DNA from: Mytilus trossulus
Lineage: Eukaryota
Reading direction: 5' to 3'
Length of the DNA stretch: 64,000 nt
Assembly: GCF_036588685.1 (NCBI RefSeq)
Contig: NC_086376.1
Span: 11,160,001 to 11,224,000 of the forward strand
The notes beneath the pieces were generated by a model. That model was given only the letters and a program-made list of their open reading frames with translations. It searched no databases and was not told the DNA's origin. Both the position numbers and the translations under genes were made by a program. Every line of letters begins with the position of its first letter. Position 1 is the first letter of the stretch. Shown here piece by piece: positions 1 through 64,000 of the stretch.

Positions 1-193
1 AAAATGTGGGATATGCATATTCAAGTGAATAATAAATATCTCAAATGATTTTTGACTACAATAACTTTAATTTACATTTCCCCAACGTAAAAAGTGTAAA
101 ATGCATATTTACCTGCATTAAACCTATACAGTCATGCAAGGGATGTGTGTTTACTTTCAGGCTAGTATAATCATTCTCTTAGTTACATATACT

Positions 194-257
194 ATAAGGG
201 CTTCAATTCGATGTTCTTGTTAGGAGCTAACAAGAACATCGAATTGAAAGCACTTAT
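194..257. repeat. Inverted repeat / hairpin (22-bp perfect arms, 3-nt loop), possibly a collapsed MITE
   Basis: 202-223 TTCAATTCGATGTTCTTGTTAG is the exact reverse complement of 227-248; loop GAG. Arms extend imperfectly to 194 (ATAAGGGC) and 257 (AGCACTTAT). Confidence 0.9.
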
Positions 258-1830
258 GCTCACGAACACTTTTTATGACCAAGGTGACCTTTTGTTTTGG
301 AAAAATTCTGCTCGAACCAACATATCATATTTTCAATGACATTCCATATCTCCCTACCTTTCACCCTGAATATGTTGTTGAAATATCCGCTGCTGGACGT
401 TAAATGAACGGCAATCAATCAATTACGCTGTTTGTGTATTTGATTAATACATTAATAATCAATGAGGACGAGGAACGGGAAATTATAATGAAACTCGAGT
501 TTCTTTTGATCTCAGTCGTACAATTTTTCCCGGCTGAAACTTGGGGTTTTAAGGTAAGAAAAACCTATTTTAAATTTGTTTATAGGTCAGATTTTACGTA
601 AACGTGATAAACTTGTGTTACATGTATAATTACAAACCAAGCTCAAAGACCGAATGGATATGCAACGAATTTCCCTAAACGATATAAAACATCATGTGCA
701 CTACAATTGTTTAACTTTATTTGATTTTCGCGGATTGCATTGTCTGCACTTCGACAATTCAATGTATTTATAGGTTTTGTTTGGAACTTTGATTCATCGA
801 TGTAAAGTACATCTTTTCCCTTTACTTATCTATGAATTGTTCGTGTAAACAATAGCCAAGGACACATTCCCATATTTGTGTTGTTCTCACAAGGTCAAAA
901 TCGGAAAGTACTAGTAAAAGGAATTGTGAAGAGGATATTTAATAGAAGTATAATTATTAAAACATTTCAAAGTTTACAGATATTCATATAATCAAATTTT
1001 TCTTCGATTGCTTTTGAATACAAAACTTGTTCAATATTGCACATGTTATACATTTTATGTAAACGTTTGCCTAGAATGATCTGGAACTAAATGAATTGCT
1101 GGCCTTTCGTTCGAACTTTGTTTTTGTCTGGAAGTTCCTTTTAAACATTTGCAAAATTTGATAAAATCTTGAAATTTTGTAATTTTTAAGTATTCATAAT
1201 TTAGGACATAACATTATTTTCTTCTAATAGTACAAATCAGGCTGTTACACAATGAATTATATTATGGAAATTATTGCCCTGAATTGGCCCTGATTTGAAC
1301 TTAAAAAAATAGAAATTTGGCTCTAGCTTTTTCCGAAAAAGCATGTCCTTATATATATATATACAATTATTCAGATTAAAAAAATGAAGTGAAAGTATAT
1401 TCAGCGATTCATCAACAAACAAACAAAAAACCCAACTGTTCACAATATATATGTACATGGTAAACAATCTGCATACAATCATTATCATATGCAAAAAAGA
1501 TACCCAATAAACAAATTGAAGGTACCTCGTAGATAAATTCAGAGTCATATATCACAGGACTCGGAAAGGATAGTAAAAGCAAAGTTATCTGGTTTAAACA
1601 GGGTCTATCAATGGGTCAAGTTTACGTTACAGTACAGTGACCGAATTGTTAAATCTGGCCACTAACAGAACATGGCAAGGACATGTGATCGTCTTAAAAA
1701 ATACTACCTGGTCCATTGAAGATCAAATATTGGTCACGTGAAAACAGGTAAAAATATATACAAATACATTGGTATACCTTTACGTCAGGTATAATCGACA
1801 TACTATACATGTGTATTGCATGAAGGAATT

Positions 1831-4800
1831 ATGATTTATCAAATATTAAATGAAAATGAAGTTGTGGAATTAGAAAAAGAACTGAAGAAAACATTACCAG
1901 GTACAGCAAAGGTAAGCAATCGGTATAATACAGAATTTTAAAAGTTTTTATATTTTCTCTATTACATGTTTGATTCAATTCATGTAGTCGGTTTAAAGAT
2001 ATGCATTGCCTTATATAGAAATATCAACAAACATTTCCTACTTATTATACTAACATAGTATTTTTAAGATTAATTTAATTTTACTAACTAGTTATAGATA
2101 TAGATGTGGTATGAGTGCCAATGAGACAAATCTCCACCCAAGTCACAATTTATAAAAATAAATTAAACAAAACATAAATCATGCATGTTGATATTAAAAA
2201 AAAAAGATCTGTTAATCAATTGATTCTTCCATTTAACTGCTACCATTGTTATAACGCTACGTATTTTCCAGCCCAATTCATTCATTAAGTTATTATTTTG
2301 GTTTAACGAACCACCCAGCTGTATTTGGTTATTTTAAATATTGTTTCAATATTCCTGATATTGCGGTGCACTAGTGACAATACCTCTGGAGACGCAATCT
2401 AAAATCTAGATTAGAACTTGGTGTTGAGAAATTTGTAACTTTTACCTGGACTGGGCTGTTTATATTGATAAGCAAAAGGGGGAGTTAGTTTGTACGGGTG
2501 TAAAACTGTTTTAAACTTACACTATGCCTATATCAAGTTAGGATATTTAGACCATGTATTTTGTTACTGGTCGTTTGTTTGTATTTATAGGTTATCGGCT
2601 GAGTCAGGTGGTTTGTATAGTCAATGAAAATACTGTCAAATTTTCTTAATATTTGGTAATTATAAAATGTGTAACATGACAAAAAAATATGTATTATAGT
2701 TGACCTGGAGAAATATATACATAGCTTGCAGACGTTATGTTACACATGTAACTGGTTATAACCTACAAACAGCCTTCAAGATTATAATTGATGTGACTTA
2801 TTAGGTTTTAAAATTTAATAATTTAAATAGTATAACATTATGCAACAATTAAAAATGAAAGTCACCGTCTTAACGGAGAAGGTCATTTAAAAAATAAAGA
2901 ATAATAGTTAGAGCAAGGCTTTCTTGACACTATATTATAGGATTCTGAATATTTTGTTTTGTCCTTGAAATTTTGGTTCGTTATTTGGAAAAGAAGACCA
3001 GGTTCTTTTATTTTTTTATTCGATTGATTTTGAAATTCTTTTTTCAAATACGAAGAGAAATAAACGGTTTTAGAATTAAATAAAACAAAACGTGTTTGAT
3101 GCTTATACATTTGTATATGTTGATATTAAAATGAGAGAAAAAAGAGAGAGAGCAAAAAAGACCAACCACACATGATGCCGATACGACTTATTTTCCATTT
3201 TGCTCTCTATTAAAGAATACCCAAGTTATTCAATAAAAAAAAATAGTATGCAGCCGGATGTTAACTTGATTTAAATTTAAGAACTTTAAAATATTTAACA
3301 CATACGCTGTGTTTAACATTTTATTCAGTAGTAGTCGTTTTATGATTTTTATCGAATATATAGTGTGATGGTTGGACTCTGTAAGGGCTATTTGATTATC
3401 TGTGTATAGTGAACGTTGCGAACAATATAGGCCAAAACAGCAACGTTTAAAAATCTCATTACATAACTATGTAATATCAAACACTGAAAAGTAGTCACCA
3501 TCACATTCAATGCTTACTTTAAGCCATCAGAATTAAACATAAAATAATGTTCTAATTTTGGTTCTACGCATTGCAATAGTCGGTTCTATAACATGGCATT
3601 TTTTTGCCAAACACGACTGTTTGTGAAGTGAAGTCTTAAAATTAACCATTCAAGTTCAAGTTCAGAATTTTTGTGTGATCTATTGGACACATACAGTGTT
3701 ACAAATAGAATTCAATAGATATATTCATACTGTAATAATAAAGTTTTCGCGGGCTAATAAAGATTTTGAAGTACTTTTGCAAGTTCTCAGACATCATTGT
3801 AAAAACCTTTGAATCAGAAAATCAATATTTAAGTACTAAGGATTCTACATAACGGGGTGAATATTTCAATATCTGTTTGTTTTAGGTCAGGTTTATCTAC
3901 AGTGTTCTCGATTCTGGATTAATTTACTTTATGACATGTGTTCGAAAAGTAGGACGATTTCCACAATTGTAAATTATGTTATCAATTTGTTTCAAGATGA
4001 ATTACAATTGTAATAAATTAGAAAAATTAAAGGAATAAAGTTTGTGGTACATGTGATTATTTGAACATACATATATTTGATTCATTATTTCATGTTTAAT
4101 AATATTCAGATTTTTACCTATTGGTCATCAAGATCACATTTTCCTTTTCACATTTAAAATTCTGAATTTTGTAATGTTAGTTATAACCAAAATAACTCAC
4201 CATGAATAATAAGGGTTACAAGGAACCAATGCAAATCAACTGGCAAAAAACATAATACAACCATTTTTCTTCTGTAATATGCAAGACAGCAGCAGACCGA
4301 TGTTCGTAAATCCATTAAAAAAAAACCCACAGCTACAAGCCGGTGAATGGAATTAAAATATGTTAAGGAATCAAACTATGAATTATAAACGAAATGAGAC
4401 CCGTTGCACATCGACAGAGTTAGCGATTCTCGCCAACGATTCATCACTTATTCAGGCTTATTAAAATTGATAGGATCAGTAATATGAAACAATTGATAAA
4501 TGTGTAAGTAGTAACAACAATACAAATACAAGAAACATTCAACATTCTTAGTTTATTAATTTGAGGACAAAACTTATGGCTTTTTGGTCGTGTTTTTTTA
4601 TGTCCTGATGTTTTTTGCCCTACGTTAACTGTGGCAGTGTCTGTCTGCGATTAATTCAATCGTTCTAAATCATAACCCAGCTAAGTCGGGTCCATCATTG
4701 AAAGCCCATCTTGCGTTAGGATAAAACATCTGTTAATGAAAAAGAGTGTCAATGAATTCAATATAAATCAATTCTGATACTTGCACTTGTGCAGACATTG

Positions 4801-7800
4801 AAAAGTGTTACAGCATTTCAATAGCGTATTACGTCATCAGTAGATAAGAAGATTTCCGTATTTGTATTCCTTTGATGACATAATTAATGTACACAACAGG
4901 TAACAGCTAGGTGCATTTTATAAATTTAGTTTCTATTTGCATGGATCAATTTGTTACACAAGTATATCTACAGTCTTTTTTGTGCCAAATGTATCAAGAT
5001 ACAGTTTCAATATTTGATTTGGAAGCCCAGAATATATATATGTTAAAACAATATTTACACCATACCTATTTACAACCATTGAAACTTGTAAATAAACAGA
5101 ACAAAACTACGAAATTAAATATTTCATCGACGTATATAGATCGTCATTGGTTCATTGTGTGTACCTAAATCGTTAATGCTTAATAATATAAAGTGTTCAA
5201 CAAATATAATAATGTTTGTTTCTTCTATGTTATAAACTTCATAGTGCTTTATAAGGGTCAAGTTTGCGTCCGATTTTCGGAGGAGGAAATTGTCAAGAAA
5301 TAGAGATTTGAGTTCCTTTGTCGTTTTGGGTATAGCGTGTGTTATTAAAAATGCATTATGCGGTCAAAAATAAATATTGTTTAGAGTCCATCTCGCGAAA
5401 GATTTTTTTTTCATTCTTTGGTTTCCTATTAATTGAATTGCTTTAGAAACGCGAATAAGGGAAGACACAGTCCAAATTTTAATCGATGCATTGCTGTCTT
5501 TGTGTTTGGAGAAATACAACAAAATTGTTTTTAATTTTTCTGAAGCCGTACATGTTACAAAACCTCTCAATGAAAAGCAATTTTTTTTTTATCTTAACGG
5601 CATGATGACACTGCTAAAATATCAGCATGAAACTAGTATATACACCATACATAGTCCTACATACGATTATCCATTTAAACATAAGTTATTCCTAACTGAT
5701 TTTAACAGTTTGGTATCTTTTCATTTTCTTTTTTTCTTTTTTTTCAGATTTATTACGTTATAAGAAGTTTTGTCAATGGTAATTTGCAAGGTTATGAAGT
5801 ACTGGTAGACAACTGGCCATCGTGGTCATGTATTATACTTCGGCCACATTCAGAAAAACAGGTACATACTATATCCTTACAATACAATGTCGAAACACTG
5901 TTATTATTGTTCGAGAGTACAGTTAAATTTATATTTTGTACAAGAAAGCAAAATAGTAAATTTTCGCCAATAGACCTCAACTGTTTTCCCTTTCAACGGA
6001 ATATTCCAAATGAAAAACCGTTATTCTTTGACTTTTCAGAAGGTATTTACATATCAGCGCAGAAGGTGTTAATTTTATAGAATAATGTATGGATATTGTC
6101 GAACCTGGCACTTAAACACACGCATGTTGAAAGGATGCTCTGTCGCGTGCTGGATGTATACATACGCTGCTACGTCCGTTTAGAATGGGGTAGATAAAAC
6201 CGATTGCTTACATGTATGGATTGTGTAACGCTATTTAAAAGTTAATGTACCATTGCATCAATTATTTGGGGGCCTGTATGTGGCTTGTTTCAATGCAACT
6301 TGTTTTATCTTATCCACCAAGTTTTCTAGGCGTAGTTCATGTAATATATGATATATTGGTAATTTGTTCTCACAAGGAAACAACAATCATTTAAACAAAT
6401 TGAATGCTGAGCTACCTAAATGGAGGATTTCGATGCAAATATTTCTAGACGTCGAATGTACATGTTATGCATAAGAATCTTTGTCCCTTCACATTAAGAA
6501 AAGGCTGATTGGAGGATACAAGATGATTTATATTTGAGTTTAAAGATTTATGACGAATACAATAAGTGAACTTCAGGGCTGACTACTAAAGGACAGTATA
6601 TTCACTGACCTTGAAAAATAACTTAAATATAGAAGGCAAATACATGTTGCTGTCACCAACCTTATAGAAACAGGGGAAGTGACAATGTTTTCTCTGTTTG
6701 TCTCATCCTCCACCAACCTTATAGAAACAGGGGAAGTGACAATGTTTTCTCTGTTTGTCTCATCCTCCACCAACCTTATAGAAACAGGGGAAGTGACAAT
6801 GTTTTCTCTGTTTGTCTCATCCTCCACCAACCTTATAGAAACAGGGGAAGTGACAATGTGTTCTCTGTTTGTCTCATCCTCCACCAACCTTATAGAAACA
6901 GGGGAAGTGACAATGTTTTCTCTGTTTGTCTCATCCTCCACCAACCTTATAGAAACAGGGGAAGTGACAATGTTTTCTCTGTTTGTCTCATCCTCCACCA
7001 ACCTTATAGAAACAGGGGAAGTGACAATGTTTTCTCTGTTTGTCTCATCCTTCACCAACCTTATAGAAACAGGGGAAGTGACAATGTTTTCTCTGTTTGT
7101 CTCATCCTCCACCAACCTTATAGAAACAGGGGAAGTGACAATGTTTTCTCTGTTTGTCTCATCCTCCACCAACCTTATAGAAACAGGGGAAGTGACAATG
7201 TTTTCTCTGTTTGTCTCATCCTCCACCAACCTTATAGAAACAGGGGAAGTGACAATGTTTTCTCTGTTTGTCTCATCCTCCACCAACCTTATAGAAACAG
7301 GGGAAGTGACAATGTTTTCTCTGTTTGTCTCATCCTCCACCAACCTTATAGAAACAGGGGAAGTGACAATGTTTTCTCTGTTTGTCTCATCCTCCACCAA
7401 CCTTATAGAAACAGGGGAAGTGACAATGTTTTCTGTTTGTCTCATCCTCCACCAACCTTATAGAAACAGGGGAAGTGACAATGTTTTCTGTTTGTCTCAT
7501 CCTCCACCAACCTTATAGAAACAGGGGAAGTGACAATGTTTTCTCTGTTTGTCTCATCCTCCACCAACCTTATAGAAACAGGGGAAGTGACAATGTTTTC
7601 TGTTTGTCTCATCCTCCACCAACCTTATAGAAACAGGGGAAGTGACAATGTTTTCTCTGTTTGTCTCATCCTCCACCAACCTTATAGAAACAGGGGAAGT
7701 GACAATGTTTTCTGTTTGTCTCATCCTCCACCAACCTTATAGAAACAGGGGAAGTGACAATGTTTTCTGTTTGTCTCATCCTCCACCAACCTTATAGAAA

Positions 7801-10800
7801 CAGGGGAAGTGACAATGTTTTCTGTTTGTCTCATCCTCCACCAACCTTATAGAAACAGGGGAAGTGACAATGTTTTCTCTGTTTGTCTCATCCTCCACCA
7901 ACCTTATAGAAACAGGGGAAGTGACAATGTTTTCTGTTTGTCTCATCCTTCCATTAATTAATTATTCCTCATTATTTCAATGTCAATACAACTAAACGTT
8001 TGTTTTGAGGTACATACATCGTTTTAGGTTTTCGTATGTATACATACAAATAGTACCGTATATCTTTAAACCGTGATCCACATAATATACAAAATGATAG
8101 TATTCAATGAATTTAGGTCACACTGATTAAAGGACAAGGAATTTGTGTCCTTTAAATTCACAAATGTAAACACATTTAAAAATGATTTGTTACTCGATAT
8201 CGAAACCAATATACTAATGTAGATATACGTAATTTAGTTGAGTTCAAATAATTATATAAATAGACTTGTGTAACCAAAGAAGGAAAAGACTTCTTATCTA
8301 ATACGGTTTTTTTTGTTCCAAAAAGTTGATATAGAAAAAGAAAATGTGGTATGATTGACAAATTTCAACCAGATAACAAAAAAAACCAATGTAAATAACC
8401 ATACATATAACCATCAACAATGAACAAAACCTGCTTTACAGTGAGTTTGAATTTCTCTTTTTTTCTGAAAAATTAATCAGTAATATTTAAGAGAAATGAT
8501 ATTTATTGCTAATTGAATAACTTTTAAAAACGGATAAAAATAAAATAAACAAGAAATCAAATGTTTTACATCTAAGCCATATCATACCAAAAGGTACGAT
8601 TCTAAATGTAAACCAATGAAACAACGAGACATCGAGACAACGAGCGACTTTATTTACAGTAAAACAATTAAACATGGCCATTAGAGTTAATCTTCTGTCC
8701 TGGATGGTCACATAAACAATGCCTCCACCCCTTTGAAAGTACATGTTCAAAATTGTATCAATGAGTGTGAATTCCTCTCTACATATGTTCCTCATTCATG
8801 CAATGGCGACCAATTGGTAAATATCGAGGCATTGGCGACCATAAGTTCTCATTGAAATAATACGGAATAATTTGAGATGCCTTTTTTGGATAAATGTTAT
8901 AAATGTTATATAACGCCCTGAATAGCTTTCAAACAACCCAAGTAAGTATCGTTTTATCTTTGATTGCACCAAGAACACCGATTTGTGGAAGAGTGGATGT
9001 TTTACTTCAGAAAGCAAAATTGTAATTAAAAAAAATATTTACATTTCACCTTTTCTCATCTTTTCAGGTACCTAGATATTTTAGTCATACTTATATGTGT
9101 CATTCGAAAAGTGTAACAGCGTTGAAATACTTCATTCAGAGACCAGGAGTTATAAACTGGGAGGAACCCGTTACTTTTACAGGTATGGTATTCACTATGA
9201 TAAACTAGTCTTTCACAATATATGCTTACTTATATGTTATTATCTGAGAGAAATCTGTCAAATTTGCAGGTATGTTATTAAATTACGGACTGCCATCACA
9301 TTCAACATTAATCAAATAGGTTTTTTTTCTTAATACTTTAGACGCAATATCTGCACAATATCTCCCATTTTATGCCAACAAAATAAATTTCGATGTAAAT
9401 TTCTGTTTGTTATAAACATTATTTTTAAAGATTTTTATAAAAGAATTTCGAACGTCAAGCGTACTATATAACATGCGTATACAAAGGAAAGAAAAAACAA
9501 CAAAAAGAGTACTAATTTCGTATACACGCATCTGTTTTTTTTTAAAAGACCTTCTTTCTGCTGGGTGTTGTTAACGACCTTGACTGGCTGATAATCCATT
9601 GCACGGTCTTTCTTACTATTTTTGATGTTTGTTGATATGAACTTCCCGGAGGATTTGTGTGTGTGTTTGTTTGCGGTACGGACTTATGAACATGAAAGGC
9701 CGGTGTTTTAAGAGTGCGTTTGAATAGTTTTACACTAGTAATTTTTGGGGCCTTTTATAGCTTGCTGTTCGGTGTGAGCCAATGCTCCGTGTTGAAGGCC
9801 GTACCTTGACCTATAATGATTTACTTTAATTTCTTGTTACTTGGATGAAGAGTTGTCTCATTGGCACGTATACACCATCTTCCTAGCAAATGCTATCAAA
9901 AACCTATACCGTCTTTCCTTCAATACTTACTTCTCACTTCTATAAATATCGATCTAACTAGTTTATCTCTACTTGTAAGTTTTGATTGTCACCCTGCTAT
10001 ATCGGAACCCTCTCTGTTTGACAAAAAAATTACACTGGACGTCAAATAAACAGAACCAGACATTACTATAGTTTCTTAAATATATTTCAGGTGTACCAAA
10101 TGATATTATACCTGTTATCACAGAACTGAGTCGAAAACATGGCGCCACTGTATCATCTAAGGAATCCAGATTTATGTATTGTTGGACCAAACCAGAACCC
10201 CCTCCTCTACCTCAGTAAGATATTCGATATGATGTGATGTAATGTAAACTTACCGTGGCAATAACGAGGGTTCAAACTATTCGTTGATAATTTTTCTTAT
10301 AACTTTACTTATACCTGGGAACAGTATATATATGTTCCTACTTATACACAACATTGATTGATTGATTCAACGCCACTTTCAGTACTATTGTGCTATTTCG
10401 TGGCGGTCAGTTTTTATAGGTGACGGAAGCCGGAGTGCTTACACACAAGAACTTTGTTTTTATGAATTTAAACAACTAAAATAGCTTGAATTTAAACCTG
10501 ATACAAGAACTTTTATTATAAAATATATACCACCTATTCCCCATTTTAGATCCTACTTGGCCTAAATGTGAATAATAAAAGTACAAGATACTATGCTGAC
10601 AACTTTGTCAACAAAAACTAAAAATTTCCATAACATCAATTCGTTATAACCAACATTGCTGTGTTAGATAAATTGATACAAAATTACAAGTTTGGCATGT
10701 TTTGTTAATTTGTGCATGAAAAAAAAACTATTCAACCAAAAGAAAAATAATTCTGAAAAAGTCAAAAGATAGCTTCAATTTCAATAGATTTTGGTTTTGC

Positions 10801-11774
10801 CCTTTTACTTTTGTCTTGGTTTTAATCTAAAGTTAAATCTGTAAAAATTGACGTTTCAAATAAACTCATCGTAGATACTGGTACCAGGATAAACATTTTG
10901 TATTTTGTTTCGTTCATACAAAAGACTCACTAGTGACGCTTAAATAAAAAAAGTTAAAAAGGCCTAATAATGTACGAAGTTAAAGAGCCTTGAGAATCAA
11001 AATTCCTAATACTTTTGCCAAATATATTCGTGATGTCTTAAGTCGTTTATTGATTGGTAAAAAACAAATTGATAAAGAGCCGTAATTTTGTCAGAATTAC
11101 AAAATTAAATGATACTGGTTTAAACATAAATTCAACACAAACTGACCCTACCTCATAATTGAACTATTATGTTTATAAATTGAATAAATCTAAGAAATTC
11201 TTAATATACACAAACGATTCCAGCCACACTATATTAATTATTTTAATATTTTAGAATACCAGATGATATATGTCTAGGAACATTAGAACAAAAACACGTA
11301 GAAACAATGAAGGAGGACTGGGAATCTACACGATACAGGGAAGGTTTAGAGGGATATTTCTCTGGTGTTGTACAAAACTTTGACAGTAGTTGTGTAACTG
11401 ATAAAGAAGGGAATCTCTTAGCCTATATATGTATGCAATATAATGGCGCCATGGCTATGTTGTATATAAGACCAGAATACAGACAGTGTGGATATTTTAA
11501 TATACTTCTTAGTGACCTTACTCGCAAACGCCTCGCAAAAACAGAAGTGGCGTATGCATTCATTCCTGTTCAAGATACGCAACTCATAAAACTAGCTCGG
11601 GAATTTGGATTTGAATGGGTGCCAGAAGGAAATATGACTTGGATTAGATACAATCCTCCAGCTCAACCAAACCGTCTTTCAAATGTTACCAAATCCGTAG
11701 AAGCCAAATCTAGCAACTTGGAGGATTGTTTGAATCATTTTAAAATCAACGCCATTCCTCTAACTACTTTGTGA
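1831..11774 (+). CDS. Glycine N-acyltransferase-like (GLYATL-type GNAT) protein, 5 coding exons, 317 aa
   Basis: Exons 1831-1911 (MIYQILNENEVVELEKELKKTLPGTAK), 5748-5861 (IYYVIRSFVNGNLQGYEVLVDNWPSWSCIILRPHSEKQ), 9068-9182 (VPRYFSHTYMCHSKS...PGVINWEEPVTFT), 10091-10214, 11255-11774. All introns GT..AG with consistent phases (0,0,1,2); total 954 nt. LVDxWP, INW and the C-terminal MAMLYIRPEYRQCGY..FGF match the GLYAT N-terminal domain plus GNAT acetyl-CoA motif A as I recall them. Confidence 0.88.
6654..7950. repeat. Intronic minisatellite, 23 units of 57/55 bp
   Basis: Unit CACCAACCTTATAGAAACAGGGGAAGTGACAATGTTTTCT(CT)GTTTGTCTCATCCTC. Units start at 6654, 6711 ... 7896: 16 of 57 bp and 7 of 55 bp. 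Lies in intron 2 of the GLYATL-like gene. Confidence 0.97.
10355..10438 (-). mobile_element. SINE 3' fragment (V-domain/bivalve SINE-like) with (CAAT)n tail
   Basis: Minus strand reads GCACTCCGGCTTCCGTCACCTATAAAAACTGACCGCCACGAAATAG...GAAAGTGGCGTTGAATCAATCAATCAAT. It resembles the GGTACTCCGGTTTCCTCC V-SINE core plus a tetranucleotide tail (recalled consensus, not searched). Confidence 0.5.
10860..11022 (-). mobile_element. Degenerate retrozyme (hammerhead repeat) copy in GLYATL-like intron 4
   Basis: Aligns by eye with 19345-19505 (AAACTCATC.TAGATAC..., CAAAAGACTCA..AGTGACGCT, AAAAGTTAAAAAGGCC.AATAA.GTACGAAGTT). Ribozyme core is mutated. Confidence 0.75.
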
Positions 11775-12883
11775 TAACAACACGGAATCGTTGTAGGCAC
11801 AGTTAGTATGGATAAGGAGAATAACAAAAATCAAATCATTTTCAATTCATAAAAAAAGAAAAATCCTAGCTATGCATCTACAGAAGAGTTTCTAGTTTTG
11901 AATTCATCATACAGCATATATTTATTGCAAAATCAAATGACTCGCTATAAACTTGGATAAACAAGCTAATCATTTTGGTTTTTATTTGTTATTGTTTATT
12001 GTTGTTATTTATTTCCATATCGTGTTCATTGTTACTTACAAATAAAGTAATCATAAGTTGTAATAACTTAAATAAATTAAAAAGATGGTGCATAGATGAT
12101 CACGAGGGACAAAATGTTCATATACAGTACATTTTTTCTCTCTCGGAAAGATGATATGGGTGCATTATCTTTGTATCTTTTCAAAAAAAAAGATGTGGTA
12201 TATGCACAGTACATTTATTCGGACTGATAATATGGGTGTATTAGATTTTACTATTGATTTGAAATGAAAAAAAGTGGATGATTTACATTTATTTATTACA
12301 TATTTTCGTGTAGAAAAAAAATAGTCGTTGTTTTAACTCTTGATATACACTACCAATCTTGATTAAATATGATACATACAGTACAATTATTATTCAAATG
12401 AAAAGAAACATAGCGTGGATGATTTTCTTGTACAAAAAAAAAGATTTTATTATTATAAGGCCTTCTTAGTTTATATATTATGTATACAGTTTTGTAGTAA
12501 TGTTATTAGGCAACGCTATATAATGGTTCTACTATGAAATATGCAAAACAATTAGGGTAAGAAAACTGAGTATTTCATAAGGTAAGAATTCGATGAAACT
12601 TTATCATTTTGCCTGTACCGACCCATTTGTTCTATCTTTAGTCATTGTGACTTTTTGAATATACATTAAAGACCTATTGGTGGCCTTCGGTTGTTTTCGG
12701 ATCTATGGTCGGGTAATTGTCTCTTTGACACATTCCTCGTTTCCATTCTCAATTTTTTTTAATGTTTTTAAAAATTCAAAATTTTGGACTCTTATAATAC
12801 ATGACATGATTTTTTTGTACAGATTACAATACTATTTTATACTACAACAACATGTTTTATCAAAATGCAAATACATATAGTTA

Positions 12884-13422
12884 AAATTGAAAGAGTACCC
12901 TTACTACATGAATAGTGGACAATCTGTTGGTAACTTGTATCCTTCGGTTGCTGTTTCTTTGGCATTTGTATAACATCTTATTGTATTACCAACGTTAAGT
13001 CAAAATCCCAAGTATTTGATAAATTTTACAAAACGTTCTTGGTTAATAGATATGTTATATTTCCTATTTTGCAAAATGCTGTTATAGATATATTTTGAAA
13101 TTTCCAATTGGCAAAATAGGAAATATAACAGAAATAGGAAAATGTTCAAAATGTTGAAATTTATCAGTCACCGTATTAAAGGTACGAACCATTAATCCCT
13201 TATCTTACCTGGTATGAATTTTGGGATATGAATTACTGTACTTTTTCAAACTACTATAACATTAATATCTTACGTCTTATAGAAATGCACATGTAAAAAT
13301 TGAAAATTGAAAAGGTACCCTTACTTCATATATAGTGGGAAATCTGTTGGAAATTTACATCTAATTATACTACCAATGTTTAAATTCAATATTTTAAATC
13401 CCAAGTATTGAATAAAGTTTAC
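12884..13422. repeat. Diverged local direct repeat pair (about 12884-13032 and 13304-13422)
   Basis: AAAATTGAAA.AG.TACCCTTACT.CAT..ATAGTGG..AATCTGTTGG ... AATCCCAAGTATT..ATAAA.TTTACAAA occurs twice, about 420 bp apart. Confidence 0.75.
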
Positions 13423-14504
13423 AAATGAGATCCTTGACCAACCTTCATTAGTTACTACAGAAACATTAGTTTCGAATGCCAAGAAAAAAACATATACCAT
13501 GGAACACAAAATTCTAAGAAAACGAAAAGCATTTCAAATCGGCTAAGTTTGAGCCTGAATTAATCTTAATATTTTGCTCTCCAGTTATTAGAAGAAGAAA
13601 AAACATTGTCTGTAAACAATTTAGGTCAACAAGGAAATAGACATACCCATTTGTCTTTCTGATATATTTAATCCCATACCAATTTCAAAAATCAAGGATG
13701 GTCCGATGAAAATGTATGATTTATATTCATATCACATTTGTCATACCAAGTTAGGGTATCTATACTATATGCTATTCGTTGATCGCTATCGCTGGTGGTT
13801 GGTGATTTTTTTGTACTGTCCGATATGTGTGAAAATAAATTCCTTTAATGTATTATACGTCTAAAATAAACAAAATAATATAAAAATGGTTTCGACGAAA
13901 GTTTACTTTAATGACAACCAAATAAATAAAGGCAACAGTAGTATACCGCTGTTCAAAACTCATAAATCCATGGACAAAAAACAAATCGGGGTAACAAACT
14001 AAAACTGAGGGAAACGCATTAAATAAAATTGTATGTCCAACTATAACAAGATTTATCATGGTTGTATCATGTCAATACACACGGTCAAATGGTTAAACCT
14101 CGTCCTGTTACTGTTTGATTCTCTACGTTCGTGTAAAATATATACATCTTTCTTTTGAATATACAGTATGTCTCATGTCATAAAGCTATGCCTCATTTAA
14201 AAAGTTATAACAATTAAATCAAATAGCGACATGTGATGTTTCAGTGTGGGAGACATGAACTAAGCTTTCTAAGTAGTCATTATTGTTTTGCAACTACCAC
14301 CAAAAACACAAGTTATATCACTTGATATAAAAGATTATTCTCAAGTGTTGTAACGGCTTAATGTATTTCCCTTGATTTTAAAAGTCAATATATGGTTTTC
14401 GTTTCGGTGTGTGTTGCATTTTCGGTTTTATTTTGTTGCACTTCGGTGTTTATTTCGTTTCCCTTATTTTATGTGTTTCTTTCAGTTTATTTGTATCCTG
14501 TATT

Positions 14505-14912
14505 TGTTTTCTCTCAATCGATTAATAACTTTCGAACATTGGTATTCTACTGTTGCCTTTGTTTCAACCGTTGGAGAATATTTCAAAAATAAATATTCAA
14601 TACTTAAGAAGCGAAAAGCAAAAATAGCATAGCTTATCTTCCTGCTTTTGCGAGTGAGAGGACAACCCCTCTTTACACCTCCATTCAGCCGTTTGATAGT
14701 CGTTGAGTTCAATTGTTTTACTACATTGTTATTTTAAACTGATGATAGCACAGTCAGGATTCTACCGCGTCAAAATTATATAATTCGCAATGCTGCCACA
14801 TGATTTTCAATCGTGAAAAAATGAAAGTTACTTTTGGGAGGAGGCGCTATCAATTTAGGTCCGGAAAACCTATAAATTTATCTAAATGTCATTGTTACGA
14901 TCATACCATGGG
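14505..14912 (+). repeat. Direct-repeat block copy 1 (copy 2 at about 17752-18083), flanking cvSI-like gene A
   Basis: Shared collinear strings GTTGCCTTTGTTTCAACCGTT, GCATAGCTTATCTTCCTGCTTT, GATAGCACAGTCAG.ATTCTACCGCGT, GAGGCGCTATCAATT, TCTAAATGTCATTGTTACGAT. Confidence 0.85.
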
Positions 14913-15365
14913 AATTGTATTGTGTATTGTAAAAGACGAGTGTTTCCAACACTAACCAAATTCTATTAAGATATTTCATCGAACAGCAAACTGTCAGAGG
15001 TTGAGGACTACTTATTCTCTATTTCACACACATTGAATGATTTTAAAAAAAAAGGCATAAAAAAGATCCCATGACGATTAAATAAAGTCTGTCGTCAAGG
15101 GCTTTCATTAAAAGATAAGAAGGTGTCAGTGTCCGACTTTTCTTTTATTACATTTCATGAATAAAATAGTTGATATGCTTAAATTTTATTAAAGAAACCG
15201 AGTAAACAATATAGAAAGGAAATACATCTTAAGGTTTAACATTTTTAATAGCCCGAAGTTGTTTTTGTTTGTTTTTCAAACATACTAGATGTTGTTAATA
15301 CTCAAAATAGAGGTATTTCATTTAACCATCCAATTTTGGGAACTGTGAATTTTCAATGTAATTAT

Positions 15366-15468
15366 ATCAAAATATAGTCGAAATACAAGATAATTATGTA
15401 ATCTGAAACATATTTTGACTAAATCAAAATATAGTCGAAATACAAGATAATTATGTAATCTGAAACAT
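15366..15468. repeat. Short tandem duplication (about 46 bp, two copies)
   Basis: ATCAAAATATAGTCGAAATACAAGATAATTATGTAATCTGAAACAT at about 15366 and 15423. Confidence 0.85.
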
Positions 15469-15956
15469 TTTTTATCTATACGTTTTTTTAAATTTTTTAA
15501 TTTTTTTTTATCAAAGATGCCAAGTTTGACAGAGCAATCAAGCTAAACACGCCTGAACGTATGAAGGTATACCACTTTTATCTATTCAAATATTTTTTTC
15601 GAGGGAAAATGCACAAATTAATGCTTCAAAAAGGTGAATCGTGTATCTTCCTTTTGATGTATTAGGTTGAAATAAATGCCTGTGTGTCACCAGACTATTG
15701 AAACAGATGTAAACAATTCAATGAATATAACTAATTGGTAAGTTTTTACCTTATCTAATAAAGGGTTCCATTTTGTTTTTTAAGTTTTGGTTTTAACTGG
15801 ATATCAACCAGTATGCCCTTAATGATAATCGCGTGTATTTAGTTCGTGACCAATATAAGAAGTGAACATGGAAAAGATAAGAAACCACTTATATACTACG
15901 ACATTAGGTGACAATCTATCACTAACCATTTCGCATACTGTTAGCAAAGTCTTAAC

Positions 15957-17481
15957 ATGAGAACCGCCATTGTTTTCGTTGTTTGCTTAATTGGTAAGTG
16001 CAATTAACTTACATGTGACCTGTTCTGTTAAGGAACAGGAATGAATTCCGACTTCAGGCCAGATACACATATTCTTATGAATTCTATTGGACATGTTTTA
16101 TTGCCAACATTAAGTATTCGGAAAATAATGTGGTGGAGACTTTCGCCATTTCTGTTACAAGAAATATGATATTTTGAGTTTAATTTTCCAAGGTATCAGT
16201 TATTTACGTACATATATTATTGGTTATAAGAAGATGTGATATAAGTGCCAATGAGACAACTCTCCATCACAGTCACAATTTGTAAAAGTAAACCATTTGC
16301 CATGATTAATACTAAGCATTGCATACAGCTGGGCGCCTTGTATTGTACATGCTAACCTAGAATGTGTTGTCCAAGATCCGTAATCTGTAGTCAATAATGA
16401 TACTCTTTCACACTAAGTAATGAAGACACTATTGTGCATTTGGAACGGATATAATTAATGTTATGATAATACATAGACACTTTGCATCGGCAAACTGATT
16501 CGAAATTGTGACCGTAAATCTGTACAATTTCCAATGATTTTTTTTGATTTTTTTCATATATTTTATTAAGTTGTTGCACTCATTATTGTATAACTTTGAA
16601 CTTTGATTACAAAAAAAAAAGACATTGAACTCTTAAAATTCACCGAAGTAAACACCGCGTACATTTTGTATATTAGAAAATGGTAATGGGATAAATTACA
16701 CCGTTTATTTAAGTTTTCTTTTATATCATATTCCATGTTTATATTACTTGAACCGGGAACATAATTGCGTCCTTCCATTTTATATTCATAGTACAATATA
16801 TTTCTAACTCTTACAATTTATATTTTTTAATGAAAGAAGAGCACTCCAAGATTTTTTTTATTAAATTGTGTTTTACAGCATATGTTACCGCAGAGACATG
16901 TTCAGGCAACAATAACTTGGACACACAGTGCTCCCATCTCACTTGTGATCAGGGATGGCATTTGGCCTGTAATAGTGGACAATGTACTTGTGTTCAAAAC
17001 ACCGCAAACGGTAAGTTTGGAAAACTTGTTTTAGAAAAAATAATTCAATTATAATACATGTAAATTTTATTATTATGTTTCCTGGCTTGGAATATATGTA
17101 ATTTCACGTTTTCATCGAATAAAGTCTTGTCTGTTTAAAAACGTGAAACAGCAGTCCACAAATTTCTACTTAAACAACTGTTGAGCATCACGAGTCGAAC
17201 TACACACCTGGTTTTAACTATGACGCCCGACAGGGTAAACAATATCTGCTTTACCAGGGGCACATGTAATAAAAACAACAACAAACGCGACACAACGTTT
17301 ACAAAATTTGGGTTAGTGAGAATTGCGGCCTTAGTCTTTGCATTTAAACCTTATAGTTTACATATTTTAATAAATTGCAGCTTGTACTACTAAAGCAGAG
17401 TGTGATGCAGTTTCTAACTGGGATTGTCCAATGAACCGTCGCCATTGCATTGATGGTACATGCAGGTGCACCAGATTCTAG
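15957..17481 (+). CDS. cvSI-2-like (MEROPS I84) secreted 12-Cys serine protease inhibitor-like peptide, gene A, 89 aa
   Basis: Exons 15957-15993, 16879-17010, 17381-17481 (GT-AG, phase 1/1, 270 nt): MRTAIVFVVCLIAYVTA-ETCSGNNNLDTQCSHLTCDQGWHLACNSGQCTCVQNTANACTTKAECDAVSNWDCPMNRRHCIDGTCRCTRF*. Signal peptide, 12 mature Cys; GQCTC and HC.DG.CRC motifs match oyster cvSI-2 as recalled. AATAAA at 17569. Confidence 0.88.
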
Positions 17482-17751
17482 TTTACTTGGACCTCGAATG
17501 AAAGAAAATCATTACCGATCATTCATTCATCTTTATCTGTTACCTAACATATTTCGAATTAGAGAACGAATAAAGATGTCACAATATGTTTTTCTTTTTC
17601 AAAAAAATATTTCCAATATTGATTTAAAACCTCAGCAAAGTACATACACTATATATATATTTTTTTGTAGCACTTCGATGTTTCTGTTGTTTCCTTGTTT
17701 TTCTCCTGTATTTGATGTGTTTTCCTCAGTTTATTTTTAACCCTAATTTGT

Positions 17752-18083
17752 TTTTTCTCCATCGCTTTATGACTTTCGAACAGCGGTATTCTATTGTTGC
17801 CTTTGTTTCAACCGTTAGAGAATATTTTCAATAAAATTTAAATCAAATACTTATGAAGTGAAAAGCAAAAAAAGCATAGCTTATCTTCCTGCTTTCGCAT
17901 CATTTGTTATTTTAAACTAATGATAGCACAGTCAGAATTCTACCGCGTTAAAATTATCTCCCAATTATGCCACCTAATTTTTAATGCTGAAAATGAAAGT
18001 CACTGTTGGGATGAGGCGCTATCAATTAAGGTCCTGAAAACCTATTAATCGATCTAAATGTCATTGTTACGATTATAACATGG
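17752..18083 (+). repeat. Direct-repeat block copy 2 (homologous to 14505-14912)
   Basis: Collinear with copy 1 but lacks a ~75-bp segment present at about 14652-14725. Confidence 0.85.
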
Positions 18084-18295
18084 TAGTTGTTTTGTTACAG
18101 ACAAATGTATCGTATGGGATCATGATTCAATTCATTATACAGTCACTGGAAATAAGTATATCATACAGACAAGTTTAAACCAGTGACAACCATACTATAT
18201 ATATATACCCTCTGGATCTCAGAGTGATAATATACTTCAAATTATTGATACTAAAAAGGAAATTCTGATAAATATCTTGATCTTTTCCAAATATT

Positions 18296-18560
18296 GACAC
18301 AAATGGATGACTTTAAACTAGAACCTATGATAAATGTGAAAATTTCAACTTTTCAATTTTCAATCTTCCAGTTATCAGCAATAACATTTTATCTGCTCAA
18401 AATTTGCTCAATTGATTCGTTAACTAGTGTATGTTCAAACTATGCGAACTTCATTAGCCGGGATAGGCTCCTTACAATAAATACTGCTTCACATCTCACT
18501 TCATAAGTTTTAAGGTCGACATCACGAATTGGTTGACCTATAAGACGTGTATGTGTCTTA
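18296..18560 (+). pseudogene. Decayed Penelope-like element reverse transcriptase fragment
   Basis: Frame-shifted remnant reading roughly ...YDKCENFNFSIFNLPVISNNI..QLIR..SVCSNYANFISRDRLLT, similar to the YDKRDDFNFPIVNFPFLSSNIP..QLIRY motif seen more clearly at 36840-37040. Confidence 0.55.
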
Positions 18561-19344
18561 ACTCACTATCAATCACAGTCTTCGTTAGACCTTTATAAAT
18601 CATATTAGTCGTCTTATACGTTTCCCTCAGTTTAAGTTTGTAACCGGATTTGTTTTTTCTCTATCGATTTATGAATTTTGAACAGCAGTAAACTACTGTT
18701 ACCTTTATTTATTTGTAATGTTAACGATTGTATACTATTCCCCATTGTGAAATTTTCACTACATTTTGATTCGCAGGGCTGGTGATGTATGCATGTCAAG
18801 AGAAGCTTACCAATGGTCATTTTAATTATTCATGTCATTCTTATTTGCTTATGTACTTTGTCTTTAGAGTTTCTATATGGCTTTTTTTTTGTGGAAATAG
18901 TTATTTGTCTTATATTAATTAAGATCATAACACAAAATTGACTGCTGCCCTATTTTTGACAATTTTACCTCATATGTTTGTTATGCTCACGCACTGTTGT
19001 CAATATAATAGGAATGTTATGCGACTGTCATACACGTGAGAGGTTAAGCTAGCTGTAGAAACAGGTTTAATCCACCAATATCTACACAAGGAAATGTCCG
19101 TACCCAGTCAGAAATTATGGAATAAGTATTTTTCTGTATACGTTTAATGAGTTTGAGCTACTGATTGTACCATTTGATAAGTTTTTTTTTAATTTGTTAA
19201 ATAAGTATTACCAATCATCAATCTATTTTTCTAGAAAATATCCCTGTTAACAGTGTGCCAAAGCTACAACCATGTACACCATCAAAAGGATAAGATATCG
19301 GAGACACGAACACAGTTATTAAAAAAAGAAAACATTTTTTTTTA

Positions 19345-19795
19345 ACTCATAATAGATACCAGGACTAAATTTAGTATACGTCAGACGCGCGTTTCGTCTA
19401 CAAAAGACTCATCAGTGACGCTCGAATCGAAAAAGTTAAAAAGGCCAAATAAAGTACGAAGTTGAAGAGCATTGAGGACCAAAATTCCTAAAAGTTTTGC
19501 CAAATACAGCTAAGGTAATCTATGCCTGAGGTAGAAAAGCCCTAGTATTTCAAAAAATTTAAAAATTTGTAAACAGTAAATTTATAAATATAACCATATC
19601 AATGACAATTCATGTCAGCACAAAAAGTGTTGACTACTGGGCTTGTGTTACCCTCGCGGAAATAAATCTCCACCCGCAGTGGCATCGACCCAGTGTTTGT
19701 AAATAAACTCATTATAGATACCAGGACTAAATTTAGTATACGCCTGACGCGCGTTTCGTCTAGTATTTCAAAACATTAAAAAATGTGTACACAGT
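19345..19795 (-). mobile_element. Non-LTR retrozyme: one 362-nt monomer plus the start of a second, internally deleted unit
   Basis: Direct repeat AACTCAT.ATAGATACCAGGACTAAATTTAGTATACG..(A/T)GACGCGCGTTTCGTCTA at about 19345-19400 and 19706-19762. The cleavage-site GAC triplets at 19384 and 19746 are 362 nt apart. Intact hammerhead at 19379-19420. Confidence 0.82.
19379..19420 (-). ncRNA. Minimal type I hammerhead ribozyme, intact core
   Basis: Minus strand: CGUCA-CUGAUGA-GUC-UUUUGUA-GAC-GAAAC-GCGC-GUC^-UGACG. Stem I CGUCA/UGACG is perfect; core CUGAUGA and GAAA; stem II GUC/GAC; stem III region is the palindrome ACGCGCGU; GUC cleavage triplet. Confidence 0.88.
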
Positions 19796-20135
19796 GTAGA
19801 AGGATCTAGTTAAGGTTTGCTTTTGAATATTTTCACGTAATGGAATAAGAGACGATTGTACATGCATTGATTTTTACAAGCGAAAGGGAACGCGTGCTTT
19901 TCTTATATTCACCTTTTCATTGCTGATTCGAAGGTCTAGCGAAGAAATATAAATTATATTAACGTCAAATATTGATCTATGAGTTCTAACAGCTACTATA
20001 AAATCTATTTCAAAGCCAATCGTACATTCTAGAGGAATAAAAGAGAGGCAAACAAATTCAAAGGAACATACAAACTCAAAAATTAAAAAAAGATTGAAAA
20101 TAAAATCACAACGGAATGGCAGCCAACATATAAAT

Positions 20136-20340
20136 GATTTCAACATCAACACTTGGGGCACTTCGTTTTAAAGTTTATATGTGAGCAGCAACCCTCAATT
20201 AAGGAAATCATGAACGAGAATGAAGTACCAACTGAGAGATATATACTCCAAATGCAGGGTCTGATGAAAAGTTGCCACAAAAAAGTTGAAAGTTCACAAT
20301 TGGTAACTTAAATCACCGCCTTTGTCGTCAGGTTTTGTTC
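20136..20340 (-). pseudogene. Decayed Penelope-like RT fragment
   Basis: Aligns by eye with 36840-37040 (GTGAGCAGCAACCCTC, ATACTCC..ATGCAGG, GAAAGTTCACAATTGG..ACT.AAATCA). Confidence 0.6.
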
Positions 20341-23330
20341 TCATTTACCCTTGTTGGAAATTATAAAAAGTAAGTCCAAGATATGAGGCAGAACTGAATT
20401 TAAAAAAAAAAGATGTGGTATTATTTCCGATGAGACAACTCTTTACAAGTGACCAAATGACACAGAAATTAACAACAATATGTCACCGTAACCTTTAACA
20501 ATGAGCAAAACCCATTACGCATAGTCAGAATTTGTTTGTTTTTACAGTGATTTAGAACTTTATTTTTTTGTTTTACAGTGATTAATATTCTAACACAACT
20601 TTGACTGCTGTTCTCTTATTTTTGACATTTTTACCTATTATGTCTGTTTGTTTTATTCACACATCGCTGTCCATATACTGTATTGTAGTGCGACTGTCAT
20701 AAAAACGAGAGGTGTAGCTACCTATAAAACCAGGTTTTAACCACCGTTTTCTACATGAGAAAATTACTGTAAAAAGTCAGGAATATGACAATTATTATTC
20801 ATCCGCTTGATGTGTTGGAGCATTTAATATTGACATTTGATTACGGATTTTAGTTTTGAATTTTCCTCGGAGCTCGGCATTTTTGTTTTTTTTCTTTTGT
20901 AGCCGTTATTCAAAGTTCGATGAACTTGACGAATGTATCATATTAACCTAAGTTTTAACATGTTCTTTTAGACTAAAATACATTAGTTGTACAACTGCTT
21001 TGTTTTTTGTTATTACAACGCTTACCCGTGCTATGTAAGGGTTTGTGCGTTCACAAACATGTTAGTCTCACAACATTGTTTATGTACATATACCTAGTCA
21101 GGAGCCTGCAATGTAATGGTAGCCATTGGTCATGTCTGTTTTATTTGTTTTTCTTAAATTGTTTCATGAAAAATGTGGCACTGAGTTTGTTTTCGTTTGA
21201 TTTGATTCACATTTCTAGTTTCGGGGCTGTTTAAAGCCGACTATATGGTATTAGTTTGACATATTGTTCAAGGATGTAAGGTTGCCTATAACTGCTTATA
21301 TCCACTTCATTTAAACTGCAATGGATACTTGTTCTTTGGCAATCATACCACATTACCTTATTTGTATATTGAATTGCAGTTCTATATTCATTAAAATATC
21401 GTAATATCTTGCTTATTTACAACCCTCAAAAACCGATGCTGCAAGGTTTGCAGATAACAAAGATCTTAGATAACTGCAATAGTAACCGTTGAGTTTATAT
21501 GGTTATTTTCTGTGTGAAGTACTTATATATAAATCTTTTGATTTATAAGTCCATATCAAAACATTTGCCATAGCCATTAGGTATATTCGTTGTTTTTGAA
21601 AAAAAGATAATTAATATGTATTTATCCAAAGTGTTCATTGACTCTCGTGAACTTTAATTGGAACTTGAAACTTCTATATTCGAGCATCATTGATAATTTT
21701 TAAAGACGAAACTCGTGTCTTGCATCAAATATATGTATTTGATAAGTTATGAAGGGGAAAGCGTCAATACGGTTTCCATTACTAGTAACAGAAGAGAGTT
21801 TTATCCGCTTTCTTTTAAGAGGTTGAGTAAGATACAACATCAGGTTAAACCCAGCATTTTCTTTGGAATATGCCTGTACCAAGTAAAAAATATGACAAAT
21901 GTTTGGTTGAAAAAGAATGCTTTTGTCAGTTTTTAAAATTACTTTTAAGTCTTGTATTTCTGTTATACTTTTGTATTTTCTTCATTTATTTTTTTCCAAA
22001 TTTAATAATCTAGTTTACAAACACAAACTTGTGATAATTTATAGGTCAATATATAACAGCACTTATAGTCAAGGAATAATTTTCAAAACTGGAATGAAAC
22101 CTTTTCTTTAAATCTCGTCCATTACTAAGTTAGAAGATATATTAAATGCACGACATTAAGAAAAAATTTGTGCCTACAACAGGATTTCAGCTGTCAAAGA
22201 AATCGTCTTTATCTAAAATCTAAAAAAAAGAAAGAAAAACATACTGTCTTTTTTTATATACCTTTCGTTTTGTTTCTCAACATACTTATATCGATTCGTT
22301 GTTTTTTACATTCGCATCGGCCTATTTCATTTTAAATCGCTTGGTTTTGTTTTCAAATTTTATGAACCTTACTTTATTTGATCGTGAAATTGTTTAGGTT
22401 TTAGCAATACAAAGCATACTACTAGAATGCCGAAGAATAAGGTTGTTTGTGATTGGGTTTTCGAACTTTACAACTACTTTCAAGCTATTTTAATATATAG
22501 GTACATATATTTTACTGTTCTTAATTTGTACTAGAAATTAAAGTACTACAGATTTCTGGTTACACTTTTACAGTTATGATTTTCAAACATGGAATATTGT
22601 GATCACTGTTGATATTATTTCTGTACCAACATTTTTAGTATAAATCCAATACTGCAATATACAGTAATCAAGATATTACAACAATTTTAAAGTAAAAAAT
22701 AGTACTAAATATTAAAGATAAATCTCCAGTACTACAGATTTTTAGTACAGAAATAGTACCTTTGCAAAAGTAAGGAGCTGTAATTTCGATGCAAATTGTT
22801 TAAAATTCATATGATCTGTCAGATAAATTATTATTCGTACTAGAACTAACAATATATTTGGTATACCTCTCGTCTAAACTGAAAATAATTATGTCAGCGA
22901 CATCAGAAAACATGATGCACTAGTGCAAAAAGTCAGGTATTCATAATTTAAAAAGAAAACGACCAAACCATGAAGTAAATCAATTCATAACCCTAATTCC
23001 TCTAACGAAACACCCCCCCCCCCCCCAAACTAACCAAACAGAGATATCACATGTCATTGTTTTGAAAACAAGAATTGACATTTGCCTTGTTACTGTTAAT
23101 TGTCAAGGTAAAGTAAAATACTTTTTTTGTTTATTTTGATTCGTGATTTATCTTATAATTATATGTACTGATGACGAGGGTCGTTCCGTAATTAATGTGA
23201 AGCAGTTACTATTATAGACAAACCGTGACATCTTAATCTATGTGAAGGCACGATACAGACTTCCAGTATTTCTTTTATAAAGATTAAAATCCTGAACTTT
23301 CACAAATACTTGTTTTATTACATAACAACA

Positions 23331-25691
23331 ATGAAGACTGCAATTGCTTTCCTAGCTGTCTGTATTTTGGGTGAGTAGCAAGTTTATATGTTGATATTTA
23401 ACGATGTAAAAAAATATTTTGTTTTTAAGTGTTGGAAAGATGGAGTTTCCTTCAAACAGACATAATAATATGGAAACAGTCTCATGCTAAGTTCGTTTCA
23501 GCATTCCTCGATAACTAAGCAGAACAAAATGTCAAATAGGAAAAGCTTTAGAGGTTTAACACTTCATTTAAATACTTCATTTCTCAACTACATAGGTTAG
23601 ACATTGAAATATGTTTCTTTGAAGTAGGTGTGGAAGATACCAAAAGGGACAAGCAAACTCGTAGATCAAAATCAAACTGACAACGACTAAAAAAGAAAAA
23701 GACAAACAGACAAGTAATAGTACACAAGGCACAACAAAGAAAACTCAACATTGAGCAACACGAACCCTACCATAAACTGGGGGTGATCTCAAGTGCTCCG
23801 GGAGGATTAGCAGATCCTGCTCCACATGAAAATGTCCATTGTTAATAATGTGGAATAAACTCGTTTTTTATGCATTCTTTATTTATTTCTTTTCTTCCTG
23901 TTTCATGTACTCGAACTAAGAACTGGCATCCTTTATTTCTTATAATTCTCATAACAAACCTTTGACAAAGACCAACCATTATATACATTTATTTAGTGTT
24001 ACTTGGCTAATCAGTTTATTTTGGTTTCAGTAATTTTTTTAAGTTTGTTTTTTCAATTCTATTGTTAACATTGTTTTAAATGAAACGATTATTTACAGCT
24101 TTAGTTACTGGAGAACCATGTACAGGTAACACAAACTTGGACACTCAGTGCTCTCATCTGAATTGTGAATCTGGATGGCATTTAGCCTGTAATAATGGCC
24201 AGTGTACTTGTCTTCAAAACATTTCAAACAGTAAGTTGTAACACATTTGTATAGTACTTTTGATAACTATTGATATGCTGTTTAGAGTTTTCTACCAAAT
24301 AAGTCTCAATATGGGTAAAATCGACTGGAAATGCACAAATCAGTCAGTAGAGAGACTGGATTATACTTAGATACATGTCTAGTAAGTTGTTTACTACAAT
24401 AATAACTAACAACAGTTCCTAATAATATTCTCCAAATCATTACTGTTTACATTTATTTGGCATTTTTAATTTTTGGGATTCGAGCGTCACTGATGAGTCT
24501 TTTGTAGACGAAATGCGCGTCTGGCGTATATACTAAATTTAGTCCTGGTATCTTTGATGAGTTTTTTTTTACAGAAAAATAATGGTAAACCCGTTTTTCA
24601 TCTCTTTTTTGGGGGGGAGGAAGGGTCTGAAGCAATATTATTAAAACACCTCATTTATTCAAATAATATAATTGTGTGATATCCCTATTTAGAAGGTTTA
24701 AAACAATAATCTGGAATAATAACCACTTTTCTGGATATAAATGTTATCAATGTTTATAATATGTTATCAAAGGTACCAGAATTGTTTTTTAATACGCCCG
24801 ACACGCGTACATACAAAAGACTCATTAGTGACGCTCAGATCAAAATAGTTTTAAAGGCAAACAGAGCATTGAGGACCCAAAATCTCCAAAAATTCTGCAA
24901 AGTACGTTTAAGGTTATATATGCTTGGGATAAGAAAATCCTTAGTTTTATCGAAAAATTCAAAAAAAAAATTGTTAACAGGAAATTTAGAAAAATAACCA
25001 TACAATTGATATTTCTTGTCAACTCCGAAGTGCTGACTACTAGGCTGGTTATACTCTCTATTCGCTTTTTGAAAAAAATGAGTGAGTTGAGAATAATAAG
25101 AATGAGGAAGTTAGGATTAAAATCTTTCAAAGAGTATTTAAGGTATAAAGGAATTTTGAAAGAAATACATGCGCTTGCTATTTTATTAAATATTTACCTT
25201 TAGGTGGTACCCAACACCTTAACAAAAATTAATTTGGCTCGTTTAATTTTCATGAAATTTTGACAAAGTATTTACTTTGACCCTTTCACAAAAGTATGAA
25301 AGTTTCAAAACTTTTGAACCAACCGTTTTATCAGAAAAATTATACTGGTTATATAGCAGTTTGACAAACAGTAATCTCCCTATAGTGTTAGGTACCACCT
25401 TACAACTTGTTTTATGTTTAATGCTCTTGGTTAGATTAGTATCCATATGTACGGTTAACTTTGTCATTTTACCAGTATAGATGTAGTTGTAAAGATAATT
25501 AACAATGATTTCACCTGCCTGAATGTTATGTTATACAGTGTCCGTCAGTAAACTTTTTTAATAGAAAATCAAATGTTTTATTTTTTATAGCTTGTACTAC
25601 TAAAGCAGAGTGTGATGCAGTATCTAACTGGAACTGTCAAATGAACCGTCGCCATTGCATTGATGGTACTTGTAGATGTAGCAGATTTTGA
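23331..25691 (+). CDS. cvSI-2-like (I84) secreted 12-Cys peptide, gene B, 90 aa
   Basis: Exons 23331-23370, 24099-24230, 25591-25691 (273 nt, phase 1/1): MKTAIAFLAVCILALVTG-EPCTGNTNLDTQCSHLNCESGWHLACNNGQCTCLQNISNTCTTKAECDAVSNWNCQMNRRHCIDGTCRCSRF*. Close paralogue of gene A. TTATAAA about 55 nt upstream of the ATG. Confidence 0.88.
24485..24526 (+). ncRNA. Type I hammerhead ribozyme (retrozyme fragment about 24452-24560), sense strand in gene B intron 2
   Basis: CGUCA-CUGAUGA-GUC-UUUUGUA-GAC-GAAAU-GCGC-GUC^-UGGCG. Core intact; one G-U wobble in stem I and one C>U change giving U-G in stem III. Confidence 0.8.
24765..25055 (-). mobile_element. Degenerate retrozyme-family copy (variant with ATCAAAGGTACCAG end), ribozyme core broken
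   Basis: CAAAAGACTCATTAGTGACGCTC, GAGCATTGAGGACCCAAAAT, GTGCTGACTACTAGGCTGGT are collinear with 19400-19650. CUGAUGA is mutated and GAAA is lost. Confidence 0.75.
25202..25400. mobile_element. Non-autonomous TIR element (Kolobok-like MITE) in gene B intron 2
   Basis: Ends AGGTGGTACCCAACAC / GTGTTAGGTACCACCT (16 bp, 1 mismatch) in T/A-rich flanks. A second, longer copy lies at 45990-46379. Superfamily is a guess from RR..YY termini; TSD is not clean. Confidence 0.7.
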
Positions 25692-27793
25692 TTTGATTAA
25701 ATTGTACACTCACAAAATTTACATTTTTTTATTCTGTGGATTTAAAGACCAAAGTTGTATCATTTGTATACGAATCTATCGAGCTTTGTTCATATATTTA
25801 ATTAACAAAATCTTTTTATTATTTAATCAAACTTAGAGAAAAAACAATAGCTGTGTTGAATATATGCTTAGGAGAGAAATTTGTTTTTGTTTGAATAATT
25901 TTAACTTTTCATTCTCAATAAATACCAAGAAAAACAACGTTTCGATATTATTTCATGTCAGGTTTAGACGTACCGATCACTGGGGTGGTGATAACATGTT
26001 AAGTCAACCAGCAATTGCATCGCTCAGTGATTTGACCTCATCAAGGATACAAGACTTATAAATTGTTACACCAAACAAGCTTTGCGTCAACATAAGTTTT
26101 ATCAGTCGCACTCGAATCCGAGAACAGCTGGAAGGCGAAATCGAGTATGAAAGAGAAGATATTAGCAGTTGGAACGAATGATATGAAAGTTTTATTAAGG
26201 CTAAATAAATTTAACAGATTTTCGAAATGAAAAATATTAATTGTATAACTTTTTTAATTTGTATTTTATCAATTGGAAGGTTTCGCTAACTATAGAACCA
26301 GGTTTAACCCACTATATTTATCGAGAAAATGTCTGTCCCAAGTCAGGAATACAGGAATATATGTGTTGCACTTGTTCTGTTGATTAATAGCAAACTTTTT
26401 GAGTAAGCCATTTGTGTCATACTTGTTTATGCTGTGTGAAGTTTACTGATTATGCTGTAGTTCAGCCTTAATGTTTGTAATTGATATTGGTAATGATTGG
26501 GGGTTTAAAATATTTAACTTTCGCTATAACGATTTGGTTGACCAATATTGAAAATCGGTGTGAACAGAATTTCGTAACGGTCAACCAACACATGATGGCA
26601 TCCACAACAGTTTTCAAAGGTATGATTTCAACTTCGTCTTGTAAGTCTTGATGTTAGTCAAGATATGAAGCCTTATGATTGTACAAAATAACAATATTGT
26701 GGTGTTCAATGAAACATTTCTGTTATTTCTATGAATCTATGAACTCGCGCGAGAAAAAAGTAATGTATCGGTTAAATAATGTCAGTGGCAAAGCACTGAT
26801 TACTAGGCAAGTAAATTACAGTTCATTTTAATTCAAAATGAGTTCAGTCTTTTAATAAATTCACTATATTTTCTATATTCATTTTAGACATTACAGTTCA
26901 AATTCGTTTTTATAGTATTTTGTAAATAAGATATATTGCTATCAGTACTTTTACAGTATATTACTCAAGACCTAATTAAGGCACAATCTGACATGCTAAA
27001 ATAGAAAAACTATTTTTTTAACCATCTCAACTGAAAGCAGTAAAGAATATTTTTGTATCTGCAAATGGTGCATTAGATTGACACTGTTCGTTTTTCTAAC
27101 ATTATTTGGTATCTGCATCATTTTTGGCGGACTTCTACTGAAATATTTGTTAAAATGAAAATGACTGTATTCTTATAATATACGATTGCAATCTGATGTT
27201 AAAACAAGTGAGAAACCGGGTATTGAAATCACATGTTGATCTTTACGTTGATAAAAAGGACTATTGCCCACTTACGTACAGGGCACATGACCAACAAATA
27301 TGTTGACGATATTAATATTACGTGTATTCCATGTTTTAATCACTTATAACGTTTTGTCAGTTTCTTACTGAATATTTTACTTTGTCTTCTTTTACTATCA
27401 TTACCAGCACTCATTGGCCAAAATATAATAAACTGAATATAACATGCAATTTATCATCTCTCAAAGTGTAGTTTTATTTTGCATACAAACACTTGTGAAT
27501 ATCGAACGAAACAATTGAAAGTTATTGAGACATATATTCATCAATTACCGAAGGACAATGGTGTAAGCAACTACAGATTAAAAAAATATATCCTATACAA
27601 TATATTAAGCAATAATAGGAGCCAGAATGACAAAATATTGACAATGAAAGAACAAAACCAAACTCAACCAATTTGGTGATAAATACTTCATTTGCAGGTC
27701 GTATAAGATCGTATAAGAATCTTACAACAAAGGAAAGACAAGTTCATTGTGGGATTATTGACGCATATCTTATGTCGTTAAACTAACTTCTTA

Positions 27794-28947
27794 GTTAACC
27801 CTTTCTGTCGATATGACGCCTTAGACAAGATGCAATGCCGAACTTTATCTTCTTACCCTTCTGGAGCACCTGAGAACACCCCTAGTTTTTGGTGGGGTTC
27901 GTGTTGTTTATTCTTTAGTTTTCTCATGTGTACTATTGTTTTTCTGTTTGTCTTTTTCATTTTTAGCCATGGCGTTGTCAGTTTGTTTTAGATTTATGAG
28001 TTTGACTGTCCCTTTGGTATCTTTCGTCCCTCTTTTATCTGGGGTATCATTTAATTCTGTTTCAACGGGATATATATGTGATCTTATGGGAAATCTTATG
28101 TTACCTAGAGATCGTTTAGCTAAATGTTGAACAAGACGCTTGAAAGTAAAATCATAACAATAATGAATTCAGAGGGAAAATTTAAAGCAGAAAGTCCCTA
28201 CTCAAATGGCAAAATCAAAAGCTCAAACACATGAAACGAGTGGATAACAACTGTCATATTCCTACCTTGGTACAGATATTTTCTTATGAAATAAATGTTG
28301 AATGTAACCTGGTTTTATAGCTAGCTAAACCTCTCACTTGTATAACAGTCTCATAACATTTCATTATGTTAACCCTTTCTGTCGATATGACGCCTTAGAC
28401 AAGATGCAATGCCGAACTTTATCTTCTTACCCTTCTGGAGCACCTGAGAACACCCCTAGTTTTTGGTGGGGTTCGTGTTGTTTATTCTTTAGTTTTCTCA
28501 TGTGTACTATTGTTTTTCTGTTTGTCTTTTTCATTTTTAGCCATGGCGTTGTCAGTTTGTTTTAGATTTATGAGTTTGACTGTCCCTTTGGTATCTTTCG
28601 TCCCTCTTTTATCTGGGGTATCATTTAATTCTGTTTCAACGGGATATATATGTGATCTTATGGGAAATCTTATGTTACCTAGAGATCGTTTAGCTAAATG
28701 TTGAACAAGACGCTTGAAAGTAAAATCATAACAATAATGAATTCAGAGGGAAAATTTAAAGCAGAAAGTCCCTACTCAAATGGCAAAATCAAAAGCTCAA
28801 ACACATGAAACGAGTGGATAACAACTGTCATATTCCTACCTTGGTACAGATATTTTCTTATGAAATAAATGTTGAATGTAACCTGGTTTTATAGCTAGCT
28901 AAACCTCTCACTTGTATAACAGTCTCATAACATTTCATTATGTTAAC
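27794..28947. repeat. 574-bp tandem duplication (27794-28367, 28368-28941) with GTTAAC junctions
   Basis: The two copies look identical by eye (identical ORFs at 27936 and 28510, offset 574). GTTAAC occurs at 27794, 28368 and 28942. Confidence 0.95.
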
Positions 28948-30393
28948 AACGACGAGTGAGCAAAAAAACATACATAATAGGTAAGCATGTTAAAAGGGGT
29001 ATAACAGTCAACATTGTGTAATAATCTTAGTCACTATAAAACAGACACATATGTACCAAAGAAGCACAAAAAGGTATATAGACAAAGCACATTAGCATAA
29101 ATGAAAAATATCACAAAATCAGTAAAAACAAAACATCCAAAAATTAATTTCAGCTATCTTCTTTTATTTTCATCCCATAAAATCTGATAAGTGTATGAGA
29201 AAGAGAAATAAAAAAAAAAGAAATATACACTTTAAATAAAGGGAACCATACTTGTGGCAACAAAGCACGGGTATGGAGCCGTTTGTGTCATATATGTGCA
29301 AATGTATGTATGCAATCAGTATTTTCCACAATTGTAATTGTTGGAGATACAACACATGTGTATACATAGCAACAACCTGCATCTATATGCTGTAGTACAT
29401 TACAAAAAGAAGAGCAAAGCTATCACACGTTTCCCCAAAATTTGGTTATAAGTAAAATTTCAATCCCTTGGCGTATTATCTTAACCGAAACAGTTAATAT
29501 ATATCATGAAGATACCAAACAAAAAACATATGTCTTTCGTCTACTAGTAATTGTTTTTTTAAAACTGCTTCAAATGTTTCGTGTAAAACAAATGTGTGTA
29601 AACATTACAAAAAATTTAAAAGCTGTTTCTGTAGTATAGAAAATGTTCATATAAACCCATGTTTAAGGCGAGATTAGTCTTCAGGTGTCTAGAAAAATTA
29701 CTTTCATTGGACAATAACTATCATAATTGAAGAATTCATGGGGCCATATTACGAAACTACAATCCTAACTGTGTATTGCTACCTTACTTATTCCTTAAAG
29801 TTGGAGACCTTTATGGAATATCAGTTTCACAGATGACAAAATGTACGTTATAATTATGCAAACTTCAAACCTGTCCTCCTTTCCCCAAATATGATCTCCC
29901 TAATTTGGAATTTTACTCATACGAGCAACACATATGGAGCACGATTTGCTTACCATACAGAAGTACATAAGAATATTCCAAGATTTCGGTAGTGTTCGTG
30001 ATGCACACTCTAAAGTTTTCAATGTTGTGAATTATTGTTTAAAATTGAGAATGGAAATGGGGAATGTATCAAAGAGACAACAACCCGACCATAGAAAAAA
30101 ACAACACCAGAATGTCACCAATAGGTCTTCAATGTAACGAGAAATTCCCGCACCGGAGGCGTCCTTCAGCTGGCCCTAAACAAATATATACTAGTTTGTC
30201 TGTATGCCTTTTTTTCCTTTCGTATCTTTTGTCTCTCTTTTAAACGGGCAATTTGTATGAGTGGACCCTTTTTATCATATCTTTTGGACTTATTCGTTCA
30301 ATTTTTGTCTAGTGAAGAGTAAAGAATATGTTTGTAAAAGGTATGAAGATAACATTTCACATTATCGTGCGGTAGGAAACTGTGTTTGCATAT

Positions 30394-30720
30394 AAACTCA
30401 TCATATATTCCAAGATGGAAAATTTGTATTTGTGCCAGACGCACGTTTTGTCTACAAAAGACTGAGCAGCGACGATCGAATAAAGAAAAGTTTAGGCCAA
30501 ATTAGCAGGTGCGTCCAACGCACTTGTTTTTTTACCATTATCAGGAACGCTCAATCATCAACATTTGAAAGAAGGTTTAAAAAACCAGAATCATTAGAAG
30601 CTATAAAAACAGACAAAACTTAAAAGCGCTGCCAAATTCCGCAGAATAAACTCATAGATGTCAGATCTTAAATTGTGTATGCCAGACGCCCGTTTACACA
30701 TGACTCATTAGAGATACTAC
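30394..30720 (-). mobile_element. Two degenerate retrozyme/hammerhead repeat fragments
   Basis: TAAACTCATCATA...GCCAGACGCACGTTTTGTCTACAAAAGACTGAGCAGCGACG (about 30394-30480) and AATAAACTCATAGAT...GCCAGACGCCCGTTT (about 30646-30715). Cores are mutated. Confidence 0.65.
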
Positions 30721-31560
30721 ACAAAAATAGATATCATCTTTGACTGAAGGAGGTGGAACCTCAGTTTTGAAATATTTTACAACGAGGGATTTAGGTATAT
30801 ATGTTTAAAATAATGTTTGCACTGAATCAAATACAATTAAGCTGATGACACTCTCATATTCTAATAGTCCACCAGCAGCGAAATCGATCGAGAACTAATA
30901 AATAAAATTAACGGTTTTACATTTTTTTTCTTCAAACTAACTTCTTGTACAGAGATTTCCACTCGACACAACTAAACTATCTGAACATGTCTCAGTATAC
31001 ATAATTGAAGCAGGGGAGTATAGAATGCTTGCCTTTTTGTGCCCTTTGAATACATATTGGAGTCGCATTTATCTTTAAATTTATCAAACTTGCTTTTCTT
31101 AATCTATACATGATTTGTTAATTGCATGATGAATTTATTGACAATTCAAGTTATTAAATCAGTTATGTGAAATGTGTAATCAAATGCGAACATCATATAT
31201 TACTTGTTACCATGTCATTTTATTTGACCCATATATTTATTTCTCTCCAAAGGGTGAAATTTTAAAAATATTTATTCGAAGTTAAGTCTAAATAGATGAT
31301 AATAACACATTCTGAAAATGACATTTTTAATTTTGAATACAATAAACTATTTATCACTTAACAATAAGCAATTTACTTATGAATCAATCACAGAATAATT
31401 TCTATAAATGTATCAACTTTCTACAAGCACTAAGAAATTCTAACTTAGGCATTATGTGAAATGTATGTGAAATTTATGTGAATTTTAAATGCGATTATTT
31501 AGATTTTAGTCTGTTTTATCTACAATTGCTAATACATTTTACCAATCGTTTGTCCAAAAT

Positions 31561-31644
31561 GTGAAACAATAGTTATTTTAGGTCTAACGTGAGACCTTTA
31601 TCTGTTTCAATGCACGCACAGCATACAATTTTGTCGTATATAAA
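31561..31644 (+). promoter_or_regulatory. Gene C proximal promoter: GATA site (TTATCT), MRE core TGCACGC (31611-31617), TATA box TATATAAA (31637-31644)
   Basis: The block aligns with the gene D upstream region (44861-44942), although flanks and introns do not align. TATA is about 50 nt before the ATG. Confidence 0.65.
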
Positions 31645-31690
31645 CTGAACTTCTGTTGGGACTTATAGGTTGCTACATGAAAGATAAACC

Positions 31691-34600
31691 ATGAAGATTG
31701 TAATTGCTTTCCTAGTTGTCTGTACTTTGGGTAAGTGAAACCTTTGATTTACTGAATTTGGTTTTGATTGTCGTTTATCGTTTATTTAAAAAAGAAAAAA
31801 AATGTGGTATGATTGATAATTGGACAACTCTTCAAGAGAACAAATACCAAAGGAATTAATAACTATAGATCATTGCTTGTCCGTTTACATATATGTTAGA
31901 AAACATCGTTCGATACATAGTTGTGTCATCTTTTTGCAAGTATACGGAGAAAATGAACACATTATATTTGATTCCATCTCCAATTTTGATCCTTTTTCTA
32001 ATTGTAATACCAAATTTTAGTTCAATGCATTCCTTCATTTTGGCTTTATGTAATTTAAAAGTTTAGTTGTACATATACTATTAAGCAGTCAGTTTAGAAT
32101 CTTAAGGACTTAAGTATGTGAACATTGCAATTCAAATTTCAATTGTTTTGGTTTAGGAAAGGTATTTTGTGATATGGCAATATTTTTAGATACTCCAAAA
32201 AAATCAAGATTTTTTTCAAATTTAGTGTCACATATTAACCATAATATTTTGAAGGTTAATAAGCCAAAAATGTTAAAATCTTTCTCATTTTTTTAATTGC
32301 TATTCCAATTTATTCATTAAACCTTGTCAATGTGGTTGTTATTCTAGATAATGAGAATAAAGTTTCAGTAAAACCTAAAACCTTTTAGTATATCTTAATA
32401 ACATATGTATATATAATAAATATATGAAATAAATTTTTGAATGATTTAAATTTACAAAATGTTTATGATATTAGAATAAGCTGTTGGCGCGTTTCGTCTA
32501 CAAAAGACTCATCAGTGACGCTTGAAAAAAAAAGTTATAGTAAAAGGCGAAATATCAAACTAATTTTAAGTACTTCTATGTTTATGATTTCATTATCGAA
32601 CCAAATCGTAAATCTTATGCTTTTGGGATATGAATTAATGATTTTATTAACTTGATTTCGACAAGGTTTATTCTCCAGATTAATCGAAAGATAAAACATA
32701 AACAGAGACGACAATAGATTTATTCTTTATAATTGTACATGTAGGTTACATCAGCTGTGAAGATTGTCCTACTAATAATCCTGACCGGGAATGTGACCAC
32801 ATACATTGTGAAGATCATTGGCATAAGGCTTGTGTATCAAATACCTGCACCTGTCTACATAGTACTGACGGGGGACAAGGTATGGATGATCATCAAAATG
32901 ACGCACAAAATGATATCCTTTCATTAATATGATAAATACTAAATAATAATTGAGGACTTTTGTTTCACAAAATCAATCTGGAGTGGGTGTTACATGTCTT
33001 CCTCATGATCAGTTTGATGTTTAGGCATCTGGTATTTTAAAACACCAGTTATAATTCTTGTTGGGAGTGGGGTAGTATTTTTTTAAGCCAAATACTTTGT
33101 TTTGTTTTAAAAATACCAATAACAATGTATCAACTAACATACAGGAACAAGTTGAAATTTTAATTTAATGATTGTTTTATATTTATACTTTTTTAAGCAC
33201 AACACATTGTGTCTTCGCCCCTTCTAAAAAACTATTGTTTTAAAAGAATTTAGAATCAGATATTTTATTTTAAAAAAAGATATGCCCTAATTACATGTGA
33301 GTTTTTAACTAGAAAACCCTGGGTATAGATGCTAATTAGAAAAAAAACCCACAACTTATTGGAACTAAGGTAATTGTCTAAATCGGTTATGGGTGAGAGG
33401 TTTATGCGCACGTAAATAAAGGCAACAGTAGTATGCCGATGATCAAAACCCATAAATCGATAGAAAAAGAAAAAATCTGGGTCACAAACCAAAACCGAGG
33501 GAAACGCATTAAATATAAGAGAATGACGACACAACATTAAAATATAACACACACAGAAACGAACTAAGCATTACACAAAATCAGATGAGAATTAAAAATA
33601 TACTATCAAAACTAAATACATGAATTTGGGATAGAAAATTACTGTGACACGTCTTATAATAATGTGAATTCACACTCAAATATAAGAGGAAACAAACGAC
33701 ACAAAAGAAATACAACTCTAAAATGTAACACACAGAAACGAACTATAATATAACAATGACCTTATTCCTGACTTGGTACGGGACATTTTAAAGAAAAAAA
33801 AAGTGGGTTGAACCTGGTTTTGTGGCATGCCAAACCTCCCTCTTTTATGGCCATGTTTATTATAACATTAAAATGACAACACAACATTACAGGACTACAA
33901 TACAAATAAATAGGAGAACACAATTGACAAACACACACGAATAATAGCTAACAAAAGGCACCGAGTTTAAAATGTAATACACTAGAAGTGCGTTTTGTCC
34001 ACACAAGAATTACTAGAGACGCCCTGATACAAAAGCCAAAACAAGTAAAAAGTTCAACAGCATCGAGCATCGAGGACCAAAAGTTCAAAAAAGTTATGCC
34101 AGAAACGGCCATGGTTTACTGTAAGGTACCACCTGGATGACCCTTACACCATGCAGTGGATGTCGCACGTCATTAAACATGTGTCACAGTGGTTTGTGTT
34201 TATATGTTTTTATTTGGACGTCTGTTTTATTCTCATAGGAGAAGATAGGAGAAGATAGAAAATGATTCGTGTGGTCTGCAGTACTTTCAATTATATTTTG
34301 GTGGTTCCTATTGTCCTCTTTTATTTTTTAACTGTGTTTCGGATCAAATGTTATGCCTTTGATTTAGAAAAAACAGTTTATAGATATAAGGCTCATTATG
34401 GTTTTTTGCCCTTTGATGGTTTCGATTTTCCTCTTGCATTTTGTTGTTACACACATAAAGCACATGTTTATTCCTTCGAATATTAAAAGAACGACCATTT
34501 GGTTGTAGAGGTTTTTGAAGTGCATGGAAAATGTTGTAAATACATATCAGTGTTCACATAAACGTATATTTCTAGAAATAAAAAGATTGGAAAACAAACC

Positions 34601-35341
34601 ATTTAATTTAAACATTTAAATCTCACCTTCACTAGCTTTGTGTATTAGTTTGTCTCTTAAAAATCGACGTTTCGTTCAGTTCGATTTTAATTGTGTTCAT
34701 AAAATTTTAATATTCGGAACAAATCTATATATGTAGTTCTTATTACACATCAAATCAAGAGATAATTTTTACACTTTACCATTCAAGAAATGCCTATTTG
34801 GAGAACACTATAACGTTATTCGTTGATGAACGAAGCAGAGCTTTCTTTTGTGTTATAGTGCTGAATTTGATAAACCTACATGATCGACTGTTGACATCAA
34901 AACCTATTATGAACCATTCAAACATGTGTTCTATGCAATGTTAGCATGTTCTAAATGTTTGAGTTTCAGAATATCGTAGTTCAATTAACAATAACACGAC
35001 GGATAGTGTATAAATAACACCAAAGTTTTTCCTTTCTACGCATTATGTTTTGTTCCTTTAAGAGTTTTCTCAGTTGTAGTTTGACATTTTGAACTGTCTT
35101 CTCTGATCGATTTATGACACTTGAACATAGATAAATGAACTCTTCATAGAAACGACTATTAACTATATATACCTTTAATGAAATGACAACTGTTAAACAA
35201 GTACGAAAGTAAGTCTAATTTGTTTAATGATTTGTTACAGCATGCACAACCAAAGCCGAGTGTGACGCCATAAATGGTTGGTCCTGTTCAAACTCACGAC
35301 GACATTGTATAGATGGCAGATGTCGTTGTTCTAGATTTTAG
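31691..35341 (+). CDS. cvSI-2-like (I84) secreted 12-Cys peptide, gene C (His/Asp-rich subtype), 91 aa
   Basis: Exons 31691-31730, 32745-32879, 35241-35341 (276 nt, phase 1/1): MKIVIAFLVVCTLGYISC-EDCPTNNPDRECDHIHCEDHWHKACVSNTCTCLHSTDGGQACTTKAECDAINGWSCSNSRRHCIDGRCRCSRF*. AATAAA at 35385. Not in the ORF track. Confidence 0.88.
32487..32522 (-). mobile_element. Truncated hammerhead (retrozyme fragment), antisense in gene C intron 1
   Basis: Minus strand GCGUCACUGAUGAGUCUUUUGUAGACGAAACGCGC, then similarity stops just before the GUC cleavage triplet. Confidence 0.75.
33414..33960 (+). repeat. Dispersed repeat (family starting AATAAAGGCAACAGTAGTAT.CCG.TG.TCAAAA) with internal subrepeats
   Basis: The same end occurs at 13925 (+) and on - at about 14560, 17800 and 18700. 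ACACAGAAACGAACTA is repeated internally. Class undetermined. Confidence 0.65.
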
Positions 35342-36839
35342 ATACTACACCATATATTTACTTGGCAGCTGCTTATTATTTTATAATAAAAATACAAAAC
35401 AATATTTCTGTCTTTTTTTTGTTATTTAATAAACGGAGGGTTACCATACACGAAATAATCAGAAAAGATATCATATTTATTAGAATACATGGAATTTACC
35501 AAAACAAACAGCCAAACTAAAAAGACAAAAATTCAATGACAACAAAATAGATAGAAAGAAGACGAGCAAATGTTGCATGCTAGTTAATGAGACAGCTATC
35601 CATAAAGACCAAGCAAATAAAGATGCTAAAAGTTACACTTAACCGTGGAAAATGGAAAAAACTCAAAAAATTAATGAAAGACAGATATGACAGACAGAAA
35701 AGTCAATCACAAAAGTACAGGTTCCTGTCTTGTAACAGACACATATATAACGTGATGACCGAGTTTAACAAGATTGAAAGCCCTCTACACTAACCATAAG
35801 CTGGGGCAGTGATTTACCAATACAAGATAAGAACGAATCTAATGTAATATATGAATTATGGTTGTATGGTAAGATGACTTTGAAATAATGTTCCAAAGCT
35901 GTTTCAATCGCTTAACAGATTAAGGGTTAGGACTTAGCTGTTTCATTTTTTTTAAACAGAAGCAGATATGAATTATACTGAAAAGATCACATATGTTCAT
36001 TATCGAAACCATTTGTTGAATAATCTTTAGAAATGACATAGAAGGAATGATTCAATACGCTCCGACTAATTTTACCCGACCTAACACAGTATTTTCAAAT
36101 ATTCAAAACTCCTACAGGTTGTTTTACTATCAATAGATGTTAAAATTGAGTGAAACATACCAAGTGATCAAAAGGTACAAGAAATAAAAAAAATCATTCT
36201 TACGTGAGAATAAAAAAGAAGGCATATATATATAAAGAAACCTTCTAACAACTTATTAAAACCTTAAGTGAAAACAATGTACTTCTGTAGGCAAAATAAA
36301 TCCCTAAATAGAAGTACACATGTCTCATGCGCATACAGATCTACGTGTATGTCAAATGATATCGGTATCGTCGAAGCTGGTAGACTCCGAAGCACTGGTC
36401 GCTCTGAATGATACATATCCAATTCAAAATATTTTTGATTAAGGTTCTTTGATTAGAAGTGCCATATTAAAAACGTAGTATGTTCAAGAATATACAAAAA
36501 GCTACAAGAATCATAGCATATAAAAAAAAAGTATTATCATAAACAGAAAAGAACATACAAGATAGGCGAACGATACCAGAGATGATCCCATTGCCAAAAA
36601 AAACCCAATAAACACTAGTAGACAAAACACAACATACAAAACTAAAGACTTAGCAACACGAACCCTACCAAAAACTGGTGGTCTCATGTAAATCGGAAGT
36701 TTAAGCAGATCCTGCTCCATATGTGTCACCTGTCATGTTGCTTATATTAGTACAAACCTGGTATCAAGCCTACTTCGGTAGATCATATTCGTGAAAAGGA
36801 ACGGGATTGTAGTTGTCTTATATAATAAACAAAGGAGGA

Positions 36840-37040
36840 ACGATTTCAACTTCACCATTTGGAACTGATGTTTTAATAGCTTACTTGTGAGCAGCAACCC
36901 TCTGTCAAGGAAATAATGATAGGAAAGCCCTTGAATATCATATCAATTGGGAGATAAATACTCCGTATGCAGGCGCTTCTGGAATGTTGCTACATAGAAA
37001 TGGAAAGTTCACAATTGGGAAACTGAAATCATCTCTTTTG
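36840..37040 (-). pseudogene. Penelope-like element reverse transcriptase C-terminal remnant
   Basis: Minus strand translates KRDDFSFPIVNFPFLCSNIPEAPAYGVFISQLI*YSRA / SYHYFLDRGLLLTSKLLKHQFQMVKLKS with a stop and a frameshift. I recognise this motif from mollusc Penelope-like RTs. Confidence 0.7.
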
Positions 37041-37891
37041 ATTCATTCCTTAACTTGTTAAGTAGATACTGTATTTTTTTTGTCCAATCACAGTGTTCAG
37101 ATACATTGACTTAAGAAGGAGTTCACAAAAGAGCTACTTAAATTTCAGAAAGTACACAATACCGTGGAACCTACATAATGGCAACCAACAAAGTTTTCTC
37201 TCACTAAATTCGGGAAATCAACTCCCAAACGGCGGCGTTAATATCAAAATTAAAAAGAGGCAAACTTGCAAGCAGGAAAGATGTTCAGGAATAAGCTTGA
37301 TAGGAATCAGAACCACAATTTGAAAGCTATGGTATTAAAATACTAACAAAGACACTTTCTCGTTTTATCTTGAGGTGAGAAAAAAGAAGGTGATATTGCA
37401 AGGACGTCATTGGGAGGTATAAATAATCGATAAAGCGGTGTCTTTCTTACATCACATCCACATTCACAAGGGCCTTATTCACGAAGGTTCAGTAAAATTT
37501 TCAGTTGTGGAATGTTAACTGATGATGTACGGATTTATCCCACATCTTCGAGTTTGAAACTATCAAGAATCTAGAATTTCTGCAGCAAATGATAATTTCA
37601 GGCAGATTGTTGTGATAGAAATTAAAGCCCCTTCGAAAAGAAGAAATCAACTAGTATCCTGAAATTGAACAAAATGACTGAGGAAAACTATTCAACCTAT
37701 GCTTATTTTGACATTAAACCTAAAACTTCCAAATAATAGACAGATAAATATCGGACTTTATGTCTGTAGTCGAGTAAACGAAAATATGAATACAATAATG
37801 AAGAATTCGTTTTTGTGTGAAAAGATACCCAAATAGTAATCGGGAATATGTTTTGAAACACACAGACGAACTTAATAAACAACCATTGTTA

Positions 37892-38119
37892 AGGACGACA
37901 TCAGAAGTTCAATGAAGGATAAAAAACTTAATTCATATAGTTTTTTCACTAACCCCCACACCCCCTCTCTTTACTTAATTTCGGAAAAATTGATTGACCA
38001 ATAGGGATATATATGTAAAATCGATTTTAGATTAACAAAACTTGCAGCAATGTTGACCCTACCCCAAACTATTTGATTTAAGTTTTTTTTATCCTAAATC
38101 GGTCTTTTGATGTCGTCCC
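37892..38119. mobile_element. PIF/Harbinger-type MITE, 228 bp
   Basis: TTA|AGGACGACATCAGAAG ... CTTTTGATGTCGTCCC|TTA: ~16-bp TIR and 3-bp TTA target duplication. Confidence 0.75.
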
Positions 38120-38459
38120 TTAATAAGACAATGAAAAAAAAACATAGGTTCAAATGACAGCTGATTCTAGTGAAAGGAAAAATTACTTAGTGGAACATTT
38201 CAAGAAAAATCTGTAAAATACATCTTAACTGTGATCGACTCTAAGAAAGGGAAGCTTTTTGCTACCATAAAATAACTATTGGACATGACACATCCAAATT
38301 TTGGCCGTATTTAAGAAAAAAAAGCTGTACCTCTCATTATTGAGCTTTTGATTTTGTCTTTTGATTACGGACTTTCCGTATTGGCTTTTCCACGGAGTTC
38401 GGTAGTTTTGTTATTTTACTTTCTGTGTGTGTAACCGGAGTTTCAAAATCAGGGAAAGG

Positions 38460-38703
38460 TTCAGAACTTCGGTGTTGACATGAGTATCAATAGTATGGTC
38501 ATTTTAATAAAGTTTCTGTTGCAAAACTTTTTTTTTCGGAGGATTTCCTTATGGCAGGACTAGATAACCTTAACAACTTTTTTGGAATTTTGGGTCCTCA
38601 ATGCTCTTCAACTTGTTTGGCTATTTAACTATTTTGATCTGAGTCTTGTGAAGACGAAACCCGTGTCTTATAAATTATAATCCCGGTACCTTTGATAACT
38701 ATT
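38460..38703 (+). mobile_element. Degenerate retrozyme-family copy
   Basis: GGGTCCTCAATGCTCTTCAACTT...GAGTCTTGTGAAGACGAAACCCGTGTC...GGTACCTTTGATAACTATT is the reverse complement of the 24765-25055 variant. The CUGAUGA region is deleted. Confidence 0.7.
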
Positions 38704-40101
38704 CTTTACACAGACATAAGCCATGGTTGTAACAGGACAAACATCTGCTGCAGGACTTATTTACCAACGCGTTTCTGGAAAGAAAAAAGAGTTATTGGTG
38801 ACAATATTCGATGTTCAAGGCCCATTTATGAAAATGTCGGGATTAAAGCAGCTTCTTTTTTTAATGCAAAGTTTATATCAACAGATGAAGTCTGGTTAAA
38901 AATAAAAAAAGTAAAATTTTACAGAAGGTCGCATGCGACATTGTAAATGCACAATTGAAATATGGCACTTAAAACTGGACATTTTGTATATTCAAAATGT
39001 CCAAAAAATGTGAGAAAAATAAAATAACACATCCGTTATTCGATTTGTACGGATGTGAAGGTAAGCATATATATGTGTGCGAAGAAGGTACTCCTACTTT
39101 TATGATTCAGTAAAGATTCAAAGTTTAATTTATGAATCTTATAGACGACAACGATAAAGACGTCGCGCAAGATACTGGTGACAATTTGAAGGTGATTCGA
39201 GAAAAATCGGCGAAAAGGCTAACTGTCCGTTTAGGACGCAACAATTTGCAGAATCGCTAAATAATTTTCGTTACCCAATCTAATGGCAACATAATATCTG
39301 TTTTTCATGATATTTTTTTCACGAATAGGTTTCGATTTGAAGCGCGAAATTTTATGAAATAGGCAATTTTGACGTGTAATGCGTAACATTGAACATTGAG
39401 ATCTCCAAACATTTTTGAGAATGAAATATGGATTGAGTAGCCAAAGGTAGTTCTCATTTGGAAGGAATTTAGAACCATATGTAAAGTTTTGAATTACATA
39501 ATTTTACTTACATATATGACGTCATACATGTAGAAAAATGACGTCATAGCAACTTTTTGATCTTGTAATGGTGACAAATAATCTAGACTCCAACTGCAAA
39601 CTTTGAAGATCAAATTCATATACTGAAGGTAATTTTAAAAGGATATCATTTATATTTATAATTTATAAATTACAAACATTTCTGTTTAAATTGGTACCAA
39701 ACTTTTTGAGTTTACTTGTTTTAAAAAAAAAAAACTATTGAAAAAATTTAAAATCAGAAAAAATGTCCCGTATCATCTGAAATCCAAACAAATATTCCAT
39801 TTTGACGATTTCGGGATCTACGATGTATCGCGATTAAATCAGAAGAAAAATACTGATACAGATTTCAAAAATTACAACAAATACTGAACATGATAATATA
39901 AATACTGGCTGTTTTTATATTTTATCCTTTTCGCAAATAAAGTAAAGAAAAATCAGAAAAAATGTCCAATGAGACAAAAAACGTCGAAAAATAATGAAAC
40001 GTCATATTTCACACAGAGTCAATACGCAAAAGAAATTAAAAGAAGAACTTGTAAAGAATCGATCTTCAAACATGAAACGATATGGGCATGTTTTTGCCTT
40101 A

Positions 40102-40706
40102 GGGAGCTTCCATTTGATTTTTAATGGGGGGGGGGGGGGGGGGGGGGGGGGCTAGAATGAAATTTGAAAAAGAGGGAGGACAGGGGTTTTGAGTGTAAAA
40201 AAAAGGCAGACAGGAGTTTCGAGTAAAAAAATAATGAATAAGAATGGAAACGGGGAATATGTCAAAGAGATAACAACCCGACCAAAACGTAGAAAACAGC
40301 TCAAGGCCACCAATGGGTCTTCAACATGCGAGAAATCCCGCACCCAGAGGAGGTCTTGAGTAGGCCCCGAAATCCTAATGTATACTAGATCAAGAAAATG
40401 GACGCCACTCTTCACTTCGAAACACAGAGATGAACTAAAAGTAAAAAAATATAAAAGACTAACAAAAGCTATAGGTACCTGACTTAGGACAGGCGCGAAC
40501 TGCGGTGGGGTTAAAAGGGCAGGATGAGCAATAATTATTGGCAAACAAACCCAGGATAAACTTGTAAAAAAAGGCAGGACCAAATATAGTGAAAATAAAA
40601 AGGCAGGACCGAGATAACAACTAAAAAAAATGCCGGACAAAATTTTTCATCCTAGCACCCCCCCCCCCCCCCCCCCCCCCCCCATTAAAATCAAATGGTT
40701 GCTCCC
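40102..40706. mobile_element. PIF/Harbinger-type MITE with poly-G/poly-C inside long TIRs, nested in the Sola2-like element
   Basis: TTA|GGGAGCTTCCATTTGATTTTTAAT-G27-CTAGAATGAAA ... TTTCATCCTAGCA-C26-ATTAAAATCAAATGGTTGCTCCC|TTA. It contains a dispersed-repeat copy at about 40237-40515 (AGAATGGAAA.GGGGAAT..GTCAAAGAGA.AACAACCCGACC, also at 30045 and on - at about 12750). Confidence 0.85.
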
Positions 40707-41027
40707 TTAATGAAATAAAAATATTATTCTATAATTCGTAAAAGATGATTTGACTTTAGGAAGTTCTGAAACAATCTAAAAGAAGAGTTACCATATTAGA
40801 TAATTTTCGTAGACAAAACAAGAGGCACCAATCCCTTCAAACAACCGAAATGATCTCTGGTGTTTCAGGAGAATGATTAGTTCCAAAAAAATAAAACACG
40901 AGACAAAAAAGACTCATATTTAATTATTGAATGTATTTATAAACCAACAATCAATTAAAATAATCGGACTTAAAAAAATCAGACCAAAATTTTGTGTACA
41001 TTCAAATATAAATATGCTTTCAGAAAT

Positions 41028-44000
41028 ATGAATAACAGAAAAAAAAGTAAACTTTCGGCTAAGGAAATACTTATTAGGAACAGAGAACGAAAAAGGCTTC
41101 AGAAAAATGAAACGAGTAGAAAATCTTATGGAAAGTTGTACAAGAATAAAGAGAGCGAGACAAAAACATATAGTCAAACGATTAATGCAAGAAAAAAGAG
41201 AGAACAAAGGGAGAAATCTAAGAAAATAAATGAAAGAAAACTGAAAAATAAAATGAATGTCCGTAAACACAGAGGTAAAAAAAATGTAGAACTTTCATCA
41301 ATGTCACTTGTTGTACCAGAAGGTTCAAATGTTTTCAAAAACAGAATGGAAAAGGCCAGAGCCCTAAGAAAATTTAAAGAAGGTTTACCAAAATCTCCAT
41401 CTAAACGATGCGCAGTTATATCGACTTATTTGGCCCGCAGATCCCCTCGATCGCCAACAATAGCTAATCTGAAACATTCAGTTTCGCCAGTTGAAATGGC
41501 CGTCGTTGCAGATATTCAAGAAATAATAAAATCTACAAAATTAAAGCGATCTAAGAATGCACGTTCGGTAATGAATTCTGTTACTGCATCAATCAGCGGG
41601 GAAAATTTAGCAAACTCGAGAGGTAAAATTAAACTGTGTAAAAATTTAGGTTTGCCAGCAAGAAGGGTTGCTGGAGGCCAGCGTATTAGGTCTAGAATTC
41701 TTAAAAGTGAATCGTCTGCATGGGCTCTTACGCAACAGAAAACAAGAAAAGATTCCATTTCAGAAGAAACAAAGAAAACAGTTTATAACTTTTGGCTCTC
41801 TGATGGCATATCACACCCGACCGGCAACAAATCCGATATCAAAAGAGAACGATTGGGACCAAACTTATATACTTCGCATATGACACACGTGCTGGAAAAA
41901 ACACAAACTGATGCGTATTTAGATTTTGTCGCCAAATATCCGGAAATTAAAATTGGACAAAGAGCATTTGAGAAACTTCGACCGTTTTTCGTAAGACCTG
42001 CATCTGAAAAAGATAGAAATACATGCTGTTGTAGATATCACGTGGAAGCAAACCTTGTTTTCAAAGCATGTATGAAGTTCAGAAAATCGTGTGACAGGGA
42101 AACCGATTCGCAAGAAAGTGACTATCCCGTATTTGAGAAAATGTCAGACCTTATACATATTACGCTATGTCCAAAAGTAAATGGATTTTATAGAAAAAAT
42201 TGTCTTGACCGAAAATGTAGCCTTTGCGGAGTTGGTAATTTCAAACTTTCACCCAACGAATCACAGTCGTCTTCAACTGTTGAATGGCAAAAATATGAAT
42301 ATATAACTGAAAAATCGAAGGGTAAAAATGTAAGGCGCCGACTGACCCTGATAAAAAAGAAAACTAGCGTAAACGAAATGTTTCTCAATTTAAAAAAGCT
42401 TCTCGAAACTTTCCCCGCTCACCAGCACCGATCAAACTGGCAAAGCAATCAACTTAAAAGTCTTGTTCAGAACTTGCCAGTCAATCATTGCATATGCATC
42501 CACGATTATTCGGAAAATTATCGCTGTGTCGAGAAAGAAGAAATCCAATCCAATTACTTCCAAAGAACTGAATGCAGCATTCATGTAACCGTCATGCACC
42601 GACACGCCATTTTAGAATACGATGGTGTAGACAGTACAGAAGAATTTCCGGAAATAATTACGGAACATTTTTTCGTAATTTCCCCGGACCTGCAACATGA
42701 TAATGATTTTACAAAATATGTCCAAAAGAAAGTTAAGGAATATTTAGATTCAATATCATACACAGTTGATCATATGCATGAATTCACAGACGGTTGTTCT
42801 AGCCAATATAAATCGCGGCACTGTTTAGGAAGTTTATCTACTGCCATCCCTGATTTCGGATATAAAACATTCCATAGAAATTTCTTTGAAACAAGCCATG
42901 CAAAAGGGCCTCAAGATGCCGCGGGGGGATTTATAAAAAGACAGGCGGACATATCTGTTCTACGTGGCAATACAGTGATTCAGAATGCGAAGGATTTATT
43001 TACGTTCTGCGAAAGTAGCCTTAAAAAGCCAAGAAGTGCATTATTTAAAAGAAGGGTATTTCGATATGTGGACTCAATTGATAGACACAATTCCAAAATA
43101 TTTAAGCCGATCCAGCAAAATAGACAAATACATCATGTTTTTACTAGTACATGTAATGAAATCATTGTTTCCAATCTCTCTTGTTACACGTGCGATCAAT
43201 GCATTTTGGGGAATTATCTTAACTGTTTAAATGTAGAAAATACCGGGGTAAAGAAAACTACATCTTCGCTAGCCAATGGTTACGATCCACTCCCGCTCTC
43301 TTCACCCTTGGCGGATTGAGATAAAATTTCGGAGACACAAGGTAAGGATTTTTATTGGTTGCAGTCAAAACTCACTGCATCCAATCAAAATGCGCCTGTA
43401 ACATGATCACGTGTAAATGTAGAAAGTGTTTGTAAACAATTGCCACGTGTTTTTTGTGCAACAAGCCTTTACATCCCTAAACATACGACTATATTTAGTG
43501 AAAACTTGAATGTTTTAATCAACAAATGGAAGTTCCTGTGTATGTTTCATGCACAAATGCATGAATGTTGACGCATGCTTTCATTTCCGGCTTTACCAAG
43601 TGTGTAGCATCTAGACGCTACCGTGTTTTTACCTCCAAGCTGAAGAGTTCAAGTGCTACCATTGGTCAAGACTAATGTATTCGGAATTGGCGTGGTTTTT
43701 ATCTTCCGATAGATGGCGCAACATTGTTATCACAAATGTTGGCTCAATCCGCCAAGGGTGAAGAGAGCGGGAGTGGATCGTAACCCTTGGCTAGCGAAGA
43801 TGAGAAAACTATTAAGCCACGCGAAATAACACAAACTTCTAACGAAGAAGAAGTAGCACAAGACACTGACATTCTTTCAGAAGACATATCAGATTTGGTA
43901 TCCATAAACTCTGTTGTGGCTGTCAAAACCGACGATGATAACTTTGACTATTATTTAATGAAAATTTCCAAAGGTTCACACGTATTGAATTCAGCAGAGA

Positions 44001-44242
44001 GTGACAGCTGGGGTGCTACATATCCCCCTGGATTCGAGGTTTTCCGGGGTCATTATTATGACAAAATCAGTGACAATGATCCGTTAAAATATAAACTTTT
44101 AAAGACAAAGACTGCTTTGGTACCGACGAAATCTCTGCTATACATACTTGCTGATGTAGATGCCTCTTATCGTATAACTATTTCAGAGGACATGCACCCA
44201 TCTAGACATTCTTTCTGTATTGGACAATTTGGATTGAAATAA
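41028..44242 (+). pseudogene. Sola2-type DDD transposase interrupted by a MITE (41028-43260 joined to 43812-44242; 887 aa when restored)
   Basis: Motifs TCCCRYH, HDYSENY, FTDGCSSQYKS, FFETSHAKGPQDAAGG, SCYTCDQC match the DFSENY / SDGCxxQxK / TSHGKGPxDG pattern I associate with Sola2 transposases. Basic N-terminus. Removing 43261-43811 restores VKKT-IKPREITQ in frame. A TTTCAG at 41018-41023 may be an acceptor for an upstream exon. Confidence 0.8.
43261..43802. mobile_element. 542-bp MITE with 60-bp TIRs and 9-bp TSD (MULE/Mutator-like by TSD length)
   Basis: TIR CATCTTCGCTAGCCAA(T/G)GGTTACGATCCACTCCCGCTCTCTTCACCCTTGGCGGATTGAG at 43261-43320 and inverted at 43743-43802 (59/60). Perfect TSD AGAAAACTA at 43252-43260 and 43803-43811. 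Confidence 0.93.
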
Positions 44243-44860
44243 GAATTAAATTATAAAACATCATGCACTGTTGTTTAGCCACTCATAAAATAGTTTAGTA
44301 GACCTTTCCGATTCAAATGAAATGATTCAACGTGGCTCTGCTTATAATTAAAAAATATAAAATATATAAAAATTGCGGTTTTTATCCAACGCAGTCATAG
44401 GTTTGAACGTAGTTTTCAATTTAGACTCGTATATATATATATATATACATTTTTCGTTAAATAAAATATACATGAATATCTTTACTGAAAAAAAATATTC
44501 CCATGAAAAAAAACCTGAATGAATCAATGCTTACACATTAGAAATCACATTAGAAAAACGTTACGTAAAAAACAAGAAAATAAGACGGCTTTTTGCTATA
44601 TTTCCGACGTTACGTTATTATCACCAGTATTTTGCGCGACGTCAAAATCAAAGCGAAGGTGAAAAAAAAGTTTGTGAAGTTAGGAAATTCAGTGAAGGCT
44701 ATAGTACTAGTAATTGTTTCACTATTGTTATATTGTTGTAATCATTTGACATAATGGGAAGGAATCTTTAAATCAGTCGAGTCGAATTTCAGATCGTGAT
44801 ATCTACATCATTTACTACATGGCAGACATGCTTTAGTTCCATATTTCGGTCAGTCTTAAT

Positions 44861-44942
44861 GTGAAGCATAGTTATTTTGGTCAACCATGAGGGTTTTATC
44901 TATTTTAATGCACGCATAGATAATTTCTTTTACGTATATAAA
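44861..44942 (+). promoter_or_regulatory. Gene D proximal promoter: GATA site, MRE core TGCACGC (44909-44915), TATA box TATATAAA (44935-44942)
   Basis: Conserved with the gene C promoter, including identical 26-nt MRE-start to TATA-start spacing. Confidence 0.65.
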
Positions 44943-44989
44943 GTTCTAACAGAGTTGTAGTTTATCATTCGATATACACAATTTAAACC

Positions 44990-47529
44990 ATGAAGATTGT
45001 AATTGCTTTTCTCGTTGTCTGTCTTTTGGGTAAGTAAACAAGTAATTTTTTTTATCAATGAACTTATTTAATGTGTATGTTGATTTATCATTGCAAGTAT
45101 ATTCACTACGAGTGGATAATTAATAATACTACAGACGAAATGGTTTGTTTTCAAAGAAAAATATTGCATCGCAGCAGGTTTTCAGAGATTGAGTCATTTT
45201 ATTTACTGAATGCTTCAAACCAATCCGACACCCAATAAACAAGCCTCTTACCACCGGAAGCGAGAAGTGACTATTGACTATTCACCTCAGTTCAAAATAA
45301 GTTTCAAGTGCTTTTTCGCTAAACCATTTGTAACGCATTTATAACATAATTGATGTTGAATTATGTGTTCGCCACTAGGTACTATGATTATCATTTTGAT
45401 GATAGTATTTCACGTAGAAGGTTCATCAAAACGGTCATCAAAATGTAACGAGGACGGTAAAATTTTTATTTTTTTTAATACTGAGAGGACAAATTGCATC
45501 GTTTATTATTGGCCATTCTTAAGATCATTCTTCTCTAGCACAGACATTTAACATTCAATTCTCTATAAAACAGTCATACATGTCAAATGTCAGAATAACT
45601 AATGCCTATATTTATGACTTTGTTCTCGCATGTACAGCATGTAAATATTCCAATAAGGAATTCTAACTCGACAAATTACATTAATACATGTTTGATTTCT
45701 TCCATGTTTAAAGTTGAAGTAATGATTTAGTTTTACTTTCTTTCAAGTCCATATGTGAAAAGTGTAAAGTAGAATGTACCACCATGGCATCAAAAGTGAA
45801 TAATGTTTGTAAATGTATGTGTAGGTTTAATCAGTGCCGAGGATTGTCCTACTAATAATCCTGACCGGGAATGTGACCACATGAAATGTGAAGATCATTG
45901 GCATAAGGCTTGTGTGTCAAGCACCTGCACCTGTCTACACAGTACTGATGGAGGACAAGGTATGAAAGATTCTAAATACGATATGTTTCGGTGATACCCA
46001 GCACCTTGACAAATATTAATTTGTCTAGTTTAATTTTCATAAAACTTTGACACAATGTATACTTTGACCCTTTGACAAAAATATAACAATTTCAAATAAT
46101 TTGAACAAACCACTATGTCAGAAAAAAAATGTTGGTTAAATAGCAATTTGACAAACACTAATTTTGATCTTTGAGAATCTTAATATTTCCTATAAAAAAC
46201 AACATGATTAAACATTGAAGCATTTGAAACATTTTATTGAAACATTTATTTCACTGAAGACCTCACATTAGGCATGATAGTACAACACTATAACAAATAA
46301 GAAATAATACATGAACAAACATAGTAAAACGATTAGCTGATTTTTACAGAGTTATCTCCCTGTAGTGTTAGGTAGCACCATATCTACAGATTACATATAC
46401 ATCTTTTAAAAGTTTTCATAATTTTCTAGAGGTCGCTCACATGTATTTTTTTTATACTGAAAAACGAAATTAAGACATATTTTAGAAATACCTTAATTAG
46501 TGAAATGATTTGAACTACGCACTCGAATAGACCATTTGATCACATTTGGAACACTTTGGAAAAATATTGTATGTGTATGGCATTGTTTCAATTGTTTTGC
46601 ACTATTTTCCCTGAATCTTTCCGTATGTTGTATCTTTCATAACGAGCAATGCTTCCCCTGTCTTGCTCCTTTTAAATTTCCTGTGATTAACTTCGTTTTT
46701 TCACGAGAAATGGATATTAATAAGCTCGGTTTTTTTCTCCGAGTAGTTTTAAAAGAAATAATTGCACTCTGGCATTAAAAGAAGTATGTGTCTGGTCAAA
46801 GACATCCATAAGCTATTTTTCTGTTTGGTAGTACTTTAAGTTTAAGATGTATTTGTTTGAAATAACGTGTGCTTGAAAATAAGAGGTGGATTTACTGAGG
46901 TATTAACATATGGTCATCACTTGGACATTTTCCTTTCCAAAAGTAAAACCTTTACTATAATAGGAAATTTTCTTGACAGTGTTGGATGTGTACATTCGGA
47001 ATGGATGTTTAATCAGATGCAAATCAGGAGAAGTGTCATGCTCTTTAACAGGTTCATAGTTGGTCTATCCAACATACCCTCATTCCCAATGGCAGTCCAA
47101 ATCCCACTTCATTATGTGCTCTCTCTACCTTGCAGAACCTAGTACCTTTTGTAAAATATATTAAGGTGGTCTCCTCCTGAATGTATAGTGTCAAGCATGC
47201 AATGATTAATCAATCAATCTTTTACATTTGATTTTGAAAAATATTTGTTTAAATCACCGCCATCTAAACTTTAGTGAATAATTGGTTCGTCAACTATATC
47301 TTCAAATGCAAATGATGACAGGTTAACTGGAACTATTGTTTGAAATCCGAACATGGTAGTATTTTTCACCATATACACATTTTTAAAGAAACAATATTAA
47401 ATAGAATCTGTTTCATGATTTATTTCAGCCTGCACAAGCAAAGCCGAGTGCGACGCCATAAATGGTTGGTCCTGTTCAAACTCACGCAGACATTGTGTTG
47501 ATGGTAGATGTAGATGTTCCAGATTTTAG
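44990..47529 (+). CDS. cvSI-2-like (I84) secreted 12-Cys peptide, gene D (His/Asp-rich subtype), 91 aa
   Basis: Exons 44990-45029, 45825-45959, 47429-47529 (276 nt, phase 1/1): MKIVIAFLVVCLLGLISA-EDCPTNNPDRECDHMKCEDHWHKACVSSTCTCLHSTDGGQACTSKAECDAINGWSCSNSRRHCVDGRCRCSRF*. Confidence 0.88.
45990..46379. mobile_element. Older copy of the 25202-25400 MITE family in gene D intron 2
   Basis: GGTGATACCCAGCACCTT...TTTAATTTTCAT.AAA.TTTGACA...TACTTTGACCCTTT...ATCTCCCT.TAGTGTTAGGTAGCACC is collinear with the gene B copy. Confidence 0.75.
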
Positions 47530-48677
47530 AGGATACAAGACAGAATAGTAATCATCTTGGAAAATGCAGGATATGTTTATACTTGAATGATTAAAGCAAT
47601 TACAAAAATTGAGAATGGATTTGTGTTCATATGCACAGAACGGATGATTGTTGAAAGAAATATTTGTTATATTGAAATGAATAATTTCTTATCTTATATT
47701 ATGAGATATGGTTTTATGTTAGATACTTAAATATTAGAACTTACACATTCATGATTATGTGTAGGTCTTTGCTTCAAACTACAAATTTTGAGACAGAATG
47801 GCAATATATATACACTCCAAGATCCATGCACAAGAAAGTGAAAATTTCATATCTTCTCTCAATTATAAAATGGTTAAGTAGTGCTATAAATCTGTCATTT
47901 CATACTGATAAGGCGACCGATAATATTACTTAACTAACAGATGTTTTAAACAAAAAATTGTAAAACTTTGAAAGTTTTAGGAAAATGCACAGGCACATTT
48001 GGGGTTGACCCTCCCCCCTTTTTTCTAAATTTAAAAAAAATTGGGAATATTCTTTGATGTATTCTGCCTTTCAAGATTTATTTGAAAACTAATTATTTTT
48101 AAATATGGTTTTTAAATTATTTTAATCTTGCAATTTATTGAAAAAAAATAATTTGTGAAAAAATCAAAATCACATATTTATAATGAAAAAAAAAACTTTT
48201 CTTGATTGGTATTGTGTATTTCATTTTTATCCCTTCTTGCAACAATTGTCACCTATAAATTGAGAGAGAAGCCATGTGGTGTCTGTGAACTAACATGATA
48301 TAATTGATGTTACAGTTTAATTTGAAAATATGGTGTTTTTTAAGTGGTGCAGGAGATAAGTTCACTTTTTATTCAACATCATTTTGATGCAAATTCTTGG
48401 GCTTAGTTCATAGACTGTATATGAGAAAGAGAACCAAAACTACGATATCAAAGTCATTAGTCGAAGAAAAAAAAACAATTTAAAAAGTAAAAGTTGAAAA
48501 AGCAATTATTACAAATGTAGTTTTTGTCAAAACAAACTTTATAAACTGTTTTGAATTTGAAGAAAGCATTCCTCAATTTCGAATGATGTTCTTCCAAGTC
48601 AAATCTATAGAGTACTAGAAGGATTTTTCTGTAAGGATGACGTATGAAAGTATGAAAGAAGCCATCATTTGGGAGTT

Positions 48678-48910
48678 ATCTCAATTGTGACCTTGCCATT
48701 ACTATATAGCAATATTCCAGTAGGGCCTGCCTATTAAGTATATTATATCTCCCAGTTGAAACGATGTTTAAAAGATCTTAAGAGCTTTCATTTCCTATCA
48801 TCATTTGTTGATAAGACTTTCAATGAATCTTTTAAACCAAGAGTTCCAAGTAGTGATTTTGACATCATTCCTTTAAAAATGTTATGGACGCCATTACGAG
48901 TTTGTTGTGC
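48678..48910 (+). pseudogene. Decayed Penelope-like RT fragment
   Basis: CAATTGTGACCTTGCCATTACTATATAGCAATATTCCAGTAGGGCCTGCCTAT (IVTLPLLYSNIPVGPAY) ... ATCTCCCAGTTGAAACGA (ISQLKR) is homologous to 36840-37040. Confidence 0.6.
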
Positions 48911-51900
48911 TATGTGCTATGTTCCTCTACTTCTAGTTCTATGTTACATATTGTGTATACATGTTAACCAGCACACGCATGAATGAGAATAATCAAAAAC
49001 TCGTTTATTTAAAGAACGAAAATTAATAAAAGTGTAATTACAGGGGTAAAAATTAAAAACAGATTTTTGCAGTTACGCCAGGAACTTAAACACACAAACT
49101 CGTAAGTCATCGGTTGTGTGGCTTGATTGGCACATTCAGTTAGTTGATTTCAGTTAACCATTGTTCTAGGAATGAAGTTGTATTTATAGGCATGCGTTGA
49201 TGTGCTGACCCCGAAAAACCTGTGTTACCTGGTTGTTATGGTTGGTCTTTAATTAAATCTGAAATGGTGACTGATGCTTCTTCATTCAATATCTTATGCA
49301 GAAATATAAGCCTGTCTTATTTTCTTTGTGTAACTAGGGTTGACCAAATAAGTGTCTGTGGTATGTAGGTTAAAGATCATCATTCCCGGAAATACAAGTG
49401 GACTTATCTTTGTTGCACCATTAGGATTTTGACAATGTGGCACTTTTTGTATTGATCCCATACTTCAGATTCATGTTCGATGTGTGGTTTAATATACTCT
49501 CTCTTTAGTAATAAACAGTGTTCATGTTATTCCCAATCATGACGTAATTGTAAACAACACGATTGGATTTTTTGGTCACTCTAAAGATGAAATATGTTCT
49601 GGTTGCTATGTTATCTGCAAGCGTCTAGTCCTTTCTACATGTTGCGCAAGATCTTTTTGCCGCGATGGGCATGTCTGTTGATTGTTGATGCTTCTTTACA
49701 GGAAGGAGTCGTCAGCAAACAGTTGTAGAAACGTCTTTAACGTTGATTTACTGCAGGAAACAATGGCGTTCAAGAACCGCTCACTTGGGATCACCAAAAC
49801 GTTCTGCTTTTAATTGACTCATTTTACCATCTACACACACTCAATGGGTTTTCCAAGTATTGATCCAGCTAAGTACATTCCCTCGGACATAATATTAGAC
49901 CCTCTTTTGTAAAAGTAACTGGTGTTGGACTGTGTCAGATACCTTAAATAAAACTGCCCCATTGATAACGATGGCTATGTTCTAATTGTAGAAACTACCA
50001 GCTGTTCTCTTTTTTCTCGAATGTGACATTTTGAACTTATCACAAGGGTTGTACTTAAAAAAGATGCACGACGGGTGCTATACGTTGGGCAGGATATGTC
50101 TATCCTTGCTGAGCACCTGAGTTCCCCCCTCCGGCGTTTTGATAGGGTTTGTGTTGCTCTATCTTTAGTTTTCTACGTTGTGTTTTTGTACTATTAATTT
50201 TGTCTTATAGTCGTTTTCCGTTTAAAACCGTTGCATCTTAAACAAAACCGAAAAAAAAGATATATGAAACAGAATCAGATATTGCAGACGCACAAGAATG
50301 GATATTTCAAAGATAATCTATTTATGAAATATTATAAATGATCGCACACGTTTAGCCTTGGCAATCATACACAAACAACATGTCCATTTACCTAGTATAG
50401 TTATATGATGCTTAATTTTCATAATGTTTATATAATTTTATTTCAACTTTTAGTTCAAGGTTTATTTGGTTCTAGTTCAAAAATTAAAGAGCTTTTTATT
50501 GAATAGGACACGAACCTGAAGAAATTGTGCAGATAGTTAGAGGTCAAACTCAGTCGAATTGAAACTGACAAAACTATCTTTACTATATTTGTTAAACATT
50601 TATTCCCCCTACAATAAGTTTGACTACGACTTTAAAAAACACACACACTTAAAGAATTAGTTTTAATAGTAATATTTTGATAACAACAAAATAAATGGAA
50701 ACTTACTTCTGCGTTTATTAATTCTTTTTGTCCTAACACCATTATGGAGTAAGGCATTAAAGAAGTGTTATATAAATGTACTGTCTAATCTTGCTTTTGA
50801 TAGTATCTTCATTATGTGCTGATCGGAGACTTCGCACAGCAACTACGCGCAAGGAGAGGTCATAAGTTTAGTAGAACCAGGGTTTTATATTAGCTTCTTA
50901 TCAATCTACTATCAGTGGCACTTTATATTCTATGTCCAGTCTATTTCCGAACAGACGAACTCATTCATTGTTTTACACTCTCATATGATGTCAGCTATCG
51001 CTGCATGGCTGCAACTGGGCAATTTTTTCCAATCACAATTTAGTCAATTAAGTTCAAGATAACTTAGACATATAGATGTGTCATTAAGAAAGTAAATATT
51101 ACGAATACAGTCATTTTCACAAGATACTTCAAATCACGGTGCACAATTAGTTCTGTATTTAGATGCAATTAAAAAGATAAATAAATCCTAAGTAGAAATT
51201 ATTGAAAAAATAGATATGTTGTAAAATTTTCAGAAAAAAGTGTAGTAATGCATTTAATTTTTAGCCCTTACAAAAATAAATTGAGAAGATTTTTCATCTT
51301 CTGTATAACAACTTTCAAAAAAAGGTTTTTGTTTTCAGCAATGTGCCTACATTTTTACATATAAAACAAGCAAGTAAGCTAGGGGAAAAATTATTTGAAA
51401 TATTTTTAACTTTTCTTGCCAATTATCATTTTGGCATGCTTTGATCACTGAAAGGTTAAATATCTTCAATAAAATAAAACAGTGACGAATCAGACAACAC
51501 AATACGTTATCAAGACTGTCCTGAAGTGTTAGTTTGTCCATCTTATCGTCAAGATAGGAATGACATTTGTGTCTGAAAAGTGGCCGTATTTCAATCACAA
51601 TCTGATGACACATGTATGAAATGTTTATAATTCATGATTTAATATTTTGAATAATTGTGCAAGGTTTACTCTATTCTGTGAAGTAATAATCAGTTGGATT
51701 ATTATCTCTTATCAAAAATATTTTATAAGCAAAAAGCAAAAGTCATCTGGTATAAATACCAACATTTGTGTACACCAGATTATTAAATATGAAGTTTTCT
51801 ATTTGAAATCAGTGAAGCACTGCATGTCCTAGTGTTTGTTCAACCGAGGGTCATAGGGTGAAGTGAGGTGGTCATTTGTGAGTGACCATGGACAATAAAG

Positions 51901-54900
51901 AATCATCAATTCGCAAATGATCGCACTACTTAGTTTTTAAGGTCTGTATATATTTTATTCCATAATATTGAATTTTTGTGTGGTAATGTTTATTCAAAAC
52001 AGTTATTTTCATATAAATAATGTAAATATAATAGCTAGGTTATTGGTTTTATATAACATCCTGTCTCAATGAAATGGATTACTGGCTTTATCAAACAAAG
52101 ATCGTCAAACAATTTTTATCAAATTTTTTTAATGGTTTCTATGAGTGAAAGGATTTACAGTATAGAAGTACGTTAAACTGGTAAAATTATGGCATGCTAT
52201 TTCTTGGTTACATTTTTAAATACAGTTGTTTTAGGATAAAACTTCGGTTATGCCAGGATTTGTTTAACTAATAATTTAGTTAAATTACTTTATTCGATTT
52301 ACGATTAAAACTATCAATTGTAGTATTATATTTCATGTCAGTAAAAAAAATGTGTATATCTTTTACCTTGTCGGATGTGCCATTTTAACACACCATCTAC
52401 GTTGCCTCATAGTACCTTGATATTTTCACAACTCTTCATAAGTCTCCTGGCTGATATTCTTCGTTATGTACATGAAGTCATAGTTTTATATTACTCTATT
52501 TTTTTAAGTACAAATTTAAAAGACTAGAATGACAGTATAGGCAGTCTCGTTTGACAATGATTCCTTGAGGTAACAATCTGCTCTATTACCCTCTCAGCTA
52601 TGAGTTATTTATACGATGTCCAGAGCATGTTTTGTTTTTATTTATAAAAAGCAAATTTATAAACCATAAAAGTACATGTAACCATATTGCCCTGTGTTGA
52701 TGACTTGTGAATGAAAGTGTCAAATGTTAGATAAGATAAACAATGAGCTAGTCTTGATATATATACCTGTCAAAGATAGTTAATCAGTTTATAAGCAAGG
52801 CCATCTCATGAATTTCTAATACACGTTCATTTTAAAATTATTAAAACAAAGTCAATCAGAAACATGAAAACCAAAGAAAAAATAAGAGCAGATATCTTGA
52901 TTTCTTAAACATTCATTGACAGTATAAAACTACCAACACTGAGGCATATTAGGTTTTGAAAAGTATATTAATTTTCAAAGCTGTTGTGTGTTTATGAGAA
53001 AGCCTTTTGTTCCTTTGAAATTACAAATTTGTTATTTCATAATGCCACCTTATCAGTACTAAGAAAACATGTGATTAATATGGTTAAAATGTACGTGCTT
53101 AAAATATGCGTTTTATATTTAGGACATTCGGACTTATTTCTAACATATCCTACTGTGTACGTGTAATCTTTTTCAAACAAATACATTCTAAATTTAACAG
53201 ACAATGTGATTTAATTTGCATTCTTAAACAGTGTTAAATAACATTCCTATATGTGTCTACAAGGGGTTATGTTTAGTTATTCTACTACATGTATGTCTAT
53301 TCTTTTTTTTAAATCCTTTTATGTTTATATAATAGCGTAAATAGATAATGCTTTCAATCTAAGTTTATCAATTCTTGTTAAGAACATGTTTGATTAAAAT
53401 GCCATTAATCCGTTTTTCTATCATCGTCTATTGTTACTATTAAAGCTCTTTTTGTATGTTGGTAAAACTTGTCAATCTTAATATTATTATGTAATCCTAA
53501 TTCTTTGGCAACCTCTAAACATTGTTTTTCTAAAATAATTTGTCGACTAAATTTAAGTCTTCAGTCGGAGTCAGTCTTTTGAAATGACACCATCAGTCCG
53601 TTTAAGATAAAAATGAAAATCAGTACTGAATGTCATCGTTTGTATTTGCGCTACTAGTTTGTGAGTTAGTACGTGAAAAAAAACTGTCAAAATAGGTGGT
53701 ATTTAAGTATCGTCACATTAGTCACATTAACTGGATTAATTTTATTTATAATAAATTCTTGATTTCAAATCTATAACGCTCTATAAAATCCAACATATGC
53801 GTCCTGAAGCAATGAGCTTAGCGTATTTAGTGTTCAGAAAATATATGTTATAACATGAAAAATATTTTCTATATAATCGTATGAAAATTTTGAAAAATAA
53901 CTTTGATTTATCAAATAAACAATTTTCGAATTGTTATTATTGTGACTTTAATCGTTGTAAACTTTCCCCCATTTGCCTCAAAAAGAGGTTCGGAATTGAC
54001 AGTACTTATCATATTCTGGAGGGAGGGACAAGATAAAAAGTAAAAACACAAAAATACTGAACTCCGAGGAAAATTCAAAAAGGAAAATCAAAAATCAAAA
54101 AAACAAAATCAAAAGTCCAAACACATCAAACGAATGAATAACAACTGTCATATTCCTGACTTGGTACATGCATTTTCTAATGTAGAAAATGGTGGATTGA
54201 ACCTGGTTTTATAGCTAGCTAAACCTCTCACTTGTAAATATTCCTACGGAATATTGATTTTACACGTCATGATATTTACTAGTCTCTTGTATTTTTGCCG
54301 CGCCAATAATACTTTCACTCACCACCTTGGCGAGCACGTGTGTTCCTTATTTTTCTTTGTAGTATTTTTGAACTGTTGTAGGTATTTTCTATATTTTTAT
54401 TTTGGCCATATATGCTGTCTGTTCCTTCAACTTACTTTTTTTTACCCTCTTTGTATATTTTGGTGTTTTTTTCAACACTACTACCCAAGATCTGTAATAC
54501 ATACAAAATTCGAATATGACAAATTCATTTAAACATATTAAAGACCAAGTAAAAACTGAAAAGGGAACATTTCAGAAAAAATCAAATACGTGACAGCACT
54601 AAACGACGTAGCTGCTTAAAGGCGAACACAATTATTGAATTGATACAATGGTGATTTATTGTAAATGATAAACATTCGACAAAATATAACATAAATTGTC
54701 GGACATATTACAATATCATGAACATGAATGACCAGTACTAACTTATTCCGTTTAGTAACCTATAGTCTTTTTCGTACCATCGCATACGTATCAATACGGC
54801 TGCCAATATATTTAAAAAAAGATATCAGTTTACCATTTAAACAAAAAATTCAAGATCACAAAGCATGACAATTCATTAAAAATAAACCGAAAGACTTAAG

Positions 54901-56438
54901 TAAAACTGAAAATATATTAATTTTCTTATATTAAAGATTATATAAAAGATACAAAAATCCTTCGCATTCTATAATTTTTACCATTTTTTGCAAAATTGAT
55001 ATTTTCGAACTGATTCGCTTCAAGTAGTTTATTAGGCTTTTATGATCTTGAAATTTTAAAGTTGTAACACAGGTAAAGTATCCCTGGCCATTTCTCCGTG
55101 ACTTGCTTCGTCATCCGTTAATATGCATTATTTGATACCATTTTAGTGGAATGCAGTATTGTAAATTTGGAACAGTTACAAGAAAACCTACACATTAAGA
55201 AAATAAAACACCTCGGTAAGTTTGTTTTCACATATATAATTAATACTCTTATAAAAGATTCTGCTTCTGTGTCATTGTTCATAATTCCGGTATTAAAACG
55301 AAAAACTTTTAAAACAAAAGTTGCATTATTACGTCTATGTTATTTTGTCATGTGTGGATAGTTGTCTCATTGGCGATCATACCACATCTTCTTATAGTTA
55401 TACGGATTTTCAATCAAATTGACTGATTTCTTGGTGATTACATGTAACAGGACACACTCTGCATCCGATAGAAAGTCGTCAACTTTTGAAAATCATTTTG
55501 AAATATATGCTTCTGAATTAGAATAATATTCAACAACGTAGATTCCAAGAATCTTCAATTTTGCATCAAGCTACTGCGTATATAAGAGTTGAAGCAATGT
55601 TCCGTGAACATCTGCAGGGCTTGTACTTTTTTAAGAGGGGCATTGAAGCATCACGCCGTTTACTATTATTGTCTATGTTTGGATAAAAAAAATTATTAGA
55701 AATTCACTTACGAAGTGTAGATTTAAATCATTTTGCTTTAGAAAAGTTGTAATTTATAGTTTAGAAATGTACATGTTTAAAAACATGTCATATTAGACAC
55801 TTAACTCGTAGAACAATAACAGTTACTATAAATCAAGGCGGTTCAATCAGGAAGTTAAAATGCTGTATCATAAGGTCAGGTGGAAATAGATAAACTATAG
55901 TGCTATTATATTTGGGTTAAAAAGTATAACGTAAACATTTCTGTAAATTTTAACAGTAATTAAAGTTATGTAACTGACTCATTTATATAAGTATACTGAC
56001 TACAGACACAATATTTCATTTGCATATATTTATATAAATTTATTGTAAATCCAGTCGTGCTAAAGACTTTACAACATATCTTATATGTATATTTATATAA
56101 ATAACATACAAGTGTGTCTGGTGCGTGTCAACTATAATATATATATTATTCAAGGTCAATGCAAAACGATTTGTGTCTTAAAATGTTTGACTCGGTTCAT
56201 TTTTAGTTTTGATAACGTTTTTATGTATTTTATTTTCAGTTCAGTCACACGGAGAGATTCAGTTAGCATATTTAGATGTGCATATAAAGTAATCTGTGTG
56301 CATATATAAAATACGAATGTCCATATATTGAAAATTAAGTGCATGCATAAACATATGTTTGCATGAGGCAACTACGGCGTGCCATATATTAGTCTGCTAA
56401 CCCAAATGAGCGCATGTCAATTAAAACACGTGTTACTT

Positions 56439-56585
56439 GTGCGTACAAGTTGTATAACTCGTGAGCACAAGTTTTATAACTCGTGAGCACAAGTTGTATA
56501 ACTCGTGAGCACAAGTTGTATAACTCGTGCGCACAAGTTTTGTAACCTTCGCGCCCAAGAGAGTAACTGATGCGCCTAAGTTATA
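56439..56585. repeat. 22-bp minisatellite, about 5 good and 1-2 decayed units
   Basis: Unit GTG(A/C)GCACAAGTT(G/T)TATAACTC at 56439, 56461, 56483, 56505, 56527. Confidence 0.9.
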
Positions 56586-57294
56586 ATTTTATTTTTGCAT
56601 GGAACTCAAGGGCTTCCGTAATACGTAATTCCTTTGTTCACTATAGGTAAACATTACATTATAGGATAAAACTATTCAGAGAAAGATATCAATCCAGATG
56701 TCAAAACTGAATATTTAAAAACTCAGATTTGCAAAGATAATTGTATTTATCTTTATTTTAATGGACAGGAATATTTTACTGACAATGTAAGTTTCAAATT
56801 CTTCATTATTAACATATAGAAACGGAATTAATAGACTCTAGTTTGTTTAACTTTTCTATTTTCGAGTAAATATTCATCAGATTGCATGTTTATAACACCG
56901 AAATAAAAGATTTGAATGAGCGTATTTTTGTAAAGAAGCTAGCTCATATTCTTGTAGAGGAATGTAACATTTGCCACTGTACATAAAGTAATGATGTTAT
57001 GTTTAAAATCATTGAAATACTAGTACTTTACGAATAGTTCACATAGAAAAATAAATATATATATATATATCTATCAGTACATATCTAATACATAACAGTG
57101 AGAGGAGAACATGACCTTGTGAAATGCCAAGATATACGTATCGACAGATTGTAGGATCGGGACTCGACATAGATTGATAACAATAATATTTATTTATACC
57201 GATAAAACAATATTTAGATTTGAGGTGTCATTCGAATGTTTGTCAATGAGACAAATATACACCAGAGACCAAATACCGTGGATATTAGAAACGT

Positions 57295-57354
57295 CCAAAG
57301 GTCACTCACTATACCCTTCAACTACCAAAGGTCACTTACTATACCCTTCAACTA
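57295..57354. repeat. 30-bp tandem duplication
   Basis: CCAAAGGTCACT(C/T)ACTATACCCTTCAACTA x2. Confidence 0.9.
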
Positions 57355-59994
57355 TAGGAAGTAAAGTCATACCGTATATACAGCGATTTGGCTAGACATT
57401 ACACTATGTATAATAATTCAAACAAGAACAACAAACCAGATTCATGAGAAAAAATGTATGACAGACATCAAACCTATGATAACCGCTGAATTACAGGTTT
57501 TAGTTTGGGACAGGCACATTAAGAAAGTGGGTGGGGTTAAATATGTTTGTAAGTGCTCAATACTTCCCTAACCTGTAATAGTAACACAACAAACACACTT
57601 ATAATACAATTACATTTGTAGTTGTGATGAATTCAGATTAGCAAAAAGCACAAGAAAAAAATAAATAGAACAAACGACAAAAGATAAAAGACAAAAGACA
57701 AATAAGTAGTATCAATATACGAGTACTACTGTCTTGTAGTTACTGAAAGCTATTGCAAAGCCAGTTAATATGATAAATGAATCATGCTGTCCCCCAATTA
57801 AAATATCCGTTAGTACACAATCAACAGATGTAGTCGTCTGAGATCAACACAACACGTGGTGTGGTATGCTAAACTACAAGTATCGACAGGATGTAGGACA
57901 GTCATTGGCCATAACTGTATAGCAATCCATTATAACAAAATCAATGTTAGTACCGATAAAGACACTATTCAAGGAGCTTGCTAAACGTCTTGATGAATAT
58001 GTTAATTAAAAGAATCACATGTGTTGTCCAGTTGTTGTCTAAAAATAAAATACATAAACGAAGATAACAGAATAAATACAATGTTCAAAAGTAAATCTAT
58101 AATTTCAGATAAGCTTTTCTCGAAGAAAGAACTTTTTTTTTTTAAGAACAAATGAAGGTAAGAAGATTTCATTACATGTAACTGTTAATTATCACATTGC
58201 ATTATTATTATTATCTTTTATTATTATTTATATTTTGGAAGGCAGTTTTCCTAGTATGGAACTTGCGCTAACTAATCATGTATTGTAAAATAAAAATCTC
58301 TTCGTGCTCGTGTTGTTTCACGTCAGTTTTGTGAATATAAAAAAGAAGATGATTGCCGATAAGACAACTACAAATGTATCCACAAAAGACCAAAATGACA
58401 CAGACATTAACAACTATAGGTCACCGTACGGTCTTCAACAATGAGCAAAACCCATACCGCATAGTCAGCTATAAAAGGCCCAATAAGTTGTTCTTGTGTA
58501 AAATTCTACATATTTTTGAAGCATACATGTGTGATATAAGCTTATTATATAGATGATTGTTTTGATTTGTGTTGCAATAGTAGACAGTAAAATTTGTTAA
58601 TGTCATCTGTTTGTAAAAAGTATAACATTAATACAGCATTTTTTTTTATACTCTCACGATATATGGTGATCAACACATATTTTCATGAATATAGATTTAC
58701 ATGTAGTAAAAAATGCGTTGTTGATTTTTTTGATATATATCAGTTAAATGATAACTATTAAATATACCTCGTTAGCATTGATGTGTCATGTGTTTGATTA
58801 GGACTCGAAACCAATTGATATCCGTGTTCATACAAGAAAGAGCTCTGGGGTTAGATAAAAATATGTTCGGTTTTTTTTATCACATTTTACTTAATGTCTT
58901 GACTACTTTATTTTTATAGAAAAGTGAAAACAGTCGTTGTGTGAAAAAAAAAATGTTTTGATTTGCATTATTAAAATCTAAAATTGGTTTCAAACACATC
59001 CGTGTACGTTAAAAAAATTTCAACGAATTTTAATGAATATATGTATGCATATGTATAAAATGACTACTGTCCACACAAAACAAACCAATCATATTTAATG
59101 TAAAAGGGACTGGTTTGCAAAGTGTTTCAAACGGGTCCGAATTGTTTTTGTCCTTTTTTTTTTGTCCTAGTTGTCTTTGAAAGGGTCCGTGTTATCTGTT
59201 ATCTCCAAGACTGGTCTGAGTGGTTATAAGATTTGGTCCGATTCGTCATGTTTTCATAATAAAAAAGAGTACATTCCGTTAAAAAAATAAAAACAGAGGT
59301 CAAAAACGAAAACAGATATACAGTTAAAAACAAAGACGACAAAGATTTGGTACGAGAACATACACATAAAAACAAAAACAATAGATGTTATAAAAAAATT
59401 AATACAGATATCATATGATATGGCAAATAAATATTTTAAACATTTGTTCAGAAAAAAAGCAAAAATAGTAAAGAGCAAAAAGTAAAATCACAAAAATACT
59501 GAACTTAGAGGAAAATCAATTCGGAAAGTCCATCATCACATGGAAAATTCATTTAACAATACGCATCAAAAACGAAGATCAGGAAATTTATGCTATATAG
59601 AGATAGAGGAATTCGTTCTATCCTTAAAATGTAATTGTTTTAAACTTTTTACACATTGTGATGATACTATGAAGGCAGTTCTTTGACCTAGAAATTATAA
59701 TTGGAAACTTTTATGCATTGTGACTTAGATGGGGAGATGTCTGATTGACACTCATACCACATCGTCTTATTTGTGTATATGTATCAATCAGCTTTTAAAG
59801 AAGAAATATGCAATTAAATAGACGGGGGAAAATCCGGTTTTTATTCATATTATAACAGAAGACAAGTTAAAAGAATATTTGCCATTGAGATAAATAATTG
59901 CTTATTTTTGTCTAAATCTAAATTTAAAAAGCACGGCTCAACTGTATTTAATTTACATTTACCACTTTCTTTTTCAGACGGAAAGTGTGATATC

Positions 59995-62900
59995 ATGGCG
60001 TGCATGTTTTTCTCTCGTTGCTATACTGCGCATGATCGGAGGTTAGCTAGCTTTTTTGGACGTTATGGACGATTGATAGCAAAGTATCCATGGCACATCG
60101 TCATCTTATCAATCCTAATAAACTTTCTTTTTGGTGTAGGCATAATAAACTTCGAACTAGAAACAAATATAGAAAAACAGTACTTTCTGGAAAATAGCCA
60201 AGCCTTCAAAGACAGAGCGTTTTTAAGAACACACTTTCCTTCTTCAGAAAACGATTTTCACGCATATTCACTGCCAGACTATGGATGTTTTGTTGAAGTC
60301 ATCATTAAATCAAAAAACGGAAGAAACATTTTCGAGAATCCGGTACTAGCTGAATTTTTTAACATTGACAACCTTATCAAAAATGATATTGTACTGAAAG
60401 ATGGCAACATTTCCACCTATACATTTGAAGATCTGTGCGCCAAGAATAACAAACGCTGTGTTGTATTCGGGGAGGAAGTTCTACATCCTAGTTTTATCTC
60501 AAACATGGCATCAAAAACTGTCACGTTTCCGCTTTATAAAGATATCTTACTTTCATCTATACTTGCACAGACAACGCTGAAAAATGGCCACGTGATTTCA
60601 GCAAATATGGTGAGATTACGGTATTTTTTGTCGCAGAATCCAAATAGCACTGACAGGTTATCGAAATTGTGGGTGAAAGAATTTATCAATTATATGGAAA
60701 ATTTCAAAACGAACGAGACATCTGTTGTATTTATGTATTATAATGCTATGGAGGACGAGATACAAAAGAGTGCGATGGCGGAAGCACATTTATTTCCTTT
60801 AACTTTGCTACTAATGATTGTCTACGCCTCTATAGCTACTGCTGGGAAAAGAATTGACTGCATTCATGACTTACAGAATTTAGGACGAATTGGTGTATTT
60901 TGTGCTTTATTATCGTTGATACCAGCAGTCGGAATCGCCAGTGCTTTTGGTGTTAGATTTATGAATTCTGCTGCAACTATGCCGTTTCTTATCATTGGTA
61001 AATATGAATGTAAATGTAAAAGTAATACGCCTGATCATTCATTATATTATAAAAAAAAATATATAACAGAAGGTATTGTGTAAACTTCGATGAAACTGTA
61101 ACTTAAAGACAAAAAAATACACCCAGAGATCAACAAAAAATCTTCAACAATGAAAAAGTTAAATATTGTTTTATAAATATGACAAGCTTGAAATCGCCAT
61201 TAGTCTATACAAAAGAAAAACAATTTAACATGGGTCTATAACATTCATCCTATACTCTAATTTCCAAAATAGAAAAAAGAAAAACGGCATTTATATATCG
61301 CCGTTACATCTGAGAACGAAGTAAATTAAATATATATGTATATGTTTAAACAATTAGATGTTAATAATACAAAATAAAGAAAGAGTACCACATGCTTGTA
61401 TCAAGTCGAGTGTTTCAGTAGTAGATATAATTCTTTTAAAAAAAGGCAGAGTTCTGCTATACCTTGTATTGAAGTGCATTACTAATAATTTACAGTAAAC
61501 ATAGTGTTAAATTGTTTAACTCGTATATATCTATGTAGTTTGGTATTATTCTTTTTAATCTTCAGGAATTGGTATAAATGATATGTTTATCATTATGTCT
61601 GGGTATGCCGATACAATGGATAAAGAGAAAATGAGCATAGACGAAAGAATGAAGCGAACATTGATGACAAGCGGACTTGCCATTACAGTTACCTCCCTTA
61701 CTGATGTCCTAACGTTTTTCATTGGTTACACATCTGAATTTAACACAATAAAGAACTTCTGTTTATATGCAGGTAACGAAATATCTCCTACGTTTGATAA
61801 ACTATATGCCTCCATCTTAGACAATGGTGGAATTAAGTATTACCCTTGACTTCTTATTTCTGTATTTCCACCCGTTCCATTTTCGTTTCTGCACTCTTAC
61901 TTAAGTTTTCCTCATTCAAATTTTATAAAACTCATCTACAATGCTCACTGACCGTTCTAGAGTTATATTCCGCTTTACAACTTGGATAAATACTTTTAAA
62001 AAAAATTCCGGACTTTAACTTTAGTTTTACTCATTTAAATTGTATGAAACCCTTACACAATGCTATTAACCAAAACTTGCATCAAATTTTAGCAGCTAGT
62101 CACTTGCCGTTCTCCAGACATGCCCCCTAACATCATGGAAATTTGCACTTTTTATTTTGGTTTCAACACTCTAACTTCAGTTTGTCTGATCCAGATTATT
62201 TGAAGCTCTTACACATTACTAATTACCGAAACACGCATACATAATTTGAAATTTTGCAGAATGTCATTAATAGCTCAGGAGGTGCTAGCCTCTAGTGATG
62301 TTCCTTTATAACTTGGAAAATAGAAAATCATTCATTTTCATCACTCTTACTTCAGTATCATCCAAATTTGTGAAACTCATACATAGTGTGTAAAATTTAA
62401 ACACAGGCAGCGTTCGATATTTTCGCAATGAGTCACTTACCGCTCTAGAATTATGGTCCTTTTAAGCTTGGACATTTTCAAAGCTTAAGCGGGGCACTCT
62501 CATCACCAGGTGTTACTTCAATCTGGACAAAGAACAATACCGTAAAACTTTCTTTCTGACCTAGTTGAATTTATATTAAAAAAACACCAGTGATTTTTTG
62601 TGTACTTCCATCTTAAAATGTAACAATTGTTTCTTTTTATCTTACATGTTATGGTTGGTTAATAGTAAATATAGATAAGAAACCGGCTGAACATATTTCT
62701 TTACTCAAGATTTACATTTGAAAAAAAATCCTTTGTTCGCCTGGAAAAGAGTAAACCTAAAAATAATTAATTTGTGGTTAATAAAACATATCATAATTTG
62801 TATTGTTAAAGAAAAAATATACAGCTTATATTGAAATAAAAAGATGAGATATGATTGTCAATGAGACAACTATCTACGAAAAGATGCTGACTAGACAAAT

Positions 62901-63051
62901 ATAAAATTATGGCCTCTTTATGGCTATGCTTCAACAAGGAAAAAACCTGATACTGTATATATAGTAAAAGAATTTGCAAAAGAAAATTAATTTGAATAAT
63001 CGGTTATTTGAATAAAACTGATGTCATTTCAAACTAACTGTAATATGTGTC

Positions 63052-63083
<32 letters not shown>

Positions 63084-64000
63084 CGAAATCTAAGAACCAT
63101 CAACGGTTTCATTACCGATGGTTTCACAAACCAAGTCGTCGTGTCTTAACTGTATTGTCATACATGTCCAGGGTGTAATTTTGTTTAAATTTACTGTTCA
63201 AACAGCTATCATATAGCTACTCCGTTATTGATTTGGCAAGTATTTTGTTTCGGTTCGAGTGCAACCAATGAGTTATAGATCTGGGAAAACCGGTTACAAT
63301 TTTATATTTTGAGTCCTCAATGCTCTTCAACCTTGTAATTTAATTGGCTTTTAAAACTGGTTGACGAAACGCGCATTTGGCATATACAGTTTTGACCCTG
63401 GTATATTTGATAAATTTTATTTTAATCCGGTTTTGGTGTGATCTTTCTTAGTTATAATAGAAATTTTACAAAATGTGTAATATTTTTTCATGCTTTTGTA
63501 GGAATTGCAGTCTTCTTTTGTTATCTTAATCAACTAACTATTCTTGCACCGTGTCTGGTCATACATCAACGCCGGATAGACAGCATGAAACATTCTTATA
63601 CATGTCACGTGACAAAACCTAGAAAACAGCTTAGAAAAGAAGGAAGATCATCGTGTTATGTTACATGTTGTTCAGGAGAAAAACCAGTCAGCCGTTCGGA
63701 GACGGAAAGTATTCTTGAAACCTACCCAAAACGTGTTGTTCAATTTTTAGTCCATAATAAGATTTCAAGATTAGTTATACTAGCTGTGTACGCAACATAT
63801 ATAACTTTTTCAATTCTAGGAGTGCAATCTATCAAGCAATCAACAAAATATTCCGAGCTAGCAATTGAAGGTTCCAATTATTACACAGCTAATGTTTGGG
63901 ACTATGATAATTATCCTCTAGAATTACCGTTCCAAATTGTGTTCACAGGACCTGTTAAATATGAAAAGATAGAGATACGAGAATCCATTGATGAAATAGT
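59995..64000 (+). CDS. Patched domain-containing protein (PTCHD3/PTR-like, sterol-sensing RND fold), 3' truncated by the window end
   Basis: Exons 59995-60997 (acceptor at 59977; MACMFFSRC...FGRYGRLIAKYPW + TM1, FEDLCAK...C loop, TM2-4 to MPFLIIG), 61566-61772 (GIGINDMFII...SGLAITVTSLTDVLTFFIG...IKNFCLYA), 63502->64000 (GIAVFFCYLNQLTILAPCL...). GT-AG introns, phase 1/1; classic patched/SSD motifs. Confidence 0.92.
61803..62512 (+). mobile_element. Degenerate Helentron-associated (pearl/MgE-like) element with internal 120-175-bp tandem units, in a PTCHD intron
   Basis: Recurring ACT.T.ACTT.AGT (61892, 62010, 62167, 62342) and CCG.TCT(A/C)AGA..TAT..CC.TT..AA.TTGGA motifs. The 5' TATGCCTCC...TAAGTATTACCCTTG and 3' AAGCGGGGCA resemble bivalve Helentron-derived ends (recalled). 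Confidence 0.5.
63250..63415 (+). mobile_element. Degenerate retrozyme-family fragment
   Basis: GTCCTCAATGCTCTTCAAC...GACGAAACGCGCATTTGGCATAT...CCTGGTATATTTGAT. Core incomplete. Confidence 0.6.

Follow-up and report, generated by a model that had tools for sequence, protein, structure and literature searches.

A tandem array of four I84-family twelve-cysteine peptide genes in the mussel Mytilus trossulus

Four co-oriented genes with one exon plan

We analyzed a 64,000-nucleotide stretch of the Mytilus trossulus genome (NC_086376.1, positions 11,160,001 to 11,224,000; hereafter the window), which carries four co-oriented genes, A, B, C and D, in tandem on the plus strand at the positions given by an earlier note on this DNA. 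That note had described an array of four intact genes with a common plan (exons of 37/40, 132/135 and 101 nt, phase-1 introns, CRC[TS]RF* ends), and the coordinates bear out both the array and the plan. All eight introns are bounded by GT..AG and lie in phase 1, the frames are free of stops and frameshifts, and the precursors of the three-exon genes are 89 (A), 90 (B), 91 (C) and 91 (D) residues long. The features are as follows.

15957-15993 (37 nt), plus strand: gene A exon 1; start codon, with the larger part of the predicted signal peptide; TATA-like box at 15890; joined to exon 2 in RNA in 3 of 4 runs
16879-17010 (132 nt), plus strand: gene A exon 2; end of the signal peptide, module 1 (Cys 1-6) and linker; covered by RNA contigs that join both sides
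17381-17481 (101 nt), plus strand: coding portion of exon 3 of gene A; module 2 (Cys 7-12), end CRCTRF*; AATAAA at 17569; protein XP_063431085.1; joined to exon 2 in RNA in all four runs
23331-23370 (40 nt), plus strand: gene B exon 1; predicted signal peptide; TATAAA at 23276
24099-24230 (132 nt), plus strand: gene B exon 2; module 1; 24098-24230 covered by contigs in 2 of 4 runs
25591-25691 (101 nt), plus strand: coding portion of exon 3 of gene B; module 2, end CRCSRF*; protein XP_063431086.1
31691-31730 (40 nt), plus strand: gene C exon 1; predicted signal peptide; TATA-like box at 31637
32745-32879 (135 nt), plus strand: exon 2 of gene C; acidic, His-rich module 1; extra Cys at predicted position -1 of the signal peptide
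35241-35341 (101 nt), plus strand: coding portion of exon 3 of gene C; module 2, end CRCSRF*; protein XP_063431087.1
44990-45029 (40 nt), plus strand: gene D exon 1; predicted signal peptide; TATA-like box at 44935
45825-45959 (135 nt), plus strand: exon 2 of gene D; acidic, His-rich module 1
47429-47529 (101 nt), plus strand: coding portion of exon 3 of gene D; module 2, end CRCSRF*; protein XP_063431088.1

As had been noticed, an open reading frame track shows only slivers of A and D: at a 60-residue cut-off only exon 2 of A, within 16830-17054, and exon 2 of D, within 45803-45994, lie in an ORF of the coding frame. A family profile run over the window recovered exactly the eight cysteine-bearing exons (E 2.5e-14 to 4.8e-11), with no further match below E 0.3, so a fifth copy is absent from the window. 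The two six-cysteine spacing patterns, which were taken from genes A-D themselves, occur four times each in the window and in none of 50 mononucleotide shuffles. A transposon lies just upstream of gene D.

Acidic peptides with twelve invariant cysteines

The precursors open with a basic-hydrophobic leader of 17-18 residues that closes on a small residue, as judged by eye; with the cleavage site also placed by eye, after residue 17/18, the mature peptides have 72-73 residues, 12 cysteines, a mass of 7.9-8.2 kDa, a pI of 5.8-6.3 and a net charge of -1 to -3. Cysteine spacing is 9/8,4,7,4,1,7/9,5,7,6,4,1, with CTC at cysteines 5-6 and C-x4-C-x-C at the end, and all 12 cysteine columns are invariant across the 39 aligned family sequences. 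The loop between the first two cysteines is the most length-variable part of module 1 across the family, and module 2 carries a conserved basic patch, RRH plus RCR...RF.

Genes C and D encode a histidine-rich, acidic first module (net charge -5 and -4), with six histidines in mature C and five in D compared to three in A and B. Such a composition could mark C and D as secreted metal-binding peptides, a reading that we regard as very unlikely: the argument is purely compositional, and the scaffold and module 2 are common to C/D, A/B and the oyster peptide cvSI-3.

Existing annotation

The earlier note called the cluster hidden, a description that does not survive comparison with RefSeq, where models already carrying the family name ('Cvsi-2-like', XP_063431085.1-XP_063431088.1) are letter-for-letter identical to A, B, C and D and have consecutive accessions on one 96-Mb sequence. 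The proteins of these models are no different from ours, and the models are automatic annotations without functional work. The accompanying warning that annotation could miss or fuse such genes holds only for records from other Mytilus species. The Mytilus coruscus GenBank model CAC5395192.1 (218 aa) fuses a C/D-type peptide to unrelated sequence, and its tail partly matches window positions 38702-38854; a D-type record from M. galloprovincialis, AKK31571.1, is named 'serine protease F'. We found no mention of accession AKK31571 in the literature searched, and the accessible parts of PMC9892467 and PMC5549309 hold nothing on genes A-D. The cluster is an ordinary, already known kind of mollusc array of putative defence genes.

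Membership in family I84

On sequence grounds we assign A-D to MEROPS family I84 (cvSI-like), as the earlier note had proposed. The homology check against the cvSI family that it called for matched oyster cvSI-3 (AQM52281.1), which is identical to A at 40 of 89 positions (45%, E 8e-25) and to C at 36 of 91 (40%, E 2e-21); its cluster was also matched at E 1.8e-15 in a search of 1.84 billion, and the RefSeq identities point the same way. Members of the family are described (PMC9198434, consulted in part) as having three exons, two type-1 introns, 6+6 cysteines, about 70 residues, about 8 kDa, an acidic pI and tandem clusters. Genes A-D show the same features, including the cysteine array, 12 cysteines in about 70 residues and 8 kDa, two type-1 introns among three exons, and six cysteines in each of exons 2 and 3. 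A phmmer search gave 30 matches, 11 of which were looked up by name; the alignment excludes eight that were partial, repetitive or from plants.

Purified I84 members inhibit subtilisin-family proteases, according to the part of PMC9198434 available. The link from A-D to the assayed members cvSI-1 and cvSI-2 runs, by sequence, through RefSeq's automatic name and through cvSI-3; neither cvSI-1 nor cvSI-2 was found among the identified matches of the protein searches. Their activity is not simply transferable to A-D. For cvSI-3, the same source gives expression about 1000-fold below that of cvSI-1/2 and, in the part available, reports no assay.

Records identical or near-identical to A-D all come from Mytilus, which fits a mollusc host, and C/D-type proteins are on record in five Mytilus species. 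A word-indexed protein search returned one or two Mytilus clusters per query and no distant family members. I84 surveys reportedly include Mytilus mgSI-1 to -3; no UBF4052x accession occurs among the members listed in the A/B or C/D clusters.

Two subfamilies under purifying selection

The four genes fall into the two subfamilies, A/B and C/D, that had been proposed: amino acid identity in exon 2 and exon 3 is 74 and 91% for A-B, 92 and 94% for C-D, and 45 and 66-75% between groups, where synonymous sites are near saturation. In a tree of 36 rows and 71 columns, seven rows of which carried an extra signal-peptide stretch with a cysteine, the C/D clade has support of 99/100 and A/B+C/D 81/77; the tree leaves that grouping, and the placement of A-D relative to cvSI-3, without resolution. 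The split between the A/B and C/D types would go back to an old duplication, and the pairs to later ones.

All 12 exon-pair comparisons gave a pN/pS of 0.11-0.50, and the genes are under purifying selection. Between A and C, replacement change is greater in exon 2 (37 of 92 sites) than in exon 3 (15 of 75; Fisher p 0.007, on uncorrected counts). Identity at non-cysteine positions, 9 of 25 in module 1 versus 15 of 23 in module 2, does not differ significantly (p 0.08).

Purifying rather than positive selection, which the accessible part of PMC9198434 also indicates for the clam family (no positively selected sites), would suit peptides that chiefly hold in check serine proteases of the mussel itself, in digestion or haemolymph, rather than microbial ones. 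The same source reports clam I84 expression to be far higher in digestive gland than in gill, a pattern that own-enzyme control fits as well as defence does. We nevertheless consider this reading unlikely, since the source also describes induction by pathogens, reports that 8 of the 14 clam genes are expressed more strongly in animals tolerant of Vibrio, and cites inhibition of a parasite protease by cvSI-1.

RNA support

We compared RNA contigs from four runs over positions 15700-27700; the runs were chosen as carrying gene A, and two of the four were only guessed to be RNA. Contigs joined intron 1 of gene A in three of the four runs and intron 2 in all four, and in each of two polyA runs a single contig held all three exons, so the junctions predicted for this gene by the earlier note are found in transcripts. 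For gene B, exon 2 was covered edge to edge in two of the four runs, and no splice joint of B was among those listed. One run contained an apparent joint from exon 2 of A to exon 3 of B, with a 30-nt side and two extra letters. We rejected this read-through, as it spells Asn-Ser-Cys, an A-type allele present in M. galloprovincialis and M. edulis records.

That the joints listed within 15700-27700 belong to A only, that a transposon sits next to D and that weakly expressed copies are frequent among the clam genes (PMC9198434, in the part available) could mean that B, C or D is silent or a prediction artefact. This is highly improbable: the frames are intact and accompanied by TATA-like boxes and polyA signals, pN/pS is well below 1 for A-B as well as for C-D, and C/D-type proteins are on record in five species.

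A possible duplicated defensin-like module

AlphaFold2 predicts a short helix and a beta-hairpin in each module (pLDDT 75 for the whole peptide, 89 for module 2). Modules 1 and 2 resemble each other beyond cysteine-fixed shuffles, and their profile-profile comparison gave a weak match, with a probability of 4% for four sequences and of 25% (E 1.5e-4) for 28. Against three apple defensin-like repeats the module profile scored 30-37 bits, compared to a cysteine-fixed null of 10.7 +/- 2.1, and none of 100 shuffles reached those scores. Together, the likeness between modules, the likeness to plant repeats and the helix and hairpin predicted in each half suggest that I84 is a duplicated defensin-like module. 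We tentatively propose, at slightly less than even confidence, that I84 may have arisen when one defensin/NCR-like three-disulfide module was duplicated head to tail; the fast-changing first head would set the protease target and the second head (RRHC...CRC[TS]RF, conserved from oysters to mussels) would engage a separate, constant partner. Neither this reading nor any structural assignment of I84 was found in the literature searched, which was covered in part; the available part of PMC9198434 calls the two modules different in cysteine arrangement.

By structure, defensins and scorpion toxins match only weakly (best Z 2.0-2.2, rmsd 2.1-2.5 over 30 residues); the plant defensin VrD2, for example, aligns at Z 2.0 with an rmsd of 2.1 for 30 of 32 residues. 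All scores lie at background level, so shared ancestry with defensin-like peptides or toxins is not established. At E<=0.001 Foldseek retained none of 32 matches for the two-module model and none of eight for module 2. Fstl1, the sole VIA-align match to the two-module model, was dropped (Z 2.0 but rmsd 7.7), as was a 121-residue eggshell protein (E 9.8). No solved I84 relative was found in the PDB, where the best profile match was the chickpea peptide NCR13 (E 0.01). At E<=1, Pfam Nodulin_late matched 14 of the 39 family members, the best of them with 2.7e-6; the exons of the window scored 9.9-15.7 bits against Nodulin_late (PF07127) and EB (PF01683), below the cut-offs of 30.4 and 24.3, and single exons gave nothing above cut-off. 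The best ESM Atlas feature scores, 0.77 and 0.81, fell under the 0.9 lead level. The top Atlas match for C is a plant 'defensin-like protein 307' cluster, which we did not count as evidence.

The apple repeat scores, the Nodulin_late matches, NCR13 as best PDB match with its cysteine spacing, and the basic patch of module 2 would also suit an antimicrobial or signalling role as two-module peptides of defensin-like type, in which case the cvSI-3-like branch would inhibit proteases secondarily or not at all. We think this rather improbable: A-D are net acidic (-1 to -3, pI 5.8-6.3), unlike the cationic NCR and defensin killers described in the accessible part of PMC11637438, no exon of the window reaches a Pfam cut-off, the structural Z is only 2.0-2.2, and a common fold shows no function. 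Module 2 also aligns by profile with alpha-KTx chains (E 0.2-0.9) and by structure with LQ2 (Z 2.2, rmsd 2.1 over 30 residues), as would be expected of ion-channel-binding peptides like short scorpion toxins. No such match is significant (Foldseek E > 6), the C-x3-C of the toxins is replaced by C-x7-C, and the pore-blocking lysine before their fourth cysteine is a near-invariant histidine in module 2, making this reading extremely unlikely. We also considered the conserved C-terminal tail as a carboxypeptidase inhibitor and found no link; the NvCI paper (PMC6780499), as far as available, only cites cvSI-3.

A likely role in blocking microbial proteases

We estimate a probability of roughly 60% that the twelve-cysteine peptides of A-D are secreted and block microbial subtilisin-type serine proteases by tight binding. 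The hydrophobic leader of 17-18 residues would route the peptide into the secretory pathway, and the mature 72-73 residues would fold as two exon-encoded modules, each a predicted short helix and beta-hairpin held by three disulfides; the pairing C1-C4, C2-C5, C3-C6 is assumed by analogy with NCR13 variant 1 and not taken from the model. A disulfide-locked loop would then occupy the protease active site as a poor substrate, a mode of action common among inhibitors. Variable module 1, through its C1-C2 loop, would tune the target, with module 2 as the conserved part. The I84 reactive site was not found in the literature searched.

The cluster itself changes little, because the genes were annotated already and tandem I84 arrays have been published for clam and oyster. 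Mussel immunologists now have four well-defined paralogues in two old subfamilies, and mis-named or mis-joined records in related Mytilus species are flagged. The duplicated-module reading, if true, would give I84 a fold and a place among defensin-like peptides; if each exon encodes a defensin-like module, single modules of about 32-40 residues could be synthesized and the inhibitory loop mapped directly.

Comparison with known systems

NCR13, VrD2, apple defensin-like 298 and the short scorpion toxins share with A-D a six-cysteine module ending in C-x4-C-x-C. Unlike them, A-D have two tandem modules, are net acidic and are without the C-x3-C helix motif. Canonical CSalpha-beta peptides are defined by that motif paired with C-x-C; in A-D, Cys2 and Cys3 are spaced by 4 residues in the first module and by 7 in the second. 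As NCR13 also has 4 there (PMC11637438, in part), only the canonical class is excluded. According to the same partial source, NCR13 has cysteines at 4, 10, 15, 23, 28 and 30, equal to the 5,4,7,4,1 spacing of cvSI-3 module 1, and a helix followed by a hairpin, as predicted for the modules of A-D.

The razor clam clusters scSI-1 to scSI-14, as described in the available part of PMC9198434, match A-D in exon/intron plan, six cysteines per exon, tandem arrangement, purifying selection, pI of about 5-6 and mass of 7-9 kDa. They differ in the first cysteine interval (5-8 versus 9 in A/B) and the eighth (3-6 versus 7 in A-D); in cvSI-3 the eighth is 7 as well. The assayed type members cvSI-1 and cvSI-2 share the family features as described in that part of the paper, and RefSeq names A-D after cvSI-2. 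Crassostrea virginica cvSI-3 differs in its first loop (5 versus 8-9 residues), in its linker (7 versus 9 in C/D) and in module 1, where only 6 of 25 non-cysteine residues are in common with A and 3 of 26 with C. It agrees with A/B in 10 of 11 cysteine intervals and with C/D in 9 of 11, and has in common with all four genes the end W-x-C-x3-RRHC-[IV]DG-x-CRC-[TS]RF.

Four tandem genes and their annotation

A six-frame scan of the window recovered four exons ending in CRC[TS]RF*, with ends at 17481, 25691, 35341 and 47529 on the + strand, and for each a matching six-Cys exon upstream on the same strand (n = 4). Splice-site enumeration resolved these into a single consistent three-exon model for each of four genes, A to D, which form two subfamilies, A/B and C/D.

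Exons of genes A to D, from splice-site enumeration
15957-15993, 16879-17010, 17381-17481, + strand, gene A
23331-23370, 24099-24230, 25591-25691, + strand, gene B
31691-31730, 32745-32879, 35241-35341, + strand, gene C
44990-45029, 45825-45959, 47429-47529, + strand, gene D

All eight introns are GT-AG, phase 1 and 370-2361 nt long, and successive genes are spaced by 5.8, 6.0 and 9.6 kb. Each of the two six-Cys patterns has four occurrences in the window, against none in 50 shuffles, and a family profile search of the 64 kb found no further copy. Each gene carries a TATA-like box 54-67 nt 5' of the start codon and, in the 100 nt past the stop codon, a polyA-type hexamer. The earlier note's description of the genes held for every number checked. 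C-type precursors, namely gene C (32745-32879) and M. edulis XP_071166035.1, have an additional Cys at predicted signal-peptide position -1; were the cleavage site to shift, a 13th, free Cys would remain.

The same note had called the cluster hidden, which was not borne out: the genes are already annotated and close relatives are recorded in other Mytilus, A-type in M. edulis and M. galloprovincialis, and C/D-type in these two, M. californianus and M. coruscus. Besides this annotation, the family has been described and its tandem arrangement published; a literature search, with two I84 surveys covering Mytilus outside its reach, turned up nothing on the four-gene cluster itself. A warning that annotation could miss or fuse such genes holds for records of other Mytilus species and fails for the window's own. 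Models from related species that are mis-joined, mis-named or probably over-extended are CAC5395192.1, AKK31571.1, VDI27397.1 and XP_071166951.1. CAC5395192.1 has about 128 unrelated residues appended, part of this tail matching window 38702-38854, and AKK31571.1, a record of this gene type, bears the name 'serine protease F'. Two 119-aa A-type models begin at an upstream ATG and are probably over-extended, since in the window that ATG lies out of frame and ahead of the TATA-like box.

Neighboring genes and elements

Other features of the window
6654-7949, 57-bp satellite, 23 copies, 98% match, several frames open
11247-11774, + strand, upstream of the cluster, GNAT / glycine N-acyltransferase-like exon (Pfam Acetyltransf_1, 22.2 bits, cut-off 20.7)
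27794-28947, between B and C, perfect (100%) head-to-tail duplication of ~574-580 bp
40101-40707, element bounded by 50-nt inverted arms, 507 nt apart, that include 26-nt poly-G and poly-C runs
40974-44242, + strand, between C and D, DNA-transposon-like ORF, 781 aa stop to stop
59818-61083 and 63426-63998, + strand, downstream of the cluster, exons of a Patched-domain (NPC1/PTCHD-like) gene (Pfam Patched, 24.5 bits, cut-off 23)

The transposon-like ORF has no Pfam match above cut-off, and its motifs resemble those of DDE transposases. A 542-bp non-coding element interrupts it at 43261-43802; the element has terminal inverted repeats of 69 nt (94%), and an identical 9-base sequence (AGAAAACTA) stands at either flank. 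The coding sequence seems to continue in the reading frame at 43784-44242, and the outer ends may be marked by a 23-nt inverted pair at 39159-39181 and 44621-44643. The duplication between B and C is either a very recent event or an assembly artefact.

Family membership and proposed function

A search of 1.84 billion representatives returned 30 matches at E<=0.001. Of the ten that were looked up, five are bivalve Cvsi-1/2-like clusters and three are unnamed; the other two are an uncharacterised oyster protein and an apple defensin-like protein. The cluster matched at E 1.8e-15 includes AQM52281.1, identified as Crassostrea virginica cvSI-3 in PMC9198434. This protein is 45% identical to A and 40% to C, shares 10 of 11 Cys intervals with A/B and has a C-terminus of the same kind. 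In PMC9198434, the defining features of the mollusc inhibitor family I84 are a signal peptide, a length of about 70 residues with 12 Cys, and a three-exon gene that has two type-1 introns and carries six Cys in each of two exons. The same paper reports tandem clustering for 13 of 14 clam genes and mentions three M. galloprovincialis members described earlier. Genes A to D show all of the family's sequence-level features that can be tested, with a putative signal peptide judged by eye.

By analogy with purified oyster members, which bind subtilisin-type serine proteases tightly (PMC9198434), we give a probability of about 0.6 to a role for A-D as inhibitors of microbial enzymes of this type. 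The peptides would be secreted, fold into two modules of three disulfides each (module 1 from exon 2, module 2 from exon 3) and bind their target tightly in a substrate-like manner, with both target and reactive loop predicted; module 1 may tune the target and module 2 serve as the constant part. For A-D, the steps demonstrated are those at gene level. The enzyme data concern cvSI-1 and cvSI-2, which were not retrieved, and the comparison is with cvSI-3, so that the link to function is indirect. Control of the mussel's own proteases is an unlikely alternative role for such inhibitors, and metal binding by the C/D peptides a very unlikely one.

Expression and divergence

Between 27 and 34% of the words of a stretch of gene A are present in each of 24 public runs, as expected if its RNA is spliced. 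When 15700-27700, which takes in genes A and B, was compared with contigs of four runs, chosen through gene A and two of them merely guessed to be RNA, contigs skipped gene A intron 1 in three of the four and intron 2 in all four. Two polyA runs yielded one contig each with all three gene A exons, one letter different. Gene B exon 2 was covered edge to edge in two of the four runs, and no gene B splice joint appeared among the matches listed. It is highly improbable that some of the copies (B, C or D) are silent. Across all 12 exon-pair comparisons pN/pS is 0.11-0.50.

Identity between subfamilies is 66-75% in exon 3 and 45% in exon 2. The exon-3 similarity cannot stem from recent gene conversion, because synonymous sites are near saturation between A/B and C/D. 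For A-C, the exon 2 versus exon 3 difference gave p 0.007 (uncorrected) at replacement sites and p 0.08, not significant, for non-Cys identity. In a tree, support was good for a Mytilus C/D clade (99/100) and scant elsewhere.

Predicted structure and defensin-like resemblance

An AlphaFold2 model of mature A (39 sequences; mean pLDDT 75, pTM 0.42) comprises two units. In each, a one-turn helix whose end lies at or near the second Cys leads into a beta-hairpin. Module 2 modeled alone (pLDDT 89) shows the same elements. Foldseek found no significant match to a solved structure (0/32 and 0/8 at E<=0.001). At the background level of Z near 2, the plant defensin VrD2 was the sole chain of 48,161 with Z>=2 (Z 2.0, rmsd 2.1, 30 residues), and two of eight re-aligned chains, the scorpion peptides LQ2 (Z 2.2) and ADWX-1 (Z 2.0), scored likewise. 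The best sequence-profile match was the chickpea peptide NCR13 (E 0.01). Together these weak matches point in one direction. Defensin-like antimicrobial action is unlikely; the A-D peptides are net acidic. Ion-channel binding is very unlikely.

A module 1 profile scored a mean of 20.5 bits on 28 module-2 sequences, themselves related to one another, where Cys-fixed shuffles gave 12.5 +/- 0.7. With the roles exchanged, the values were 20.2 and 11.5 +/- 0.7 (0/100 shuffles reaching the observed score in either direction). Three apple defensin-like repeats scored 30-37 bits with the module-2 profile versus 10.7 +/- 2.1, and the profile-profile probability between modules is 25%. The apple entry (P0022, Malus, defensin-like protein 298 cluster) has three tandem six-Cys repeats with spacing 5,6,6,4,1; it fits the module-2 profile and was matched by gene A with an E of 1.6e-7. 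At the level of sequence profiles, the scores of the modules on each other and on the apple repeats favor an origin by internal duplication from a defensin-like module; a possible alternative is convergence on a hairpin-turn pattern. A tentative view, held at slightly under even odds, sees I84 as two-headed through duplication of a defensin/NCR-like module. NCR13 has Cys spacing equal to that of cvSI-3 module 1 and a short-helix-plus-hairpin layout like that predicted for the modules here (PMC11637438).

What the first reader, a model, noticed from the sequence alone, without database searches (positions are those of the whole stretch)
19345..19795. Retrozyme locus: 362-nt monomer with an intact minimal hammerhead ribozyme
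Seen: a perfect 42-nt type I hammerhead on the - strand (19379-19420) with a palindromic stem III region (ACGCGCGU), and a second cleavage-site half exactly 362 nt away. The second unit has lost about 140 bp by a deletion joining CGTCTA to CTAGTATTTC (CTA microhomology), removing its CUGAUGA strand. Established: short type I hammerheads in tandem 300-400-nt units define non-LTR retrozymes, which make circRNAs and have been reported from Mytilus; palindromic stem III favours dimeric cleavage. Inference: this locus has one complete and one half ribozyme, so excision of the monomer would need the intact core (or trans-acting circRNA) to cleave the half site.
Basis: partly seen in the sequence, partly recalled or inferred. 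Interest (0 to 1): 0.75.

Follow-up and report, generated by a model that had tools for sequence, protein, structure and literature searches.

The report
Decayed mussel-type retrozyme copy with hammerhead
This is one broken copy of a very abundant mollusc repeat that carries an intact-looking hammerhead ribozyme motif; it is likely the retrozyme already described from mussels and probably cannot make its own RNA circle, but most copies of the family stop at the same point about 45 bases past the predicted cut site, which would fit copying by a Penelope-type retrotransposon.

Summary
A 42-nt type I hammerhead lies at 19379-19420 (-) (Rfam Hammerhead_1, 33.3 bits, E 3.4e-6). A half-site sits 362 nt away, and a 144-nt deletion removes its CUGAUGA strand. 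Unit size, GC and two ribozyme subfamilies match the published Mytilus galloprovincialis non-LTR retrozyme (Cervera & de la Pena 2020). I could not compare it with the deposited clones or name the host species.

Three corrections: the ribozyme is canonical, not 'minimal'; the mussel ribozyme cleaves as a monomer in print; and the half-site has A at +1, so rescue by the intact core would carry an A.A mismatch beside the cut. The locus is probably a dead-end copy. The deletion junction recurs in other DNA runs, and RNA contigs carry family letters, not this copy's.

Extra: 9 of 12 family copies in the window and 4 of 5 informative metagenome copies end 36-47 nt 3' of the cut site, with scattered 5' ends. 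That is a Penelope-like insertion signature, which I did not find described for retrozymes. The scan earlier reported retrozymes in sea-squirt DNA and truncated Penelope tails elsewhere, but no look-alike of this sequence.

The parts
19379..19420 (-). Intact-looking canonical type I hammerhead (5-bp stem I, 4-bp stem II, 2-bp stem III with palindromic loop); predicted cut 19384/19383
19344..19383 (-). 40-nt extension 3' of the cut site, i.e. the start of a next unit; the element's 3' end, about 5 nt short of the end point shared by most family copies; no target-site duplication seen
19384..19745 (-). 362-nt cut-site-to-cut-site unit, 36.7% GC, non-coding (longest ATG ORF 37 aa, read as a circle); carries several letters rare in the family
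19638..19694 (-). GC-rich predicted hairpin (+52 to +108 of the unit), just 3' of the shared end point and an unpaired AC-rich linker; conserved between subfamilies, covariation not significant
19741..19762 (-). Half ribozyme: 3' strand of stem II, GAAA, stem III, GUC, and stem I 3' strand with A at +1 (19745); no CUGAUGA strand
19760..19795 (-). 36-nt mid-unit fragment (equivalent to 19542-19577), joined to the half ribozyme across a 144-nt deletion with 2-3 nt microhomology; the element's truncated 5' end
10858..11027 (-). Decayed family copy, 5'-truncated, ends at +45
21569..21737 (+). Very decayed family copy, ends near +36 (weak alignment)
24452..24568 (+). Family copy with near-intact hammerhead (one core change), ends at +45; in intron 2 of a small cysteine-rich gene
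24761..25058 (-). Second-subfamily copy, about 300 nt, ends at +41; same intron
25863..26159 (-). Old copy that runs through the shared end point (exception)
30382..30937 (-). Degenerate cluster of family pieces, ends at +44 and +53
32487..32566 (-). Short copy ending just before the cut site (-3; exception)
33950..34121 (-). Decayed second-subfamily copy, ends at +41
38463..38702 (+). Second-subfamily copy, ends at +41 to +46
63113..63422 (+). Decayed copy, ends at +43

Best explanation
The locus is a 5'-truncated, internally deleted copy (1.25 units) of a high-copy, non-coding mollusc repeat with a type I hammerhead motif; it is most likely the published mussel non-LTR retrozyme, likely inserted by Penelope-like retrotransposon enzymes, and probably now a dead end. 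Shown here: the anatomy, two subfamilies, tandem units elsewhere, a shared 3' end and scattered 5' ends. Published for the mussel family: transcription, self-cleavage, ligation to abundant 350-390-nt circles. Inferred: a Penelope-type reverse transcriptase, primed at nicked AT-rich DNA, started about 45 nt 3' of the cut site and copied back through the cut/ligation junction. It read one full unit and crossed the junction a second time, so its template was a circle or an uncleaved multimer. It then skipped 144 nt (or that DNA was deleted later) and stopped. Also inferred: a read-through transcript of the - strand could be cut once at 19384/19383, but the upstream site lacks its own core and would carry an A.A mismatch in trans, so no unit-length RNA or circle is expected.
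For: Rfam match and intact pairs. The 362-nt unit, 36.7% GC and no ORF over 37 aa fit the ~350-390-bp, low-GC repeats of PMC7229834. Two loop-II variants at about equal depth (19403 A/T: 1,458,638 of 2,825,743 in X1) fit that paper's 'two ribozyme families'. Natural tandem of 355-nt units in L002. Holders include mollusc metagenomes, and X6 holds the unique flanks. 3' ends fall at +36 to +46 in 9 of 12 window copies and at +41 to +47 in 4 of 5 informative metagenome loci (P about 1.6e-9 under a uniform null after scanning all positions). With an independent query that has no edge at that point, 8 of 12 hits end at +28 to +44 while 5' ends range from +72 to +353. A PLE reverse transcriptase starts internally, 3' of its hammerhead, on uncleaved RNA (PMC11167929). 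Xenopus retrozymes are related to PLE pLTRs (10.64898/2026.07.22.740005). A.A at the upstream site. In RNA run X15 all laid depth at 19542, 19648 and 19675 carries the family letter, not this copy's.
Against: No sequence comparison with the deposited mussel circRNAs (MN642551-76) was possible, and the paper's supplement could not be read. No autonomous PLE sharing this sequence was found, but no genome was available to look in. Three of 12 window copies do not end at the shared point (+105 or further, +53, -3), and one counted copy has a weak alignment score of 29. The uniform null is crude. No TSD was seen. Nearest-neighbour folding prefers a misfold by 7.8 kcal/mol for this hammerhead against 5.2 for L004 and L006; the model ignores the catalytic core, so this is weak either way. 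Contigs drop rare variants, so X15 cannot prove this copy silent.
Confidence: 0.85

Rival explanations
1. One reading: the locus is a working source of a 362-nt circle. The intact core, or a circle acting in trans, cleaves the half-site through a double hammerhead on the palindromic stem III.
For: The palindrome is real (-13.3 kcal/mol duplex). The half-site keeps stem III, GUC and 4 of 5 stem I pairs; duplex -6.8 against -7.5 kcal/mol for the core's own strand. Dimeric cleavage is known for amphibian and PLE hammerheads (PMC7229834, PMC4209133).
Against: A.A at the pair next to the cut. A mismatch at that position is reported to slow cleavage 500-fold or more (PMC3138052, passage). The core's own stem I is populated at 0.64-0.75 in the locus transcript model. 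RNA contigs lack this copy's letters at three diagnostic sites. By the two-complete-HHR criterion of the 2026 preprint the locus is not an active retrozyme.
Confidence: 0.07
2. The dispersed fragments, and ultimately this unit, are the 5'-truncated tail ends or a deletion derivative of an autonomous Penelope-like element copied from linear uncleaved transcripts. Circles would then be a by-product, not the transposition template.
For: A fixed 3' end with 5' truncation is the PLE pattern. PAc uses unprocessed RNA and does not need hammerhead cleavage in vitro (PMC11167929). Earlier scan notes read similar dispersed hammerhead copies in other genomes that way. Short copies here (under 170 nt) cannot be told from PLE ends.
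Against: The focal copy and L002 wrap head-to-tail with a 355-362-nt period and no ORF. The longest dispersed copies follow the unit back to +72 to +102. The ribozyme is canonical, not the min-HHR typical of metazoan PLEs. This rival differs from the best reading only in template and origin and is partly compatible with it.
Confidence: 0.3
3. The rearranged second unit is an assembly artefact.
For: High-copy repeats are prone to misassembly; the window has a perfect 574-nt tandem duplication elsewhere.
Against: Single-copy-depth contigs in three DNA runs from three studies run from the half-site across the deletion junction into unique flank: X5 19715-20100, X6 19729-20100, X1 19730-20100. X5 and X6 meet the 31-letter bridging rule; X1 is borderline.
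Confidence: 0.02

Closest known systems
Mytilus galloprovincialis non-LTR retrozyme (Cervera & de la Pena 2020, PMC7229834; circRNA clones MN642551-MN642576)
   Same: Type I hammerhead in ~350-390-bp low-GC non-coding repeats; two similar ribozyme families; short 5-nt loop II.
   Different: This locus has only one whole ribozyme, a deleted upstream unit and a mismatch at the second site. Sequence identity to the clones was not testable. The paper counts about 5000 hammerheads; decayed fragments look far more numerous (12 copies, about 3.9% of this window).
Penelope-like elements, e.g. Anolis Poseidon PAc (Frangieh et al. 2024, PMC11167929; Craig et al. 2021, PMC8557442)
   Same: Hammerhead near a fixed 3' end, partial-tandem structure, 5' truncation, and an end point 3' of the cut site next to AC-rich RNA.
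   Different: No RT/GIY-YIG ORF; canonical rather than minimal hammerhead; one main end point at about +45 rather than two (PAc's stated site is 85-92 nt 3' of its cut, my subtraction from the paper's coordinates).
Vertebrate non-LTR retrozymes as PLE derivatives (Li, Clavereau & Pollet 2026, bioRxiv 10.64898/2026.07.22.740005)
   Same: Tandem and solo hammerhead repeats proposed to be mobilised by PLEs; many inactive solo copies.
   Different: That study has no mollusc and argues from pLTR homology and co-occurrence. The words tail, initiation, Mytilus, mussel and mollusc do not occur in its main text.

Membership tests
Metazoan non-LTR retrozyme | Canonical type I hammerhead | tested here: met
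   Rfam RF00163 33.3 bits, E 3.4e-6, full model length, 0.7 bit under gathering; 11 of 11 pairs
Metazoan non-LTR retrozyme | Short head-to-tail repeat unit (150-450 bp) | tested here: met
   362-nt spacing; 355-nt tandem in L002
Metazoan non-LTR retrozyme | Low GC, non-coding, no LTRs | tested here: met
   36.7% GC, longest ATG ORF 37 aa; no long terminal repeats. PBS/PPT not searched separately.
Metazoan non-LTR retrozyme | Self-cleavage in vitro | not testable with these tools
   Published for a cloned mussel repeat (~0.1/min, PMC7229834), not for this copy
Metazoan non-LTR retrozyme | Expressed as unit-length linear and circular RNA | tested here: inconclusive
   567 contigs of RNA run X15 lie on the element and none on the flanks, but contigs show neither strand nor circularity and DNA carry-over of so abundant a repeat is not excluded
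Active retrozyme (criterion of Li et al. 2026) | Two consecutive units, each with a complete hammerhead | tested here: not met
   One whole core plus a half-site without CUGAUGA and with A at +1; filed as a decayed copy, not as an active element
M. galloprovincialis retrozyme family | Sequence similarity to MN642551-76 | not testable with these tools
   No nucleotide database holding them; supplement unreadable; four short motifs found in 0 papers
M. galloprovincialis retrozyme family | Two similar ribozyme subfamilies, 350-390-bp unit | tested here: met
   19403 A/T about 50:50 in three DNA runs; two tail types in alignment A1; units of 362 and 355 nt
M. galloprovincialis retrozyme family | Host is Mytilus | tested here: inconclusive
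   A mollusc-metagenome run holds the unique flanks; protein searches gave no species names. The genus is inferred from the paper's description and from my recall of this repeat.
Minimal hammerhead (min-HHR) of PLEs | No helix III / loop 3 beyond the conserved core | tested here: not met
   2-bp helix III with 4-nt palindromic loop present; definition from PMC4209133
Autonomous Penelope-like element | ORF with RT and GIY-YIG endonuclease | tested here: not met
   No ORF of 90 aa or more within 19344-19795; longest ATG ORF in the unit 37 aa
PLE-type insertion signature | Fixed 3' end 3' of the hammerhead, variable 5' truncation | tested here: met
   9 of 12 and 4 of 5 copies; 8 of 12 hits with an edge-free query, 5' ends scattered
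PLE-type insertion signature | Start in an AC-rich stem-loop; AT-rich target | tested here: inconclusive
   The end point lies just before an AC-rich, predicted unpaired linker at the foot of a hairpin. Flanks look AT-rich by eye in a 32%-GC window; not tested against background. Covariation not significant, 236 of 500 shuffles as high.

The most novel reading that the evidence does not exclude
Mussel retrozyme RNA carries a cis signal that makes a Penelope-type reverse transcriptase start at one fixed internal site about 45 nt 3' of the hammerhead cut, at an AC-rich linker in front of a conserved hairpin. Nearly every genomic copy therefore records synthesis across the ligation junction of a circle or an uncleaved multimer. 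This would be the missing physical link between animal retrozyme circles and their mobilising enzyme; the 2020 review says these repeats show no conserved motif pointing to one.
Probability: 0.5. Interest if true: 0.5.

Novelty: already known. Interest (0 to 1): 0.22.

Why it matters
The locus itself is ordinary: one decayed copy among very many of what is most likely a family already cloned, assayed and shown to make circles. The useful part is the family-wide fixed 3' end. If it holds genome-wide, it gives a direct, testable footprint of how animal retrozymes insert. It predicts the RT start site and the RNA element a mussel Penelope protein should bind, and it says the template must be uncleaved or circular. 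So far that question rests on co-occurrence and on pLTR homology in frogs.

Tried and rejected
No genome is held for this window, so there was no genome-wide copy count, end map or search for the autonomous partner. The Rfam gathering scan of the window gave 0 hits. My first core pattern had one N too many and found nothing (corrected). Motif scans of viral contigs and genome contigs gave 0 matches. MFE folding of the unit gave no excess stability (z 0.51, 71 of 100 shuffles as good), nor did the ribozyme region (z -0.32). The deletion ends do not sit at the base of one predicted hairpin in the circular fold, so 'RT jumped a hairpin' is not supported. No TSD: only scattered 5-6-mers are shared between 54-55-nt flanks. 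Covariation of the hairpin 3' of the end point: 88% of cells paired and 1 double change among 5 sequences, not above shuffles (one search used a mis-registered structure and is void). Host naming through a neighbouring exon failed: 16 hits, no species names. An empty-site allele was not seen, but only 15 of 708 joints were shown, so nothing follows. Contigs at the 3' junction reach only 28-29 letters into the element, under the 31-letter bridging rule. Summed depth (core about 1.7e5 times flank in X1) is not a copy number. Four of 8 metagenome loci did not support the end count: L005 and L008 hit contig ends and L002 runs on as a tandem (all three left out); L007 diverges at +9 and was counted as a miss.

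Full report
Observation. The - strand of 19420-19379 is a 42-nt type I hammerhead with a 5-bp stem I, CUGAUGA, a 4-bp stem II, GAAA, a 2-bp stem III closed by GCGC, and GUC at the predicted cut 19384/19383. All 11 pairs are standard. Rfam Hammerhead_1 aligns end to end at 33.3 bits, E 3.4e-6, just under the gathering score of 34, which is why the whole-window scan was empty. The core pattern occurs 3 times in the window against 0.26 expected. A 57-nt direct repeat at 362-nt spacing (54 of 57 identical) carries the second cut site 19746/19745. Beyond it, 19760-19795 copies 19542-19577 (32 of 36), which means a 144-nt deletion with CTA at the junction.

Anatomy in RNA sense. A 36-nt mid-unit fragment, the deletion, 17 nt of ribozyme 3' half, a full 362-nt unit ending in the intact core, and a 40-nt extension. 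The unit is 36.7% GC, with no ATG ORF over 37 aa and no excess folding stability (z 0.51). No TSD was seen. The element lies between two paralogous small cysteine-rich genes (exons 15957-17481 and 23331-about 25690) and is not in an intron of either.

The rearrangement is real. Of 22 listed runs, 20 hold part of the stretch, among them mollusc metagenomes. I laid 4 of them. Single-copy-depth contigs of X1, X5 and X6 (three studies) run from the half-site across the deletion junction into unique flank with 7, 4 and 7 other letters. X5 and X6 meet the bridging rule and X1 is borderline. X5's four differences are all listed in the flank (19911, 19914, 19978, 20049), so its copy shares the junction and the A at +1 (30 letters lie to the left of that base, one short of the rule). 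One of these runs could be the source of the window.

Family. nhmmer finds 15 hit segments in the window, which group into 12 copies including the focal one and cover about 2.5 kb or 3.9%. A metagenome scan gave 8 more loci, one of them (L002) a head-to-tail array with a 355-nt period, 304 of 352 positions identical to our unit. Tens of thousands of contigs per DNA run lie on the element, and position 19403 is A or T at about equal depth. Alignment A1 shows two tail types. Cervera & de la Pena 2020 (PMC7229834; I read parts 1-4 of 6, the whole main text up to the start of the references; supplement unreadable) describe in M. galloprovincialis about 5000 type I hammerheads in two similar families, within 350-390-bp repeats, self-cleaving at about 0.1/min and accumulating as circles. 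Size, GC and the two subfamilies agree. I could not align to their clones, and no tool named the host; 'mussel' is inferred from this match and from my recall of the repeat.

Corrections to the interpretation. 'Minimal' in this literature means no helix III; a 1-2-bp helix III with a palindromic loop is the canonical metazoan form (PMC4209133, passages). Most invertebrate motifs cleave as monomers (PMC7761336, passages and section 9). The palindrome is real and would allow a double hammerhead in which the intact core serves the half-site, but stem I would then be CG, GC, UG, CG, AA, with the mismatch next to the scissile bond. A review passage gives 500-fold or more loss for that position (PMC3138052, passages). 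This copy also has rare letters at many sites (about 99% of family depth differs at 19542, 19648 and 19675), and in RNA run X15 all laid depth at those three sites has the family letter. Contigs drop rare variants, the run may be another species, and DNA carry-over is possible, so this is only consistent with silence. The microhomology is weak evidence of mechanism, because its C is one of those rare letters. Internal skips are common in the family (joints; L008).

Shared 3' end. Aligned to natural references that run through the extension into the next unit, the 12 window copies end at +40, +45, +36, +45, +41, +105, +53, +44, -3, +41, +46 and +43 from the cut. That is 9 of 12 within 11 nt (P about 1.6e-9 for a uniform null scanned over 362 positions; 8 of 11 without the focal copy, 4e-8). 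Of 8 metagenome loci, 3 give no end (two contig ends, one tandem); of the other 5, four end at +41 to +47 and one at +9. These loci were chosen by the core motif, so their ends had to lie 3' of it. With L002 as an independent edge-free query, 8 of 12 hits end at +28 to +44 while 5' ends scatter from +72 to +353; two of the four other hits are inner pieces of copies that do end at the shared point. The sequence just past the end point is GC-rich and conserved between subfamilies, so loss of detectability does not explain the stop. The two subfamilies differ by about 3 nt in tail length, which accounts for part of the spread.

Mechanism. A fixed 3' end with variable 5' truncation is the mark of target-primed reverse transcription (established knowledge). 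The end lies 3' of the cut site, so the template cannot have been a self-cleaved linear monomer; it was a circle or an uncleaved multimer (inference). In the focal copy synthesis crossed the junction twice. Frangieh et al. 2024 (PMC11167929; parts 1-2 of 4 read, the whole results text) show that a Penelope-like protein nicks AT-rich DNA and starts internally in an AC-rich stem-loop 3' of its hammerhead, on unprocessed RNA, and that genomic copy ends fall on these start sites. Here the end point precedes an AC-rich linker predicted unpaired, at the foot of a hairpin at +52 to +108. Covariation in that hairpin is not significant with 5 sequences. Li et al. 2026 (bioRxiv 10.64898/2026.07.22.740005; parts 1-3 of 5 read, main text through discussion; supplements closed) link Xenopus retrozymes to PLE pLTRs. 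PLE mobilisation is thus the best-supported route, but no partner element was seen here.

What is in print. The family and the PLE hypothesis are published. A fixed 3' end for retrozyme copies I did not find in the papers read, and the search listings gave no title or abstract pointing to it (term look-ups). The library lacks most subscription journals, I read only the papers named, and unread supplements (notably Figs S4, S5 and S9 of PMC7229834) or repeat-database consensus entries may already show it. Craig et al. 2021 (PMC8557442) and PMC10886601 were seen as passages only. Earlier scan notes: no look-alike by sequence and none for this genome; retrozymes in sea-squirt DNA and truncated PLE tails in other animals. 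These are leads, not support.

Verdict. A real feature of an already known kind, very probably of an already described family, and probably an inactive copy. Interest 0.22, mostly for the shared end point, which deserves a genome-wide check.

Noticed in passing
window 15957-17481 (+) and 23331-about 25690 (+): Two paralogous three-exon genes for small (about 90 aa) proteins with a signal-peptide-like start and 12 cysteines. Pfam found nothing for exon 2, and Atlas hits were all under 0.8. They resemble bivalve cvSI-2-like serine protease inhibitors (recalled, not tested). Two retrozyme copies sit in intron 2 of the second gene.
   Followed up: partly
window 40974-43319 and 43784-44242 (+): A long ORF with transposase-like motifs (by eye), split by a ~540-bp insert with 69-bp inverted ends at 43261-43329 / 43734-43802. 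No Pfam hit; Atlas top hits are unnamed eukaryotic clusters (0.97), with DUF7869 clusters at 0.86-0.87.
   Followed up: partly
window 27794-28947: Perfect 574-nt tandem duplication, 100% identical: a recent duplication or an assembly artefact.
   Followed up: no
window 6654-7949: 23 copies of a 57-bp unit, 98% identical, open in several frames; probably a minisatellite.
   Followed up: no
window 11247-11774 (+); 59818-61849 (+): Exons of a GNAT / acyl-CoA:amino-acid N-acyltransferase-like gene and of a Patched-domain gene.
   Followed up: partly
window 40101-40707: About 600-bp element with 62-bp inverted ends that contain 26-nt G and C runs; MITE-like.
   Followed up: no
L004, L005, L007: In these marine-metagenome contigs the retrozyme piece abuts what looks by eye like bacterial coding DNA; possibly chimeric assemblies with mollusc DNA.
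   Followed up: no
window 30382-30937 (-): Degenerate cluster of family pieces with two 3' ends (+44 and +53), possibly an old partial tandem.
   Followed up: partly
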